The notes: generated from the letters alone by a model not told the origin. Counted from the first letter of the stretch, positions 1 to 64,000 are shown. The stretch: 64,000 nucleotides of DNA from a virus (IMGVR_UViG_3300031555_001748:1-64000), one strand, 5' to 3'. Made by a program: numbers and translations.

Positions 1-1149
1 AAGAAGTAATTATTGACTTTTTCAATGAAAGAGTTGCAGTAATTTTTGAATAAGACATAAGAATAAAGCTTATATTTTAATGGAGGTAACGATATGAGAA
101 CTGAAAAAGAAATCCATGAAAAGTTGGAAGAACTGAAAGCATTGAGAGATACCGACAATTATCGTTGTGATTACGATTATGAAAATGCGGTAGAACTAAA
201 AATCGACATGCTCCAATGGGTACTCAATACCCTATAAAAATCACATTTTAAGTGGAGGAATTATGAATAGAAAAGAAATATTACACGAACTGATGAAAAG
301 ATACTCTTTTGAAAAGGCACATTCTATTAGACAGATTGCAACGGAAGATAGAGAGTTTGAAAACGATGATGTATATATCGTGATGACTAGAACTCTTGAC
401 GGAGATATTTTTAATTGTAAGTGGAAGAATTAACGGAGGAAATTATGGAATATTGGGTTGCATTTAAGAATGGAGAATATGTATGCGGAACTGATGAATT
501 TGGTTATCCGCTACATACAAAAGACAAGAAAAAAGCTTATAGATTTTATGATTTTAATTTGGCAATGAGCAGTTATTTCAATCTTGGTTATGCAATTTTG
601 AAGGAATATGTTTAATCACATAAAACTACCATTTTAGACCATGCGGAGGATTTGCAAATGAAAAAGTATTATGCAGTATGCAACAGCTATTATGACGACG
701 GAAAAGTAATTGCAAACTTGGTTGATGTGATTGAAACGGAGGAAAAGCCAGAGGACACATACAGGGAAACAAGAAGATGTGATGTATATGTGAATTGGTT
801 TGAATCTTATGATGAAGCAATAAAATTTATTAAGGAGTGTAAGGCAGCATAACAAAACATTTACAGGGAGTGACGGAAGATGCTTTTGGTATATAAGAAC
901 CCAAAAACCAAAGAAATCGGAGTTGCTTTTGTTAGCGACAATGATGCGGAAGTTTTAGAAGCTACTGGATATTGTCATTGTAACAAAGAAGATTATATAG
1001 ACGAGAAATCAAACGGAAAATATGTAGAAGTTTGGAAGCCTTGTGAATAAATTTTAATGATTGAACATTGGATGGAAAATTTAATAGACAGAAACAAATA
1101 CTTTCCATCCAGTTTTGAATCATTAAACCAAAACCGAAAGGAATGAAAG

Positions 1150-1638
1150 ATGATGAACAAAATCTTGCAAAAAATATTGCATACTGGGATATGTTTATCA
1201 GTCGGATTTTCTATAGGTTTGAATTTAACAGACGATGTGTCAATCAAAGAAACAAGCGTACACGATGGAAAATATCTTAATAGTGTTTCACAAGTGGAAT
1301 TTTATGACCACATGATACAAGATGTAAACGCAATAGAAATCTATGATACAAGTGAATTGACACCGCAAATCATGGCAAATAGAAATGGAAAAATCATTGT
1401 GGAAAAAATCATTGGCGAAGTTACAAATTATAAATTGGATGGAAAAATCCTTAATTGTAGTGAAGCTGATGGTGGTTACACAAATAAAGATGGTGGAAAT
1501 TATATCAGCTATGAGCGTGTAGAAGGGGCTAAAGAAGGAGATAAAATCGTAACATATTATATCTACAATCCATTCACAAATGTACAAGACGATGTATGGA
1601 CACGCTTAGACTTTATTATTGATGATAATGCAATCTAG
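1150..1638 (+). CDS. Hypothetical protein with N-terminal signal/membrane segment
   Basis: Hydrophobic N-terminus (ILHTGICLSVGFSIGLNL) followed by a soluble domain. Confidence 0.6.
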   Translation: MMNKILQKILHTGICLSVGFSIGLNLTDDVSIKETSVHDGKYLNSVSQVEFYDHMIQDVNAIEIYDTSELTPQIMANRNGKIIVEKIIGEVTNYKLDGKILNCSEADGGYTNKDGGNYISYERVEGAKEGDKIVTYYIYNPFTNVQDDVWTRLDFIIDDNAI

Positions 1639-2282
1639 TATTGCATGGAAAAATATATAAGGAGTGATAATCATGAAAAAACTTTGGTATAATATCTACA
1701 TGGAATGTGTCAAGTATAGCCCATCCATTACGGCAAAGGTTGGTGAAGTTAATCACATTGGAAAAATCAAAAGTGAAGGATTGGCTTATCAAACTTGCAA
1801 AGCTATTCAAGAATCAGTCGGAGAATATTTCAAAGTATATTATAAATAAGGAGTAATGTGTAGTGGGGAAAATTCTAACAGAAAAGCAGTGTCATAATCG
1901 ATTGGAAAAATATTATAAAAAGTACTATGGAGAACTTGATACGGATGAATGGTCTGTTAATCCTGCTGTTAATGTATGGAGATTCGTCCGTGATGGAAAA
2001 ATTATTACTCTTAAATGTCATATGCTTACTGGTGAAGTAACGGAAAATAGCAAGCCTTATATCAAGGGAGTTGATTAAGATGTTAACAGTTGCCATTAGT
2101 CAAGAACCATTAGATTATGACGAACATGGTCATGATGGAGAATATTTTGTTACTGTAAATTGTGACGGAAAAAGATATAAAAAGTATTATACTTATCTTC
2201 CAGAATTTGAAGATGTAAAATCAGATTTTGAAATTTTTAAGGAAGATTTTGAGTTGATAGAGAATTAAATAATATTATAATG

Positions 2283-2310
2283 GGTTGAACGGAAAACTTT
2301 CCGTTCAACC
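2283..2310. repeat. Palindromic hairpin GGTTGAACGGAAA-AC-TTTCCGTTCAACC (copy 1)
   Basis: Perfect 13-bp inverted repeat. A related copy is at 2754-2781 and a half copy at 12030-12044. Confidence 0.85.
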
Positions 2311-2349
2311 TATAACAAAATAAATTTTTAGAAAATTAAAAAAACATAC

Positions 2350-2380
2350 TTGACAAATAGCAAATTATATGGTATAATAT
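2350..2380 (+). promoter_or_regulatory. sigma-A-type promoter
   Basis: TTGACA at 2350, an A-rich UP region, and TG-TATATAAT in the -10 region. Confidence 0.7.
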
Positions 2381-2435
2381 CATTGTAAGGTAAGAGGTAA
2401 CAATATATCGAATAAAATAACAGGAGGTAGTTAAA

Positions 2436-2732
2436 ATGAATGTAAACGGCTACGAAACAAAAACAACTTTCTGGCAGGATTTTTCTATCGCTGATATGTT
2501 TGGTACTGATGCAGTAAAAGACACTTACAATCGTGCTTTCAATGGATGGAAGGACAATCATATTTATCTTACCGAATTAGTCATGGTGCTTAATTGGAAG
2601 GTTTGGCAACACTATGAAAATAATGAACCACTTGCAAGAGTATATCAAGAACTTTGGCAGAAGGCAGATTATTACGCTTGCAATAATCTTGTAGGCGAAG
2701 AAATGGAATATTTCTTTAGAGTAACAGATTAA
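2436..2732 (+). CDS. Small hypothetical phage protein (98 aa) with its own promoter
   Basis: GGAGG RBS and an aromatic-rich helical sequence (TTFWQDFSIAD...LTELVMVLNWK). Confidence 0.75.
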   Translation: MNVNGYETKTTFWQDFSIADMFGTDAVKDTYNRAFNGWKDNHIYLTELVMVLNWKVWQHYENNEPLARVYQELWQKADYYACNNLVGEEMEYFFRVTD

Positions 2733-2753
2733 GACATAAAAGTATAAAGAATA

Positions 2754-2781
2754 GGTTAAACGGAAAATCTTCCGTTTAACC
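2754..2781. repeat. Palindromic hairpin GGTTAAACGGAA-AATC-TTCCGTTTAACC (copy 2)
   Basis: Perfect 12-bp inverted repeat related to 2283-2310, with a compensatory G-C to A-T change. Confidence 0.85.
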
Positions 2782-4459
2782 ATACATAGAAAGAAGGTTA
2801 TTATGCTTCAATTGGTATCGCATGAAGAACGCAAGAATAAATGCTGTCATTACTGTGATACATGGGTAGCTGTTAAGTATAAAATCCATACAGACGAACT
2901 TGACAGAGTGTATTACGGAATGAATGGTTATGTGTACTGTTGTAAGAAGTGTGCTGATAGACATTATATCGGAGATAAGGATTAAGTGGAGGATTTAAGT
3001 ATGAAGTATACAGTAAAGCAGTATTTCAATGGAATCCATTGGGATGACAGTTACACGGATAAAAAGGCAGAAGCAGAAGAATGGAAAGTATATATGGAAA
3101 ATAAAAATCGCTCTATTTGGAATAGGGTGAATTGGGATGCATTGGAATGGTTTATTGAATATTTTAAGATTGCAGATGTGGAAAGCATTGAAATCAAAGT
3201 GAAAATTGTAGAAAACTAAAAGAATTTTTAAGTGGTGTATGGAGGATTTAAGTATGAACGAAAGACTGATTGCACTGTATAAGGAAATCGATACTATTCT
3301 GAATAATTCTCCTTGGATGGAAGATTGTACGGAAGAAGAAAACAGAATGTATTCTGACATGGCAAATCTAAAAGAATCCATGTTTGATGCAGGATACGGA
3401 TGTTAAAAATGTAATTTTATGAGGTAGCAATTATGCGAGTGAGTACAGAAACAACCTATTGTGATAAATGTGGGGAAGAAATTCCAAAGGTTAAGAAGAA
3501 AGACAATAAGGAAATTGATAAAATCAAAAGAAAATGCCACAGACTTGGTATGGATTTATGTGACAAATGTGCAGAAAATATCCTTATCAAACGACGATTT
3601 TAATGGAGGAAAATTTGCTATGACAACATATAAAGTATTAGAATTAAAAGTTGGTCAAAAGGTATCGACAGTATATGGAAATAAAGTTGAAGTGTTGTCT
3701 GTAAATGAAGATACTTCATGGAGAAAATATTATGGACTTCCAATTCCTAGCGTAAGATGTAAAACTAGTGATGGATGGATTCTGGAACTTTATCCGCATG
3801 AATTAGTATGAGGTAGAATTATGAGCTTTACTAGCAATCTAAATTGGCGAAATGAAAATTTGAAATGTTATTTTTGTGGAGAAACAAAAAGTGTAAAGTA
3901 TAAAACAACGCTTATTGTTATTGATTCTTTCCCATATGATGAAGATGCTGAAAGGGAAGTATGTATTTGTAATAAGTGTGCATTACGGATGATTGGTACT
4001 ATGACTAGAAATGAAATGATAAACTTTATTAAAAGGTATCACAATATTCCTATTACACACGATTTATTTGATGCAGATGAATATATCTATTCCGATATTG
4101 ACGGATTGATTTGGGATGAGCATGGGTATATATTTGAAGATTGGAGTAGCGTTACAGATAGATGGACTGGTGCAAACGGAATTAGAATGAGAACTGGTGG
4201 CAGTTGGGAAAATGGTTGGCATTTAAAAGAGTGATTTTAGACGGAGAATTCATATTTTTAAATATTAAATTTATTTGACGAGGTTACATATGAAGGTTTG
4301 GATAGTTATTGAATACAATGATTATGTTGCTGATTGCATTGTCGGAGTTTTTGATAGCGAAGAAAAGGCATTGAAGTCACGCAACGAATCCCCTGTATGG
4401 AGATATATAAAAGAGTGTGAAGTTGAATAAAAAAATATGGAAAATTTTCTGAAAACTAC

Positions 4460-4488
4460 TTGACAAATGGAAATTATTGTGATATAAT
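4460..4488 (+). promoter_or_regulatory. Consensus sigma-A promoter
   Basis: TTGACA-N17-TATAAT; 36 bp are identical to 12784-12819. Confidence 0.9.
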
Positions 4489-6154
4489 ATTATCGTAAGG
4501 TAAGGAAAGGAGTTAGGTTATGACACACGAACTGTTCAATTATCTCAAATCTTTTATGCTTGAAAGTGGATGGCACGATGGAAATACGGCAAGGCAAGCT
4601 AGAGCAATCTTTACAACTATTTGTTTCGTAGGGAATATCGATGCAGATACGGCAAAATGCGACAACATGCTTCATACTCTTTACAATGAAACTGGCATGG
4701 AAGATTTTGTGGAGTACGATGATTTTGAATCTTTTATGATTGAACTGATTGTTTGATAAAAACACAATTTTATATGGAGGAAAATAGTTATGATTAAGTT
4801 TAAGACTATCAATGTAGACGGAATGGAAATTGAAAGAGAGTTTACGATGGAAGATTTTAAGAACGATTGGTTCTCCGATAATTGTTCCCTTCCTATGTGT
4901 GACGATGAAGTTATCTATGCAGAGATTAACGGAAAGAAAATTGAAGCAAAGGTTTTTGAAGATGTTGCTCACGCAGTAGGTGTAAATTAAAAACAAGATT
5001 TTAAGAGGTAATATTATATGGAGAAACTGAGAGTAATAGCAGAGTGCATAGTTGGAGCATTGAACTATTGTGGTTTTAATGATGTTACCGATAGTAGTGG
5101 GTATCATGTCATTAAAGAATTTGCAGACGGAACAGACAGGGCAGTTGATGTATATAAATCCAACGAAGATGGTAATCCGCATTATGTAATTTATTGTTCT
5201 TATGAGGATGAAGATGCTGATTTCATGTATACTGATGATTTGTCTGTGGAGCAGTTGGAAAGTAAGTTGGAAGAATTTTATATGGCTTAAAGGAGGATTA
5301 ATTATGACTATTCAGGATTTGATTGACCAGTTTGAAATCCAAGGTGCATATTGTATTAAAAGATGGAGAGATGATTGGGATGATTATGCTAAGTTTGCAG
5401 AGGGTAAGGACTTTGAATGTGAAAAGTGGGAATTGAAAGAGGATTGCTTAAATTCTAAGATTAGTTATATGTATGCAATTGATGGTGTATTGCATATCGA
5501 ACTCGAATGGGATTAAGGTGGTTGTATGTCTTTGATTGAAGCATTGACAGAAGAACAAACAACCATTATTTGCAGAAGTTTGGGCGAAAACTATCCTATG
5601 GAAGAGTGTATTAAAGATATTGATTTGATTGCTGATTTGACAGAGCTTAAAATTAGGTTAAAGAGGTAAATGTATATGGAGACTATGTATGAACGTGTTA
5701 AGCGAATGACCGAAGATGAAATGAGAAACTTTGTTTATTGGGTCTATCTTAATGGTAAGGAAGATGGCGAGATTGGTTATTGTGATAGCGAAGCTGGATA
5801 TTTCGGTGGTCATATGCTTACTCTTCCTGTTAATGAAGTTATGCCTAACGATGCAGTAGACGATTTGTGGGACGTTTTTGAAAAGATTTTTTATGGGAAC
5901 AGCAAATAAAATCTGGATTTTAGATGGAGGATATTAATATGAATAAGTACCAGAGAGCAAAGGAAAGAGCTAGAGATAAGGCTGTAGAGTGGCAGATGGA
6001 CTTCTGTAACCAGAATTATTCCTATGGAGAGTTGGCGTATTGGGGAGATTATTTTCGTGGCTTAGCGAAGCGGTGTGGGCTTGTGAGAGAGTTTAAAGAG
6101 AATGGTATTATTTAATATTATAAAATAAATTTTTAGAAAATTACAAAAAAACTC

Positions 6155-6183
6155 TTGACAAACTAATAAAGTTATAGTATAAT
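6155..6183 (+). promoter_or_regulatory. Consensus sigma-A promoter of tRNA cluster 1
   Basis: TTGACA-N17-TATAAT, 25 nt upstream of tRNA-Leu. Confidence 0.9.
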
Positions 6184-6208
6184 ACATTTGTGGTTGGGAG
6201 ATAAATAT

Positions 6209-6295
6209 GCTGGTGTGTTGGAATCGGTAGACAAATCGGACTTAAAATCCGCTGATAGAAATATCGTGTGGGTTCAAATCCCATCACCAGCACCA
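6209..6295 (+). tRNA. trnL: tRNA-Leu(TAA)
   Basis: Cloverleaf, anticodon loop CTTAAAA, long variable arm, GTTCAAAT T-loop, encoded CCA. Confidence 0.93.
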
Positions 6296-6331
6296 TATTA
6301 GGATTGCCGTCCTAATAACATACTTTCCCTT

Positions 6332-6392
6332 GACTTGTGCCAAGCGCACCGTCCAAATGCGGAATGGACGTAAAACCGACAACGGACAAGTC
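6332..6392 (+). ncRNA. Candidate small structured RNA (four-way junction) between tRNAs
   Basis: Closing stem GACTT/AAGTC encloses the hairpins GTGC/GCAC, GTCCA/TGGAC and CCG/CGG. Confidence 0.35.
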
Positions 6393-6425
6393 TTCCTTAT
6401 GGTAAAACCGAGAAGCATTAAATAT

Positions 6426-6519
6426 GCTGTGTTACTTTAATGGTAGAAGAGCGGTCTTATAAACCGTATTAGCGACAGATTATCGCATAATCTGGGTTCG
6501 AGTCCCAGACACAGCACCA
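6426..6519 (+). tRNA. trnI: tRNA-Ile(TAT) with an atypical 24-nt variable arm
   Basis: 7-bp acceptor GCTGTGT/ACACAGC, anticodon loop CTTATAA, T-arm CTGGG-TTCGAGT-CCCAG, CCA end. Confidence 0.85.
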
Positions 6520-6522
6520 TAT

Positions 6523-6598
6523 GTCCCCATAGCTCAGTTGGTAGAGCAACGCCCTTTTAAGGCGTGGGTCAAGAGTTCGAGCCTCTTTGGGGACACCA
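6523..6598 (+). tRNA. trnK: tRNA-Lys(TTT)
   Basis: Canonical 76-nt cloverleaf, loop CTTTTAA, CCA. Confidence 0.95.
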
Positions 6599-6605
6599 AA
6601 ACATG

Positions 6606-6642
6606 AAGCGCAGAGAAGTAAATAAATTCTCTGCGCTTTTTT
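6606..6642 (+). terminator. Rho-independent terminator after tRNA cluster 1
   Basis: GCGCAGAGAA/TTCTCTGCGC stem followed by TTTTTT. Confidence 0.9.
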
Positions 6643-6660
6643 GCTAAAGAATAAAGCTAC

Positions 6661-6689
6661 TTGACAGAATAGTTTTTATGTGATATAAT
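6661..6689 (+). promoter_or_regulatory. Consensus sigma-A promoter
   Basis: TTGACA-N17-TATAAT. Confidence 0.88.
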
Positions 6690-6727
6690 ATAATTGAAGA
6701 TAAGGGATAGATACTAAATAAAAGGAA

Positions 6728-7066
6728 GTGTTTACAATGAGAGAACTACAAATGAATGTGTTTGAAACGGAAGGTTATGCAGTTACAGTAGAAATTGAAG
6801 GTAGTTTGGAAGATTATGCAAAGAATCTTCTTCATATCTTCAATAATGTAAGAGAAAGTAGAGAATTATTAAAGGTTAAAAATTACAACAATAGTAATGA
6901 TGTAACGGTTTATTGTGAATTAGATTCAAAAGAAGCATTAATTAAATATCTAAAGATGTTTGGTGAAATCAAGAATTGTGAGAAAGTTTTGATATATCAA
7001 ATGGAAGAACCAGAATATGACCTTGATAAGTATGGTGATGTAATAATTGTTCCATATTTTGATTGA
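6728..7066 (+). CDS. Hypothetical protein
   Basis: ORF downstream of the promoter at 6661 with an AAGGA RBS. Confidence 0.6.
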   Translation: MFTMRELQMNVFETEGYAVTVEIEGSLEDYAKNLLHIFNNVRESRELLKVKNYNNSNDVTVYCELDSKEALIKYLKMFGEIKNCEKVLIYQMEEPEYDLDKYGDVIIVPYFD

Positions 7067-7304
7067 GAGCGGTTTGCCCGCTTGAAAATATAAGAAATAA
7101 ATTTATAAAAGTAATATTAATTCACAAGGAGGTAATTAAAATGGTTGTTCTATTATTGGTTATCATTGCAAGCGTATTACTGTTTGGTAAAGAAGAAACA
7201 AAATCTACGATTGGCGCAATTTTAGCAACCCTTGTTATCCTTGGATTGATTGGAATGTTACTTTAAAATCAACTGTTAAATGTATACTGTCAGGAGTTGA
7301 TATC

Positions 7305-7628
7305 ATGCCTTATAAGAGCGAGAAGATTAAATTGAAAGGCTTACAGGACAGACGTAAGCGACTTACAGACGAGCAGAGGGTGGAGATTAAAGAACTATAT
7401 GGTACTGGTTTTTATAGCTTAAATGACCTTGCTAAGAAGTTTGAAGTAAGTAAGAAATCAATTCTCTTGGTTGTAAATGAAGAAAGTGCTGCAAGAGCAA
7501 AGCAGTACCGTAAAGAGCATTGGCGTGAGTGGCAACGAAAAGGCGAAGAACACAACAAAGCAATTAGTAATACACGCAAGTATAAACAAAAGTTATACAA
7601 AGAGGGTAAGTTAAAAGAAGATGAATGA
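7305..7628 (+). CDS. Helix-turn-helix DNA-binding protein
   Basis: LTDEQRVEIKELY...SLNDLAKKFEVSKKSI is an HTH-like segment; the protein is basic. Confidence 0.65.
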   Translation: MPYKSEKIKLKGLQDRRKRLTDEQRVEIKELYGTGFYSLNDLAKKFEVSKKSILLVVNEESAARAKQYRKEHWREWQRKGEEHNKAISNTRKYKQKLYKEGKLKEDE

Positions 7629-8082
7629 TTTTAATATTAGTGTAGTTGTTGAGCATGGTTATCCACATTATAAAATTGTCGATGTGAACACTGGAATTGT
7701 AATTCATTGTGATATGAACGAATTAAACAGAGCTATCGAAGAACTTTCGCATAATAATTAGGAGGTAATTATAATGAGTTATACAAGAAGTGTTGGAGAT
7801 ATCACGGTGTTTGTTGATTGTGTAAGCAATCCAGAAGCAACTTATGAAGAGTATTATAAGGACATCGAACAGAAGATTTTAACTGATGGGTATAGCCCTG
7901 AAACCACGATGGACAACTTGATTAAGAATATCATTTTAATTTTTGATTGTGATGATAATTATGGTGAATATGATGAAGAAACTGGATTCGGTGGGTATGG
8001 TGAAGAATTTACTTTAGAAGAATGTTTCCGATATGTAGAAGAATCTGGTGGGTATAGAGAGTTTGATTATTACTGTTAAAAT

Positions 8083-8100
8083 GCTTGTCATATGACAAGC
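8083..8100. promoter_or_regulatory. Perfect 18-bp palindrome GCTTGTCATATGACAAGC (operator or terminator candidate)
   Basis: Lies just upstream of TTGACA (8118) and ORF 8150. Confidence 0.5.
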
Positions 8101-8149
8101 GAAGTGTTAAAATATAGTTGACAAAAAGATAATTAAAAGTTTGGAGTGA

Positions 8150-8542
8150 TTGCTAATGGGTGGTTATATTAAAAGAGATGTACAGCGAGTGGAAACAACC
8201 GCTTTGAATCAGAAGATTAACAAGGAAGTGTTTGATGATTTTAAGGATTATTGCAAGGAACTTGGTTATCCAATGAATGTGATGCTTGAAACATTTATGC
8301 GACAATATGCTAGTGGAAAATTCAAGTTAAATGAAGATGATATTTTAAAATTCAAAAATGATGGTAAAGAAGTAGATACTTTGAATACTACCTTCAACAA
8401 AGAAATTTATCTTGATTTTAAATCTGCTTGTAAATTCAATGGATATTTTGTTAAGCATGTTATTACAGCTTTCATGGAGAAATTCGCAACCAGAAATCTT
8501 ATCTTAGAATATGTAAATATTGCGGAAGTAAATGAGAATTAA
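8150..8542 (+). CDS. Tandem ribbon-helix-helix-like regulator
   Basis: Two internal repeats: LNQKINKEVFDDFKDYCKELGYPMNVMLETFM and LNTTFNKEIYLDFKSACKFNGYFVKHVITAFM. Confidence 0.6.
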   Translation: MLMGGYIKRDVQRVETTALNQKINKEVFDDFKDYCKELGYPMNVMLETFMRQYASGKFKLNEDDILKFKNDGKEVDTLNTTFNKEIYLDFKSACKFNGYFVKHVITAFMEKFATRNLILEYVNIAEVNEN

Positions 8543-8551
8543 TATGAGGGA

Positions 8552-8965
8552 TTGATAAATATGTTACACGGATTGTTCATCGCATCTCTTATTGGTACTT
8601 GTGTACAGATATATAAAGAATCTAATGCTCCAACAATTCCTGCTGAGAACTGGGCAAACAAAGAACTTTACCATAAAGATATTATGAACGGCGTTCCTGT
8701 TGAGCAGCGTATGAAAAATCTTAAAAATGGAAAGTATAAGACAAAAGAAGCTTACCCAGAATCATCTATCAAACCGCATAGAACGGCAGATGGAAGAATT
8801 ATTATTGAAAATAATTTACTGTACAAAGAAGATTTGAAAAAATATGGTGCATATCAAACATACAAATGGGTTGAGCAGGGTAAATACAACTTAACTCCAG
8901 AAGAATTAAAGAAAGAGCATGAACGTCTTAAGGCTAAGAGGGAGCATCGATACAGCTTGCTATAG
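8552..8965 (+). CDS. Hypothetical membrane-anchored protein
   Basis: N-terminal hydrophobic helix. A hairpin ATAGGCGAGATG/CATCTTGCCTAT follows at about 8962-8989. Confidence 0.55.
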   Translation: MINMLHGLFIASLIGTCVQIYKESNAPTIPAENWANKELYHKDIMNGVPVEQRMKNLKNGKYKTKEAYPESSIKPHRTADGRIIIENNLLYKEDLKKYGAYQTYKWVEQGKYNLTPEELKKEHERLKAKREHRYSLL

Positions 8966-9019
8966 GCGAGATGAAAACATCTTGCCTATAGAAAATGAAT
9001 ATTTTTTCTATATAACTAC

Positions 9020-9047
9020 TTGACAAATGGAAAAAATATGATATAAT
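9020..9047 (+). promoter_or_regulatory. sigma-A promoter for the recombinase operon
   Basis: TTGACA-N16-TATAAT; shares CTACTTGACAAATGGAAA with the 4460 and 12788 promoters. Confidence 0.8.
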
Positions 9048-9074
9048 AAATATGTAAAGATAGAAGGTAGGGGA

Positions 9075-9872
9075 GTGATAACGATGGCAGCATTACCTGT
9101 TCGCAAACTAGAAACTAATAATGTTATAAAACTTTCTATCGTGAATGGAAAATTATCCAAAAAATCAGAAGTTGAATATAACAAAAATGATAGTATTGAT
9201 AAGCGACAAACTAATAAGGTTGCTGGTGTATCCTCCGAGGTATATCCATTTACCACACATGAAGAAATTAAAGCGATAATTGATGTGTTTAATAAGCACA
9301 TTTGCGAGGCAACAAACGATAATCAAAGACAGATTGCCTGTCGTAATAAAATGATGTTCTTAATCGGCATTAATATCTCTCTTCGTGCATCGGATTTGAT
9401 TACTCTTAAATGGAACTTTTTCTTCGATAATAACGGAGAGTTTAAAGACTTCTATGTTTTGCAACCAAAAAAACAAAGAAAGCAAAAGAAATTTGTTAAA
9501 TTATTTTTTAATCAGGCAGTAAAGAAAGCGGTTACTGACTATATAGAAGAGTATCCCATTCAAGACATGAACGAATATTTGTTCAAATCCAGAAAGGGTG
9601 ATGGTGCAATTAATGAAAAGTCATTATGGAGAATTGTTGTTAATGTTGCCGCTGAAGCTGGGATTAAAAAAAATGTAGGGTCACATTCACTTCGTAAGAC
9701 TTTTGGTTTTTGGGCATGGCATAATGCGGCAGACAAGAATAAAGCTTTGGTCACTTTGCAGATGTTATTCAATCATTCGGACACACAAACAACGCTTCGT
9801 TACATCGGTTTGCTAAGTTCTGAAATTGAAGATATGTTTAATAGCGTTGATTTGGGATTGGAATATATTTGA
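9075..9872 (+). CDS. Tyrosine recombinase (catalytic-domain type, catalytic set intact)
   Basis: R in ISLRASDL, HSLRKTF (HxxR), NHS and TLRYIG (Tyr nucleophile). There is no long N-terminal arm-binding domain. Confidence 0.93.
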   Translation: MITMAALPVRKLETNNVIKLSIVNGKLSKKSEVEYNKNDSIDKRQTNKVAGVSSEVYPFTTHEEIKAIIDVFNKHICEATNDNQRQIACRNKMMFLIGINISLRASDLITLKWNFFFDNNGEFKDFYVLQPKKQRKQKKFVKLFFNQAVKKAVTDYIEEYPIQDMNEYLFKSRKGDGAINEKSLWRIVVNVAAEAGIKKNVGSHSLRKTFGFWAWHNAADKNKALVTLQMLFNHSDTQTTLRYIGLLSSEIEDMFNSVDLGLEYI

Positions 9873-9956
9873 TATATTGATTTAGTATAAAATTACTTGT
9901 AGAATAAGAAAGGAAAACGGTGGTTTATAATGTAGTACAAAATAAATTAAACTGAG

Positions 9957-11045
9957 GTGTTTAATGTGGCAATCGACAAGATTTTAAAAATCGAAGGTTC
10001 GAGCATCACATGGACTTGTAAGCAGATTGTAAAAATGATTGACAAGGAAACGATTAGTTTCAAGAATGTTGTGCAGCGTTCATTTGTGTGGGAGAAGCAC
10101 AGAATGAGTGAACTTATTTGGTCAATCATTATGGGCTATCCCATTCCCCCTATCTATGCAGAACGTGGAGAATCTGTTAATGATAAGATAAAGATTTACG
10201 ATGTCATGGATGGTCAACAGCGTAATACTTCTATTTATAAGTATATAAAAGATGAATTTGCTTTGACACAGCTAAAACCAATTCCTTATTTGGATGAAGA
10301 TGGTAATGAATGTACAATTGATATTTCTGGTAAGAAGTTTTCGGAGTTGGAAGAAGAATTACAGGACATCATTAAGGACGCAACTATTACGGTTAAATAT
10401 TATGACAACCTTGACCAGACTCAAAAGGCAGAAATGTTCCGTCGTTTAAATAATGGTAAGCCGCTGTCTACGAAGTCCAGAACGCTTGCCTCTGCCAAAA
10501 ATATTGGAAGCCTACTTAATATTGGCTCTCATAAACTGTTTGAAGAGATGCTTACTGAGAAGGCGAGAGCCAACAAAAATCAAGCTGTTCTTGTTGTTAA
10601 AGCATGGACGATGTTAAATCGTGAAGTGGAAGATATTTCTTTTGCAAGTAAAGACTTTAATCCTATGATTGAAGAGATTGAAATTTCCAACGAAGAGAAA
10701 CAAGAGCTTGTAGATGTGTTTGACTTTATTGTAGGCGTTCACGAAGAGCTTATTGATAACAAGGAAAAAGATATGGCTAAGAAGCTGTATACTGAAACCC
10801 ATTTGATATCTCTTGTTCCTTATATCAAGCAGTCTATGGACAAAGGGATTAACGAAGCAATGTTTGGAGAATTTATTACGAACTTCTTTAAGACGGAAAA
10901 TAATACAGAAGTTTATAATAAGTATATGGATGCTTGTTCTAATGGTATTGCAAGAAATGCAAGTGTTGTTGCTAGACACGAAGCACTTGGAGAATCTTAT
11001 AAAGAATTTTTTAAGACGGAAGAAAATTCTGAAAAAGTATCTTGA
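9957..11045 (+). CDS. DUF262 / ParB-like (GmrS-type) domain protein
   Basis: QRSFVW, SIIMGYPIPPIY, DVMDGQQR and FRRLNNGKPLS are hallmark DUF262 motifs. Confidence 0.88.
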   Translation: MFNVAIDKILKIEGSSITWTCKQIVKMIDKETISFKNVVQRSFVWEKHRMSELIWSIIMGYPIPPIYAERGESVNDKIKIYDVMDGQQRNTSIYKYIKDEFALTQLKPIPYLDEDGNECTIDISGKKFSELEEELQDIIKDATITVKYYDNLDQTQKAEMFRRLNNGKPLSTKSRTLASAKNIGSLLNIGSHKLFEEMLTEKARANKNQAVLVVKAWTMLNREVEDISFASKDFNPMIEEIEISNEEKQELVDVFDFIVGVHEELIDNKEKDMAKKLYTETHLISLVPYIKQSMDKGINEAMFGEFITNFFKTENNTEVYNKYMDACSNGIARNASVVARHEALGESYKEFFKTEENSEKVS

Positions 11046-11070
11046 CAACTATATTGATATAGTGTATAAT
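11042..11070 (+). promoter_or_regulatory. Consensus sigma-A promoter
   Basis: TTGACA-N17-TATAAT. Confidence 0.88.
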
Positions 11071-11459
11071 GACACTAGAAAGAAGCAGATGAATAGTTCA
11101 TACTGCTTCTTTGGTGTGGATAAGAAATAAGGTTATAAAATGTAGGTTTTAAGAGGTGTAAATATGACTAGAGAAAATTTTGATAAAGCTATTGAAATTA
11201 ATAGTGAAATTAATAACATCTATGCGTTGCAGAATACATTGGGAAATTCCAAGAACGGAAGATTTTTAGCTGCAATTGAAGCAAAAAAATTTGATGCAAC
11301 TAAAACTGTAATTGATGATTGCAAGGTTTTGAATTATGTTTATGTTCCTCAGTATGTGATGGAAAAATTTGAAAAGATTCTATGGGATGAATTAGAGCGT
11401 CTTAATAAAGAATTTAAAGAACTGTAAGTATAAAAGAGACATTTTAAGCGGAGGAAATT

Positions 11460-11726
11460 ATGGAAGAAAAAAGAATTGCAACAGATTGTAGAGATGTTCG
11501 TGGAACCTTGATTTACACAGGAGATTACATTTGTCTTGATGATGATGTTAAGAGGATATTTGATGTAGAAGATGGCATTGTTCATTTTGTTCGTGGGATG
11601 TTTGTAGTGGGCGATGGCGGTTATCGTCATTCATTTGATGCTCTTGCCAGTTGGGATTATGTTATGCGTGGAGAAGTCATTGGAAATATCTATGATAACC
11701 CAGAAATTTTAGAATATAAAAGATAA
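11460..11726 (+). CDS. YopX-family protein (short)
   Basis: DVRGTLIYTGD...EVIGNIYDNPEILE is the YopX signature. Confidence 0.8.
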   Translation: MEEKRIATDCRDVRGTLIYTGDYICLDDDVKRIFDVEDGIVHFVRGMFVVGDGGYRHSFDALASWDYVMRGEVIGNIYDNPEILEYKR

Positions 11727-12311
11727 ATTTTAAGTGGTGATTGTATGGATAAAGTTAATGCAGATGCAAAGGTACGAACTCTTTTGTATGGTTTTGAAAG
11801 AGAGAATGGTATTCGTCCCAATAGAATTATTATGGGATGTGATTTAGTGGATGAGCTGGCAAACCAATTCTATTATAACACTATTCCAATTAAAACCTTG
11901 GAAGAGATGGCAGAGATGCGAAAGCTTGGAGTAATATGTGAATATGAAGGAGTTCCAGTTAAAGTTGATTATGATAATCCCAATAACTTAGAGGTTGGAT
12001 ACATGGTCAAGTGGTTAGAAGCTAAGAAAGGTTGAACGGAAAATATGAAGAAGAAAATTATTCAATGGGCTATTGGTTTTGCATATTCCGTTATGGGTGC
12101 TGGTAGCATTTTCTTTGTGGTTGCGTTAGTTGTAAACTTTATGGCAATGATGGAATCTACTGGCGGAGAATTCGTTAAGTATTTTATTTCTTTTGTATTA
12201 TGGCTACTTGCTTTTATATTCTATCCATACATAGTGTTTCATGAAACTAAAGACGGTGTTCGAGATAAATTTAAGTAACAATTAAAAGACAGATTTTAAG
12301 AGGTAATAAAT

Positions 12312-12713
12312 ATGGAATTTAGTAAAGAAATTATTAATGTATTGGATTATTTATGCGGAAAGTTTGGCATTGTAATTGATTGGACTTCGGACAATGTAAT
12401 GCCGTATTTGGAAGATTTGTGTGGTCGATATATTAATTATGAGGTATATACAAGCATTGCTTGGTGCGTGGTTATTGCAGCAATTGTCGTTGTGGCAGGA
12501 TTGATTTGGGCAATCGGAAGTATTGCTAATAGATTCAGTCGCTCAAGGAATGATATCCCAGAGGTATTTAGTGTTATTTTCTTTGCGTTTCTTGCAATTG
12601 GTTTTATTGTATGGACAGTTCAGGCATTTGATATTATCGAATGTTATACAATTCCCGAAAAGACAATCTTGGAATATTTAAAGCAGTTGATGAATAGTGC
12701 ATCAAATAGATGA
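12312..12713 (+). CDS. Hypothetical membrane protein
   Basis: Two hydrophobic helices. Confidence 0.6.
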   Translation: MEFSKEIINVLDYLCGKFGIVIDWTSDNVMPYLEDLCGRYINYEVYTSIAWCVVIAAIVVVAGLIWAIGSIANRFSRSRNDIPEVFSVIFFAFLAIGFIVWTVQAFDIIECYTIPEKTILEYLKQLMNSASNR

Positions 12714-12720
12714 TGTTTTG

Positions 12721-12763
12721 TAAAAGTTGCACAAAAACAAGTAAAGATTTTGTGCAACTTTTA
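12721..12763. terminator. Perfect 16-bp inverted repeat (probable bidirectional terminator)
   Basis: TAAAAGTTGCACAAAA-N11-TTTTGTGCAACTTTTA, between a gene end and the promoter at 12788. Confidence 0.7.
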
Positions 12764-12787
12764 TTATCAGAATATTCAAATAGCTAC

Positions 12788-12816
12788 TTGACAAATGGAA
12801 ATTATTGTGATATAAT
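12788..12816 (+). promoter_or_regulatory. Consensus sigma-A promoter (duplicate of 4460)
   Basis: TTGACA-N17-TATAAT. Confidence 0.9.
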
Positions 12817-13126
12817 ATTCATAGGAAAACAAAGGAGGACACAATAATGACCTTAGTTGAACTGTTAGCAATGCCCAAGGGAATGAACCCCATAGAATAC
12901 GAAAAGCTCTTAAAAGACAAACAGAAGTTGGAGAATCAGATTAGGAAAGCAAGCAATACTATCTTTGACGAGGAAGAAAGTTTGGATATTCTTGCAGATG
13001 AAGTTGGTAGCGAACGATATAATAAGCACTTGGCAAATAAGCAAAAGGCGGAAGCCAAAAGAGAAAAGGCTCAAGAAAAACTAGAACAGATTGAAAAGAA
13101 GTTAAATACATAAAGGAGAATTAATT

Positions 13127-13771
13127 ATGAATGTTATTGGCATGGCTCTGGAAGAACTGTATAGAATTTTTAACATCCTGAATCGTGATAAGTTTGATGG
13201 AAGCCTGTCCGAACCTGTTATCACTATTCAGAAGACTAAGGGTAGAACGCTTGGGCATTTTACTCTGGATAGAACTTGGCGTGATAAGAACAACGAAGAG
13301 TCGGAAGAAACCTCCTACTATGAAATCAATGTTGACCCTAGATGGTTTAACAGTCGCACTCCTGCCGAAGTTGCGGAAACTCTTCTGCATGAAATGGTTC
13401 ATTACTACAATAAGGCAAATGACATTAAGGATTGTAGCGGTAACGTACATAATAAGAAGTTTAAGAATGCTGCGGAAAAAGTTGGTCTGATTGTTGAAAA
13501 GGGCAAGGGCGTTGGGTTTGGTTATACATCTATGTCTGAGGCTCTGAAAGCCTATATGGACGAAGTTGTCAAGCCTAATGAAGTAGCATTTGAATACTTT
13601 AGAACTGCTCCTATGAAGCTGTCTGGGGCTGGCGGAACAAGAAAGAAGAGCGTATTCAAGTACACTTGTCCTGATTGTGGAGCGGAAGTAAAGGGCAAGA
13701 GAGATATGGTTATTAAGTGCGGTCTTTGTGATGTAGTTATGAAGATGGAAGATGTTGAATCGGAAGGTTAA
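13127..13771 (+). CDS. SprT-like zinc metalloprotease with C-terminal Zn ribbon
   Basis: TLLHEMVH (HExxH), HNKKFK, and CPDC...CGLC. Confidence 0.85.
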   Translation: MNVIGMALEELYRIFNILNRDKFDGSLSEPVITIQKTKGRTLGHFTLDRTWRDKNNEESEETSYYEINVDPRWFNSRTPAEVAETLLHEMVHYYNKANDIKDCSGNVHNKKFKNAAEKVGLIVEKGKGVGFGYTSMSEALKAYMDEVVKPNEVAFEYFRTAPMKLSGAGGTRKKSVFKYTCPDCGAEVKGKRDMVIKCGLCDVVMKMEDVESEG

Positions 13772-16671
13772 GAGGTAATGTTATATGGAAAATGCTACAA
13801 TCGGAACAATTTATGCACTAAAGAATGGCGACAAATCGTTTGATGAAGTTGTTGCAGAATACTGGTCTAAGTATACTGGCACTTCAATTGAAGCTTATGA
13901 CGAAAGAACTTTGATGCGTATTTTACAAAATGTATTTCTGGATTATATCAGTACAGCAGATAATCCTAGATATGAAGTGTGGAGTTTGTTTGACAATATG
14001 TGGTTTGACTGTGACAGACTTTGTGAATCGAAAGACAGTTTTGATAAGAGAATTAGAAATGCTATCTATACAACTCTTATTCTCACAGATGTAAGAGATG
14101 GGAATGGATTTGTAAACGGGTTCAGAGAGATTTAAGAGGTAATAATGTATGGTAGAAAGATATTACAATGAGAATGATGAACTTGGTGTGCTGATTAGCT
14201 ATGATTATGGTGCTGGTTGGAGTACATGGAACGATAAAGAATTGGCATATGACAAGAGAATCGTAGAGAAGTGGCTTGAGGGAGTGTCTTCTTCTGAAAT
14301 GTGCAACTTTGTTGAAAGTCTAGGATATAAGCGTCCTTATATGGGTGGTTATAAAAATTTACATTTAGAGTTTGTTCCTCGTGGCACATTGTTCATAATT
14401 GATGAATATGACGGATATGAGTCTATTGAAACAATTGAAGATATGGATATGATTGTAGCATAATGGAGGCAATATTATATGAGAAGTTTTGAAGTATCGC
14501 AGCTTATTTCTGATTATGAAAGAGTACAGGAGAGCAGAAAGTGGATGAAAGAAATTCCTGCACTTCACTTTGAAAAAGAATGGGATGTCAGAATTATTCC
14601 TCCGTTTGGCGGAGCGGTAATTCGATTCTGGATTTGGCATAATGGTAAGAAGGTTTCTGTTTACTTCGACGCATATTCCGAATTGGGATATATGTATGAT
14701 GAAGATGATAATCCGATTCCTTACTTTGAATGTTACGATGGCGAAGATTGTCGCAGATACTACATGGATGAATCCGAGCAGATGATGGAAGATATTAAGA
14801 ACTTCCTCAATAGTTAAGGTTATAAAAGTAAAGTTTTAAGTGGTGGAATATATGAGTAAAAAGAAAGCAGTTATTTGTACGATTATTTTTGCAATTATGG
14901 TTGTTGGCATTGGCATTGCATTTATGTTTGTAAAACCGTATGAAAGCGAAATGAGTTTGTTCCACGCTTTTTGTCCTTTCATTGTAGGACAATGGCTTAG
15001 TGAACGAATTGGCAAGTTTTATGATTGGCTAAGGAAGAACGATTAAAAGCAGAGTTTTAAGAGGTGGTACAAATGGTATATTTTGTAGAGTCGCTTCCGA
15101 CAAGTTGTTTCTTTTGTGATTGCTGTCATACAAGAGAGTATGATAGTAGATACAAGATTGACGGAGAAAAGTTTTGTGGAATTGAAAACATGGAAGTGGG
15201 CGACTACTATGACCACAACAAGCATGACAGCTCTGGAAGACCGAAGTGGTGTCCTCTGAGAGAGATTATAGATGAAGCGCACTATCCGTCTTATAATAAA
15301 GGTTGGAATGATTGTTTGAATAAAATGATTAGTTTGTTAAGAACAGAGTTTTAAAAGGGTGAAAGATATGAAACCAGAAAATCATATAGCACATGAATCT
15401 GATGGATGTTATTGGACTGAAGTTGAAACAGCATTGGCAAACAATAGATATATTGGTGTAAAGATATCCAAAAGAGACATCGGACATTTGTTACAAGGAG
15501 AACATATCACATTATTGTTTTTGAACGATGATTATGAAGATAAAGGTATGATAGATATTAAACTATCAGATGACGAAACTGTGTTTGAAGTATCAGAAGA
15601 ACTTAATCAGATGATGATAAATACATAAAAGAAGATTTTTAAGGAGAATTTATATGGCAAAAATTCATAAGGTAGAATTGTATTTGCTAGATGTCAATGA
15701 AGATTTTGATAGTTTGGATGATGCTCTAGTATACATGACTAATAGAAAATATGCCCCAGATGTACATGTGATTAACTCTGAAAGCAAGGAATTTGAATGG
15801 GATGACGATGTAATTATCAATATGGTTAATTGCTCTACTGAGCAGTATAATAATTTCTTTGAAGAAATTTAAGTTTTGAATTTAAGGAGTATGATTATGA
15901 CAGTTGAACAGATTGCAATTAGACAAGAAGTTAGACAGATGCTTAATGAAGCTGGCATTAATAAAAATACTTTGAAGGACATGGTTAAAGATGTTCTAAA
16001 TGAAGAGCTTGAAAGAGCGGTTAAGCAAGCACTTAACGAAACAAATATAAGTGATAAAGTTAGCCGTTGCTTTCACGATACTTTTAAGACCGTAATGAAA
16101 GAGGAAGTTCGTAGCAGAATTGTAAGTCCGTTTAATAGGATGCAGATTTCTGTAGATATTACAGACGAACACGGAACAAGTTCGTTGGGCTAATAAAATT
16201 CTTGATTTAAGTGGTGAATGTATATGATGGGCAGATTTAACTACGGTACAATTGTTGACCGCAAGGCAGGAGAAAATATTAAGAATAATGACATCTATAT
16301 CTTAGACCCAGAAACAAGAGAGATTCGTAAGGCAAGGAATTGCGATGAATGGTTGACTTGCCAATTGGTTTATGTAAACAATATGCGTCTTGACAATGTT
16401 ATTGATTTCGATATTAACAAAGGAGAGATGTGTCGTTGTTGGATTGGATATTTGTTGATTTAAGAGGTAAATGCATATGAGATGGTTGATTAATTATTTT
16501 CGCTCTTGCTTCTGTAAACATGATTGGGAATTATTAAACAAAGCCAACATGTTTGGTGAAAGTACAACAATGCCAATTGGAATGAAGTGGACTTATAGAT
16601 GTAAAAAATGTGGATGGCATAAGATTATAAAGAATTATTGAATAATAAAATTCTCATTTTAAAAGAGGTAA

Positions 16672-17112
16672 ATGTATATGAATTGTTCTATTGAAATGCA
16701 TCAGATTAAAGACATGGATGTAAAAATTAAAGTCCCTTGTGAGCATTGCTATAACAAAGGTATTGTAGATAAGAGATGCAATAGATGTGGTGGCAATGGC
16801 ACACACAATAAGACTATCAAGGTATGGAAGGTAATGCCTAGAACTGTAAAGGTTGATAAGATTGATAGAAGTTCCGAGAATAGTTTTTATTGTGGTGTTC
16901 AGACTGCTTATGTTGGTGGATTAAGATATTGGACTGGTGCTTCGGAATATTTTAATGAAGAAAGTAAGTTGTTGCATTTTAGCAGTAAAGATGCACAAGC
17001 AGAATGCGATAGAAGAAATGCTGAGGTTGCAGATATTTTATTTATCAATAATTATAATGCAGTTATTAAAAAGAAAGAAGACGAAGAAGCAGATTGGCTT
17101 AACAATCTTTGA
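16672..17112 (+). CDS. Hypothetical protein with DnaJ-type CxxCxGxG zinc motifs
   Basis: CEHCYNKG and CNRCGGNG. Confidence 0.55.
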   Translation: MYMNCSIEMHQIKDMDVKIKVPCEHCYNKGIVDKRCNRCGGNGTHNKTIKVWKVMPRTVKVDKIDRSSENSFYCGVQTAYVGGLRYWTGASEYFNEESKLLHFSSKDAQAECDRRNAEVADILFINNYNAVIKKKEDEEADWLNNL

Positions 17113-17149
17113 TAACAGTTAAAATAGGATTTTTAAGAGGTAATTATAT

Positions 17150-17734
17150 ATGAAGAAAATTTTATCATTATTAATTGTAATTATGATAATTGTCAATCTG
17201 TCGGCTTGTGGAAATGTAGCGAATACAGAAATCAACACTAAGACAGGTCGTGTTTATAAATGTGATTATAAGTCGTTAAACATAAACACGAAGATTACAA
17301 CAATTCTTGACGGAGAAGAAATCAGTATATCTGGCAACATATTTAGATTGCTAACAGACCCTTTAACTGTAAAAGATTCAAATGGGAACATTTTAGGTTA
17401 TGCTGGCGATGTTTACGGCTTCATTTCACAGGATGACCATGGCATTTATATTGGAGAAGAGTTTGATGTTAATATGTGTGGCAATATCGACCTATTTGGT
17501 GAGAGCTACGAATTAAAAAACTCAGATGGTGAAACTGTTGCTACTGTTGAATTTAATATGTCAAATACAGGTGGAAGCATTAGAGATACAAAGGGAAATT
17601 TGATTGCCGCATATTCGTCTTCTTATTTTATGAACGATTACACTGTAACGATTTATGATAATGACATTTGTTCTGATATGTCAATCCTTATGATTGTAGC
17701 GTCATATGTATCAGATTATATGGCAGACAGATAA
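17150..17734 (+). CDS. Lipoprotein, LURP-one/Tubby-like fold candidate
   Basis: Lipobox LSAC after a signal peptide, plus repeated beta-hairpin units (TVKDSNGNILG, ELKNSDGETVA, IRDTKGNLIA). Confidence 0.65.
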   Translation: MKKILSLLIVIMIIVNLSACGNVANTEINTKTGRVYKCDYKSLNINTKITTILDGEEISISGNIFRLLTDPLTVKDSNGNILGYAGDVYGFISQDDHGIYIGEEFDVNMCGNIDLFGESYELKNSDGETVATVEFNMSNTGGSIRDTKGNLIAAYSSSYFMNDYTVTIYDNDICSDMSILMIVASYVSDYMADR

Positions 17735-18442
17735 AACAATATTTTTAAGAGGAAAAATATAAATGAGTTTAATAGGCTTAATTGGATTTATAATGACAAT
17801 AACAGGAGATATATCGCCAGAACTTTTTACGGATGATGTGATGACTCAGTGGGCATTGTTTTCCATTGCAGATGCGCTGTGGATTAGGCTATTAAAGAAA
17901 TAAAATAAGGTTTTTAAAGCTTAAGGGAGAAAAATTATGGTTAGAGGGATTTTGTTTACAGACAAAAGATTTGATACTAATAATCAAAATAATCAGCTAG
18001 ACTTTCTTTCAGAAAACACTATCATCTTGTGCAACAACTATGATTTAATGGATACTCTTGCGGAAGAAATTATTAATACTATTAATGGCAATGCAGAATA
18101 TAACGATTATTGTTGTGACGAAGAGGATGTAGGCAAAGCAAAATATGAAATGTACTTTGGTCTACAGAGAGTAATCGATATTAACGGACAGAAGATTATC
18201 TTGTGTCTTGAGCCAGCAATGATTTACAGAGCGAAGAAGATTGAGGAGATTTGGTTTTGCGACTGGATTGGTAAAGGCAAGTCTTATAAGGAGTCTATTT
18301 ATCCTATGACCGTGTTTGTTGGCAGCGATGAAGTGTGGAATGATGGACTAGATAAAGTGTATAAGATGATTGTTAATGGAAGATATGGATGTTATGACGG
18401 TAAATGGACTAAATTAGGAGAAGATTAAAAGAAAGGTTTTAA

Positions 18443-18799
18443 GTGGTTGGTATGAAGCTATGGATTGACGATGTTAGACCTGCACCAGAGGGTTATGTAT
18501 GGTGCAAAAGTGTTAATGAAGCCAAAGAAGCAATTACCAGTGCTCAATCTAAATTTGTTAGGCTCTGGAAACAGGGTATTAATGACGAGTCTTTGCATAT
18601 AGACTTGATTGATATCGACCATGATGCAGGTGACTATGTGAGCGATGGCGGAGACTACATCAAATTACTTGATTGGTTGGAATGGTTATACGATGGCAAA
18701 GGTACTTATACCAAGTTCCGTATCCATAGTATGAATCCTGTTGGTGTAGAAAATATGCGTAGGATTATTCAGAAGAATGGTTGGACTGAGGTAAGATAA
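18443..18799 (+). CDS. Cyclic-phosphate-processing receiver domain protein
   Basis: KLWIDDVRPAP, IDHDAG and IHSMNPVGVENM match my recollection of this family. Confidence 0.75.
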   Translation: MVGMKLWIDDVRPAPEGYVWCKSVNEAKEAITSAQSKFVRLWKQGINDESLHIDLIDIDHDAGDYVSDGGDYIKLLDWLEWLYDGKGTYTKFRIHSMNPVGVENMRRIIQKNGWTEVR

Positions 18800-21700
18800 A
18801 TGGAAGAATTGGAAGCTTTGATTGATGAATTGGGCAATATGTACGACGAGCTTGTTGCCAGAACATTGTCTCATAATGTTATTATCGAAGATTATCACAA
18901 GTTTAGCTATAGCGAATTGTGCAATAAGATGATTGATACAATTAACGAAATTAGAAAGGGATAAACTATGAAGAAAGTTAGCGGCTATATCGATGTAAGG
19001 GCATTGGGATGCTATGACTTTGAGTTCTATGTAGATGATAATACTACGGAAGAAGAAATCAAAAAGAAGGTAGATGAAGTGTGTGACTACAGCATTAGCT
19101 ATGATGTGGAAGCTGGTTATGAAGAGTACACGGAAGTTCGCTATCGCAAGAAGCAGAACGATTGGTGGAACTATGAATAAAGGAATGACTAGGTGATTGA
19201 TATGAAGCCTATATTTAAATGTGATTACTGTTCTAAGATGGGAACAGAAGAAGAAATTAGAGAGCACGAACCTATCTGTACAGACAATTATGACAGAAAA
19301 AGTTGTTATACATGTGTACATAAAAAAACTAGATGTAAAGACAATATATCTGAAAAGAAAGTAACATGGATATACGAATGTAAAGCTGGCAATGAAATTC
19401 CAGAAGGAAAAATTTTTGAATTTTGTCCGCAGTATGAAAGAAGAGAAAAGCCTTATACTTTGGGCGAAGCCATATTCGATAATTTGTTCGATTTTGGATT
19501 ATAAAAGAAGGATTTTAAGTTATGGAAATTATCTATGATTACAAAGCAGGAGAATACCATATTATCCTAAAGGAAGAAACTGAATTTTGTTTTAATACTG
19601 ACAACATTTTTCAAACAAGAGAATGGTTTATTGAACAGATGACCAGAATGTTCGATGATACAGTTGGAGTTAAATTTAAGAAAGAAATTTAATCGAGGTA
19701 TATATGGAAGAGCGCAAGCGTGTATGCTGCAATTGTGGAAACAATATTCGTATTAGAGATGACAAAGACAATTTTGTTCGTTGTGAATGTGCTATTGACG
19801 GACATTATATTGGCTATATCGAATGCTTTGAACACTGGTGTAGACGATGGAAGAAAGATAGAAAATGGGATTAAAATCAAGCTTTTATGAGGTAAAGTTA
19901 TATGAAAGACATTTTAGATATTTTGGCAGAACCGATATATAAAACTGTAGCAAATGACTTGTCTGTTAATGGCGAGAATGATTTTGTTAGGGATGCGTAT
20001 GCGTATGATATGACCACATTGGAAATCCTTAATTGGTATCGAAACCTTTATTATAAAGAAGGGATTGAAACAGAAAGAGGACTAATGGCTATGACTATCA
20101 ATGATTTATTTACAAAATATAAAATTGAACCTCGATGAATTGTTTACAATTTATTCATAATGTGTTCATAATTGGATTTTATAATAATAGTAGAAAATAA
20201 AACTAAGTCTTGCGAGGTAATATCATGATTGGAGAATCTTTCTGTGTATCAAAAGAACTGTTCCGCTGCGTTTATATTACGAAAGATAATGTGGAAGAAT
20301 TCGTAGACAAATATGGCATAAGAGATGAATACGAAATATTTTATTCTGAATATTACGCCCATGTTGAATACAAGAAAGCAAAAATGAGATGGAATATTAG
20401 ATTAAATGCTTTTATGGTTGATTATGGTTGGGATGGCGGATGGACAAGTTACACAAAAAAAGAATTTAATGAGTATTTTGAAATAAAAAATTAAAATCGA
20501 GATTTTATGAGGTAAAAATATGGAAGTATTAATTATTATATTGGCACAGGTTTTTGCAATTTGCGTACACGCATATTTGCTTTGGTGCGAAAAGAAATAT
20601 TGTGGTCATTGTGACTGGTGGTGGGATACTGGCGCAATTATAAATCTTGTAATTAGTTTTGTCCCAATCTTGGGTTTGTTCGTTTCGATTGCAGGATGTG
20701 CTGATTATATGAGAAATGTTACGGAGGAATTAACCAAAGGTAGCAAATAAAAAGAATATTTTAAGAGGTAAAGTTATAAGAAAGCGAGTAATGTAAAATG
20801 AAAGAAATATCTTTTAATGATTTTAGAGAAATGCTTTTATATAAAAGCGTTGTCGAATGGAACAAAAAAGAAAACTATATAGTGCTTGACAATGGAATGA
20901 GAATCACTATTAAAATGACAGAAAGTGATTGTTGTGCTTATGCAAGTGGCGAATTTGAAGATGTAAAGTTGGAAGCTGTGATTACAGATGTTACCGAACC
21001 AAAGTATTCACCTTGGGAGGATTACGATACATATGGATGTTCCGCTGTTGTAAAAATGTTACACAATCAAAACTTAATTTGTAAGGTAAATGCAGATGCA
21101 GATGCAGGTAATGGTGGATATTATTTCTCTATTGCAAGTTTTATTGTAACATATAATGATTCTGAATTTTCTGTATACCTTGTTGGCAGCGATGATGAAG
21201 CAAACTAACACTTAAAAAGTTTATTTTAAAGCAAACCTCCACAAAACCATATCTATTGTGGAGGTTCAGTAAAACAAATTAATATGGAGGAAACAGTTAT
21301 GATGCTTGAAGCTGTATGGCTTAAGAACGGCAAGGAAGTTTACAAGGTTAGTCCAGTAGAAAATGTTGTGTGCTATAAAGATATGGAAATTTCAGATATT
21401 GAAGTTGAAAGCACATACAGATGGCACGAATATAGCGATGTTGTTGGCGGAGCTGATGACTTTGTAATTAGAATTAAGAGGGATTGACAAATGACTGTAT
21501 TTGATAGTGCTAAATCTAAGAATATTGATGAGCTTGTTGAATGGTTAGACAAGAATGGAGCATATGATTATACGCCTTGGGACAAATGGTTCGACAGAAC
21601 TTATTGTAAGAAATGTGAAGCGGTAAAAGATTATGTGGATTACCTGCATGGAGAACATGAATTCTGTTGGTGTGAACTACATAACAAATGCAGATTCTTT

Positions 21701-22345
21701 CAGGATATGGATAGAACTCCTAATAGAAAGCAAGTGATTAAACTTTGGTTGGAAAGCGAGGCAGAATAATATGAATCAGTTTATTTCAGATATTAAGCAT
21801 CATGTCCAGAGTTGGTTTGAATGGAAAGACATTTTGTCTTGGGCAAAAATTGTCCATCCTAGTTGGTATGAACTTGCAACACAGAGAAAGAGACCTGAAA
21901 TTAGAGAGACATATCGCAAGAAGATTCTAAGAGAATATTATGAAAGATAAAAGGGGAGCAAATTATGGATATGTATACCGCCACAGAACAGGCTTATAAG
22001 AATGGTTATGCAAAGGGATATGAGTGTGGTAGAGCCGAATATGAAAAGCTTGAAAAGAAAGTAAAGGCTCTTGAAAAGAGTAATCGAAATTGGAGAAGAA
22101 AGGTTCAGAAGCTTAGAAATAATTCTAAGAAAAATAATGATTTACAGAATTGAAATTCGACAATATCTTTCTTTGGTTGAAGTATGCGAAGCAGACGACA
22201 TTCAGGAAATATTAGCATGGTACAGATGGAATTGGTATTCTGCATATGAAAATGGGTTATGCGTATTCCATGTATATAGATATGGGATAGAACTAACATT
22301 TGATGAATTGCATGAGTTCGGATTCTATACATAAGGAGGGCAACA

Positions 22346-23146
22346 ATGTCTAATCGTGGTGTAAAACCTTCAAAGACTGACTTGCGAGATTATACTATTA
22401 AAGCTGGGAAGGTAAATACTAGAAGTTTTAACTTAAATAATTTACCTAAAGTTAAAAATCAATATATGGTAAATAGTTGTGCGGCTCATTCTGCAAGTTC
22501 TGTATTGGAATGGTTTAATCAAAAAGAAACAGGAGTATATCGTGAACTTTCTACTGGATTTATATATGGTATGCAGGGTGTGGAATTTAATCGCTTGAGT
22601 ACCCACATGTATCTTAGAGATGTTTGTAAGATTATCCAGAAGTATGGCGATTGTTTGCATGATACTGTGTCGTTCAATGTGGAAATGCCTGAATGTTACA
22701 ACAGATTAAAGAAAGTCTTAAATGAAGATGTGTATAATGAAGCGGCAATATGCAAGATTAAATCTTATGTTAGATGCACAACTGATAATGCCATTAAGTA
22801 TGCACTTATGAAATACAGTCCAGTGATTATGGCTGTTAAATGGCATGATAAATATGAAATATCTAACGATGGAGTTATTTGCTTTGATACTAATTCAAAG
22901 AATGGTTATCATGCAGTAATGGTATACGGATTCAATGAAAAGGGCTGGCTATGTCAAAATAGCTTTGGAAAGAATTGGGGCAATGGCGGTAGATTTATTT
23001 TGCCATATGATTATGGGTTTGTGGAAGCTTGGAGCTTCGTAGATGACAAGAATTCTGGCGTACATAAACCGAAGCAGAACAAGATATTAAACGCAGCATA
23101 TAAGACGGCCGGATTTGTTATTGATTTAATTAAGAACAATAGGTGA
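22346..23146 (+). CDS. Papain-like C1 cysteine peptidase
   Basis: VKNQ..VNSCAA (Gln/Cys), GYHAV (His), CQNSFG (Asn). Confidence 0.88.
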   Translation: MSNRGVKPSKTDLRDYTIKAGKVNTRSFNLNNLPKVKNQYMVNSCAAHSASSVLEWFNQKETGVYRELSTGFIYGMQGVEFNRLSTHMYLRDVCKIIQKYGDCLHDTVSFNVEMPECYNRLKKVLNEDVYNEAAICKIKSYVRCTTDNAIKYALMKYSPVIMAVKWHDKYEISNDGVICFDTNSKNGYHAVMVYGFNEKGWLCQNSFGKNWGNGGRFILPYDYGFVEAWSFVDDKNSGVHKPKQNKILNAAYKTAGFVIDLIKNNR

Positions 23147-24499
23147 TTAAAAAACATATTTTAAGAGGTAGAGTATGGATTATGAAGAATATAAGAAGGC
23201 TGGTTTACTTAAGAAATTAAAATATAGTAAATCAGACAGAAAGAAGTATAGAATTAATCCTGTTTTTAGATTTGAAGTGGATAAGGATAATTATTTATTT
23301 TCTTTCTTGCCGACTGTAATCTGGTGTCCTTGGATTTACAGATATAAAGGTTTTTATGTTGTTGATATTTGGTGGCTGCATTTTCATATTGCATTTGGCA
23401 AATGGGAAGAGCTTTCTTGTAGGAATTGCAAACACCAAGAAGAATGCATAAAGTCTAAGAGAGTTAATTGGTATGGCGATAATGTGTTTGAACAGGGAGA
23501 AAAGTGTTCTGACTTTGAATCAAAATATTAAGAGGTGTGCATATGAGATTTGTATTAAATGGTTGTGATATATCATTTTTGGCAGAAGCACCAGAAGATA
23601 TTACGCTTAAGCAGTTGCTAAAACAGTGTGATAAAATCAAGCCTGATTGGTGTGCTTGCGGCATCTGCTCTTATGAGAAAGCTGGATTTAACGAAAACCA
23701 CGAACCAGAAATTATCATTGACTATGACAACATAAGAAAAGCAGACGATAGTGTTAGTTGTAGAATTGTAGAAAATAACAGTTAAAAAGCGTATTTTAAG
23801 AGGTAAGTTTATATGAATAGAACAGATGTTTTAACTGGTCGCATTGTACAAAGAGTTATTGACGCAAAGACAAAAGACTGTGCAACTGTAAGAGTTGTTC
23901 ATGGAGTAGATTATACTCGTGATATTAAAAGACTTGTAAACAACCTTTATAAATTCTTTCCTAATAGTTCGATTGAATTGAGAAAATTAAACTTCGGATA
24001 TCATTTATCTATTACTGTTTATTATGAATAAAAGTACGTTTTAAAAGGTGGATAACTAATGGCATGTTGGGAATTTAAAGATATATATTATTTCGGCAAG
24101 CTTATTGGACATGCATGGTATTGCTCTAATTGCGAATATATTGGAATGAGTTATTCCCACATGATTCAGGAGTTCAGATGTGGAGTGCCATTTAGCAGAC
24201 CTGTCTATAAGCATTGTCCAGAATGCGGTGAAGAAATGTTGACTGAATGATGAGGTGTATTATGAAAATTACTAAGACTATGCAAAAGGTTGCAGCGGAT
24301 ATCCTTATGGAGTTCATGTTTGCTCGTGATATGGATGAAGTAATTGAAACATACCAGAGAGTATTTGAGCGATATGGTTTGTGTAGCGACCCATTTACAA
24401 GTTGTCCATGTACGCCAGACGAATGGTGTGATAGTCAGTTAGAGTATGAGAGACAGACAATGATTGAAAGATATGGTCATTGTGATGGATTAGAGTAAA

Positions 24500-25078
24500 A
24501 TGAAGGGGATATTATGTATGTTTAGAGCTAAGAAAGAAACAACTAGAGAAGATAATAATAGTGTCAATACTTATGAACTGCAAGTTGAGAATGAAAAGCT
24601 GAAGATTAAAGCAGAAACTTTACAGTTTAAGCTCGACCAAGCAAATGAAAAGTATTCTATTATTGAAAAGCAGCTTAAAGAGATTAAGGGTACAGATATT
24701 GAAAAAACCAAGGAAGAGAATGCTTCTTTGAAGAAAGAGCTTGCTGATTTAAAGTTTAAAATGGTAAACGATACCAAGAGCATTGAATTGGAAACAGAAA
24801 ATAAGAAGTTGAAGTCACAGATTGATGTTCAGCAGTCAGAAAATGAACATTTAACAAAGTTACTTGATACATATAGAGCAATGCCAGATGTAAGGAACAT
24901 GATTGATAACATGTCTAGTTTGGCAGTTCCTCATATGGACGAACTGAAAGAGTTTGCTAAAATGCTTTCAGATTCAAAGGTTGCAAAACTGTGCGATGAA
25001 TTATCTAAGACGAATAATGTGATGAGAGAGACAAATGACTATCTTAATTATCAATTTAGAAGAGGAATGAATTTTTAA
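24500..25078 (+). CDS. Coiled-coil hypothetical protein
   Basis: Heptad-rich, E/K/L-rich sequence. Confidence 0.6.
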   Translation: MKGILCMFRAKKETTREDNNSVNTYELQVENEKLKIKAETLQFKLDQANEKYSIIEKQLKEIKGTDIEKTKEENASLKKELADLKFKMVNDTKSIELETENKKLKSQIDVQQSENEHLTKLLDTYRAMPDVRNMIDNMSSLAVPHMDELKEFAKMLSDSKVAKLCDELSKTNNVMRETNDYLNYQFRRGMNF

Positions 25079-25099
25079 AATACGAATTTTATAGCTTGT

Positions 25100-26191
25100 T
25101 TGAGAGGAAATATTATGTATTACGATTATGAAGATTATTATGAGCCGTCTGTAATGGATGAAATTCTTGAAGAGTTTCAGCAGAAATGCAGAGAGGTTCT
25201 ATTGGACGATATTAATTCAACAATTGGTTCTATCAAACAAACGAATGAATATCTGAAAAAAGAAAATGATGATTTGAAAAAGGCTCTTTCTCAAGCAGAA
25301 AGAAATTTGAGAGAGTCGAATAAAAACATGGAAAAGTTTTCTTTAATGGAGACTTTGACTAACGGTATTAAGAATACGGTTGAAAATGCCGAAAGCAAAA
25401 ATCAGAAGATTTACGACTTTTTAAATTTAGTATTTACCAAGGACTACAACGAAGATGTGTATGACGCTCCGCTATGGATTGGAGCAATGACACAATTTTA
25501 TTCTAATAGAGAAAAGGTACTTGAAATACTTAAACTGTTTGATATTAAATTGCCGAAGAATGTTGAGAATTTTAGATTACCTATTGATTGGAATGAAGAA
25601 GAGTTGGATATTTTCTTTGATACAATGCACAATCATTATAATTGCAACGGTTGCTTTTATCAGACAAACTTAAGATTTTGGTCTAGTAATGCCCTAGATG
25701 ATGTTAAAACTCAATGCAATAGGAATTACAGTGAAATTCCGTGGCAGTATGTATTAAAGAATCCTTTGTTAAAAAAGAAAAAGTATTTAACAAAGATTGG
25801 GAAGAACGCATATGGTTCTAATGGCTATTCTGGACATTGGGATAATTTCTATAGAATTGATAATTATCTTAACCTATCAAGTGAAGAAATTAAAACCATT
25901 TTAAACAATATTAATGAAGCGAAATTAAAGAAGAATGATGAAATTGCAAAGTTTGTATTAAGAAACATTAAGCATATTGAAAATGATAAGCTTCTTAATA
26001 AAGTTTATTCGCTATTCCACGATTCTTATGATTTCAATTACGGAAAGAAAATTTTAGAAATGCCATATACATATATGTTGCAGTGGGTGAGTGACCATCA
26101 AAATATTGCAACTAAATTTATTGAAGAAAACAGCAAGCATTTTACAGATGAGCAGCGAAAAGAGCTTCTGATGAAAGCTCTTGGATTGTAA
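25100..26191 (+). CDS. Hypothetical protein (363 aa) with N-terminal coiled coil
   Basis: Long ORF with an RBS; no recognised family. Confidence 0.65.
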   Translation: MRGNIMYYDYEDYYEPSVMDEILEEFQQKCREVLLDDINSTIGSIKQTNEYLKKENDDLKKALSQAERNLRESNKNMEKFSLMETLTNGIKNTVENAESKNQKIYDFLNLVFTKDYNEDVYDAPLWIGAMTQFYSNREKVLEILKLFDIKLPKNVENFRLPIDWNEEELDIFFDTMHNHYNCNGCFYQTNLRFWSSNALDDVKTQCNRNYSEIPWQYVLKNPLLKKKKYLTKIGKNAYGSNGYSGHWDNFYRIDNYLNLSSEEIKTILNNINEAKLKKNDEIAKFVLRNIKHIENDKLLNKVYSLFHDSYDFNYGKKILEMPYTYMLQWVSDHQNIATKFIEENSKHFTDEQRKELLMKALGL

Positions 26192-29100
26192 CTTAAAAAC
26201 AAACTTTTAAGAGGTGGGTCATATGCAAAAGATTACGCAAAAAATTGAAAAACAGACAGTAGAAGATGTAGCTGTTATAACAAAGTATTGTAATATGTTG
26301 GCTGACAAAGTAAATGAACTAAATGAAGAGCTGCAAGAAACAAAAGAGGAACTTGAAAGGTGTCGTAAAAGGATGCATAGTCATATATTTGACATATAAA
26401 AATAAAATTTTAAATGGTGATAAGTATGAATGTGATGAATGTGAGATGTGATAAGTGCGATGGTTTCGGATATATAAGTCGATGGATTATTCCAGACGAC
26501 AATGCTCATATTGCTAGTAGAAGCACAGAAATTTGTGATGAGTGTAATGGCAAAGGATATACTGAACATGCTGTATTTTCTGTTGAAGAAGCAAAAGCAA
26601 TTCTTAAATATTGTGGTTTAAGTACAGAAAGTTAACAAATAAAAATAGAGTTTTAAGAGGTAGATTATGGCAGATAAAACATTTAATATTGAAGTAACGA
26701 TGAATGAAAGATGGGTGGATGATTTCTGTTCAATGCTGAAATGGATGGAAAGCTGTGGTAATCTTGGTCATTCATCTGTCGTAGGATTCTATTCAGATGG
26801 TGATGGTGATTTTCGTCCAAAGTTTAAGATTGATACAGGATTTAATAAGGTGAATGGATATAGAAAGAAAGACACTCCTTTGCCTTTACCAAAGTTAGAA
26901 GTAATTTTTGATGCTGGTTGACACATAAAAATGAAGTTTTAAGTGGTGAGATTATGTTGAGATTTACAAGTGGGTTTTCTTTTGATGGAGATGGCAGTAA
27001 ATTATTTTTGGTAAACACAAAATATTATCATATTGAAGATGATACTGCTTGTTTTAAGTTGAGTAGTAGTTTTCACAATATGAAAAATGCGACAATTGAA
27101 AGCAACTATAAAATTATGAAAGCAGATATTAAGGATAAACACGGTAACGGTTGGGATGTCTGGATTGATTTTAACGATAATGGCAAAGAAGAGTTTAGAG
27201 CATATAAAGTGATAGAAACAAACTAATAAAAATATACTTTTAAGAGGTAATTATGAAATTTCGTGAATTTACATTTGTTCCAGAAGACAAAGATAAGCCT
27301 ATTAAAGTGGTCTATGAAGATGATTTCAAAGTAATTCAAACAAATGATTGCACTATTGAAATTGTAAAAAGGTTAACTCCTATGGAATCAGAAAAGCTTC
27401 TCAATGATATGTTTGGTACTACTGATGTTGGCATTCTTGATTGTAGTGACATGACAGATGAAGAAATTGATAGGATTGTAGAAGAGTTTAACAATATTCC
27501 AGAAGTATATCCTGTCACCAACAAAGAGTTGCAAAAAATCTTAGAGAGGTTAGAAAATGAATCAAACTAATCATGTGTCGATAGAAGAACTTGAACATTA
27601 CAAGAAGTATTTTGATAAACAAGAAGGAAGAAGGTATCCTTGTAGCAATCAGATAGTTCTTTGTGGAATTATAACCAAAAACAGAGACAAAGCCATAGAC
27701 TTCATGAAAGACAAGAATATTGTTGACAAAAGAGAACGAAAAAATGAAATCTTATGGTTTCTAGATAATGGCGAGAGATGGATGTGGCGTAACTGGAATG
27801 TAGACCATAGAGGATATAGGTTTTATAAGATTGCAGTTGATAAATCCATAGATACTGATTTGTTTAGGCTATTAGTAGTTCCTAAATGCAGCTTATATTG
27901 TTGTTCATTTGAGATTATATGAGGTGAGATTATGGCGCATTGGATTATTGAAGACAAAGGATTTGGCGGAGTTGTATATAGATGTTCCAATTGCAGAGAA
28001 GCATGGGATGACTATTATTGTAAATTCCCAAAAGACTTTTGTGCTTGGTGCGGAGAAGACATTGATGAAGATGCCAATGAATATGTTGAAGAAGTAAAGA
28101 AGACTGGAATCATAGGCAAATGGGAAGGCGTTCCTGTTATAGAAATTCCTGCTTTAATCTCTTGGTTGAATGACCAAAAGTATACCAGTGTAGATGAAGC
28201 CAGTGATGATATGACAGAAGAGTTTGAAAGAGAACATCAGTGGGAATTAAGCAGAAATAGTTTTATAAACAATATGATAAAGAAACTTAAAGAATTGAAG
28301 TAAGCAAATAAAAATTATATTTTAAGAGGTAAGATTATATGAAGATTTCAGATATGATTAGAAACTTATATGAATTCATGAAAGAAAACGGAGACCTCGA
28401 ATGTTGGTATGCAGTAGATGACGAGGGAAATGGGTATCGTGAAGTTCATTTCCCTCCTAGTTTATATTATGCAAATGAAGATGATGAAGTTTATCAGTCT
28501 TTGCAGGACTTCGATTTTGATGAAGAGTATGTAGATAATATTCGGCAGATTTGTATTATTAATTAAGGAGCGAAATTGTATGATTTTGAGTAAAAAGTTT
28601 GAATGTACTACAGACGATTTAGATTCTGTTGTTGTTTCACTGGCAAAAGAAATTGAAGACGGCTGGCACATTGGAAAGATTGAAATGCATGATTTTCATA
28701 TGTGCTATATGACAAAGAAAAATGAGCCTGATTTTTCTATTGAACTTGTGAGAAAGGATAGATATTAATAAGGAGCGGATTATATGACAAGAGAGTTGCT
28801 TGTACAAAATATTAAAGACTGCGGTCAGTCGTTAATTGATAATGCAGAAAAAATTGCAAATTATTATGATTTTATGATTGGATTGAATATTAGTTGCTAT
28901 GTAGACGAAGAAGACCGTAGTCCGTATATTAGCGTTAATACTGATTTTGTTCCAGAGAGTTTTGTTAAGAGAACAACTTAAAAACTTAATTTTAAGAGGT
29001 AAAAAATATGGGTAATATTCAAATTGGTCAAGGCAATGTTATTAAAAACTCCGTTATTTCTAGTGGAGTTGTTGTCATTGGCAATGAAGTTACAATTAAC

Positions 29101-29906
29101 GGTGTTAAAATGCCGCCTTGTCCAGTTAAGGGGTATAACTCAACCATTATCAATAACAAAGTGTACTTAAATGGTTATGAGTTAGTTAATGGAAAATGGA
29201 AGAAGACATTGAGAGCCTTGTGGCATAAGTGGTTTTAATATTGAGAGGTAAGATATGAGTAGAACTTATTCATTGGTAAAGAGTTCAGATGAACTAAAGA
29301 AGTTAATTGCTGAAAATCCAGACTTGCCGATTGCGGTATTGGCAGGAGAAGATGCGAATGACGGTTATTGGGGATGGATGTATTGCAGCAGTATTTCTTT
29401 TGGTATCAGTGAAATTCTGGACTGTGATTTTTATGACATAGATGACAGCGTGTTTGTAGACAGAGATAGATTAGAAGAGAAGATTGCAGACGACATTTAT
29501 GACGAGAATGAAGAAGCGTCTGATGAGTATTGCGAAGAACTTATTAAGCGTAGGTTAGAAGAGCTTGAGCCTTATTGGAAAAAGGTAATTGCCATCTATG
29601 CCGACAATTGACCACTTAAAAACATAGTTTTATCGGATAGAAAGTTGGTGATGTAATTGGCTTTATATTATCGAGGCAAGAAATTTACTCATCTTTTTAA
29701 TAAAGGAAAAAAATATCGTATAACAATTGATAAAACAAAAGAAAAACCAATTGTTGTCTTAAAACCATCAAACCCAAATACTGAAAAAGAAGAATCTAAT
29801 TGCTAAATATATACAGCTATAAGCGCATAAGTCTATATTGTTGATTGGTTTATCGAGAAGTGGTATTATAAAAGAAAAGAATATAATACGAAAGAAGGAA
29901 TAAACT

Positions 29907-30854
29907 GTGAACAATGTAGAGCGATTTATGGAATCAGTTCAAGTACCGAACACAGCTAAAGTGATTAGATTCGTACTTAAAAATGCTGAAGCCAATATCG
30001 AAGATTATAGTTTAATGGAGCTTGAACAGTTTATACTCGACAGAAAACCAAGTAGTCAGAAAGAAATTACAACAACTTGCTATGTATTAGGGATGTATGC
30101 TAAGTGGTTACAAGAAGAAGGCGTTGTTGATAATGATAATCTATATCAGATGGTTAATTCTTTAGACAAAAAATTATTATGGAAGAAAGCAAAACCAAAC
30201 GCAAAAAAGAAATTTATAAACAATGAAGAGTATCAAAGAGTAACTAAAGATATCGCAACATATGAAGAATATAATGCATTGTATTATGAATTGCTTTTTA
30301 GCTGTATATGGAATGGAATATACAATGATGACTTAAGTGTTATTAAAAATCTAAGAACCTCCAACATAGGTGATAATGGAACGGTGATATTAGAAGAAGA
30401 TAATGGACATACCTATAAACTTAAAATACCAGAAAAATTAGCATCCGATTTAAAACAACTCGCAAGTATTAGCAGTTGGCAACGCCCAAACAGGTACGGC
30501 ATTTGTAATGTAGATATGCGTGGTGCTTATCCAGATAGTGTATTCAAAATTGAAAATAGGTCTACCGCATCAAATGAGTCTTTTAGATTCACATACTATG
30601 CAAAACTGCGTAAGATAGCAAAAGAATATCTCGACCATAGTTTACTTCCTCTTCAATTATATACATCAGGGATAATGTATCGTATTAAAGTTGAATTAGA
30701 TAAAAATGATATTCCTTTAGAAGAAGCGTTTGCTCAAAATAGTCGTAATAAAATGGCTCATTTAATTATTCAAAAAGAGCTAATTCGTTGCAATAGCTCT
30801 ATTGAAGTAGGTAATTTTCGTGAGTTGGTCAAAGGGCATTTAGATGCTTTCTAA
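29907..30854 (+). CDS. Catalytically degenerate tyrosine-recombinase-fold protein, MrpR/YopR-like repressor candidate
   Basis: SAM-like N-terminal core-binding region, KKKFINNEEY, LLFSCIWNGIY and LLPLQLYTSGIMY resemble the SPbeta YopR/MrpR architecture. No RHRHY catalytic set is visible. Confidence 0.65.
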   Translation: MNNVERFMESVQVPNTAKVIRFVLKNAEANIEDYSLMELEQFILDRKPSSQKEITTTCYVLGMYAKWLQEEGVVDNDNLYQMVNSLDKKLLWKKAKPNAKKKFINNEEYQRVTKDIATYEEYNALYYELLFSCIWNGIYNDDLSVIKNLRTSNIGDNGTVILEEDNGHTYKLKIPEKLASDLKQLASISSWQRPNRYGICNVDMRGAYPDSVFKIENRSTASNESFRFTYYAKLRKIAKEYLDHSLLPLQLYTSGIMYRIKVELDKNDIPLEEAFAQNSRNKMAHLIIQKELIRCNSSIEVGNFRELVKGHLDAF

Positions 30855-31004
30855 TTAGATAAAATTGCCATCAAACAAATGTTCGATAGGGTATTGTAAT
30901 ATTCTAAAAATTATTGTAATATAATTTCAGGGAGTAGAGCCACAGAGTAAAAATATATGCTCTGTGGCGAAGCACCACTATATATAGTTAGGAAGGAATA
31001 AGGT

Positions 31005-31367
31005 ATGATTACTGAAAAGACTTTGATGAAATTTGGGCTTATTAAAGATGAAAATAATTTTCAATTAAAAGAAGTTTTTAAAAATAATTTAAAGTTAAAA
31101 GAAATACATATAGATATTTATCCAGAAAATCCCCTCATATCTTCTTCTGCGCCCTTCATGCTTTTATTGAGAACTATCGAAAAAAATGTAATGGCTTCGA
31201 ATGATGAAAACAGACTTATTTTAATGAGAAATGATGGATATGAAACTTACTTTATGAACGTGTTATTTGCCGAAATTAAAGAGTGTTATTATAAAGACAC
31301 TTATGTTTCTTCTGAATTTATCCTAAATATTCAGAATATATGGTATCGTATAACTGTTTTAAACTGA
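31005..31367 (+). CDS. Hypothetical protein
   Basis: ORF with an RBS, preceded by the inverted repeat GCCACAGAG/CTCTGTGGC (30939-30968). Confidence 0.6.
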   Translation: MITEKTLMKFGLIKDENNFQLKEVFKNNLKLKEIHIDIYPENPLISSSAPFMLLLRTIEKNVMASNDENRLILMRNDGYETYFMNVLFAEIKECYYKDTYVSSEFILNIQNIWYRITVLN

Positions 31368-31384
31368 GAAAATTATAAGAAAAG

Positions 31385-31924
31385 GTGAAATATGTGCAAA
31401 CAAAATTAAAGTTTGCTTTATGTATAGTTAATATACTAATAAATGTGACGGTAATTAGTGGATGCATATATGAAAAACAACAATATAAAACAACAATACA
31501 TAAGTTAAATGAAACAAAACAACAACATAATGAAACAAAACAACAAATAGAAGGTAATCCGAAAGAAGTAGAGAAAGAGACCAATAAGGAGGTAGATACT
31601 CAGGCTATTATGCCTGTTAGCTTGGGTGAATTTAAGTTGACGGCATATTGCTCGTGTGAAAAATGTTGTGGCATATGGGCTTATAACAGACCGAACGGTG
31701 TTGTTTACGGAGCTATTGGAGAAGAGTTAAAAGAGGGCTATAGCATAGCAGTAGACCCAGATGTTATTCCTTATGGAACTGAGGTTATTATAAATGGACA
31801 TATATATAAAGCCCAAGATTGTGGTGGCGGAATTAAAGGAAATGAAATAGACATTTATTTCGAAAACCATGACGAAGCTTTAAATTTTGGAGTACAATAT
31901 GCAGAAATATTTTTGGTGAATTAA
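31385..31924 (+). CDS. 3D-domain (MltA-like) cell-wall protein with N-terminal membrane anchor
   Basis: LTAYC, IAVDPDVIPYGT and AQDCGGGIKGNEIDIY. Confidence 0.9.
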   Translation: MKYVQTKLKFALCIVNILINVTVISGCIYEKQQYKTTIHKLNETKQQHNETKQQIEGNPKEVEKETNKEVDTQAIMPVSLGEFKLTAYCSCEKCCGIWAYNRPNGVVYGAIGEELKEGYSIAVDPDVIPYGTEVIINGHIYKAQDCGGGIKGNEIDIYFENHDEALNFGVQYAEIFLVN

Positions 31925-32084
31925 TATGAAGATATATATTTATTATTACGAAGTGCCTAATAGTGTGAGAGTTATCTTTGATTATTATCCGATGCAAAAT
32001 GGGCAAAAGATACATAAAGAAAAAGAATTATGGGTTAGATATATCTTATAAGTTTTTAAAATATAAAGTTATATAAAATAAGTA

Positions 32085-32113
32085 TTGACAAATTATGTAA
32101 TTGGTAGTATAAT
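32085..32113 (+). promoter_or_regulatory. Consensus sigma-A promoter
   Basis: TTGACA-N17-TATAAT. Confidence 0.88.
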
Positions 32114-32136
32114 ATCTTTGTAACAGGTAACAAGCA

Positions 32137-32676
32137 ATGTTATATAAAAACAAAACAAATAAGAAAGGGATAAAAATGAATACTGTATTAAGATTTGACA
32201 GAGTGATTCTAACTAAGGAGTTGAATGAAAAGTTTAAGCAGGTAGGTGATGTGTTTGAAATTGCCAACATCCTAGAAGATTCTTTTCTTTTAAGAAGCGC
32301 TAAAACCAAGGTCGCTCTGGGTGTAATTAGTTTTGAAGATTTTGAAAAGCATTTTGTTCATGAGAACAATTTTAAGGGGTGGACACCTTGGATGCCGATT
32401 GTAGGATTTGATGGTCAGACAGACGCTCTTTATCGTACAAATCGAAAGAAGACTCAAGTGAAGTTTTTAACTAATAAGGTTAGAGCCGAGTCTTGTTGTT
32501 CTAAGGTTGACGACTTTAATCTTTCTTTTGGTATTCAGATTGCATATCTACGCTGTCTGAATAAGGCAATGTTAAAGCAGAAGATTGAGCTTGAGGAGAA
32601 GATTAAGACCATTAATAGTGAGATTGCAGAGAACGAATCTATTATGAAGAAGATGGTTAACTCTTTAGATATTTAA
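32137..32676 (+). CDS. Hypothetical protein (probable start 32176)
   Basis: An RBS AAGGGA precedes MNTVLRFDRV. Confidence 0.6.
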   Translation: MLYKNKTNKKGIKMNTVLRFDRVILTKELNEKFKQVGDVFEIANILEDSFLLRSAKTKVALGVISFEDFEKHFVHENNFKGWTPWMPIVGFDGQTDALYRTNRKKTQVKFLTNKVRAESCCSKVDDFNLSFGIQIAYLRCLNKAMLKQKIELEEKIKTINSEIAENESIMKKMVNSLDI

Positions 32677-32901
32677 TGTGGAGGTAACAAATGATATTTT
32701 TTAGATTCATTAGGGTGTGTAAAAAGTACAGGTTTGCATATGCACTTAGCACAGTTTCTGAGCTGACATTGATTCTTCGTCCTAGTGGTAATTTTGATAA
32801 TATTGAAATCAATCAAGGATTTTATAACTGGAATTATAGCAAGCTGTTTTCAGACGCAATAAAAGAAATGAAGGCTTACAGAAAAGAAAGAGGTTATTAA
32901 T

Positions 32902-34053
32902 TTGATTTATCTCGATTCTGCTGCAACAGCTAAATATAGAAATATTGATGATATTATTGTAAACACGATTATAACCGCAATGAGAGATAGTTGGCAAAAT
33001 CCATCCAGTCTTTATGCAGTCAATGTAAAAGATAAAATCAATAAATGCAGAGCAAATATTGCAGAGTTTATTGGGGCAGAACCTAATGAAATTTATTTTA
33101 CAAGCGGAGCTTCTGAAAGTAATAACTGGGCTATTAGAGGTTGGGTTGACGAAACGTGGCTAGATATATATAAAACACCAAATGTTATTACAACAAAAAT
33201 AGAACATAAATCCATTCTAGAACTTCTTGATAATAGTGATTTAGATGCCATTATAAGTTATTGCAATGTAGACGAGTTTGGATTTGTTGATATTGAATCA
33301 TTGAAACAAATGTTAATAATGCGAGAAGGCAAGCCTGTTTTGGTAAGTGTTCATATAGCCAACAATGAAATTGGCACGATTCAGCCTATCAAGCAGATTT
33401 CTGAGTTGGTTCATAGTTATGGCGGTATTATACATGTAGATGCTACACAAGCGCTAGGTCATATTCATGTTGATGTAGAAGAGCTTGGAATTGATATGAT
33501 GAGTGCGAGTGGTCATAAGATTTCTCCTGTGCTCAGAGGTATTGGCTTCTTATATAAGAAAAATAACATAAATATTCAACCGCTTATCTATGGAGCGCAA
33601 GAAAATGGGCTGCGTGGAGGCACCGAGAACACTTACGGAATCATTGGGTTAAACAAAGCAATTGAAATGTGTAATTTCAGCCAAGATGAAATTAATGAAA
33701 TGTACAGCAAGAGAGATTATTTTATCTGCTCACTTGAAAATAAATTTGGCTGCAAATTAAACGGAGATAGATGGATGCGATTGCCAAATAATATCAATGT
33801 AACATTTCCTCAAAACATAACTGGTGAAAGCTTGCTGTATATGCTTGACATGAGCAATATAAAAATTTCAACAGGCTCAGCTTGTAACAGTCATATAATT
33901 TCTCCTAGTCATGTATTAAAGGCTGTGGGCATGAGTGACGAAGATGCAATGAGAAGCGTTCGGTTTACATTGCCAGAAGATATTACATATGAAGAAATTA
34001 ATTATGTTGTCAAGGAAATTGATAACGCAATTAAACTTATTGAAATAAATTAA
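32902..34053 (+). CDS. iscS: Cysteine desulfurase (IscS/NifS-type, PLP-dependent)
   Basis: YLDSAAT, FTSGASESNN, EHKS, NNEIGT, HVDATQ, SGHK (PLP Lys), RGGTEN and STGSAC (catalytic Cys). Confidence 0.93.
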   Translation: MIYLDSAATAKYRNIDDIIVNTIITAMRDSWQNPSSLYAVNVKDKINKCRANIAEFIGAEPNEIYFTSGASESNNWAIRGWVDETWLDIYKTPNVITTKIEHKSILELLDNSDLDAIISYCNVDEFGFVDIESLKQMLIMREGKPVLVSVHIANNEIGTIQPIKQISELVHSYGGIIHVDATQALGHIHVDVEELGIDMMSASGHKISPVLRGIGFLYKKNNINIQPLIYGAQENGLRGGTENTYGIIGLNKAIEMCNFSQDEINEMYSKRDYFICSLENKFGCKLNGDRWMRLPNNINVTFPQNITGESLLYMLDMSNIKISTGSACNSHIISPSHVLKAVGMSDEDAMRSVRFTLPEDITYEEINYVVKEIDNAIKLIEIN

Positions 34054-34344
34054 ATGGAGATTGACGATATGGACAAGTATATTATTGGTGAAAGCAGTAG
34101 TGGAAAGACTCGTAGAATGCTAGAAGAAGCCAAGAAAAACGATGATGTTGTTGTTTGTAAGAATGTCTCAGCTATGAGAAGAAAAGCAGATAATTATGGT
34201 ATTTTCGATGTTGAGTTTATTGGTTATGAGGAGTTGAACATGGACATTGTTAATGGCAATAAGATTGCAATCGATGAGCTTGGCGATTTTTTCAGGTATC
34301 GTTTTGGAGTAGAACTCGATGCTTTTACTATGACTGTTGACTGA
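34054..34344 (+). CDS. Small P-loop-containing protein
   Basis: IIGESSSGKT is Walker A-like and IAIDE is Walker B-like; the protein is very short. Confidence 0.45.
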   Translation: MEIDDMDKYIIGESSSGKTRRMLEEAKKNDDVVVCKNVSAMRRKADNYGIFDVEFIGYEELNMDIVNGNKIAIDELGDFFRYRFGVELDAFTMTVD

Positions 34345-34359
34345 AAAGAGGTGAGTTAG

Positions 34360-34755
34360 TTGGCGTATAGAGTTTATGATAAAAAGAAGAAGCGATTTAT
34401 TAATGACAATATTTATTTAACTCCAGATGGTGAACTTATTGAATCTAAGAAGTCATTGTTCGGCAATAAGCTAACTTTTGTAGACCAAAATAGATATGTG
34501 TATCAGAAATCTATTGACCTAAACGACAAGAGCGGTATTTTAATTCATGTTGGCGACTATGTTAAGGCGCAGGTAGCAGATGACAGAGAGATTACTGGTC
34601 TTGTTACATATGCTGAGGAATTAGCAGCTTATATTATTTTGTGCTTTGATACAGACGAATACTTCGTTCTTAGCAGTCAGGTCTGTGATAGAATTCAGAT
34701 TGTTGGTAATGTGTTCGATGAGAAAAAGGGTAAGAAAAATGGAGAACCAAACTAA
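34360..34755 (+). CDS. YopX-family protein
   Basis: YRVYDKK...DKSGILIHVGD...IVGNVFD. Confidence 0.75.
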   Translation: MAYRVYDKKKKRFINDNIYLTPDGELIESKKSLFGNKLTFVDQNRYVYQKSIDLNDKSGILIHVGDYVKAQVADDREITGLVTYAEELAAYIILCFDTDEYFVLSSQVCDRIQIVGNVFDEKKGKKNGEPN

Positions 34756-35080
34756 CCATTATAAGTACAAAAGATATAGAAGAGAAAAGTTTATCAATGA
34801 GCATATTGGCAATGACGGTTTTATTATTGATGGGTTTATAGTTGACAAAGGTCATCCTAATGGCGTCGAAGTTCACTCTATAACGGACAACGCAATTATT
34901 ATTGTACATAATTATCGTACTGGAAAACTAGTGACAAAACTTTTGGCAAGACCACAACAGATAAAAAGATATTATGAATCTACTGGCAGAAAACATCCGT
35001 CAGAATATGATGATATTTTAAGGTTAGCATTGCAACATCAAATCTTAGGATACAATGGTATGTAAGGGCAATGTGTCGTT

Positions 35081-35359
35081 ATGAATGAGGTACTGAATTT
35101 TATACAAAAGAGATTTAAAAGTGATTGCAATTGGATTAATGGTAATTGTTATTATTTTTCTATCATACTAAAAGATAGATTCCCAGAAGGCAAAATATAT
35201 TATGATGTGATATGTGGTCATTTTGTTTTTAAGTATCATGATGAGTTCTATGATTGGACTGGCATTATAAAACCAAATGGATATCTGGTAGAGTGGGATA
35301 AATTTGACGAGTATGATTGTTTGCAGAAAAAGATAATTGTAAGAGATTGTATTTTGTGA
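35081..35359 (+). CDS. Small hypothetical protein with a possible Cys-His-Asp triad
   Basis: GNCYYF...GHFV...YDWTG pattern. Confidence 0.45.
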   Translation: MNEVLNFIQKRFKSDCNWINGNCYYFSIILKDRFPEGKIYYDVICGHFVFKYHDEFYDWTGIIKPNGYLVEWDKFDEYDCLQKKIIVRDCIL

Positions 35360-35381
35360 TTATATTATTTGGAGGTAAAAC

Positions 35382-35807
35382 ATGGAAACAGTAAAGATTT
35401 ATTTGTCTGGTTCGATGTCTGGCGTTTCATTCGAAGAGCAGTCTAAATGGAGACAGAGAGTTATGGACGCTATTAAGCATGGATATGAACATGAAAAGAA
35501 AGCAACTTTCTTTAACCCAGTTGATTTCTATAACTTCACAGAACGACAGCACAAGACCGAGAAGGAAATCATGGAGTTTGACTTGTACAATTTAAGAAAT
35601 TCAAATTTAGTGATTGTAAATTTCAATAACATTTGGTCAATAGGCACTGCGATGGAGCTGATGCTGGCTAAGGAAATGCATATTCCCGTTATTGGTTGGA
35701 ACTCAAGCGGCGAAGAGTTACATCCGTGGCTGGCAGAATGTACAACTCGTTTGTGTGACAATTTAAGAGAAACTGTAGAGCATGTTGTTGAATTTTATTT
35801 GAGTTAA
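35382..35807 (+). CDS. Nucleoside 2'-deoxyribosyltransferase / N-glycosidase family protein
   Basis: KIYLSGSM, FFNP, FDLYNLRNSNLVIVN, SIGTAMEL (catalytic Glu) and IPVIG. Confidence 0.85.
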   Translation: METVKIYLSGSMSGVSFEEQSKWRQRVMDAIKHGYEHEKKATFFNPVDFYNFTERQHKTEKEIMEFDLYNLRNSNLVIVNFNNIWSIGTAMELMLAKEMHIPVIGWNSSGEELHPWLAECTTRLCDNLRETVEHVVEFYLS

Positions 35808-35953
35808 ATTGAACAAATTAGACAAATATAAAGATATAAATTTATATAATATTACATATTGAAAAACATTGGTAAGTTTTGTATAATGTATATGTAACTA
35901 ATAATGTTATATAATTATAAAGAATAATAAATAATTGAAAGGAATTAAAAATT

Positions 35954-37105
35954 ATGGTTGAAAAGATTGTTAAAAATGATTGGGTATCTAATTTCAATTT
36001 AATTGGTGTGCCGAAGGTTAACGACTACACATTTAAGACAGATGAACGCAGTGAAAAGTCTAATTGGATTTATAATGCATTGAATCTAGGTATTGATTGT
36101 GGCGAAGCTCATGGCGTGATTTTCGTCGAACTTATGGGAGGCTACAGCGAAGAAAACGAGAACAAGATTTTTGCACACGGCAAAAAGGATGACGGCTCTG
36201 ATAATTTTGACGCACCTATTGTTGTTGATTGGGAAGACCGTTTTAATGATGATGTTCTTGAAGAAATTGGTGATTTGTCTTTTATCACTGTCGGCTTAGA
36301 GAAGACCGATAAGGATAAAACTTATTACAAAAAGTTCTTATCTGCCTATGATGCTATTGCTTATATTAAAGAACATCTGACTGAAAACATGGTCGTCAAT
36401 GTCCGTGGTAATCTGAAGTATTCTACATATAATGATGTAGTACAGGTTCGAAAGAATATCACAAGTATTGCACTTAGCAAGGTAGATGACCCTTCTAAAT
36501 ATAAGGCAACTTTCACTCAGTCTATTCTGATTGATAAAGACTCTGCAAATCTAAAGAATATTGATAAGGATAAGGGCGTTATGTATGTTGATGCCAGAGT
36601 TCTTGATTATGTAAAGGAGGTAAACGGCATCGAAGTTAAGGGACAGTACCCTTATAATAAGCAGTTTGAATTTATGATGGATTTCACTAATCAGGCTCAG
36701 TGTAAGAAAATTATGGATAAGCTATTCAAGGTTAAGAAGGGTATTAATCAGATTAACTTCGATGGTGAATTTATTGAAGGTGGAGCTGTTGTGACTGCAA
36801 CTTGGGATGACATTCCTGACGACATCAAGGATTTAGTTGAAATGGGCGTATACAGCAAGGAAGAAGCGCTGGCTAAATGTACTTCTAATGGCAGTCGTGA
36901 GCGTCGTATGGTGCTTAAGAAGCCAGCCATTCGTCTGATTGGTGAAGACAAGATTCCTATGGTACAGAAGTTTGAGGAACGATATGCCGAAGATGACCTT
37001 GTGTTGGATTGTATTTTTAATAAGTCTAATGATGAGCCTTCTTCTGATGTCGAGGAAAATGAAGATAGCGTAGATAACTCAATGGACTGGCTTAATAGCC
37101 TGTAA
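35954..37105 (+). CDS. Putative phage single-stranded DNA-binding protein
   Basis: Located just upstream of the AAA ATPase and helicase, with OB-like beta-rich segments and an acidic tail ending in DWLNSL. A promoter-like TTGAAA-N17-TATAAT is at about 35859. Confidence 0.55.
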   Translation: MVEKIVKNDWVSNFNLIGVPKVNDYTFKTDERSEKSNWIYNALNLGIDCGEAHGVIFVELMGGYSEENENKIFAHGKKDDGSDNFDAPIVVDWEDRFNDDVLEEIGDLSFITVGLEKTDKDKTYYKKFLSAYDAIAYIKEHLTENMVVNVRGNLKYSTYNDVVQVRKNITSIALSKVDDPSKYKATFTQSILIDKDSANLKNIDKDKGVMYVDARVLDYVKEVNGIEVKGQYPYNKQFEFMMDFTNQAQCKKIMDKLFKVKKGINQINFDGEFIEGGAVVTATWDDIPDDIKDLVEMGVYSKEEALAKCTSNGSRERRMVLKKPAIRLIGEDKIPMVQKFEERYAEDDLVLDCIFNKSNDEPSSDVEENEDSVDNSMDWLNSL

Positions 37106-37140
37106 TATTAATGTATAAGATATAAAGTTATATAAATAGA

Positions 37141-37162
37141 GAGGGGTATATAAATACCCCTC
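37141..37162 (+). terminator. Hairpin GAGGGGTA-TATAAA-TACCCCTC after the SSB-like gene
   Basis: GC-rich stem in an AT-rich intergenic region; a related hairpin is at 38379-38411. Confidence 0.55.
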
Positions 37163-37200
37163 CCACCTCAAAAATAAATCAATTGGAGGAATAGTGCAAA

Positions 37201-38349
37201 ATGAAAATGAAATATGGTAGAAAAAATGAAGTAAATCTTAATCCGCTTGCATATAACCTTGCTCTGATTGGTGAGTCTGGCATTGGCAAGACTACCGTTA
37301 TTAAAGAATATTGTGAAAAGCTTGCTGGCTCCGATGGTTACATATTCCTTGAAATCGGAAAAGAAGATGGAGCTGATGCAATTACAGGAATCAATTATAT
37401 TAACTGCCCTGAATGGGACATGGAGTATGATGAAGACACAAATAGCATTGGTTTTAATACTTTTGTAGAAGATGTTTGTGAAAATCGTAGTACTGATTGG
37501 TCTGATTTAAAAGTTGTCATTGTAGACACATACGATGAATTGTTTGCTATTGCAGAACCAGAAGTAATCAATATGCATAACAAAGAAAACCCTGCAAAGC
37601 GTGTCAAGAGTATTAAAGCAGCTTTTGGTGGATTCCAAGCGGGAGAAGATAAAACAATTGAAATTGTTCTTGATAGACTTTGGGCTTTAAAGAAGGTCGG
37701 TGTGTCTTTTATTGTTATTGGTCATACCAAAACTAGAAATGTTACTGACCCTGTGACTGGCGAAGATTACATGCAGTTGACTACTAATATGCCACAGAAA
37801 TATTTCAATGCAATCAAGACAAAGGTTCACTTCCTCGGTGTCGCAGCCATTGACCGTGAAATTGTAAAAGAGAAGACTGGTAAAAAGAATGTTGTAACTG
37901 GACAAGATATCAAGAAAGGTGTTGTCAAGGGCGAAACAAGAAAGATTACTTTTCGTGATGATAATTTTGTGATTGACAGCAAATCTCGATTCTGCGATAT
38001 CGTAGAAAGCATCCCTTTGGATGCAGATGCTTTAATTAAGGCAATTACTGATGCAATTGCTGTTGAGCAGAAAAAGTCTGGTAAGCCTGTCGAAGAAACT
38101 AAGAAGGAACAGGCGATGGCAGAAAAGGAAAAGATGAAGCGTATTGCAGAGGCTGAAGAAGCTGCTCGTGCAGAAAAGAAGTTAGACGAAATCAAATCTG
38201 AAATCATTGAGTTTTTTACTGCAAATAAGACTAATATGAGTGTGATTAAGCCTGTACTTGAATTGTGTCGTGAGAATGGATTCAGTAATCCTAACGAGAT
38301 TGACAATGTTGATATAGCAAAGAAGGTACTTACTGCTTGTAATAAGTAA
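37201..38349 (+). CDS. AAA ATPase (AAA_24/Sak4-like recombination protein)
   Basis: LIGESGIGKT Walker A, VIVDT Walker B, FIVIGH and AKSRF-like (DSKSRF) motifs. Confidence 0.82.
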   Translation: MKMKYGRKNEVNLNPLAYNLALIGESGIGKTTVIKEYCEKLAGSDGYIFLEIGKEDGADAITGINYINCPEWDMEYDEDTNSIGFNTFVEDVCENRSTDWSDLKVVIVDTYDELFAIAEPEVINMHNKENPAKRVKSIKAAFGGFQAGEDKTIEIVLDRLWALKKVGVSFIVIGHTKTRNVTDPVTGEDYMQLTTNMPQKYFNAIKTKVHFLGVAAIDREIVKEKTGKKNVVTGQDIKKGVVKGETRKITFRDDNFVIDSKSRFCDIVESIPLDADALIKAITDAIAVEQKKSGKPVEETKKEQAMAEKEKMKRIAEAEEAARAEKKLDEIKSEIIEFFTANKTNMSVIKPVLELCRENGFSNPNEIDNVDIAKKVLTACNK

Positions 38350-38425
38350 TAGTTAAAGTTATATAATAATATACCGCTTATACCCCTTTAGCATTCCGCT
38401 TTAGGGGTATAATGCAAATTTAGAT

Positions 38426-38905
38426 TTGAAATGGAGTGAGAATATGGCTAGAAAGAAAATGACCGAAAAAGAAAAGCAAGATTGGGAATCACTTTATTAT
38501 TATGTGAAAAATTTAATGGGGTATGATGAAAACCAGTCTTTATCTAATGCGATGGTTCTTAGACTTAAAGGTTTGTTGACTAATAAATTCATAGAGAACA
38601 AGAACATTGATTCTACAGCCAATTATTCTTATGGAACTATATTAAATACTTTTAAGTATTCATCTATTGATATTCAAAGAGCGTTAAAAACAAATAAATT
38701 CTCAGATGAAATGCATCGTTTTAATTATATTTTGAAAATCGTAGAAAGAAATATTAACACTGTATATATGAAAACTAGGGGCATAAAAAAGTCAGAAGAA
38801 AAAATTGACGATGTTGATACTACGATTGCTAATTATACTGGCGTTAAATATCAGGTAAAGAAAGATACAAAAAATAGAGAAGATAAATTTTCAGACTTAT
38901 GGTAA
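38426..38905 (+). CDS. Conserved hypothetical protein upstream of the helicase (probable start 38444)
   Basis: Occupies the yorH-like position in an SPbeta-type replication block. Confidence 0.6.
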   Translation: MKWSENMARKKMTEKEKQDWESLYYYVKNLMGYDENQSLSNAMVLRLKGLLTNKFIENKNIDSTANYSYGTILNTFKYSSIDIQRALKTNKFSDEMHRFNYILKIVERNINTVYMKTRGIKKSEEKIDDVDTTIANYTGVKYQVKKDTKNREDKFSDLW

Positions 38906-38920
38906 GCATGGAGGTAAACA

Positions 38921-40405
38921 ATGGCTGAAAAAAACACAAAATTATCTCCATTTGAAAAAGAACAAGCAGAAGCAGCAAAACAAATTCTTGAATATAAGCT
39001 AGGTTCAGAAGCCTCTATTGTAGCAATGATATATAAAAATCCAGATTTACTCAGAGAGACTAATTTGGATTTAAATAGTTTTCATCATAATGTATGGAAG
39101 GTGTACTTCGAGATTGCGAGAAGCCTAATTATCGACGAGAAAAAAGTCACATTATCAGAAGTTGATGTTGGACTATATCTCGAACGACATCCTAAGTTAA
39201 GGGCAAAATACGATGATTATGGCGGATTCCAGACTATCGAAAATGCAGGGGCATATATTAAGGAAGAGAACTTTGATGGCTATGTAAGAGATTTAAGAAA
39301 ATGGAATACAATCGCCAAATTGGTCAAACAGGGTTTCCCCGTTAAAAATAGACTTAGTGAATTTTGCGATATGTCTGCTGAAGAAATTTATCAAGAATAT
39401 GAAGGTTATATAAATCACATTTTTTCCAATATAGACCATGAAATCAAATCTTATAATGCACTAGAAGGATTGCACGAATTGGTAGATGACCTTAATGCAG
39501 GAGACAATATAGGACTTCCTATTTGCGCAGATTTGTTAAACAAAGAAATAGGCGGGTTAAAAAGAGGGAATATTTATTCTTTAACAGCTCCGTCAGGTGC
39601 AGGTAAATCAACCATTCTTATCAACTATATTCTGCCTTCAATGTTACAACACAATGAAAGATGTTGTATGTTCATCAATGAAGAAGATGTTAAAAAGGTA
39701 AAAAAGGAACTTTTGCTGTATTGTTGTACAAATATCTTAAAACATCCTATACAGAAAGTACAATTAAGAGATGGTCATTTTGATAAAGAAACCCTCGAAA
39801 CACTCCATAAAGCTGCTGATTGGCTTGAGGAACAAGACAAAAACCACAATTTAATTGTAATACCATTAGAGCACTATACAACAGATATCGTTATAAAATT
39901 GATAAAGAAGTACAAGAATTTATTCGATATTGACTATTTCATACTTGATACTTTTAAAGAATCGAGCGATTCAAAAGAAGAAGGGTATAGAGAAATGTTA
40001 AAGTCTTCTGTCAAGTTGTATGACCTTATTAAGCCAGCTTGTCTAAATGTTTGTTTGGTTATGAGTATGCAGACATCAAAATCTTCTTTAAGAAACAGAC
40101 ATTTAACTAATATGGATATAGGACAGAGTAAGTCTGTTGTTGATGTTTTCTCTGTTTCATTGCTTTGTCGCAGAGTAGAACCAGATGAATACATGGATGA
40201 AAAGAATGAATTAAAATGTTTTAGAATAGAAGGTAAAACTAAGTTGCCTTTTACATTGGATAAAGAGAAGTATTATATGTTGTTCTTTATAGCAAAGAAT
40301 CGCTTTGGCAATACTGATGCATATTCTGTTGTGTCTGAAATAGACCTTTCAACAAACAGATTTAAGGATATTGGTTATTGTGTTGTTCCAGAAGATTGGA
40401 GATAA
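38921..40405 (+). CDS. dnaB: Replicative DNA helicase, DnaB-like
   Basis: N-terminal EASIVAMIY, Walker A TAPSGAGKS, FILDTFK, SMQ and FIAKNRFG. Confidence 0.9.
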   Translation: MAEKNTKLSPFEKEQAEAAKQILEYKLGSEASIVAMIYKNPDLLRETNLDLNSFHHNVWKVYFEIARSLIIDEKKVTLSEVDVGLYLERHPKLRAKYDDYGGFQTIENAGAYIKEENFDGYVRDLRKWNTIAKLVKQGFPVKNRLSEFCDMSAEEIYQEYEGYINHIFSNIDHEIKSYNALEGLHELVDDLNAGDNIGLPICADLLNKEIGGLKRGNIYSLTAPSGAGKSTILINYILPSMLQHNERCCMFINEEDVKKVKKELLLYCCTNILKHPIQKVQLRDGHFDKETLETLHKAADWLEEQDKNHNLIVIPLEHYTTDIVIKLIKKYKNLFDIDYFILDTFKESSDSKEEGYREMLKSSVKLYDLIKPACLNVCLVMSMQTSKSSLRNRHLTNMDIGQSKSVVDVFSVSLLCRRVEPDEYMDEKNELKCFRIEGKTKLPFTLDKEKYYMLFFIAKNRFGNTDAYSVVSEIDLSTNRFKDIGYCVVPEDWR

Positions 40406-40410
40406 ATGAT

Positions 40411-41196
40411 ATGTCTAATGGTGAAATTAGTAAACTTGGAGAAGAAAATTTTAACAACAAAGGTTGTTTAATGAGGATTATTGAATTTAATAGTCGTTAT
40501 GATATTGTTGTAGAATTTCAAGATAAATATAAGGGGCAAGTACACACAAATTATCAAGCATTCTCATGTGGACAAGTAAAAAATCCTTATTTGACCTCTG
40601 TTGTCGGAGTTGGAATTACTGGTAATAAATATCTAACCCATATCAATCGAAAGCCAGTTAAGGAATATGTGTCTTGGGTTCATATGTTGAAAAGATGCTA
40701 TGATGAAAGATACAGAAATAAAAATCGTACATATAATGAATGTTGCGTCTGCGAAAAATGGTTGTTATTTGAAAATTTCTATGAATGGTTGCATTCCCAA
40801 GAGAACTTTGATAAGTGGTTGAATGGAGTACAATGGAATGTAGACAAAGATATCATTATAAAAGGAAATAAAACTTATTCGCCAGAGACTTGTTGTTTAG
40901 TTTCAAACGAAGTAAATAGCTTATTTACTAAAGGCAATGCAAGAAGAGGTAATTTGCCTATTGGTGTTTCAAAGGTAAAAAATAGAAATGGATATTGTGC
41001 ATCATGCCATAATCCATTTACAAACAAGCAAGAATATTTAGGTTATTATAGGACAATAAATGAAGCGTTTACTGTCTATAAGAGATGCAAAGAAGATATT
41101 ATTAAACAAGTTGCTCAAACCGAATATTCTAATGGTAACATAACCAAAGAATGTTATGATGCTATGATGAAATATGAAGTTGAAATTACAGACTAA
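40411..41196 (+). CDS. Free-standing HNH-type homing endonuclease with AP2-like C-terminus
   Basis: WVHMLKRCY, CEKWLLFENFYEW, VDKDIIIKGNKTYSPETCCLV and LPIGVS..YLGYY. Confidence 0.85.
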   Translation: MSNGEISKLGEENFNNKGCLMRIIEFNSRYDIVVEFQDKYKGQVHTNYQAFSCGQVKNPYLTSVVGVGITGNKYLTHINRKPVKEYVSWVHMLKRCYDERYRNKNRTYNECCVCEKWLLFENFYEWLHSQENFDKWLNGVQWNVDKDIIIKGNKTYSPETCCLVSNEVNSLFTKGNARRGNLPIGVSKVKNRNGYCASCHNPFTNKQEYLGYYRTINEAFTVYKRCKEDIIKQVAQTEYSNGNITKECYDAMMKYEVEITD

Positions 41197-41222
41197 TAAA
41201 TAAATTTATAAGGTAAAAGGTT

Positions 41223-42299
41223 ATGACAATTAACGAATTGAAGGAATACATTTACAATGAGCGAAAAATTGAATATGTATTAGAACAAATTGGCTGTCAT
41301 AACATTAACTATAATAGCCAAAAAGAGTATTGGAGTGCGGCTCAGCCAGACGGCGACAATCCGCAAGGAGTTAATATTCGTAACAATGAGTACTTAAACT
41401 ATCGTAGTTTTTCAAGAGGCGTTGATTACGAAGACAATAAAGACCTGATAAGCCTAGTAGAAGCTACGAAAAAATTATCTTTCGTTGAAGCTTTGAAATA
41501 TTTACATAAGATTCTTGATTTGCCATTTGAATTCAAGAAAAAAGAAGAAAAGCCGCAAAAGAAGTTTGACCCATTATCTGTGTTTAAGAAAGTCTTAAGA
41601 AGTAGTAGAAGCACTATTAATGTAGATGATATTCATGTGTTAGATGACAAGCTGTTAGATGATTTTGTTCCAATGTTGCATATAGATTGGCTTCATGAAG
41701 GTATTATGCCTTGGACAAGAAAGAAGTTTAAGTTGGCTTATTCATATAAGCATAAAAGAGTCATTATTCCACTCCGTTATTGGGCGACAGGAGAACTCTT
41801 GGGATTCAATCAGAGAACAACAGTTGAGAATTATGAAGAGTTTGGAATCAAGAAATACTTCATAACTCCAACATATCAAAAGGCATTAAATTTATATGGG
41901 TTATATGAGAATTATGATTCCATACAGAAAGCAGGATATGTGGTTGTTGCTGAAAGCGAAAAGTCGGTATTAAAAAGAGACTCGCTTGGTGATGGCACAG
42001 TTGTGGCATTGTCTGGAAAGAGTATATCCGATGAGCAAGTTCGTATTCTAATGGGATTAAATGTCGAAATTGTGATTGGGTTAGATAAAGATGTTGATAT
42101 AAGCGAAGTAAGACACATGTGTGAGAAGTTTAAGAATGTCAGAAAAGTGTCTTACATACATGACTTCATGGGAATTCTAGGGAACAAAGACGCTCCTATG
42201 GATGCTAATAATAAGGATTATCATTTTTTACTTGAAAGCAGAATCGTTTACGATAGAAGCGAACAAAGGAAGTATCAAGAAAGTTTAAGAAAGGAATAG
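41223..42299 (+). CDS. dnaG: DNA primase (TOPRIM)
   Basis: VIIPLRY..GELLGFNQR, KYF, LYGLYEN, VAESEKS and IGLDKD. Confidence 0.88.
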   Translation: MTINELKEYIYNERKIEYVLEQIGCHNINYNSQKEYWSAAQPDGDNPQGVNIRNNEYLNYRSFSRGVDYEDNKDLISLVEATKKLSFVEALKYLHKILDLPFEFKKKEEKPQKKFDPLSVFKKVLRSSRSTINVDDIHVLDDKLLDDFVPMLHIDWLHEGIMPWTRKKFKLAYSYKHKRVIIPLRYWATGELLGFNQRTTVENYEEFGIKKYFITPTYQKALNLYGLYENYDSIQKAGYVVVAESEKSVLKRDSLGDGTVVALSGKSISDEQVRILMGLNVEIVIGLDKDVDISEVRHMCEKFKNVRKVSYIHDFMGILGNKDAPMDANNKDYHFLLESRIVYDRSEQRKYQESLRKE

Positions 42300-42304
42300 T
42301 AAAA

Positions 42305-42532
42305 ATGAGCGAAAAGAAGACAAATAAAACAAAAGAGGTTTTAAAGCATCTACAAACCTATGGCTGCATTACAAGCATGGAAGCCATTGACAATTACAAG
42401 GCTACTCGTTTGGGAGATATTATTTATAGATTAAGAAAAAAGGGGTTTAATATAGATACAATAGAAATCCCGTTTGTTGACGCATATGGCACTAAGTCAT
42501 CATATGGCAAATATGTGTTGAACGAATCTTGA
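42305..42532 (+). CDS. Small winged-HTH protein
   Basis: VLKHLQTYGCITSMEA...TRLGDIIYRLRKKGFNI. Confidence 0.75.
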   Translation: MSEKKTNKTKEVLKHLQTYGCITSMEAIDNYKATRLGDIIYRLRKKGFNIDTIEIPFVDAYGTKSSYGKYVLNES

Positions 42533-42606
42533 TTTTAAAATGGTGATTTTAAGCGAAAGGTTGATGCGAACTGGATTATAAGATTGATAAAAAGACAAAT
42601 ATATAT

Positions 42607-43182
42607 ATGACTCTACTTACCCTGTATTGTGTGGCATTGGTCGTATCCAATATTATTTCAAACAGAACATTTGAAATCGGACAATTTATGCTTCCGTCAG
42701 CAGTAATAGTGTTTCCAATCATCTATATTATCAACGATGTGTTAACTGAATGTTATGGATTCAAGATGGCTTCCAAGGCTATTTGGACTGCATTTGGTTT
42801 GAACTTAATGGCAGTAGTATTTTTTAATATTGCAGTAAATCTTCCCACAACAACAGATTATTCAAGTTATAATATTGTTCTTGGAAACACGATAAAGCCA
42901 TTAATTGCTTCTGTTCTTGCGTATTTGGTTGGCAGTTTTGTTAATGCAAAGGTAATGGATACACTTAGAAATCATAAGAATTTGATGCTGAGATGTGTGC
43001 TTAGTACATTGTTTGGAGAAACAATTGACGCTACAATCTTCATTTCGATTATGTTTATTGGGATTATGGACTTTAAGGTTGTTTGTACAATGATAATTAC
43101 ACAAGCCGTTTTTAAAACGCTATATGAGATAATCGTATACCCAGTAACAAAGGCAGTAATTAATGGAATCAAATCAATTTGA
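42607..43182 (+). CDS. VUT/YhhQ-family queuosine-precursor (preQ0/preQ1) transporter
   Basis: SNIISN, VIVFPIIYIINDVLTECYG, ASVLAYLVGSFVN, STLFGETIDATIF and KTLYEIIVYPVT, with several TM helices. Confidence 0.9.
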   Translation: MTLLTLYCVALVVSNIISNRTFEIGQFMLPSAVIVFPIIYIINDVLTECYGFKMASKAIWTAFGLNLMAVVFFNIAVNLPTTTDYSSYNIVLGNTIKPLIASVLAYLVGSFVNAKVMDTLRNHKNLMLRCVLSTLFGETIDATIFISIMFIGIMDFKVVCTMIITQAVFKTLYEIIVYPVTKAVINGIKSI

Positions 43183-43949
43183 GTATGAATACTAAAATAT
43201 TTTTGTCATCAATTGTCAATGTGAAAACTACTATTGTTCCGTATTTTGAACCATATTATATATTAGAGAGTTTTATATATTTAAAGGCTAAAACAAAAAA
43301 GACGAAGGATTATATAAAATGGTGCTTGTCGGCAAAAGAGTTTTTGCTTGATAGCGGAGCATTTGTTTTCATTAATAAATCAAAAAAGGCTTCTAAATTT
43401 TCTGATGAAGTATTAAAAAAATATATAGATGATTATATTGAATTTATAAATCAATATGATATAAAGCAGTTTTTTGAAATGGATATTGATTGTTTAGTAG
43501 GGTATGACAAAGTAAAAGAAATCAGACAATACATAGAAAACAAGACTGGCAAGAAGGTTATACCAGTTTGGCACAGAAGCAGAGGCATGGAAGACTTTCA
43601 TGATATGTGTAAAGAGTATGAATATGTGGCGGTTGGTGGTATTGCTGCTGGCGAAATAAAACGGTCAGAATATGATTTTTTATGCGAACTTTGCGATATA
43701 GCACATTCTTATGAATGTAAAATTCATGGACTTGGTTATTCACCATTATCAATTCTAAATGAAAGAAAATGTCCGTTCGACACAATAGACAGTACTACTT
43801 GGATAGGACATAAATTTGGCGACTATTTTAATTTTGATAACGGAAAGTTAGAAAAGATAAAAGACAAAGATAGATATTGGCGGTCACTAGACCAAGATTC
43901 ATTTTCTTCTTGGGTCGAGTTTTCTAAGTTACCAGATGTATGTCAATAG
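43179..43949 (+). CDS. TGT/DpdA-like base-exchange (transglycosylase) TIM-barrel protein
   Basis: LLDSGAF (compare TGT DSGG), EMDID, VIPVWH, AVGG, KIHGLG and DTIDSTTW; overlaps the VUT gene. Confidence 0.72.
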   Translation: MSMNTKIFLSSIVNVKTTIVPYFEPYYILESFIYLKAKTKKTKDYIKWCLSAKEFLLDSGAFVFINKSKKASKFSDEVLKKYIDDYIEFINQYDIKQFFEMDIDCLVGYDKVKEIRQYIENKTGKKVIPVWHRSRGMEDFHDMCKEYEYVAVGGIAAGEIKRSEYDFLCELCDIAHSYECKIHGLGYSPLSILNERKCPFDTIDSTTWIGHKFGDYFNFDNGKLEKIKDKDRYWRSLDQDSFSSWVEFSKLPDVCQ

Positions 43950-43994
43950 CAAATTAATAATTAAAATTATAAAATTACGATTTTAAGGCGAATT

Positions 43995-46900
43995 ATGAAA
44001 GATAGAGAATGGTATAAGGAACAAATTGATAACTTGCAAGATTGGTTGTTAGACGAAAAAATAATTAAGTCTCAAAACGACATTGAAAAAGAAGCATATC
44101 AAACCGTTTTACATAAGGTTATAGATATGTTCGTAGGCGAAGATTTGGATGATGATTATTTAGATAATCTATTAGAAGTCTTTAGCGAGTTATAAAATTG
44201 CAGTTTTAAGAGGTGATTAAATGGCTCGATTAAGCTATGAAGAGCTTGAAAAGATTAAAAAGAAACATGGTGTTACACGACTATGGTCATGGTCAAAAGT
44301 AAATACTTACATGACCTCTAAGTTTGAATACCTTCTAAAATATATTCTTAAATCAAAAGAAGATAGATGCGACAGTTGTTACACGACACTTGGTACTATC
44401 TGTCACGATACACTAGAGAAGTTCTACGAAGGTAAGATTAAGTACGAAGGCATGATTGACGATTATAACGATGGTTTTACTACTGCAATTACAATCGCAG
44501 ACCTAAAGTTTAATCGCTCTGATGCAGAAAAGAATAAGAGTATTGGTGAGAAGTATAACGAAAACTTAGTTCATTTCTTTAAGAATCATACTGTATATAA
44601 GCATAAGTTATTGGTAGAAAAGCCCATCATCTTTGTTATTGATGGCAATGTATTTGTAGGATATATCGACGGTCTTTATAAAGATGACGAAGATTTTGTA
44701 TATCCATTAGACTTTAAGACTAGTAGCATTTATACTGGTAAAACTCTCGAAGAAAATTCTGGTCAGTTAATTGGTTATGCTATTGGCTTACATCAAATGG
44801 GCATTCCTCTTGAAAAGATTAAGCCGCATTTTAACTTCCTAAAGTATTGTACCATTAAATATGAGCAAAAGAATGGTGCAATTAAGTATAGAAATGTTGA
44901 GAGATGCAAGATTGGTGAAAATATGCAGAGCAATGCAAAGACTTGGTTGAAGCACTTTGGATATGATGTTGACAAGTACTTAAAAGAGCTGCTTGACACA
45001 AATAGCATTGACTGTCTGCCTGATAAAGTGAAGGCTAAGTATGAGATTACTGACTGTCATGTTCCAGTTGAATTAAATGAGAAGATTATAGAAAAGTGGA
45101 CTAGTCACATTTCAACTACGATTCAAGATATTGAGTTACGAGAGAAAGATTATGAAGAGACCAAATCTCTTCAGTGCTTCTGGGATGACGAGGAAGATGT
45201 AAAGGCTCAAAGTTATTACTTTGCCAATCTATGTGCTTATAGTGCTTCTAAGCATTTGCCTTATAAGGCTTACTTAGAGAAGTTCGAAGCTGCTCAAAAG
45301 AGCAAAGATATGTTTGGTGGGTTGCTTGGCAATACTTCTTCAAGTAGTAACGTTATAGATAATAAGAGCAATGAAATAGATTTGTCTTGGCTTGATAATA
45401 TTTGAGGTGATGTAAATGATTCGCATAGAGGGACATTGGGAAGCCGTTGCAAGCCTACGAGATATTTCTAAAATTATTAGAGAATATTATAACCGTGAAC
45501 TTGCAGATGAAATGGATAAGTTGATTGAAATACAAGAAAATGAAATTCGTGATTTACAGTTGGAATTATATAATGCGCCAATGTACGACAACGACGACGA
45601 CGATTGGTATGATGACTGAAACGAGGTAAACAATATGAGTTTTTTGGTAACAAATAAAGACAATGGCGAGATGTACGAAGTATATGATATTGTGTATAAC
45701 AAGGCTGGATATCCGCACTTTTTAATTTACAAAAATGGTGAATGGCTTCGTCTAAGCGCAAAGCACTTTACACCGTTTTGTCCTCTTGATTACGAGAGTG
45801 ACTTTTAAAAGTTTAATTTTATGAGGTAATAATATGAATCTTGAATGGAATGTGTTTCGTCATGATATAAATAAGAACAAAATAGTTACTTTTAATATCT
45901 TTGACCACTGGAAGTTCAGCGAAGATGTCCAAAAGTCCTTGAAGAAATTCAAGGACAAGGACGAATTCGCAGAGCATCTAAGACGAGATTTGATGTATTA
46001 TTTCTGGTCTAAGTTTGAGTACGAAGTAGTGATTACAACTTTTCCTCCTTACATTACTATGGACGAGTTAGATAGATTGAATCATGAAAGATGGTCACAT
46101 AAAGATAGATATGGTACAGACTATGTGCGAATTAATGTTAGTCCAGATACTGGAGTCAAGATTGATATTTATGAACAAGTTATGAACAATTGGAACATTT
46201 TCTTAGATTATGTATGGAATAGTAAAATTCGTAGACCAAGAAAGAAGAAGGTGGATGTAGATGCTGACGGCTTGGGATGCTAAACAGAAGACTCAGGAAT
46301 ACGCAAGAGACTTTCGTGAAGAATGTTATGAAATAGAGGGGCTTATTGAAAAAGCAATTCTATCTGGTCATTTCTATGTGGTTGAATCAGGATATATAAA
46401 TCCAGCAATGAAAAGACATTTAGAAAATTTAGGATACATTGTTAAAACTGGAACCCAATATAATGAACCTTATTATTCTATTAGTTGGAAATAACAATTA
46501 AAACTAACATTTTAAGAGGTAAAGTTATGAAGAAGTTTACAATAGAATTAGTTTGGCATAACTGTTTAGAATGTCCACCAGAAGAAGCGACAAACGATTA
46601 TCTTATTGCGACAGATGGCGTTGATGTGTTCGAAGCGTTTTGGTATAGACCAGATGGTTTTATGATTCATGCAAAGCATGGATGGCATGGACTTTATGAA
46701 GATTTAAATAAATGGTACTGGGCAGATATTAGACAGACTGTGCGAGGAGACTACAGATTCAGAGGCTTGATTGTCGATGATGTTGTTGCCGTTTGTCAAG
46801 AATATCTAGGACAATTAAAACAGGGATTTTAATATGAGGTAAAAATATGAATGATGTAGAATTTGATATTGATGAATTTGAAGTATTTGACGAATATGAT

Positions 46901-47930
46901 GACTCATATGAAAACGAAATTATGAAATTCATTTGGGGTGTAAAGTCTTGGGACGATTTGTGCGAATCAGACGCTTGCTTGTACACAATGAATGATATCG
47001 AATTAGACTATCTCAAAGATACAAAAAAATATCTCTTAAGCATAGAAACCATTTTTATTTTTGATAAAGAAGAACATAAATTAAGTTATCTTAAGTATTG
47101 TTTAGACGAGTTTGAAAAATTCATGGTGGAAAACGGGTATAATACAGAAGTAAAGCCGCACTGGTGGAATGTATTTGGTGACGGTATGAATACACATTTT
47201 GATAGTATTGAAGAATGTTATGCAACGTTCAAGTTGCTTGTAAATGGCTATTGCAACTTTAAGAGGTAAGTATATATGGATGAAAAGAAATATGTAACAT
47301 GGGAAATGTTTGAACAGTATCATAAGAAACTTATGGAATACATTGATATACACGATGACTTAATGCTAGATGGTTTCACTATTTGTCCTAAATGCGGTGA
47401 AATTATGACAAGTGACAAGTGTGAGAACTGTGCAAAAGAAGATTAAAACAAAGATTTTAAGGTGAGAATTATGACAAATGAACAGATGGCAGAAAGACGA
47501 GTTGCTAGAGAAATTTTGAGCATCATTGAAACAATTTGTTTTAGCGAAGAGTATAAAGCATATAGAATTAATTATGGAAGCAATGGTCAACGAGATTTAA
47601 TTATATCCACTATTAAAGCCAAATATAATGTTGGCTGATAAAATAAAGGTTTTAAGAGGTAAATTTATGAACGCAGAAGAAAGACTGTTATACGCTGGAT
47701 ATGAGGACGTTAAGTATTTAGTAAATTATAGTTATGACGATGCCTTGATTGGAGTTACAGAAGACGGCAGAGCTGTTTATAACTATGAGCTTATGATTGA
47801 ATGGCTTATGAATGAAGAGGGCTGGACTGACAATGAGGCTGTTGAATGGATTGAAACAAATACAATAAGAGCCTTGCCTTATATGGGCAATGACGCACCG
47901 ATTATTGTGTATCCATTGCCATATTATTAA
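43995..47930 (+). other. Second island of small accessory ORFs around the PD-(D/E)XK nuclease
   Basis: ORFs at 43995-44195, 45416-45619, 45834-46283, 46261-46494, about 46528-46832, 46847-47269, 47668-47930 and others; 7 junction palindromes. Confidence 0.7.
44221..45405 (+). CDS. PD-(D/E)XK exonuclease (RecB/Cas4-like)
   Basis: SWSKVNTY, LGTICHDTLE, VEK, FVGYIDGLY, LDFKTS and QLIGY; C-terminal YFANLCAY...C-type motif. Confidence 0.88.
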   Translation: MARLSYEELEKIKKKHGVTRLWSWSKVNTYMTSKFEYLLKYILKSKEDRCDSCYTTLGTICHDTLEKFYEGKIKYEGMIDDYNDGFTTAITIADLKFNRSDAEKNKSIGEKYNENLVHFFKNHTVYKHKLLVEKPIIFVIDGNVFVGYIDGLYKDDEDFVYPLDFKTSSIYTGKTLEENSGQLIGYAIGLHQMGIPLEKIKPHFNFLKYCTIKYEQKNGAIKYRNVERCKIGENMQSNAKTWLKHFGYDVDKYLKELLDTNSIDCLPDKVKAKYEITDCHVPVELNEKIIEKWTSHISTTIQDIELREKDYEETKSLQCFWDDEEDVKAQSYYFANLCAYSASKHLPYKAYLEKFEAAQKSKDMFGGLLGNTSSSSNVIDNKSNEIDLSWLDNI

Positions 47931-47954
47931 ATAAAATAAATTTTGAATAATACC

Positions 47955-47983
47955 TTGACAGAGTTGTAAGATTATGGTATAAT
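47955..47983 (+). promoter_or_regulatory. Consensus sigma-A promoter of the DNA polymerase operon
   Basis: TTGACA-N17-TATAAT. Confidence 0.9.
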
Positions 47984-48047
47984 ACTCATGTAAAAAATAT
48001 CAATTAAATCTTACAACTCTTAAGGTTATATAGAAAGGTGTAGGTAG

Positions 48048-51000
48048 ATGAGATATAATAATTTTCATAAGCATACTCATTATAGCAACATCAAGACACT
48101 TGATTGTATTTCTAAACCAGAAGATTACATCAAACGAGCTGTTGAATTAGGTCATATTACATATTTTACAACAGAACATGGATTTCAAGGCAATATTTAC
48201 GAAGCATACACTCTTTGCGAACAGTATGGACTTAAGTGCATTTATGGTGTAGAAGCATATTATGTAGACGATATGTACGATAAATCTTCAAGAAGTAATT
48301 ATCACTTGATGCTTGTTGCAATGAACGATAATGGCAGAAAAGAAATTAACAAGATTATGTCTTTGGCGAATACAGATGGTTTCTATTACAAACCAAGAAT
48401 TGACCTGAAATGTTTACTGTCTCTTACACCTGCTGATGTTATTGTGACTACTGCTTGTGTTGCAAGCAGAATGTTTAAAGGCAAGATAAAAAAGAGAAAT
48501 GAATTAATTGGTTATGAAAAAAAATCAACATATCTTGGTATGGATGAGAATGAATGTCCTATATACGAAGAATCTGAAGAAGACGATTTTGACAAACCAA
48601 TCTATCAAGAGGTTGAATATGAAGACAAGGTAAGTTGGCTAAACGACTTCTTAATTCCTGTACATAATCATTTCGGTAGCAATTTTTACTTAGAAGTGCA
48701 AAATCATAATGAGTCAGTGCAGATTGAGCACAATAAAAAACTTCTTGCTGTCAGAAAAAAATATGGAATTCAGCTTATTCATGCAAACGATAGTCACTAT
48801 ATTTACCCAGAAGATGCAAAATATCGTGACTTGTTCTTAAATGCAAAAGGAATGCACTACGAAGATGAAAGTAACTTTGTCCTTGATTATCCCGATGCAG
48901 ACACTATCATTGAGAGATATCATGCTCAAGGTGTATTAAATGATGAGCAAATTAAAGAGGCGTTAGAAAATACACTTATTTTTGATAACGCCGACAGTAT
49001 TAAACTTGATAAAGAATTCAAGATACCTAAAATTACAGACGGCAATAGTGATATGGTATTGAGAAAAATCATTTCTGACGCTTGGAAAGAAGAAAAGAAA
49101 AGCATTCCAAAAGAAAGAATCAAAGAATACGAACAAGCAATTTATTATGAAATGGATATCATAAAGAATTGTGGAATGGCAGATTACTTCATTCTTGACC
49201 ATAAGATTATTAAGAAGGCTGTCAATGAATATAATGCGGTTTTGACAAGAAGCGGTAGAGGTAGTGCGGTTTCATTTTATGTAAACCGCTTGTTGGGACT
49301 GACAGAGATTGACAGACTAAAATCTCCAATTACACTTTATCCTACAAGATTTATGAGCGCAGAGCGTATTCTTAGCTCTCGTTCTCTTCCAGATATTGAC
49401 CTTAACTTTGCTGATGTAGAACCAGTAATTAAAGCTTCAAAAGACATTCTTGGCGAAGATGGTATTTATTATATGGTTGCATATAAGCCACTGCAAGAGT
49501 CTTCTGCTTTTAGACTATGGTGCAAGGCAAATGGATATCATATTGACGAGTATAATGAAATTGCAAAAGACCTAGAGAATCACTTGGAAGACAATAGATG
49601 GAAGCAAGTTATTGAAGACAGCAAGATTTTTAGAGGTGTAATTGAGAGTATTGCTCCCTCTCCGTGTTCATTCTTGTTGTTAGACAAACCTATTTCAGAA
49701 GAAGTTGGTTTGATAAGAGTTGGTAACGCAACTAACTATACAATGTGTTGCGCAATTGACGGCTATAACTGTGATGTTTACAAATATTTGAAAAATGATT
49801 ACTTGACGGTAAAAGTGTATGAAATTATTGATAAGGTGTATAAGCTAATTGGTAGACCAATAGACAACATTGACACTTTGCTTGCCAATTGTGATGACAA
49901 AGTATGGGATGTATATGCAAATGCCTTAACAACAACCATCAACCAGTCTGATTCTGATTTTGGCAAACAGACATTAAAGAGATATAAGCCTACATCTTTG
50001 GCGGAAATGTCTGCATGGGTAGCTGCTATTAGACCCGGCTTTGCTTCTCTGTTGAACAATTTCTTAGATAGATTGCCTTACACGACTGGTGTTAAAGAGT
50101 TGGATGATATACTAGAAGACTCTTTCCATTACTTGACATATCAGGAATCTATTATGAAGTATCTTGTTTGGTTGGGAATCGAAGAGAAGGGTACATATGA
50201 CATCATTAAAAAGATTGCTAAAAAGAAGTTTAAGGAAAAGGAACTAGAAGAACTTAAGGCACAACTTTTACAAGGTTGGGTGAAAAATGTTGGCACAGAA
50301 GATGGTTTTGCTGAAACATGGCAGGTCGTTGAAGATGCCGCTCATTATTCTTTCAATGCATCGCACTCACTGTCTGTTGCCATTGATAGTATTTATGGAG
50401 CTTATTTGAAATCTCATTATCCTCTTGAATACTTTACTGTTGTATTGACGTTGTATGCCGATGATATAGATAGAACATCTAAGTTAATTGAAGAATTGCC
50501 TTATTTCGGTATTACGATTCAACCTGTAAAATTCGGCAAATCTGGCTCAGATTATACATTAGACAAAGAAAATAATCAGATTTATAAGGGTGTTCAAAGC
50601 ATAAAATACCTCAATGCTCAAATCGGAGAAGAGCTACTTGAATTATCAAAGAATAAATATGGTACTTTTATAGAATTGTTAAAGGATATTAAAGAAAAGA
50701 CTTCTATTAACTCTAAGCAATTAACCATTCTTATTGCTTTGAATTATTTCGAAGACTTTGGAGCGAATGATTATTTGTTAAAAATAATTGATATCTATGA
50801 TAAGTTTGCAACTACTAAAATTATAGCAAAAAATAAAATGGAATCATTAGGTATAAACGAATATCTTATGACAAAGTATGCTGCCAAAGAAACAAAGTCT
50901 CAATATAGAGAACTTGATAATGATGGTTTAATCAAAGAACTTTGTAGCAAGGTTGAAAACAAACCTTTATCAATTACTGAACAGATTAAATTTGAAATAG

Positions 51001-51308
51001 AATACTTGGGATATGCTGTTTATACCAACGAAAATATTGCCGATTATTATTATATTGTTACCGAGTTTGAGCAATATAAAGACGCATCTCGTCCATATTT
51101 TACATTGTATAATTTGAGAACTGGTGAAAGTATCAAGACAAAAATCAGACAAGGTAAAGTTTACAAAGAGAATCCTTTTGGGTTGTATTCCGTTTTGGAT
51201 ATTAGAGGATTCACTTATAAGAATAAGACAAAGTTAGTAGATGGCGAATGGACGAAGACAGAAGAACTCGAAGCTATTGTTGAAACATATGAGGTTGTAA
51301 AGAAATGA
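48048..51308 (+). CDS. dnaE: DNA polymerase III alpha subunit (DnaE-like, PHP domain)
   Basis: HKHTHYS, TTEH, ANDSHY, RSGRGSAV, PDIDL, KNDYL and YSFNASHS. Confidence 0.95.
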   Translation: MRYNNFHKHTHYSNIKTLDCISKPEDYIKRAVELGHITYFTTEHGFQGNIYEAYTLCEQYGLKCIYGVEAYYVDDMYDKSSRSNYHLMLVAMNDNGRKEINKIMSLANTDGFYYKPRIDLKCLLSLTPADVIVTTACVASRMFKGKIKKRNELIGYEKKSTYLGMDENECPIYEESEEDDFDKPIYQEVEYEDKVSWLNDFLIPVHNHFGSNFYLEVQNHNESVQIEHNKKLLAVRKKYGIQLIHANDSHYIYPEDAKYRDLFLNAKGMHYEDESNFVLDYPDADTIIERYHAQGVLNDEQIKEALENTLIFDNADSIKLDKEFKIPKITDGNSDMVLRKIISDAWKEEKKSIPKERIKEYEQAIYYEMDIIKNCGMADYFILDHKIIKKAVNEYNAVLTRSGRGSAVSFYVNRLLGLTEIDRLKSPITLYPTRFMSAERILSSRSLPDIDLNFADVEPVIKASKDILGEDGIYYMVAYKPLQESSAFRLWCKANGYHIDEYNEIAKDLENHLEDNRWKQVIEDSKIFRGVIESIAPSPCSFLLLDKPISEEVGLIRVGNATNYTMCCAIDGYNCDVYKYLKNDYLTVKVYEIIDKVYKLIGRPIDNIDTLLANCDDKVWDVYANALTTTINQSDSDFGKQTLKRYKPTSLAEMSAWVAAIRPGFASLLNNFLDRLPYTTGVKELDDILEDSFHYLTYQESIMKYLVWLGIEEKGTYDIIKKIAKKKFKEKELEELKAQLLQGWVKNVGTEDGFAETWQVVEDAAHYSFNASHSLSVAIDSIYGAYLKSHYPLEYFTVVLTLYADDIDRTSKLIEELPYFGITIQPVKFGKSGSDYTLDKENNQIYKGVQSIKYLNAQIGEELLELSKNKYGTFIELLKDIKEKTSINSKQLTILIALNYFEDFGANDYLLKIIDIYDKFATTKIIAKNKMESLGINEYLMTKYAAKETKSQYRELDNDGLIKELCSKVENKPLSITEQIKFEIEYLGYAVYTNENIADYYYIVTEFEQYKDASRPYFTLYNLRTGESIKTKIRQGKVYKENPFGLYSVLDIRGFTYKNKTKLVDGEWTKTEELEAIVETYEVVKK

Positions 51309-53563
51309 ACGAACAGAAGCAATATAAATTTAAGGGAGTAGTCATTAGGTGTACTTATAACACACCAGATTATAAGATATATGCTGTCGATGTAAGCAAA
51401 ATTGACTATCCAGATATCAAACAGAACAAGTATAATAATGTCAGCATCTTGGGCGAGTTAGCCGACCTCACATTAGGCGTAGAATACGAAATTACAGCAG
51501 AAGAGCAGACTAATAAGTATGGCACTAGTTACAAAGTTATCAACCTAAGACGGGATATGCCAACTACCACAGAAGGCACATATTTGTTTCTTTCAGAGAT
51601 TCTGACTGAGAATCAAGCTAAGGTCTTAGTGGAACACTATCCAGATATTATTCAAAAGGTAAAGAATAACAATTTGGACGACATTGACTTATCAAAGCTA
51701 AAGGGAATTGGTACAAAAACTTTTGAAAAAATAAAAGACAAAATTATAACTAATTTTGCTCTTATGGATTTAGTTATTGAGTTTAAGAATGTTTTGTCGA
51801 TGAGTATTATCAAGAAGATTTATGATGAATATTCTTCTATTGATAAGCTGAAAGAAAAATTGAAAGTGCAACCATATACAACATTAACCAGAATTAGTCG
51901 CATAGGATTCAAGACGGCAGACAGTATTATCTTACAGTTACAGAAAGAAAATATTATTGATTTTGGTTATGATGTAAAAACCTCACCAGATAGATGTTTG
52001 TCTTGTATGTTATATCTATTGGAAGAGAATGAAAATGATGGTCATACCAAGATGAACTTAGCCGACCTTAGACAGCAGTGCTTAAAAATGGTTCCATCTT
52101 GTGCAGAACATTTTGTTGATGTTATTAAGGACGATAACATTTACTATAACAAAGACAATATGGAAGTAGCCCTTCGTCAAACATACGAAACTGAAAAATA
52201 TATTGCAGATACAATTTTATCTAATTTGCAAGGTGCAAATAATATATGGGAATTTGATACCTATAGGTACAAAAAGGTAGGAGAATTTGAACTGTCTGAT
52301 GAGCAGATGCAGATTCTTGATGTAGTATGTAAGAACAATATTGCCATCTTGAACGGATTTGCAGGAGCTGGCAAGACTGCATCTACACAAGGCATTATCA
52401 ACATGCTAAAAGACAACAATAAATCTTTTAGATTGATGAGTCCTACTGGTCGTGCTGCAAAGGTTTTGCACGAAAACACAAATGAGCCAGCATCTACAAT
52501 CCATAGAGGTTTGGGTTATGTGCCACCTAATCAATGGACATATAACGAATGGCAAAAACTTCATGCAGATATTATAATTGTCGATGAGTTTTCTATGGTT
52601 GATATTTGGTTGTTTAAGAAGCTACTTGATGCTATTGATTTTAGTTATACAAAGCTGTTATTGATTGGTGATAATGCACAGTTACCTTCTGTATCTTGTG
52701 GCAACTTGCTTCACGATTTCATGGAGGCAAATATTATTCCTACCGTTACACTGAATAAAATCTTTAGATATTCTAGTGGTGGATTGATGAAGGTGGCGAC
52801 AGATACAAGATGTTGTAAAGAGTATCTAACAAAAGATATGAAATCTAAGGCAACCACTTTCGGCAACAACCAAGACTATATGTTTATTGATTTAGCATCC
52901 GAGTTAATTCCCAAAAACGTAGTGGCTTTGTATAAGAAGCTGTTAGACAATGGTAGTAGCATTGAGGATATTCAAGTTCTGACTGCAAAGAATGTTGGTG
53001 AATGCGGTTCTGTTGAATTAAATAATATGATTCAGAGAATTGCAAACCCAAACTACGGCAGTGAAGTTAATATGAAAGTTGGAGATACGACCTATTATGA
53101 AGGGGATTTGATTCTTCAGTGTGTAAATAACTATAATGCCGAATTAGTAAGGGATAAAAGTAATTCAAATTGGTCTTTGGATGACGAAGCAGAAACGGCT
53201 TTTGTTGCAAACGGTGAGACTGCTATTATTGAAGAGATTTATAACACTTATATAATCGCCAACTTTAATGGAATTCGTGTTAAGTATTATAGAAATGATA
53301 TGAACATGGTTAAGCTGGGCTATGCGATAAGCATTCATAAATCGCAGGGCGGCGGTTTTAAAACGGTAATCTTGTGCAGTCCACAAAGCCATATTTTTAT
53401 GTTGAATTCAAATCTTCTGTACGTTGGATTAACACGAATGAAAGAAAAGTTGTATCACTTAGGAAGTTTGCAGAGTGTAAACCAAGCAGTTAAAAAGAAA
53501 GCGAATTTAACCAGACATACTTTTATGCAAAATTTGTTAAAACCTATTGACAAACAAGAATAA
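51305..53563 (+). CDS. recD2: RecD2-like SF1B helicase
   Basis: N-terminal OB and HhH (LKGIGTKT), GFAGAGKT, SPTGRAA, VDEFSM, GDNAQLPSV and AISIHKSQG. Confidence 0.95.
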   Translation: MNEQKQYKFKGVVIRCTYNTPDYKIYAVDVSKIDYPDIKQNKYNNVSILGELADLTLGVEYEITAEEQTNKYGTSYKVINLRRDMPTTTEGTYLFLSEILTENQAKVLVEHYPDIIQKVKNNNLDDIDLSKLKGIGTKTFEKIKDKIITNFALMDLVIEFKNVLSMSIIKKIYDEYSSIDKLKEKLKVQPYTTLTRISRIGFKTADSIILQLQKENIIDFGYDVKTSPDRCLSCMLYLLEENENDGHTKMNLADLRQQCLKMVPSCAEHFVDVIKDDNIYYNKDNMEVALRQTYETEKYIADTILSNLQGANNIWEFDTYRYKKVGEFELSDEQMQILDVVCKNNIAILNGFAGAGKTASTQGIINMLKDNNKSFRLMSPTGRAAKVLHENTNEPASTIHRGLGYVPPNQWTYNEWQKLHADIIIVDEFSMVDIWLFKKLLDAIDFSYTKLLLIGDNAQLPSVSCGNLLHDFMEANIIPTVTLNKIFRYSSGGLMKVATDTRCCKEYLTKDMKSKATTFGNNQDYMFIDLASELIPKNVVALYKKLLDNGSSIEDIQVLTAKNVGECGSVELNNMIQRIANPNYGSEVNMKVGDTTYYEGDLILQCVNNYNAELVRDKSNSNWSLDDEAETAFVANGETAIIEEIYNTYIIANFNGIRVKYYRNDMNMVKLGYAISIHKSQGGGFKTVILCSPQSHIFMLNSNLLYVGLTRMKEKLYHLGSLQSVNQAVKKKANLTRHTFMQNLLKPIDKQE

Positions 53564-53575
53564 AAAGAGTATAAT
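53547..53575 (+). promoter_or_regulatory. Consensus sigma-A promoter
   Basis: TTGACA-N17-TATAAT; a hairpin TAGGGCTTA/TAAGCCCTA follows at about 53589-53610. Confidence 0.85.
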
Positions 53576-53846
53576 ATTAACAGTAATTTAGGGCTTATTT
53601 TTAAGCCCTAACTACTAAAGTTATATAAGGAAGGTGAAGAAATGAGCGACAGTAATCATAAGAAGAAGACTAAGAAGAATAAGAAATGTAAGATTAAGTG
53701 TGCAACTTGCGAGTTCTATGATGCACCAATTGACTATTGCTCACAGAAAAAAATTGAACAATGCACTATGCAAGCACATATCAATTTCTCATCTTGTGAT
53801 GAGTATCTTATTCGTGAAGACCTAGTAATGTTTTAAGGAGATACAT

Positions 53847-55823
53847 ATGAATTCGATTGAACTAGATATGATGAGAGGCATGGTTTCAATCCTTAATGAA
53901 GCGTCAAATGCATATTACAACACTGGTCATCCCATTATGACCGATGAACAGTTTGATGCTAGATTGGCAGACCTTAAACAACTCGAAGAAGAAACTGGTT
54001 TTGTTTTAGCAAATTCTCCTACACACAATGTTGGTGCAAAAGTTTTGACCGAGCTTAAAGAGGTAACACACTCTTATCCTATGTTGAGCTTAGAGAAGTG
54101 CCATACTGTAGAGGAGCTAATTAAATTTGCCAATAATAAAGAATTAGTGGCTAGTATTAAGTTAGATGGTCTTACTTGTAGACTAACCTATGAAGATGGG
54201 CTTCTCTCTCGTGCTGAAACTAGAGGCAACGGACATGTTGGTTCTGACATTACTGAACATGTTAAACAGTTTAAGAATGTTCCTTTGAAGATTAATAAGG
54301 AAGGAACTTATATTATTGATGGCGAGGCAATTATTACAGATGATGATTTTGCCGAAGTCAATAAGGATGGCGAATACAAGAATAGTAGAAATCTAGCTTC
54401 TGGCACTCTTGCTGTTTTGGATACATCTTTAGTAGCAAAGAGAAGATTGAGACTTCTTGGTTGGGATGTTATTGAAGGTGGTGGCAATAGCCTTTATGAA
54501 AACCTAAATGAAGCAAAAGAATTAGGCTTTGATGTCGTGCCTCATTGGTTTAATAATACTACCACTGGTTTAAATCCTAAGAATTTAGAGGGCAATATTT
54601 ATTATATCTTTGACTATACCAAGGAAGAGGGCTTGCCTTGCGATGGTATTGTATTTAAGTTTAATGATATTGCATATGGCAAGTCTCTAGGTGCTACTAG
54701 TCATCATTTCAGAAATGGTATTGCTTACAAGGCAAAAGATGAAGTGTATGAAACTGAGTTAATTGATGTTGAATTTACGATGGGAAAGACTGGAGTTCTT
54801 ACTCCTACTGCCGTGTTTAAGCCAGTGGAAATTGACGGAACTACTGTTGAACGAGCATCCGTACATAATATGTCTATTCTGTCCAAGCTAGATTTACATA
54901 TTGGAGATACTATTGAAGTTGTAAAAGCCAATTCCATTATTCCTCAAGTTAAGAGAAACGTTTCTGCTGATGAGAGAATGGCACTGGGCAAGCCACGAGA
55001 TTTCATTGCCTTCCCAGAACATTGTCCTGTTTGTGGTGGCACAACTAGACTAGTAACAGAGAATAGTTCTACTGTTCTTGTTTGCACAAATGAATTTTGT
55101 AAGGGTAAGTTGCTTGGTAAGTTGACTCATTTTGTTTCTAAGAACGCAATGAATGTAGATGGAATGAGCGAGGCAACCTTAGAAAAGTTTATTGAGCTTG
55201 GTTGGCTGACTTGTTTTGAAGATGTTTATAGCTTAAAATACCACTTCTCTGAAATGATTAAGCTTGATGGCTTTGGTGAGAAGTCTGCAAAAAAGCTGTT
55301 GGATTCTATTGCGAAGTCAAAGAATACTACTCTTGATAGATTTATCTATGCACTTTCCATTCCTTTAATTGGTCGCTCTGCAAGTAAGACTATTAGCAAG
55401 TATTTTAATGGAGACTTTAATAAATTCTGCAAAGAATGCTGTCTGAATCAGTTTGACTTCACTGTACTTGATGATTTTGGCGAAGCTATGAATGACTCTA
55501 TTAATGATTATATCGAGAAGAATGTTGTTATGATTGGCAATCTTGCAAAGGAAATGTATTTTGAAAAGCCGCAGATTGTTTCTGGCTCTAGCTTAGAGGG
55601 AAAGACTTTTGTAATTACTGGCAGTCTAAATCATTTTGCAAATAGAGATGAAGCCAAAGAAAAGATTGAAGCTGCTGGTGGCAAGGTGAGTGGTTCTGTT
55701 TCTGCAAAAACCTCTTACTTGGTAAACAATGATACAACATCTACGAGTGGCAAAAATAAGAAAGCAAAAGAATTAAACATTCCTATTATTTCTGAAGAAG
55801 AATTAATTAAGATGTTAAACTAA
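53847..55823 (+). CDS. ligA: NAD-dependent DNA ligase
   Basis: AYYNTG, HSYPMLSL, KLDG, Zn finger CPVC..C, HhH repeats and a BRCT domain (FVITG). Confidence 0.96.
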   Translation: MNSIELDMMRGMVSILNEASNAYYNTGHPIMTDEQFDARLADLKQLEEETGFVLANSPTHNVGAKVLTELKEVTHSYPMLSLEKCHTVEELIKFANNKELVASIKLDGLTCRLTYEDGLLSRAETRGNGHVGSDITEHVKQFKNVPLKINKEGTYIIDGEAIITDDDFAEVNKDGEYKNSRNLASGTLAVLDTSLVAKRRLRLLGWDVIEGGGNSLYENLNEAKELGFDVVPHWFNNTTTGLNPKNLEGNIYYIFDYTKEEGLPCDGIVFKFNDIAYGKSLGATSHHFRNGIAYKAKDEVYETELIDVEFTMGKTGVLTPTAVFKPVEIDGTTVERASVHNMSILSKLDLHIGDTIEVVKANSIIPQVKRNVSADERMALGKPRDFIAFPEHCPVCGGTTRLVTENSSTVLVCTNEFCKGKLLGKLTHFVSKNAMNVDGMSEATLEKFIELGWLTCFEDVYSLKYHFSEMIKLDGFGEKSAKKLLDSIAKSKNTTLDRFIYALSIPLIGRSASKTISKYFNGDFNKFCKECCLNQFDFTVLDDFGEAMNDSINDYIEKNVVMIGNLAKEMYFEKPQIVSGSSLEGKTFVITGSLNHFANRDEAKEKIEAAGGKVSGSVSAKTSYLVNNDTTSTSGKNKKAKELNIPIISEEELIKMLN

Positions 55824-55856
55824 TAAATATATAAGAATGAAAATAAGAGGTGGCAT

Positions 55857-58097
55857 ATGACAACTGTTCAAGAATGGTTAGGAAAAGACAATAAATTAGG
55901 AATTGATATTTGGACAAATAAATATCAGTTCGAAAATGAAACATTTAACGAATGGTTAGACAGAGTTTCTAATGGCAATGAAGATGTAAAAAGACTGATT
56001 CTTGAAAAGAAATTCTTATTTGGTGGTCGAATTCTGTCTAATCGTGGACTTTATAAGAAGGGTATTAAAACTACTCTTTCCAATTGCTATGTAATCGCAC
56101 CACCTGAAGATAGTATTGAATCAATTTTTGAATGTGCCACTAAATTAGCACGAACCTATTCCTATGGTGGCGGTTGCGGCATTGACATTAGCAAGCTTGC
56201 TCCAAGAGGTGCAAAAGTCAGAAATACAGCAAAGGAAACTTCTGGTTCTGTATCCTTTATGGATTTGTATTCTCTGGTAACTGGTTTGATTGGTCAGAAT
56301 GGTCGTAGAGGCGCTTTAATGATTTCTCTGGCTTGTGACCATCCAGATATCGAAGAATTCATTGAAATCAAGTCAGACCTCGAAAGAGTAACTAAGGCAA
56401 ATATCTCTATCCGTATTACTGACAAGTTTATGGAAGCCGTAGAGAAGAACGAGGACTTTGTTTTATCTTTTACTAGAGAAGAGACCAATGATACTATTAC
56501 AAAAACAATCAATGCAAGAGAGCTGTTTCATAAGATTTGTGAAATGAACTGGGACTACGCAGAGCCAGGAATGTTGTTCTGGGATAGAATTGAAAACTGG
56601 AATATGTTAAGCAATGATAGCAACTTTCATTATGCTGGCACTAATCCTTGTGCAGAAGAACCTCTTCCTGCTGGTGGTAGCTGTCTATTAGGAAGCATCA
56701 ATCTTTCTGAGTTTGTAACCAAAGATAAAAACTTTGATTATAATAGTTTTGTTGAAGCTGTAGATATTGCAGTAAAGGCATTAAACGAAGTTCTTGATGA
56801 AGGTCTTGAGTTGCATCCTTTGCAAGAGCAAAGAGACTCAGTGAGAGATTGGAGACAGATTGGACTTGGCATCTTTGGCTTGGCTGATATGCTTATCAAG
56901 ATGAATATTAAATATGGAAGCAAGGAATCTATTGCTCTGTGTGATAAGATTGGTTTCGCAATGGCAGACCAAGCAATTTATACGTCTGCTGTTATAGCAA
57001 AAGACAACGGTGTATATCCAAAGTATAATTCTATTGCGGTTGAGACATCTCCTTATCTGAGAGAAAATGTCATTGATGCAACTTATAGAAATGTGAAAAT
57101 GTATGGTCTCCATAATTCTCAGTTGCTGACAATCGCTCCTACTGGCAGTCTATCCTCTATGCTTGGTGTATCTGGTGGCATCGAACCTATCTTTGCAAAT
57201 TTCTATACAAGAAAGACAGAATCTCTTCTTGGTCATGATGAATATTATAAGGTTTATACTCCCATTGTCGAAAGGTATATGAAGGAACATAATATTACAG
57301 ACGATGCTATGCTTCCCGACTTCTTTATCACTGCACAGGATTTAAATTATAAGGATAGAATCGCAATGCAAGCTGTTTGGCAGAAGCATATTGATGCATC
57401 TATTAGCTCTACTGTTAATGTTCCCAATAGCTTTACAGTGGAAGAAACCGAAGACCTGTATATGTCTGCTTGGAAGTCTGGTTTGAAGGGTGTTACTATT
57501 TTCCGTGATGGTTGCAAGAGAACTGGTATTTTGACCACTACCGAAACCACCACAGAGGAAGAATCCAATACGGAGTTAAAACGTGGTGAGATTATCGCTA
57601 CAGATGATACTATCATCGGTCTGAAGCGTAAGCTTATGACTGGCTGCGGTTCTTTACATTGTCAAGCATTCTTTGACCCTAGCAATGGTGAATTAAGAGA
57701 AATTTATCTCAGCAAGGGTTCTACTGGTGGTTGTAACAATTTTATGATTGGTCTATCCAGAATGATTTCTGCCGCTGCTAGAGCAGGTGTTTCTATTGAT
57801 GATATTGTTGACCAGTTAATGTCTACTGGTGCTTGCCCTAGCTACGCTAAGCGAGGTAAGAGCAAGGGTTCTTGCTGTCCTATGGCAATTGGTTATGCAT
57901 TAAAGGATATGCACAAGCAATTTAATGAGTGCTTTGTAAATAAATTGTCTGTCACTGAAGAACCAGAAAGTGTCGAAGTCGAACATCATACTGAGAAAAA
58001 GAGCAAGATTTTATGTCCTAACTGCGGAGAAGAATTAGTGTTTGAAGGTGGTTGCAATAGCTGTAAGGCATGTGGTTGGAGCAAGTGTGACTTATAA
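55857..58097 (+). CDS. nrdJ: Class II (adenosylcobalamin-dependent) ribonucleotide reductase
   Basis: SNCY, GGGCG, RRGA, NPCAEEPL, TIAPTGS, QKHIDASISST and TIFRDG, with a C-terminal TSCPD-like domain and Zn ribbon. Confidence 0.95.
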   Translation: MTTVQEWLGKDNKLGIDIWTNKYQFENETFNEWLDRVSNGNEDVKRLILEKKFLFGGRILSNRGLYKKGIKTTLSNCYVIAPPEDSIESIFECATKLARTYSYGGGCGIDISKLAPRGAKVRNTAKETSGSVSFMDLYSLVTGLIGQNGRRGALMISLACDHPDIEEFIEIKSDLERVTKANISIRITDKFMEAVEKNEDFVLSFTREETNDTITKTINARELFHKICEMNWDYAEPGMLFWDRIENWNMLSNDSNFHYAGTNPCAEEPLPAGGSCLLGSINLSEFVTKDKNFDYNSFVEAVDIAVKALNEVLDEGLELHPLQEQRDSVRDWRQIGLGIFGLADMLIKMNIKYGSKESIALCDKIGFAMADQAIYTSAVIAKDNGVYPKYNSIAVETSPYLRENVIDATYRNVKMYGLHNSQLLTIAPTGSLSSMLGVSGGIEPIFANFYTRKTESLLGHDEYYKVYTPIVERYMKEHNITDDAMLPDFFITAQDLNYKDRIAMQAVWQKHIDASISSTVNVPNSFTVEETEDLYMSAWKSGLKGVTIFRDGCKRTGILTTTETTTEEESNTELKRGEIIATDDTIIGLKRKLMTGCGSLHCQAFFDPSNGELREIYLSKGSTGGCNNFMIGLSRMISAAARAGVSIDDIVDQLMSTGACPSYAKRGKSKGSCCPMAIGYALKDMHKQFNECFVNKLSVTEEPESVEVEHHTEKKSKILCPNCGEELVFEGGCNSCKACGWSKCDL

Positions 58098-58117
58098 GGT
58101 TATAAGGAGAATAATGA

Positions 58118-58570
58118 ATGGGCAGAGTTAGAGGTTTTGAAGTAGTAATTGATGAAAAGAGAAAGACCGCTGGTGATATCACATTACCGACCAGAGGTTC
58201 TAGCAAGGCTATGGCATATGACTTTTATGCTACAGATAATTATGTTGTAAGACCTAATAAGATTGCAAAGGTATGGACTGATGTAAAAGCATATATGCAA
58301 GATGATGAATGCTTAATTCTTAATGTTCGCAGTTCTATGGGTGGTAAGTTTATGCTTGCCAATACTCAAGGATGGATTGACCAAGATTACTATTCCAATG
58401 AAGGTAATGATGGTAATATTGGCATCTTCTTAATGAATATCAGTGACGAAGACCAGTTGATTAGAAAGGGAGATAGAGTCGCTCAGGGCGCATTTTTTAA
58501 GTTCCTAATCGCAGACAATGGTAATACCGACAATATTAGAACTGGCGGATTTGGTAGTACAAATAAGTAA
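58118..58570 (+). CDS. dut: Trimeric dUTPase
   Basis: AYDF, RSS, GWIDQDY, RVAQG and RTGGFGST motifs. Confidence 0.95.
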   Translation: MGRVRGFEVVIDEKRKTAGDITLPTRGSSKAMAYDFYATDNYVVRPNKIAKVWTDVKAYMQDDECLILNVRSSMGGKFMLANTQGWIDQDYYSNEGNDGNIGIFLMNISDEDQLIRKGDRVAQGAFFKFLIADNGNTDNIRTGGFGSTNK

Positions 58571-58576
58571 ATTTAG

Positions 58577-58624
58577 ACACAACATATAGTGGTCAAAACG
58601 AAATGAAACCACTATATGTTGTGG
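58577..58624. promoter_or_regulatory. Tandem NrdR-like boxes
   Basis: ACACAACATATAGTGG and CCACTATATGTTGTGG, starts 32 bp apart, both fit acaCwAtATaTwGtg. Confidence 0.65.
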
Positions 58625-58667
58625 TCAATAACCACTTAAAATTCTAATTTTATAATGAGGTGTTTAT

Positions 58668-58958
58668 ATGAAGCTAAAAGAAGCTAGAAAGTCAGCTATT
58701 AAGTATTGTGAAGAAAACAATTGTAACTACACCTATATTTCACATGATAATGTTGAAGAATTTTATTTGACAGACAAGGAGAACCAGCATACTGTATTTT
58801 TTGTAAATAAGAATGGCAGCTTAAATGCTTGTCGTACAACACAGTATGCAGTTGATTTCCATAAGGAATTGAAGAGGCGAAAGAAGAATCGAAGGAGCAA
58901 TGGCAAGAAGAAGATTGCAGAAATGCTAAATCGTGATGACGAGGAAGCTGTAGGCTAA
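58668..58958 (+). CDS. Hypothetical basic protein
   Basis: ORF with a GAGG RBS. Confidence 0.55.
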   Translation: MKLKEARKSAIKYCEENNCNYTYISHDNVEEFYLTDKENQHTVFFVNKNGSLNACRTTQYAVDFHKELKRRKKNRRSNGKKKIAEMLNRDDEEAVG

Positions 58959-58971
58959 TTGAGGTAAGGAA

Positions 58972-59568
58972 ATGAACTATTATATTTCGGACATCCATTT
59001 TGGTTGTCAAAATAGTTATGACGGACGCACCTTAGAGCATGATAGAATTGTAAAAGAAAATTGGAATCGTGTTGTAACCAATGCAGACAATGTTTATATA
59101 TTGGGTGACATAGGCAAGATTGGAAACAACCAAGACACCGAAAGACTCATTGAAATTATTGCTACTCTTAAAGGGCGTAAGACGCTTGTAGTGGGCAATC
59201 ATGATGTGCTGAGAGACATCCGTCTAAAGCAGTTGTTTATTGAAGTTTGTGACTATAAAGAAATTGCAGATAACTATAATGGAATGAACCATAAATTAGT
59301 GTTGTCTCACTATCCAATTTTATTTTGGAACGGACAACATAAAGGCTGGATTCATTTATATGGGCATGTTCATATGTCTGAAGAATGGGAAGTATACAAG
59401 CAGTCTTTGAATTATGTAAACGAGTATTTTAAGGATAAGACTATGAAGGGTTATACTGACTGTCCGCCAGCGGTTGCATACAATGTTGGAGCAGCGCTGC
59501 CATATATGGATTGGACTCCAAGAACTTTGAAAGAAATTATTATTGAAAATTCTGAAAAAAGTTCTTGA
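58972..59568 (+). CDS. Calcineurin-like metallophosphoesterase
   Basis: SDIHFG, LGD, VGNHD, SHYP and YGHVH. Confidence 0.92.
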   Translation: MNYYISDIHFGCQNSYDGRTLEHDRIVKENWNRVVTNADNVYILGDIGKIGNNQDTERLIEIIATLKGRKTLVVGNHDVLRDIRLKQLFIEVCDYKEIADNYNGMNHKLVLSHYPILFWNGQHKGWIHLYGHVHMSEEWEVYKQSLNYVNEYFKDKTMKGYTDCPPAVAYNVGAALPYMDWTPRTLKEIIIENSEKSS

Positions 59569-59802
59569 CAATTAATTGAATATATAGTATAATACATACA
59601 GTCGATGAGCCGAATGAACTACTTGATAATGAAATAAAAAAATATCAGAAAATTCAAAAAAGTTCTTGACAAACGATTCTTAATATGGTATAATACATAC
59701 AGTCAGAAACGAAGCAAGTAATAATGTTTCAAAAGTTCTTAAAAAGAAATTTGAAAAAACTTCAAAAAAGTACTTGACAAATGCTTCTGAGTATGCTATA
59801 AT
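59565..59802 (+). promoter_or_regulatory. Three tandem consensus sigma-A promoters upstream of the tRNA array
   Basis: TTGACA-N17-TATAAT at 59565, 59666 and 59774, each with an upstream A-tract and downstream ACA(T/C)ACAGT. Confidence 0.92.
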
Positions 59803-59867
59803 ACACACAGTTAAGAGAAACAAAAACTTCTTGGCTATACAACTAATAAGGTTATATAGCCAAACAT

Positions 59868-59944
59868 GACGGTGTAGCTCAGTTGGTAGCAGCAATTGCC
59901 TTTTAAGCAATGGGTCGGGAGTTCGAACCTCCCCGCCGTCACCA
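59868..59944 (+). tRNA. trnK: tRNA-Lys(TTT)
   Basis: Loop CTTTTAA, cloverleaf, CCA. Confidence 0.93.
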
Positions 59945-59950
59945 AAACAT

Positions 59951-60026
59951 GCTCTTGTAGCTCAATCGGTTAGAGCCTGTGACTTATAATCGCAAGATGT
60001 GGGTTCAAGTCCCAACAGGAGCACCA
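59951..60026 (+). tRNA. trnI: tRNA-Ile(TAT)
   Basis: Loop CTTATAA, normal short variable loop, CCA. Confidence 0.92.
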
Positions 60027-60030
60027 ATAT

Positions 60031-60113
60031 GCTGGTGTGATGAAATGGTAGACATATGAGACTTAAAATCTCAGGCTTCGTGCGTGTGGGTTCGAGTCCC
60101 ATCACCAGTACCA
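60031..60113 (+). tRNA. trnL: tRNA-Leu(TAA)
   Basis: Loop CTTAAAA, long variable arm, CCA. Confidence 0.93.
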
Positions 60114-60203
60114 AAGGGTATCCTCCAATGCCCTTCCTTTCGGTTGATACGTACATATGACAAATCGGAATAGTACGGTTGACTGCTGGACAGACAGCAA
60201 CAT

Positions 60204-60277
60204 AGAGGATGTAGTGTAATGGTAACACGCTTGCTTTGGGAGCATGAATAGGGGTTCGAGTCCCACATCTTCTACCA
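60204..60277 (+). tRNA. trnP: tRNA-Pro(TGG), slightly atypical
   Basis: Loop TTTGGGA and CCA; 8-bp acceptor pairing and a weak T-stem. Confidence 0.78.
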
Positions 60278-60320
60278 TAAAAATAAAATCAAATAAACAA
60301 AAAAAGAAAGGTACAACAAT

Positions 60321-60563
60321 ATGAGGCTTTCAAATATTTCTGAAGTTAACGATTTTTTGAGAACCGTAGACAGATGTACTGGTGATGTATGGCTTGAATC
60401 TGCTGATGGCGACAAGATTAACCTTAAGTCTAAGCTGTCTCAGTACATTGCAATCAGCGCTTTAATCAATTGCGAAGGTGATAGCTTAGAGCTGTTTTGC
60501 TCTAACCCAGAAGATGAAATGAAGTTCTTTAAGTTCTTTTTTGATTATCCGAAGGTACTGTAA
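60321..60563 (+). CDS. HPr-like small protein
   Basis: NDFLRTVDRCTGDVWLES.DGDKINLKS resembles the HPr fold; the canonical His15 is not seen. Confidence 0.65.
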   Translation: MRLSNISEVNDFLRTVDRCTGDVWLESADGDKINLKSKLSQYIAISALINCEGDSLELFCSNPEDEMKFFKFFFDYPKVL

Positions 60564-60785
60564 ATGGCAAGAACATCATCTAAAATTGTGAAATCAATTC
60601 CTGCCTCAGAAACAGGAAGCAGAGTAAGCTGTCTTAATGGTAAGTATGTTATTACTCAAAATCCCTTAAAAGAACAGTTTACTCTTTGGGAGTCCGTTAA
60701 AGATGGGTTTGAAAGAATTAAAACATCTGATAATCCATTAGATTTCGACAAGGTGATTCCTTGGCAAAACAATATGCAGGATTAG
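60564..60785 (+). CDS. Hypothetical protein; stop codon lies inside tRNA-Arg
   Basis: Abuts the previous ORF; the last 10 nt overlap the tRNA 5' end. Confidence 0.5.
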   Translation: MARTSSKIVKSIPASETGSRVSCLNGKYVITQNPLKEQFTLWESVKDGFERIKTSDNPLDFDKVIPWQNNMQD

Positions 60786-60852
60786 CTCAGTAGGATAGAG
60801 CAACTGCCTTCTAAGCAGTAGGTCATTGGTTCGAATCCAATATCCTGTGCCA
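60776..60852 (+). tRNA. trnR: tRNA-Arg(TCT)
   Basis: Loop CTTCTAA, CCA. Confidence 0.94.
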
Positions 60853-60855
60853 TAT

Positions 60856-60938
60856 GCAGATATGGTGGAATTGGCAGACACGCATGATTTAGGCTCATGT
60901 GCTTCGGCATGAGGGTTCGACTCCCTCTATCTGCACCA
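60856..60938 (+). tRNA. trnL: tRNA-Leu(TAG)
   Basis: Loop TTTAGGC, variable arm, CCA. Confidence 0.93.
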
Positions 60939-60943
60939 AATAT

Positions 60944-61019
60944 AGCGGCTTAGCCAAGCGGTAAGGCATCAGACTTTGACTCTGACATTTCACTGGTTCG
61001 AATCCAGTAGTCGCTGCCA
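60944..61019 (+). tRNA. trnQ: tRNA-Gln(TTG)
   Basis: Loop CTTTGAC, CCA. Confidence 0.93.
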
Positions 61020-61022
61020 AAT

Positions 61023-61097
61023 GGCGCATTGGTCAAGTGGTTAAGACACTGCCCTTTCACGGCGGTAACACGGGTTCGAATCCCGTATGCGTCACCA
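61023..61097 (+). tRNA. trnE: tRNA-Glu(TTC)
   Basis: Loop CTTTCAC, CCA. Confidence 0.94.
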
Positions 61098-61102
61098 CAT
61101 AT

Positions 61103-61178
61103 GCTGGTATAGCTCAGTCGGTAGAGCAACTGATTTGTAATCAGTAGGTCGGGGGTTCGAGTCCGTCTACCAGCTCCA
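61103..61178 (+). tRNA. trnT: tRNA-Thr(TGT)
   Basis: Loop TTTGTAA, CCA. Confidence 0.94.
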
Positions 61179-61182
61179 ATAT

Positions 61183-61259
61183 GTTCTATTAGCTCAGCAG
61201 GTTAGAGCGCATGGTTTACACCCATGAGGTCATTGGTTCGAGTCCAATATGGAACACCA
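61183..61259 (+). tRNA. trnV: tRNA-Val(TAC)
   Basis: Loop TTTACAC, CCA. Confidence 0.94.
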
Positions 61260-61262
61260 TAT

Positions 61263-61353
61263 GGAGAGTTGTCCGAGCGGTTTAAGGAGCCAGTCTTGAA
61301 AACTGGTGATGGATGAAAGTCCACCGTGGGTTCGAATCCCACACTCTCCGCCA
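61263..61353 (+). tRNA. trnS: tRNA-Ser(TGA)
   Basis: Loop CTTGAAA, long variable arm, G73, CCA. Confidence 0.94.
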
Positions 61354-61436
61354 AATATCGTAGAATTCCATAAAATCCGTCCTGCCTCACAATCTGTACC
61401 TGTTGCCGCAGGTTGGCTAAAAAAGCAGATTGATAT

Positions 61437-61523
61437 GCCGATGTGATGGAATTGGTAGACGTAGTGGACTCAAAATCCACCGCTAGTGATAGCGTAGGGG
61501 TTCGACTCCCCTCATCGGCACCA
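61437..61523 (+). tRNA. trnL: tRNA-Leu(CAA)
   Basis: Loop CTCAAAA, variable arm, CCA. Confidence 0.94.
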
Positions 61524-61531
61524 AAATACAT

Positions 61532-61607
61532 GCGGTTGTAGCTCAATTGGTAGAGTCCTTGCCTTCCAAGCAAGTTGTTGCGAGTTCAAGTCTCGTCAGC
61601 CGCTCCA
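61532..61607 (+). tRNA. trnG: tRNA-Gly(TCC)
   Basis: Loop CTTCCAA, U73, CCA. Confidence 0.94.
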
Positions 61608-61650
61608 TGCTCACTCAAAGAGTGATAACAAAACAAAAGAAAGTGAGAAA

Positions 61651-62262
61651 ATGAATATGCATATTAATATTAACGATAAGTTTGTTGCGGTAAAGAAGAT
61701 GTGGTTTCTTGACGAAGGAACTGTAGTCAATATTACCAATGTGTCCGAAGATGGCATCATCTCATTTACCTTTGGTGAAAATAACACAAACAACGGCTAT
61801 ATGGATACCGCTACATTTGCAGAACATTTCAAGAAACTTGAGGATATGACTGCAAAAATTAAAGCGCCTACAATCACAGATGAATACATTGCAGAAATCA
61901 TGGAGAATTCTGAATTTGAAATTCATACTGTATTTGATAAGTGTACAGTTGTTTCTTGCCGTCTTCCCAATGGCTTCGTAATCACAGAATCTTCTTCTTG
62001 TGTAAGTCCTGAGAATTACGACGAAGATACGGGAGCAGAAATTTGCTTCGATAAGATTTCAGATAAGATTTGGGAACTGGAAGCATACAGACTTCAGCAG
62101 TGGCTGTGGGAAGAGGAAGTATGCGATTGCGGTTGTGAGAACTGCGACGGCAGAGAGTGCATTTGCGAAGAAGATGACGACGAGTTCGATGAATGTCTGG
62201 ATACTGATTTAGACTGCGATGATTGCGACGATTATGACTGCCCTCATAATCCTAATTACTAA
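61651..62262 (+). CDS. Gp49-family (N4 gp49/Sf6 gp66-like) protein with a Cys/Asp-rich tail
   Basis: TVVSCRLPNGFVITESSSCVSPENYDEDTG..ICFDKISDKIWELEAY. Confidence 0.8.
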   Translation: MNMHININDKFVAVKKMWFLDEGTVVNITNVSEDGIISFTFGENNTNNGYMDTATFAEHFKKLEDMTAKIKAPTITDEYIAEIMENSEFEIHTVFDKCTVVSCRLPNGFVITESSSCVSPENYDEDTGAEICFDKISDKIWELEAYRLQQWLWEEEVCDCGCENCDGRECICEEDDDEFDECLDTDLDCDDCDDYDCPHNPNY

Positions 62263-62288
62263 TATTATAACAAATGAATAAAAACAAG

Positions 62289-62336
62289 GCACAATATGTA
62301 GTAGTAGGCAACAATTAAAAACACTATATGTTGTGT
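62289..62336. promoter_or_regulatory. Tandem NrdR-like boxes (second pair)
   Basis: GCACAATATGTAGTAG and ACACTATATGTTGTGT, starts 32 bp apart. Confidence 0.6.
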
Positions 62337-62365
62337 CTTGTTGCGTATAAAATATAGATTTTAAG

Positions 62366-63404
62366 GTGGTGGCGAGTATCTTTAACATAAATATGGGATA
62401 CATTGGAGACATTTTTGAAATGCATGAAGTTATCTTTGAAGTTTATGTGGAAGACAAACTAACCAACAGGCAGCAAATGCAAGCTCCTAAACAAATGCTG
62501 ATAGCTAATTTTATAGAAACTGCAAAGAGAATTAAAAACGACAAAAGACCAATTAAGATTAAAATGATTAAACCAGAAATTATTTGGGACACCTTTGAAC
62601 AAAAGCAAAAGGTTCTAAATAATGAAATTGAATTAGGCAACAATGCAATGGTTGCTTGGGAAGAAAGTAAAAAAGAGGTGTAAGACCATGAAGGTATTAA
62701 AAGATAATTATAATAAGACCGTTGTTGATGAAGTAATTGAAATGTCAAAGCCATATCCTCGTAAGCATATTTGCGATAGTTGTTTATCTGAGCTGGAGTA
62801 TGAAGAATCTGACCTGTATATGGGTGCATATGGCTGTATGCATTTGGATTGTACGCTGTGTGGTGAAGACAATATGCTTGACCCACATGAAAAGAATATT
62901 GTATTAACCAAAGACAACATTGAATTCCCCACACATTTCCATCATGTGTGCGTAGAAAACGGTGCTGTTGAGTGTTGTGAAGAGTATTTTAAGGAATATA
63001 TCAATAAGGCTATTGATTATTTGAGAAAGCATAAGGGCGAAACGGACTGGGGCGGACATATTACTGGCAACTTTTATATTAATGTTCACAAATGGAGCGG
63101 CGATAAACTGTATGATGTGACTGTTAGCAGAGATTTCTATACTATGGAAATCCCATTTGAAGAAGCAGATTATAACGATGAAGATTGGTTTGATTGATTT
63201 ATGATATACCATGAAAACGGATGTGTAGATTGTGGCTTGCCGTGTTTACTTACATCATGTCCTCATTACAAAGTAATGCATTCTAAGTGTGATTTTTGTC
63301 ACGACATAGATATAAAATTATATCATTACAATGGTTATGAAATATGTGAAGAATGCCTTCTTAAAGAATTTGAAGTGGTTGATGGAACCGATGATTGGTG
63401 TTGA
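62366..63404 (+). other. Three hypothetical ORFs (about 62420-62683, 62688-63197, 63201-63404), two of them Cys-rich
   Basis: ORF track; CxxC pairs in the last two. Confidence 0.6.
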
Positions 63405-63408
63405 TAAT

Positions 63409-63451
63409 TAGGGAACTTTGGTATGCAAAATTTCATATTAAAGTTCCCTAA
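63409..63451. terminator. Long hairpin TAGGGAACTTT...AAAGTTCCCTA
   Basis: 11-bp perfect arms with further internal pairing, intergenic. Confidence 0.6.
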
Positions 63452-63474
63452 AACTTAATAAAGGAGATAATTTA

Positions 63475-64000
63475 ATGAGCAGTCATTATCTTATGAAGTA
63501 TAAGGGCACTTATAGGGTGTTGCCTGTATTGGACGAGGTTTATCACGATTTGCCCAGAGACACAAGTGGGAATATCGTTCACGAAGAAGTAGAGTTATAT
63601 ATTGCTTGTCAATATGGAAATAAGATTACTGAATGGGGCAAAGATGCTAGTAACAGAATGTTGCTACGAGCATACATCCCTTCTATTAGCAGAGGCAGAA
63701 ATATTAAAAAGGCTATGGACGCAAAGGGTATTCCATATACCAATTATCGAGAGACAGACGAAGAAGTTGAATTCCGTTTTAAGGCAATAGACATTAGCCC
63801 AATTGCTGAGTTGATGAAAGTGAAGACAGGTGGCGCTAATATTAGTCCGTTTAGCGTCAAAAATCTTCCTAAATCAGATGTTGAAATACCCTCAGAAGAA
63901 ATCGAACTATACAAGTCTGTAGTGGCAGATGTGCAGAAAGACGACTTACTAATTATCCACAGGATTACAACCGATTTTCTATTCAATTTTCTTGAAAAAA
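63475..64000 (+). CDS. Hypothetical protein, truncated by the window end
   Basis: AAGGAG RBS and ATG at 63475 (MSSHYLMKYKGTYRVLP...), open to the end of the window. Confidence 0.7.
   Translation, partial: MSSHYLMKYKGTYRVLPVLDEVYHDLPRDTSGNIVHEEVELYIACQYGNKITEWGKDASNRMLLRAYIPSISRGRNIKKAMDAKGIPYTNYRETDEEVEFRFKAIDISPIAELMKVKTGGANISPFSVKNLPKSDVEIPSEEIELYKSVVADVQKDDLLIIHRITTDFLFNFLEK

Follow-up and report, generated by a model that had tools for sequence, protein, structure and literature searches.

The 64,000-nt stretch of viral DNA analysed here (the window) comes from an SPbeta-like phage, is part of a 75,375-bp contig and is punctuated by a 16-bp palindrome, TAAAA-N6-TTTTA. The exact sequence was found 45 times in the window and 47 times in the whole contig, while about one copy was expected in the window (dinucleotide-preserving shuffles: mean 0.95, maximum 4). 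Positions and spacing counts defined two arrays and two isolated sites, to which a decayed copy can be added:

235..29632, no strand assigned: first array, 35 sites among small accessory genes, starting at 235, 621, 3404, 4224, 4757, 4988, 5907, 11136, 11431, 11717, 12283, 14823, 15044, 15626, 16646, 17120, 17732, 17901, 18426, 19502, 19872, 20492, 20748, 21213, 23148, 23783, 25076, 26194, 26397, 26640, 26926, 27227, 28309, 28979 and 29617
42536..47654, no strand assigned: second array, 8 sites flanked by the primase and DnaE genes, starting at 42536, 43970, 44193, 45806, 46499, 46816, 47444 and 47639
58637..58652, no strand assigned: isolated site with centre TTCTAA, after the ribonucleotide reductase/dUTPase block
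62348..62363, no strand assigned: isolated site with centre TATAGA, from the exact-site count
16194..16209, no strand assigned: example of a decayed site, TAAAATTCTTGATTTA, with one arm mismatch; its centre, TTCTTG, is intact at the matching place in the related contig G001

The exact-site count of the window gave no copy in the 29.7-42.5 kb and 48-58.5 kb blocks. A preliminary description of this DNA had reported at least 45 copies where one or two would arise by chance, laid out as 35 at 0.2-29.6 kb, 8 at 42.5-47.7 kb and 2 further right, with two empty blocks. The observation of a palindrome array is confirmed. Further one-mismatch copies, each with a ribosome-binding site downstream of it, are located at 64, 3587 and 15338. 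Two NrdR-box-like palindromes precede the isolated site at 58637..58652, and one precedes that at 62348..62363.

The spacing was found to be strict. TAAAA-Nk-TTTTA occurred 45 times in the window with k = 6, three times with k = 5, once with k = 4 and never with k = 7, and all values of k from 0 to 15 other than 6 gave at most 4 copies each. The few N4/N5 variants noticed earlier (3217, 6121 and 24029) are indeed present. The spacers of the window's sites are variable and none is self-complementary, as had also been stated. When all 5-N6-5 palindromes in the window were counted, enrichment was restricted to the TAAAA arms (45 versus at most 5). The strongly conserved arms comprise only 5 bp. 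Outside them conservation in the window's family is weak: on the left there is a slight preference for A at -6 and for C at -4 (C in about 48%, background 13%), and on the right the outer arm overlaps the Shine-Dalgarno sequence. Inverted-repeat arms around a strict 6-bp centre are the geometry of a tyrosine-recombinase core, which supports the earlier proposal on this point. The published difH consensus, TGAAAA-N6-TTTTCA, is likewise palindromic in its inner part, around a central region of 6 bp (PMC3325230), and in pdif sites the inner palindromic arms are conserved while the outer arms and the 6-bp centre vary (PMC6449649). Literature searches returned no published description of the TAAAA-N6-TTTTA element.

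The position of the sites relative to genes was evaluated on a crude gene map of the window. On this map a site was present at 32 of the 40 junctions with gaps of 25-60 nt, and a start codon was located 10-17 nt downstream of 33 of the 45 sites. The TAA of the site served as the upstream stop codon at 19 sites, where at least 14 had been claimed; at about 20 the upstream stop lay 0-7 nt before the site, and at 4224 and 11717, previously described as sites kept within the last codons, it fell inside. The site often provides the stop codon in the window's family, where it directly adjoins the Shine-Dalgarno sequence (TTTTA-AGAGGT). Between sites, one or two genes are found in a single orientation. 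No conserved promoter hexamers were detected beside the sites of the window, and promoter-like sites were not enriched there; two perfect consensus promoters were identified, at 11042 and 12788, and few promoters seem to serve the array.

Conservation of the centres among related phages

The contig that contains the window (G000) was compared with other uncultured-phage contigs, among them G001, G003-G006, G009, G010, L142, L148, L149, L150 and L154. It was observed that 40 of its 47 centres recur in other phages of this set, in collinear order. For the window, the agreement was perfectly collinear with G001 (32 of 40 G001 centres), with G003 (18 of 54) and with G004, most of whose centres recur. 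Most centres of the first array were found in the same order in G001, G004, G005, L142, L149 and other contigs; the series also appeared in the independent metagenome contigs L148, L150 and L154 and in G006, G009 and G010, so that the order is kept across at least 8 phages. The centres of the second array were collinear for 8 of 8 in G001 and G004 and for 5 of 8 in G005, while the centre TTCTAA of site 58637 was absent from the other contigs compared.

The genes lying between the conserved centres differ. In 32 G000/G001 site pairs all 16 positions were identical, and outside them identity dropped to the random level of about 30%, from -2 on the left flank and beyond about +10 on the right. 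In some pairs site-specific identity reached across the ribosome-binding site to the start codon. No tblastx match was obtained for 22 of the 31 slots enclosed by the same two addresses in G000 and G001, and slot lengths differ. Among 572 same-address pairs, 531 shared neither flank; sharing was confined to the upstream flank in 10 and to the downstream flank in 9. The tracts of exact identity had a median of 20 bp, with 87% at 25 bp or less. Since the centre is tied to neither flank, there is no unit formed by a gene and its own site. Homologous genes at times occupy different slots of the scaffold, and some sites, or units of one cassette plus one site, have been gained or lost between fixed neighbours. 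The six-base centre thus works like a positional address, belonging to the position rather than to the gene.

The centres within a genome are also mutually distinct. Duplicate centres, reverse-complement pairs and palindromic centres were absent from each of the four genomes analysed (G000, G001, G004 and G005). In G000, 6 centres had a neighbour at a Hamming distance of 1 or less, compared with 19.4 in column shuffles (0 of 2000 as low); in the other three, 2-4 of 2000 shuffles were as low, although the four genomes have many centres in common and these statistics are not independent. In SPbeta the same shuffles gave no significant over-dispersion. From these sequences the centres look as if they had been selected for distinctness.

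The same element was recognized in the cultured phages SPbeta, phiCD211 and c-st, so that the arms are identical across phages whose hosts are Bacillus, Clostridium or uncultured organisms. SPbeta contains 34 sites with the N6 spacing (N5, 1; N7, 3), whose dyad symmetry extends to arms of about 11 bp (TTTnnATAAAA / TTTTATnnAAA). When SPbeta was compared with Goe13, phi3T, SPR and SPbetaL6, 20 of 66 block ends, against an expectation of about 1, fell 12 bp or less from an exact site, and additional block ends coincided with one-mismatch sites. Sites 83688 and 86886 delimit a 3213-bp block with 100% identity between SPbeta and phi3T, a block of 835 bp with 100% identity to Goe13 stretches between sites 86074 and 86886, and the identical blocks of SPbeta and phi3Ts also end at sites. 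In this group the exchanged blocks are bounded by sites that have the same centre in both phages. A check had been suggested of whether changes in gene content between relatives break at the sites; the block ends and the loss of identity at the site edges show such breaks, and support the view that the sites are DNA-level boundaries where related phages exchange gene content.

Recombinase-fold proteins

Two recombinase-fold proteins are encoded in or beside the first array:

9075..9872, plus strand: candidate recombinase, a 265-aa tyrosine recombinase inside the accessory-gene array (Pfam PF00589, E 6e-19; PHROG phrog_216 integrase, E 7e-42)
29907..30854, plus strand: MrpR/YopR/SroF-like recombinase-fold protein (phrog_5830, E 2e-8; PDB 9RD5, SroF of phi3T, E 0.002)

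ORF 9075-9872 appears to encode an active tyrosine recombinase of Xer-like type. Residues R104, H204-x-x-R207, H234 and Y243, which correspond to the catalytic R, H-x-x-R, H/W and Y, were invariant in 5 orthologues, and the best fold matches of the predicted structure were XerA and XerH, in a model with a mean pLDDT of only 60, the first 55 residues unmodelled and no confident N-terminal core-binding domain. IntI4 was a weaker match in both sequence and fold. The gene lies within the array and not at its head. Every address-bearing phage examined encodes at least one PF00589 protein; at the sensitivity used, no recombinase orthologue common to all of them was detected, the 265-aa type being absent from G006, c-st and phiCD211.

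ORF 29907-30854 probably encodes the prophage repressor, judging from its family: SPbeta YopR matches the same phrog_5830 (E 4e-117). In the A1 consensus, inspected by eye, no H-x-x-R motif was seen at the recombinase position.

Discussion

Addresses that are all different within a genome and stand in the same order across the family would keep exchange in register, with gene order preserved. Because the centres are kept in order while the intervening genes differ, the copies are probably numbered joints at which genes can be swapped without scrambling their order. We consider it rather probable that the sites are heterospecific crossover sites acting at the DNA level, the centres being addresses for in-register gene exchange and the likeliest chemistry that of a tyrosine recombinase of the single-recombinase Xer type. 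When two related phages share a cell, they would exchange everything to one side of a common address or, alternatively, the block between two common addresses. A recombinase dimer would bind the two A-tract arms and cleave where they meet the 6-bp centre; strand exchange would be completed only when the two centres match. The equal centres at the ends of blocks exchanged in the SPbeta group, and the unique and over-dispersed centres within genomes, are consistent with such matching, though only indirectly. We infer the cutting, the identity of the enzyme and the mechanistic requirement for matching centres from the data above; the product of ORF 9075-9872 would be the candidate acting on the TAAAA-N6-TTTTA sites, with another phage tyrosine recombinase or a host Xer enzyme as alternatives. 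Like-with-like exchange alone does not explain the homologous genes in different slots or the sites that appear and vanish. In addition, the likeness of the arms across phages with Bacillus, Clostridium or uncultured hosts, despite the lack of a common recombinase orthologue, counts against the crossover-site reading, as do the shortness of the strongly conserved arms, the weak outer arms of the window's family, the low-confidence N-terminal part of the ORF 9075 model and the non-significant over-dispersion of centres in SPbeta.

A different origin of the same pattern, which we regard as unlikely, is linker-mediated homologous recombination. Each junction would offer a conserved patch of 16-24 bp to an annealing protein and exonuclease or to host RecA, as in the Susskind-Botstein linkers or T4 PeSL, and the constant arms would have another purpose. 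PeSL show that small phage genes can be shuffled through repeated intergenic motifs (PMC2839356). Genes for an AAA_24 (Sak4-like) protein and a PD-(D/E)XK nuclease are present in the phage, and the site-specific identity that in some pairs continues across the ribosome-binding site as far as the start codon also favours this reading. Laboratory hybrids of phi3Ts and SPbeta have their crossovers inside long identical tracts, so ordinary homologous recombination also operates, and the hybrids are uninformative on the sites. However, the median exact common tract measures only about 20 bp. Tracts of this length just reach, or fall short of, what homologous recombination usually needs to be efficient. 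Moreover, neither the invariant palindromic arms at strict N6 across very different hosts nor the avoidance of near-identity, reverse complements and palindromes among the centres would follow from it.

The preliminary description offered, as one of its options, an integron-like capture of mobile one- or two-gene cassettes. Integron-like or dif-module-like mobility, in which two-site cassettes excise as circles and reinsert at other sites, would fit the one- or two-gene cassettes in one orientation, the homologous genes found in different slots and the cassette-plus-site units that come and go between fixed neighbours; such movement is known from the dif modules of Acinetobacter plasmids (PMC6449649). 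We nevertheless judge it very unlikely here. Free excision and insertion would shuffle or duplicate the centres, whereas they are unique in each genome and ordered across the phages compared, and a centre linked to neither flank leaves no gene-plus-site unit to be mobilized. The 16-bp perfect palindrome also lacks the attC architecture. Position-specific, unique and ordered centres are better fitted by in-register crossing-over between collinear genomes. The Tn916-type tolerance of variable coupling sequences that had been invoked would scramble the centres, whereas they are conserved.

It had also been suggested that the sites bind a recombinase-fold repressor in the manner of stoperators. 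In this reading the MrpR/SroF-like product of ORF 29907, or another dimeric DNA-binding protein, would bind all the sites and silence or time the accessory genes. The dyad symmetry with half-sites one helical turn apart, the confinement of the sites to accessory, early-type regions and the repressor homologue encoded beside the array speak for this reading, and a repeated-operator system is known in SPbeta (PMC10516654). There, MrpR ChAP-seq gave 10 peaks, all at SPBRE boxes. The box derived from these 10 promoters, AAAAAATATGTATAT, is unlike the palindrome, and about 30 of the 34 palindromes are free of any peak. SroF, bound as a monomer, recognizes 24 of the 26 bp of a long asymmetric operator, the middle of the box included. 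The SPBRE sequence, the peak positions and the monomeric reading speak against an MrpR/SroF-type operator, and an operator of any kind, which would not account for position-conserved variable centres amid changing genes, appears highly improbable.

The third option raised earlier was an RNA hairpin acting in processing or translational coupling. An element of this kind, a UAAAA-N6-UUUUA hairpin or protein-binding motif in the polycistronic mRNA, acting in these ways or in ribosome loading before each Shine-Dalgarno sequence, is suggested by the adjoining Shine-Dalgarno sequence, the stop codons provided by the site and the seemingly few promoters, but can hardly be upheld given a computed hairpin energy of +0.7 to +1.8 kcal/mol, arms that have no compensatory variants and are enriched only as TAAAA, SPbeta sites at variable distance from ribosome-binding sites and in some cases between convergent or late genes, and a loop sequence conserved by position.

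Comparison with known systems

The core build of the phage sites resembles that of difH, the XerH site of Helicobacter and Campylobacter (PMC3325230), with an A4 inner arm, a 6-bp centre and T4 (TGAAAA-N6-TTTTCA versus TAAAA-N6-TTTTA). There, as in the other Xer systems with a single recombinase (XerA, XerS), the same enzyme acts on both arms. However, difH is a single, FtsK-dependent chromosomal site for dimer resolution, whereas dozens of sites with their own centres stand at gene junctions in each phage genome. The candidate enzyme encoded by ORF 9075 is also shorter and has no confident core-binding domain in its model.

Many Xer-type sites per replicon, flanking accessory modules in varied combinations, are found in the pdif/dif modules of Acinetobacter plasmids (28-bp sites, XerC/XerD; PMC6449649). 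There, recombination depends on two distinct host recombinases, the sites lie in alternating orientation, and a module can move from one position to an unrelated one. The sites described here belong to a phage replicon and have symmetric arms and unique, over-dispersed centres in a fixed order across genomes.

The PeSL (promoter-early stem-loop) elements of T4-type phages (PMC2839356, PMC4122927) are likewise repeated intergenic motifs that flank small accessory genes, in variable regions of these large phages, and mark their gain, loss and replacement. They are composite promoter-terminator motifs, thought to use homologous recombination, and carry no addresses, unlike the present sites, which have neither a promoter nor a stable hairpin and bear a position-specific centre in each copy.

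Repeated short intergenic sites in temperate phages are also known as the SPBRE boxes of MrpR/SroF and the stoperators of mycobacteriophage L5. SPBRE/SroF boxes are long, asymmetric and fully specified and occur at about 10 promoters, whereas the palindromes differ in sequence and are 3-5 times more numerous.

Integrons share with the array small promoterless genes of the same orientation between recombination-type inverted repeats, with the stop codon often inside the site. Their attC sites, in contrast, are imperfect repeats of 57-141 bp, recombined by IntI at one attI as folded single strands, and each cassette carries its own attC. The phage site is a perfect 16-bp palindrome whose centre does not travel with the flanking gene, as seen in the 531 same-address pairs sharing neither flank.

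Heterospecific lox and FRT variants, with 13-bp arms and 8-bp spacers, were engineered for recombinase-mediated cassette exchange and are used in pairs. As in the phage sites, the arms are identical; in these variants the spacer decides compatibility, so that only like sites recombine and two unlike sites allow the cassette they enclose to be exchanged in register. Identical arms with asymmetric, mutually distinct spacers were found in the four phage genomes analysed. While the lox and FRT variants are laboratory constructs, each phage genome, if the proposed reading is true, would carry 40-60 sites that form a natural, mutually distinct set.

Occurrence and placement of the palindrome

The exact 16-bp palindrome TAAAA-N6-TTTTA was found 45 times in the window, against a mean of 0.95 and a maximum of 4 copies in dinucleotide-preserving shuffles. 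This agrees with the preliminary description, which had reported at least 45 sites with a strict 6-bp spacer and had suggested a count by spacing: only the 6-bp spacing was enriched (N6 = 45, N5 = 3, N4 = 1, N7 = 0; every other spacing from 0 to 15 gave at most 4). Among the 1024 possible 5-N6-5 palindromes, the one with TAAAA arms was the sole enriched (45 against at most 5). The whole viral contig (G000; 75,375 bp, estimated as about 53% complete), whose first 64 kb make up the window, contains 47 sites.

The placement of the sites was evaluated on a crude gene map. On this map the TAA of the left arm is the stop codon of the upstream gene at 19 sites, the upstream stop lies 0-7 nt before the site at about 20 further ones, and a start codon follows 10-17 nt downstream at 33 of the 45, as expected from the earlier reading of the TAA as a stop and of the site as preceding the next start. 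Sites were present at 32 of the 40 junctions with a gap of 25-60 nt and absent between overlapping or tightly coupled genes. The Shine-Dalgarno sequence directly abuts the right arm (TTTTA-AGAGGT). The two site-free blocks are 29.7-42.5 kb and 48-58.5 kb, exactly as first described. Site 21213 (sites are numbered by start coordinate) is followed by no ribosome-binding site; instead, a G+C-rich inverted repeat (cctccacaa...ttgtggagg, 21229-21270) was observed, which is a terminator-like hairpin closing one transcription unit.

Phage identity and spread of the palindrome

The replication genes of the window are of the SPbeta type. Its DnaE shares 56% identity with the DnaE of Clostridium phage c-st, where the neighbours of dnaE are annotated as YorF, YorI, YorJ and YorL homologues, and 49% with its counterpart in C. 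difficile phage phiCD211. The core proteins common to the window and SPbeta, c-st and phiCD211 at BLAST level are replication proteins only. The palindrome is found in all three phages: 34 sites in SPbeta (N5 = 1, N7 = 3), 31 in c-st and 26 in phiCD211, the reversed-pattern control giving 7 in each of the last two. It is also enriched in many uncultured viral contigs. In SPbeta (NC_001884) two exact copies lie within coding sequence, at 82017-82032 in the repressor gene yopR and at 103854-103869 in the helicase gene yorI, so that not every copy is intergenic. A second gapped palindrome, ATCAA-N8-TTGAT, was detected in the uncultured phage contig G007 (IMGVR_UViG_3300045988_091023, whole record), with 7 copies against about 0.4 expected. 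No description of the element was retrieved in full-text literature searches.

The centres as positional addresses

The six-base centre of the site behaves as a positional address. The window was compared with the uncultured phage contigs G001, G003, G004 and G005 (G002, G003 and G005 are one phage, G005 being its complete 153-kb genome). In the window, 32 of the 40 centres of G001, 18 of the 54 of G003 and most of those of G004 were found again, their order being perfectly collinear. The series that precedes the repressor-like gene (AACATA, AGCGTA, TACGAA, ACAAAC, ATAAAA, ATAGAG, ATGAAG, ATATAC, ATTATA, ACTTAA, ACATAG) was also found in independent metagenome contigs, and parts of it in G006, G009 and G010. 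Altogether, 40 of the 47 centres of the contig recur among the other contigs compared. By our own arithmetic, hexamers drawn at random into sets of 47 and 40 would have about 0.5 members in common if all hexamers were equiprobable, and a few at the observed composition.

The phages that share addresses are not close relatives: their homologous genes display 65-85% DNA identity and most of the DNA between sites is unalignable. All 32 site pairs of G000 and G001 are identical at 16/16 positions, while the flanks are at a random level of about 30% identity leftward from -2 and rightward beyond about +10. In 22 of the 31 slots (the DNA between the same two neighbouring addresses) the genes of these two phages had no tblastx similarity. 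Slot lengths differ as well: the AACATA-to-AGCGTA slot, of 619 bp in the window, reaches 1453 bp in G001. Across all contigs compared, 572 same-address pairs were collected, of which 531 shared neither flank, 22 both, 10 the upstream flank only and 9 the downstream flank only; the stretch of exact identity at a shared address had a median length of 20 bp and did not exceed 25 bp in 87%. With so few pairs sharing a flank, the centre goes with the position and not with the neighbouring gene. Linkage to the upstream or to the downstream gene was thus rejected, and the slight linkage suggested by the comparison within the SPbeta group was not general across the contigs compared. In G006 (IMGVR_UViG_3300029305_001452) the block AACATA, ACAAAC, ATAAAA, ATAGAG is opposite in strand to the block GTAAAG, GCAGAG, GAAGAT (32-36 kb and 76-77 kb), showing that entire address blocks can be inverted between phages with their internal order kept.

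The centres look selected for distinctness. No repeated centre, no reverse-complement pair and no palindromic centre was found in G000, G001, G004 or G005. Centres having a neighbour at a Hamming distance of at most 1 were counted and compared with 2000 column shuffles. The counts were 6 in G000 (19.4 shuffled; 0/2000 as low), 4 in G001 (14.6; 3/2000), 4 in G004 (16.3; 2/2000) and 14 in G005 (26.2; 4/2000), these four tests not being independent because many centres are common to the genomes. In SPbeta the value of 6 against 9.1 was not significant.

Block boundaries in the SPbeta group

No close relative of the window was present in the phage collection or among the fetched loci. Matches to it at 88% identity or more were limited to two segments, each about 100 bp long, and one of these stops exactly at site 3404. 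Since recent exchange could not be dated there, the cultured SPbeta group, whose common DNA is 92-100% identical, was taken as a stand-in, and SPbeta 67.5-93.5 kb was compared with Goe13, phi3T, SPR and SPbetaL6 by megablast. An exact site is no more than 12 bp away from 20 of the 66 block ends, where about 1 would be expected, as the 11 sites cover about 1.7% of positions. More recurrent block ends fall at the one-mismatch copies 83688 (TGTAAG), 71535 (TCGTAC) and 91361 (TCGTGA), whose centres belong to intact sites in the other phages. SPbeta and phi3T share a 3213-bp block of 100% identity whose two ends are exactly sites 83688 and 86886, and SPbeta and Goe13 an 835-bp block, also of 100% identity, bounded by sites 86074 and 86886; non-homologous DNA lies on either side of both blocks. 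At 113-133 kb, SPbeta and phi3Ts agree in their centres and in the order of these, with tracts of complete identity that stop at sites. Boundaries that coincide with sites, for which a check in relatives of the window had been suggested, are observed in this group. The laboratory phi3Ts-SPbeta hybrid Hyb2 is uninformative in this respect, because both of its crossovers are located within long tracts identical in the parents.

Candidate recombinase and anatomy of the site

Two genes of the window encode recombinase-fold proteins that were considered as possible readers of the sites:

9075-9872 (+), within the array: ORF 9075, candidate tyrosine recombinase (PF00589 / phrog_216)
29907-30854 (+): ORF 29907, homologue of the MrpR/YopR/SroF repressors

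Family membership of both was assigned by profile searches, pairwise BLAST being marginal for ORF 9075 against YopP or YomM and for ORF 29907 against YopR. In ORF 9075 the residues R104, H204-x-x-R207, H234 and Y243 are invariant across five orthologues. Its structural model, in which pLDDT averages only 60 and residues 1-55 are missing, matched XerA and XerH best. Directly downstream (9957-11045), a 362-aa DUF262/GmrSD_N protein is encoded, in which no nuclease domain was found; G001 and G003/G005 have kept both genes as a pair, with DNA identity higher than in most of the array.

In its anatomy the site most likely corresponds to the core of a single-recombinase Xer system. The difH consensus TGAAAA-N6-TTTTCA is palindromic in its inner part and has a central region of 6 bp, and replacement of the four A's abolished its recombination (PMC3325230). 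In pdif sites the inner palindromic arms are conserved, while the outer arms and the 6-bp centre vary (PMC6449649). Dyad symmetry of the SPbeta site extends to arms of about 11 bp (TTTnnATAAAA / TTTTATnnAAA), and in the family of the window the left outer arm displays weak preferences only.

No recombinase orthologue common to all site-bearing phages, or even to those with the same addresses, was found. The ORF 9075 type was absent, at the sensitivity used, from G006, c-st, phiCD211 and the incomplete G004, and ORF 9075 was discarded as a universal enzyme. PHROG scans placed all integrases only in the generic families phrog_1 and phrog_216; YopP, a tyrosine recombinase, is a reported core gene of SPbeta-like phages. 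Co-variation of the arms with the recombinase type was also rejected, as G006, G007 and G010 are still enriched for TAAAA-N6-TTTTA, and the arms are constant from Bacillus to Clostridium phages. The lack of a common orthologue, together with constant arms, suggests that the host Xer system or a different phage protein could be the enzyme.

Alternative explanations

The main rival is short-homology recombination through linkers of 16-24 bp. We regard it as rather unlikely, since it explains neither the invariant arms nor the over-dispersed centres.

Three further readings, all raised in the preliminary description, are disfavoured. The palindrome could be the operator of a recombinase-fold repressor, and ORF 29907 does belong to the YopR/MrpR/SroF family (it hits phrog_5830, which YopR matches at E 4e-117, and PDB 9RD5 at E 0.002). 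ChAP-seq of SPbeta MrpR gave ten peaks, each at an SPBRE box (PMC10516654). The box derived from these ten promoters, AAAAAATATGTATAT, is unrelated to the palindrome, and about 30 of the 34 SPbeta palindromes have no MrpR peak. As a monomer, SroF reads out 24 of the 26 bp in a long asymmetric operator (bioRxiv 10.1101/2025.11.27.690993), which is incompatible with a 5-6-5 palindrome of free centre. An RNA hairpin was contradicted by a computed stem-loop energy of +0.7 to +1.8 kcal/mol, by arms in which compensatory variants were never seen, and by SPbeta sites that keep no fixed distance to ribosome-binding sites and in some cases lie amid late or convergent genes. An integron-like cassette system is at odds with a site that lacks the attC build and with a centre bound to position instead of travelling with its gene (531/572 pairs). 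A promoter reading was rejected, as the sites have no adjacent hexamers and matches to promoter patterns show no enrichment.

Other features of the genome

Additional features of the window were recorded as follows:

11042-11070 (+): perfect sigma-A-type promoter, TTGACA-17-TATAAT
12788-12816 (+): perfect sigma-A-type promoter, TTGACA-17-TATAAT, with TG extension
32902-34053: class-V aminotransferase or cysteine-desulfurase-like protein, replication region
40378-41196: HNH endonuclease gene (phrog_953), between the helicase and primase genes
43179-43949: queuine tRNA-ribosyltransferase-like protein (phrog_887), replication region
58577-58624: CACTATATGTTGTG, exact copies at 58578 (-) and 58610 (+), resembling NrdR boxes
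62321-62336: CACTATATGTTGTG, third exact copy, at 62322

Apart from these two promoters, promoter-like matches show no enrichment, so that a few long transcripts probably cover the accessory array. The CACTATATGTTGTG copies at 58578 and 58610 form an inverted pair 18 bp apart; each of the two right-most palindromes has one set 14-20 bp upstream, and the copies come after the ribonucleotide reductase/dUTPase block. The tRNA-ribosyltransferase-like and aminotransferase/desulfurase-like genes possibly serve DNA or tRNA base modification. The HNH gene, whose DNA matches another location in G001, looks like a homing-endonuclease insertion.

Proposed mechanism and significance

Tyrosine recombinases complete strand exchange only if the overlap regions match. 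With identical arms and distinct centres, such a requirement would allow recombination of like with like only. Crossing of collinear genomes in this manner would yield in-register recombinants and generate no deletions, duplications or inversions. Like-with-like exchange fits the conserved order, the unique and asymmetric centres and the block boundaries. Cutting of the sites by a recombinase, and every later step of the mechanism, are inferred. We consider the chances evenly balanced that SPbeta-like phages of Firmicutes carry dozens of mutually incompatible sites, with universal arms and a 6-bp code shared by the population, at which an Xer-like recombinase reassorts the accessory genes of co-infecting or resident relatives strictly in register. 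Homologous genes are now and then found at distant scaffold positions, and optional sites appear or disappear between fixed neighbours, so that other processes must make and remove slots.

The origin of phage mosaicism has long been debated between random illegitimate recombination filtered by selection and exchange guided by conserved linkers. Here the linkers are visible and strict, with a positional code older-lived than the surrounding genes, and this would be the clearest case yet of guided in-register gene exchange in phages. If true, modular phage evolution would have a dedicated enzymatic basis, which would also account for the fast turnover of accessory genes, probably of defence and counter-defence, in this phage group. 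Should the recombinase read the centres, dozens of naturally orthogonal sites per enzyme would constitute a ready-made library of interest to genome engineers. SPbeta, phi3T and phiCD211 also carry the element and are amenable to cultivation and engineering, which makes the proposal directly testable. The system would best be classed as Xer-type site-specific recombination, the dif modules being its nearest natural parallel and heterospecific lox/FRT exchange its nearest functional one.
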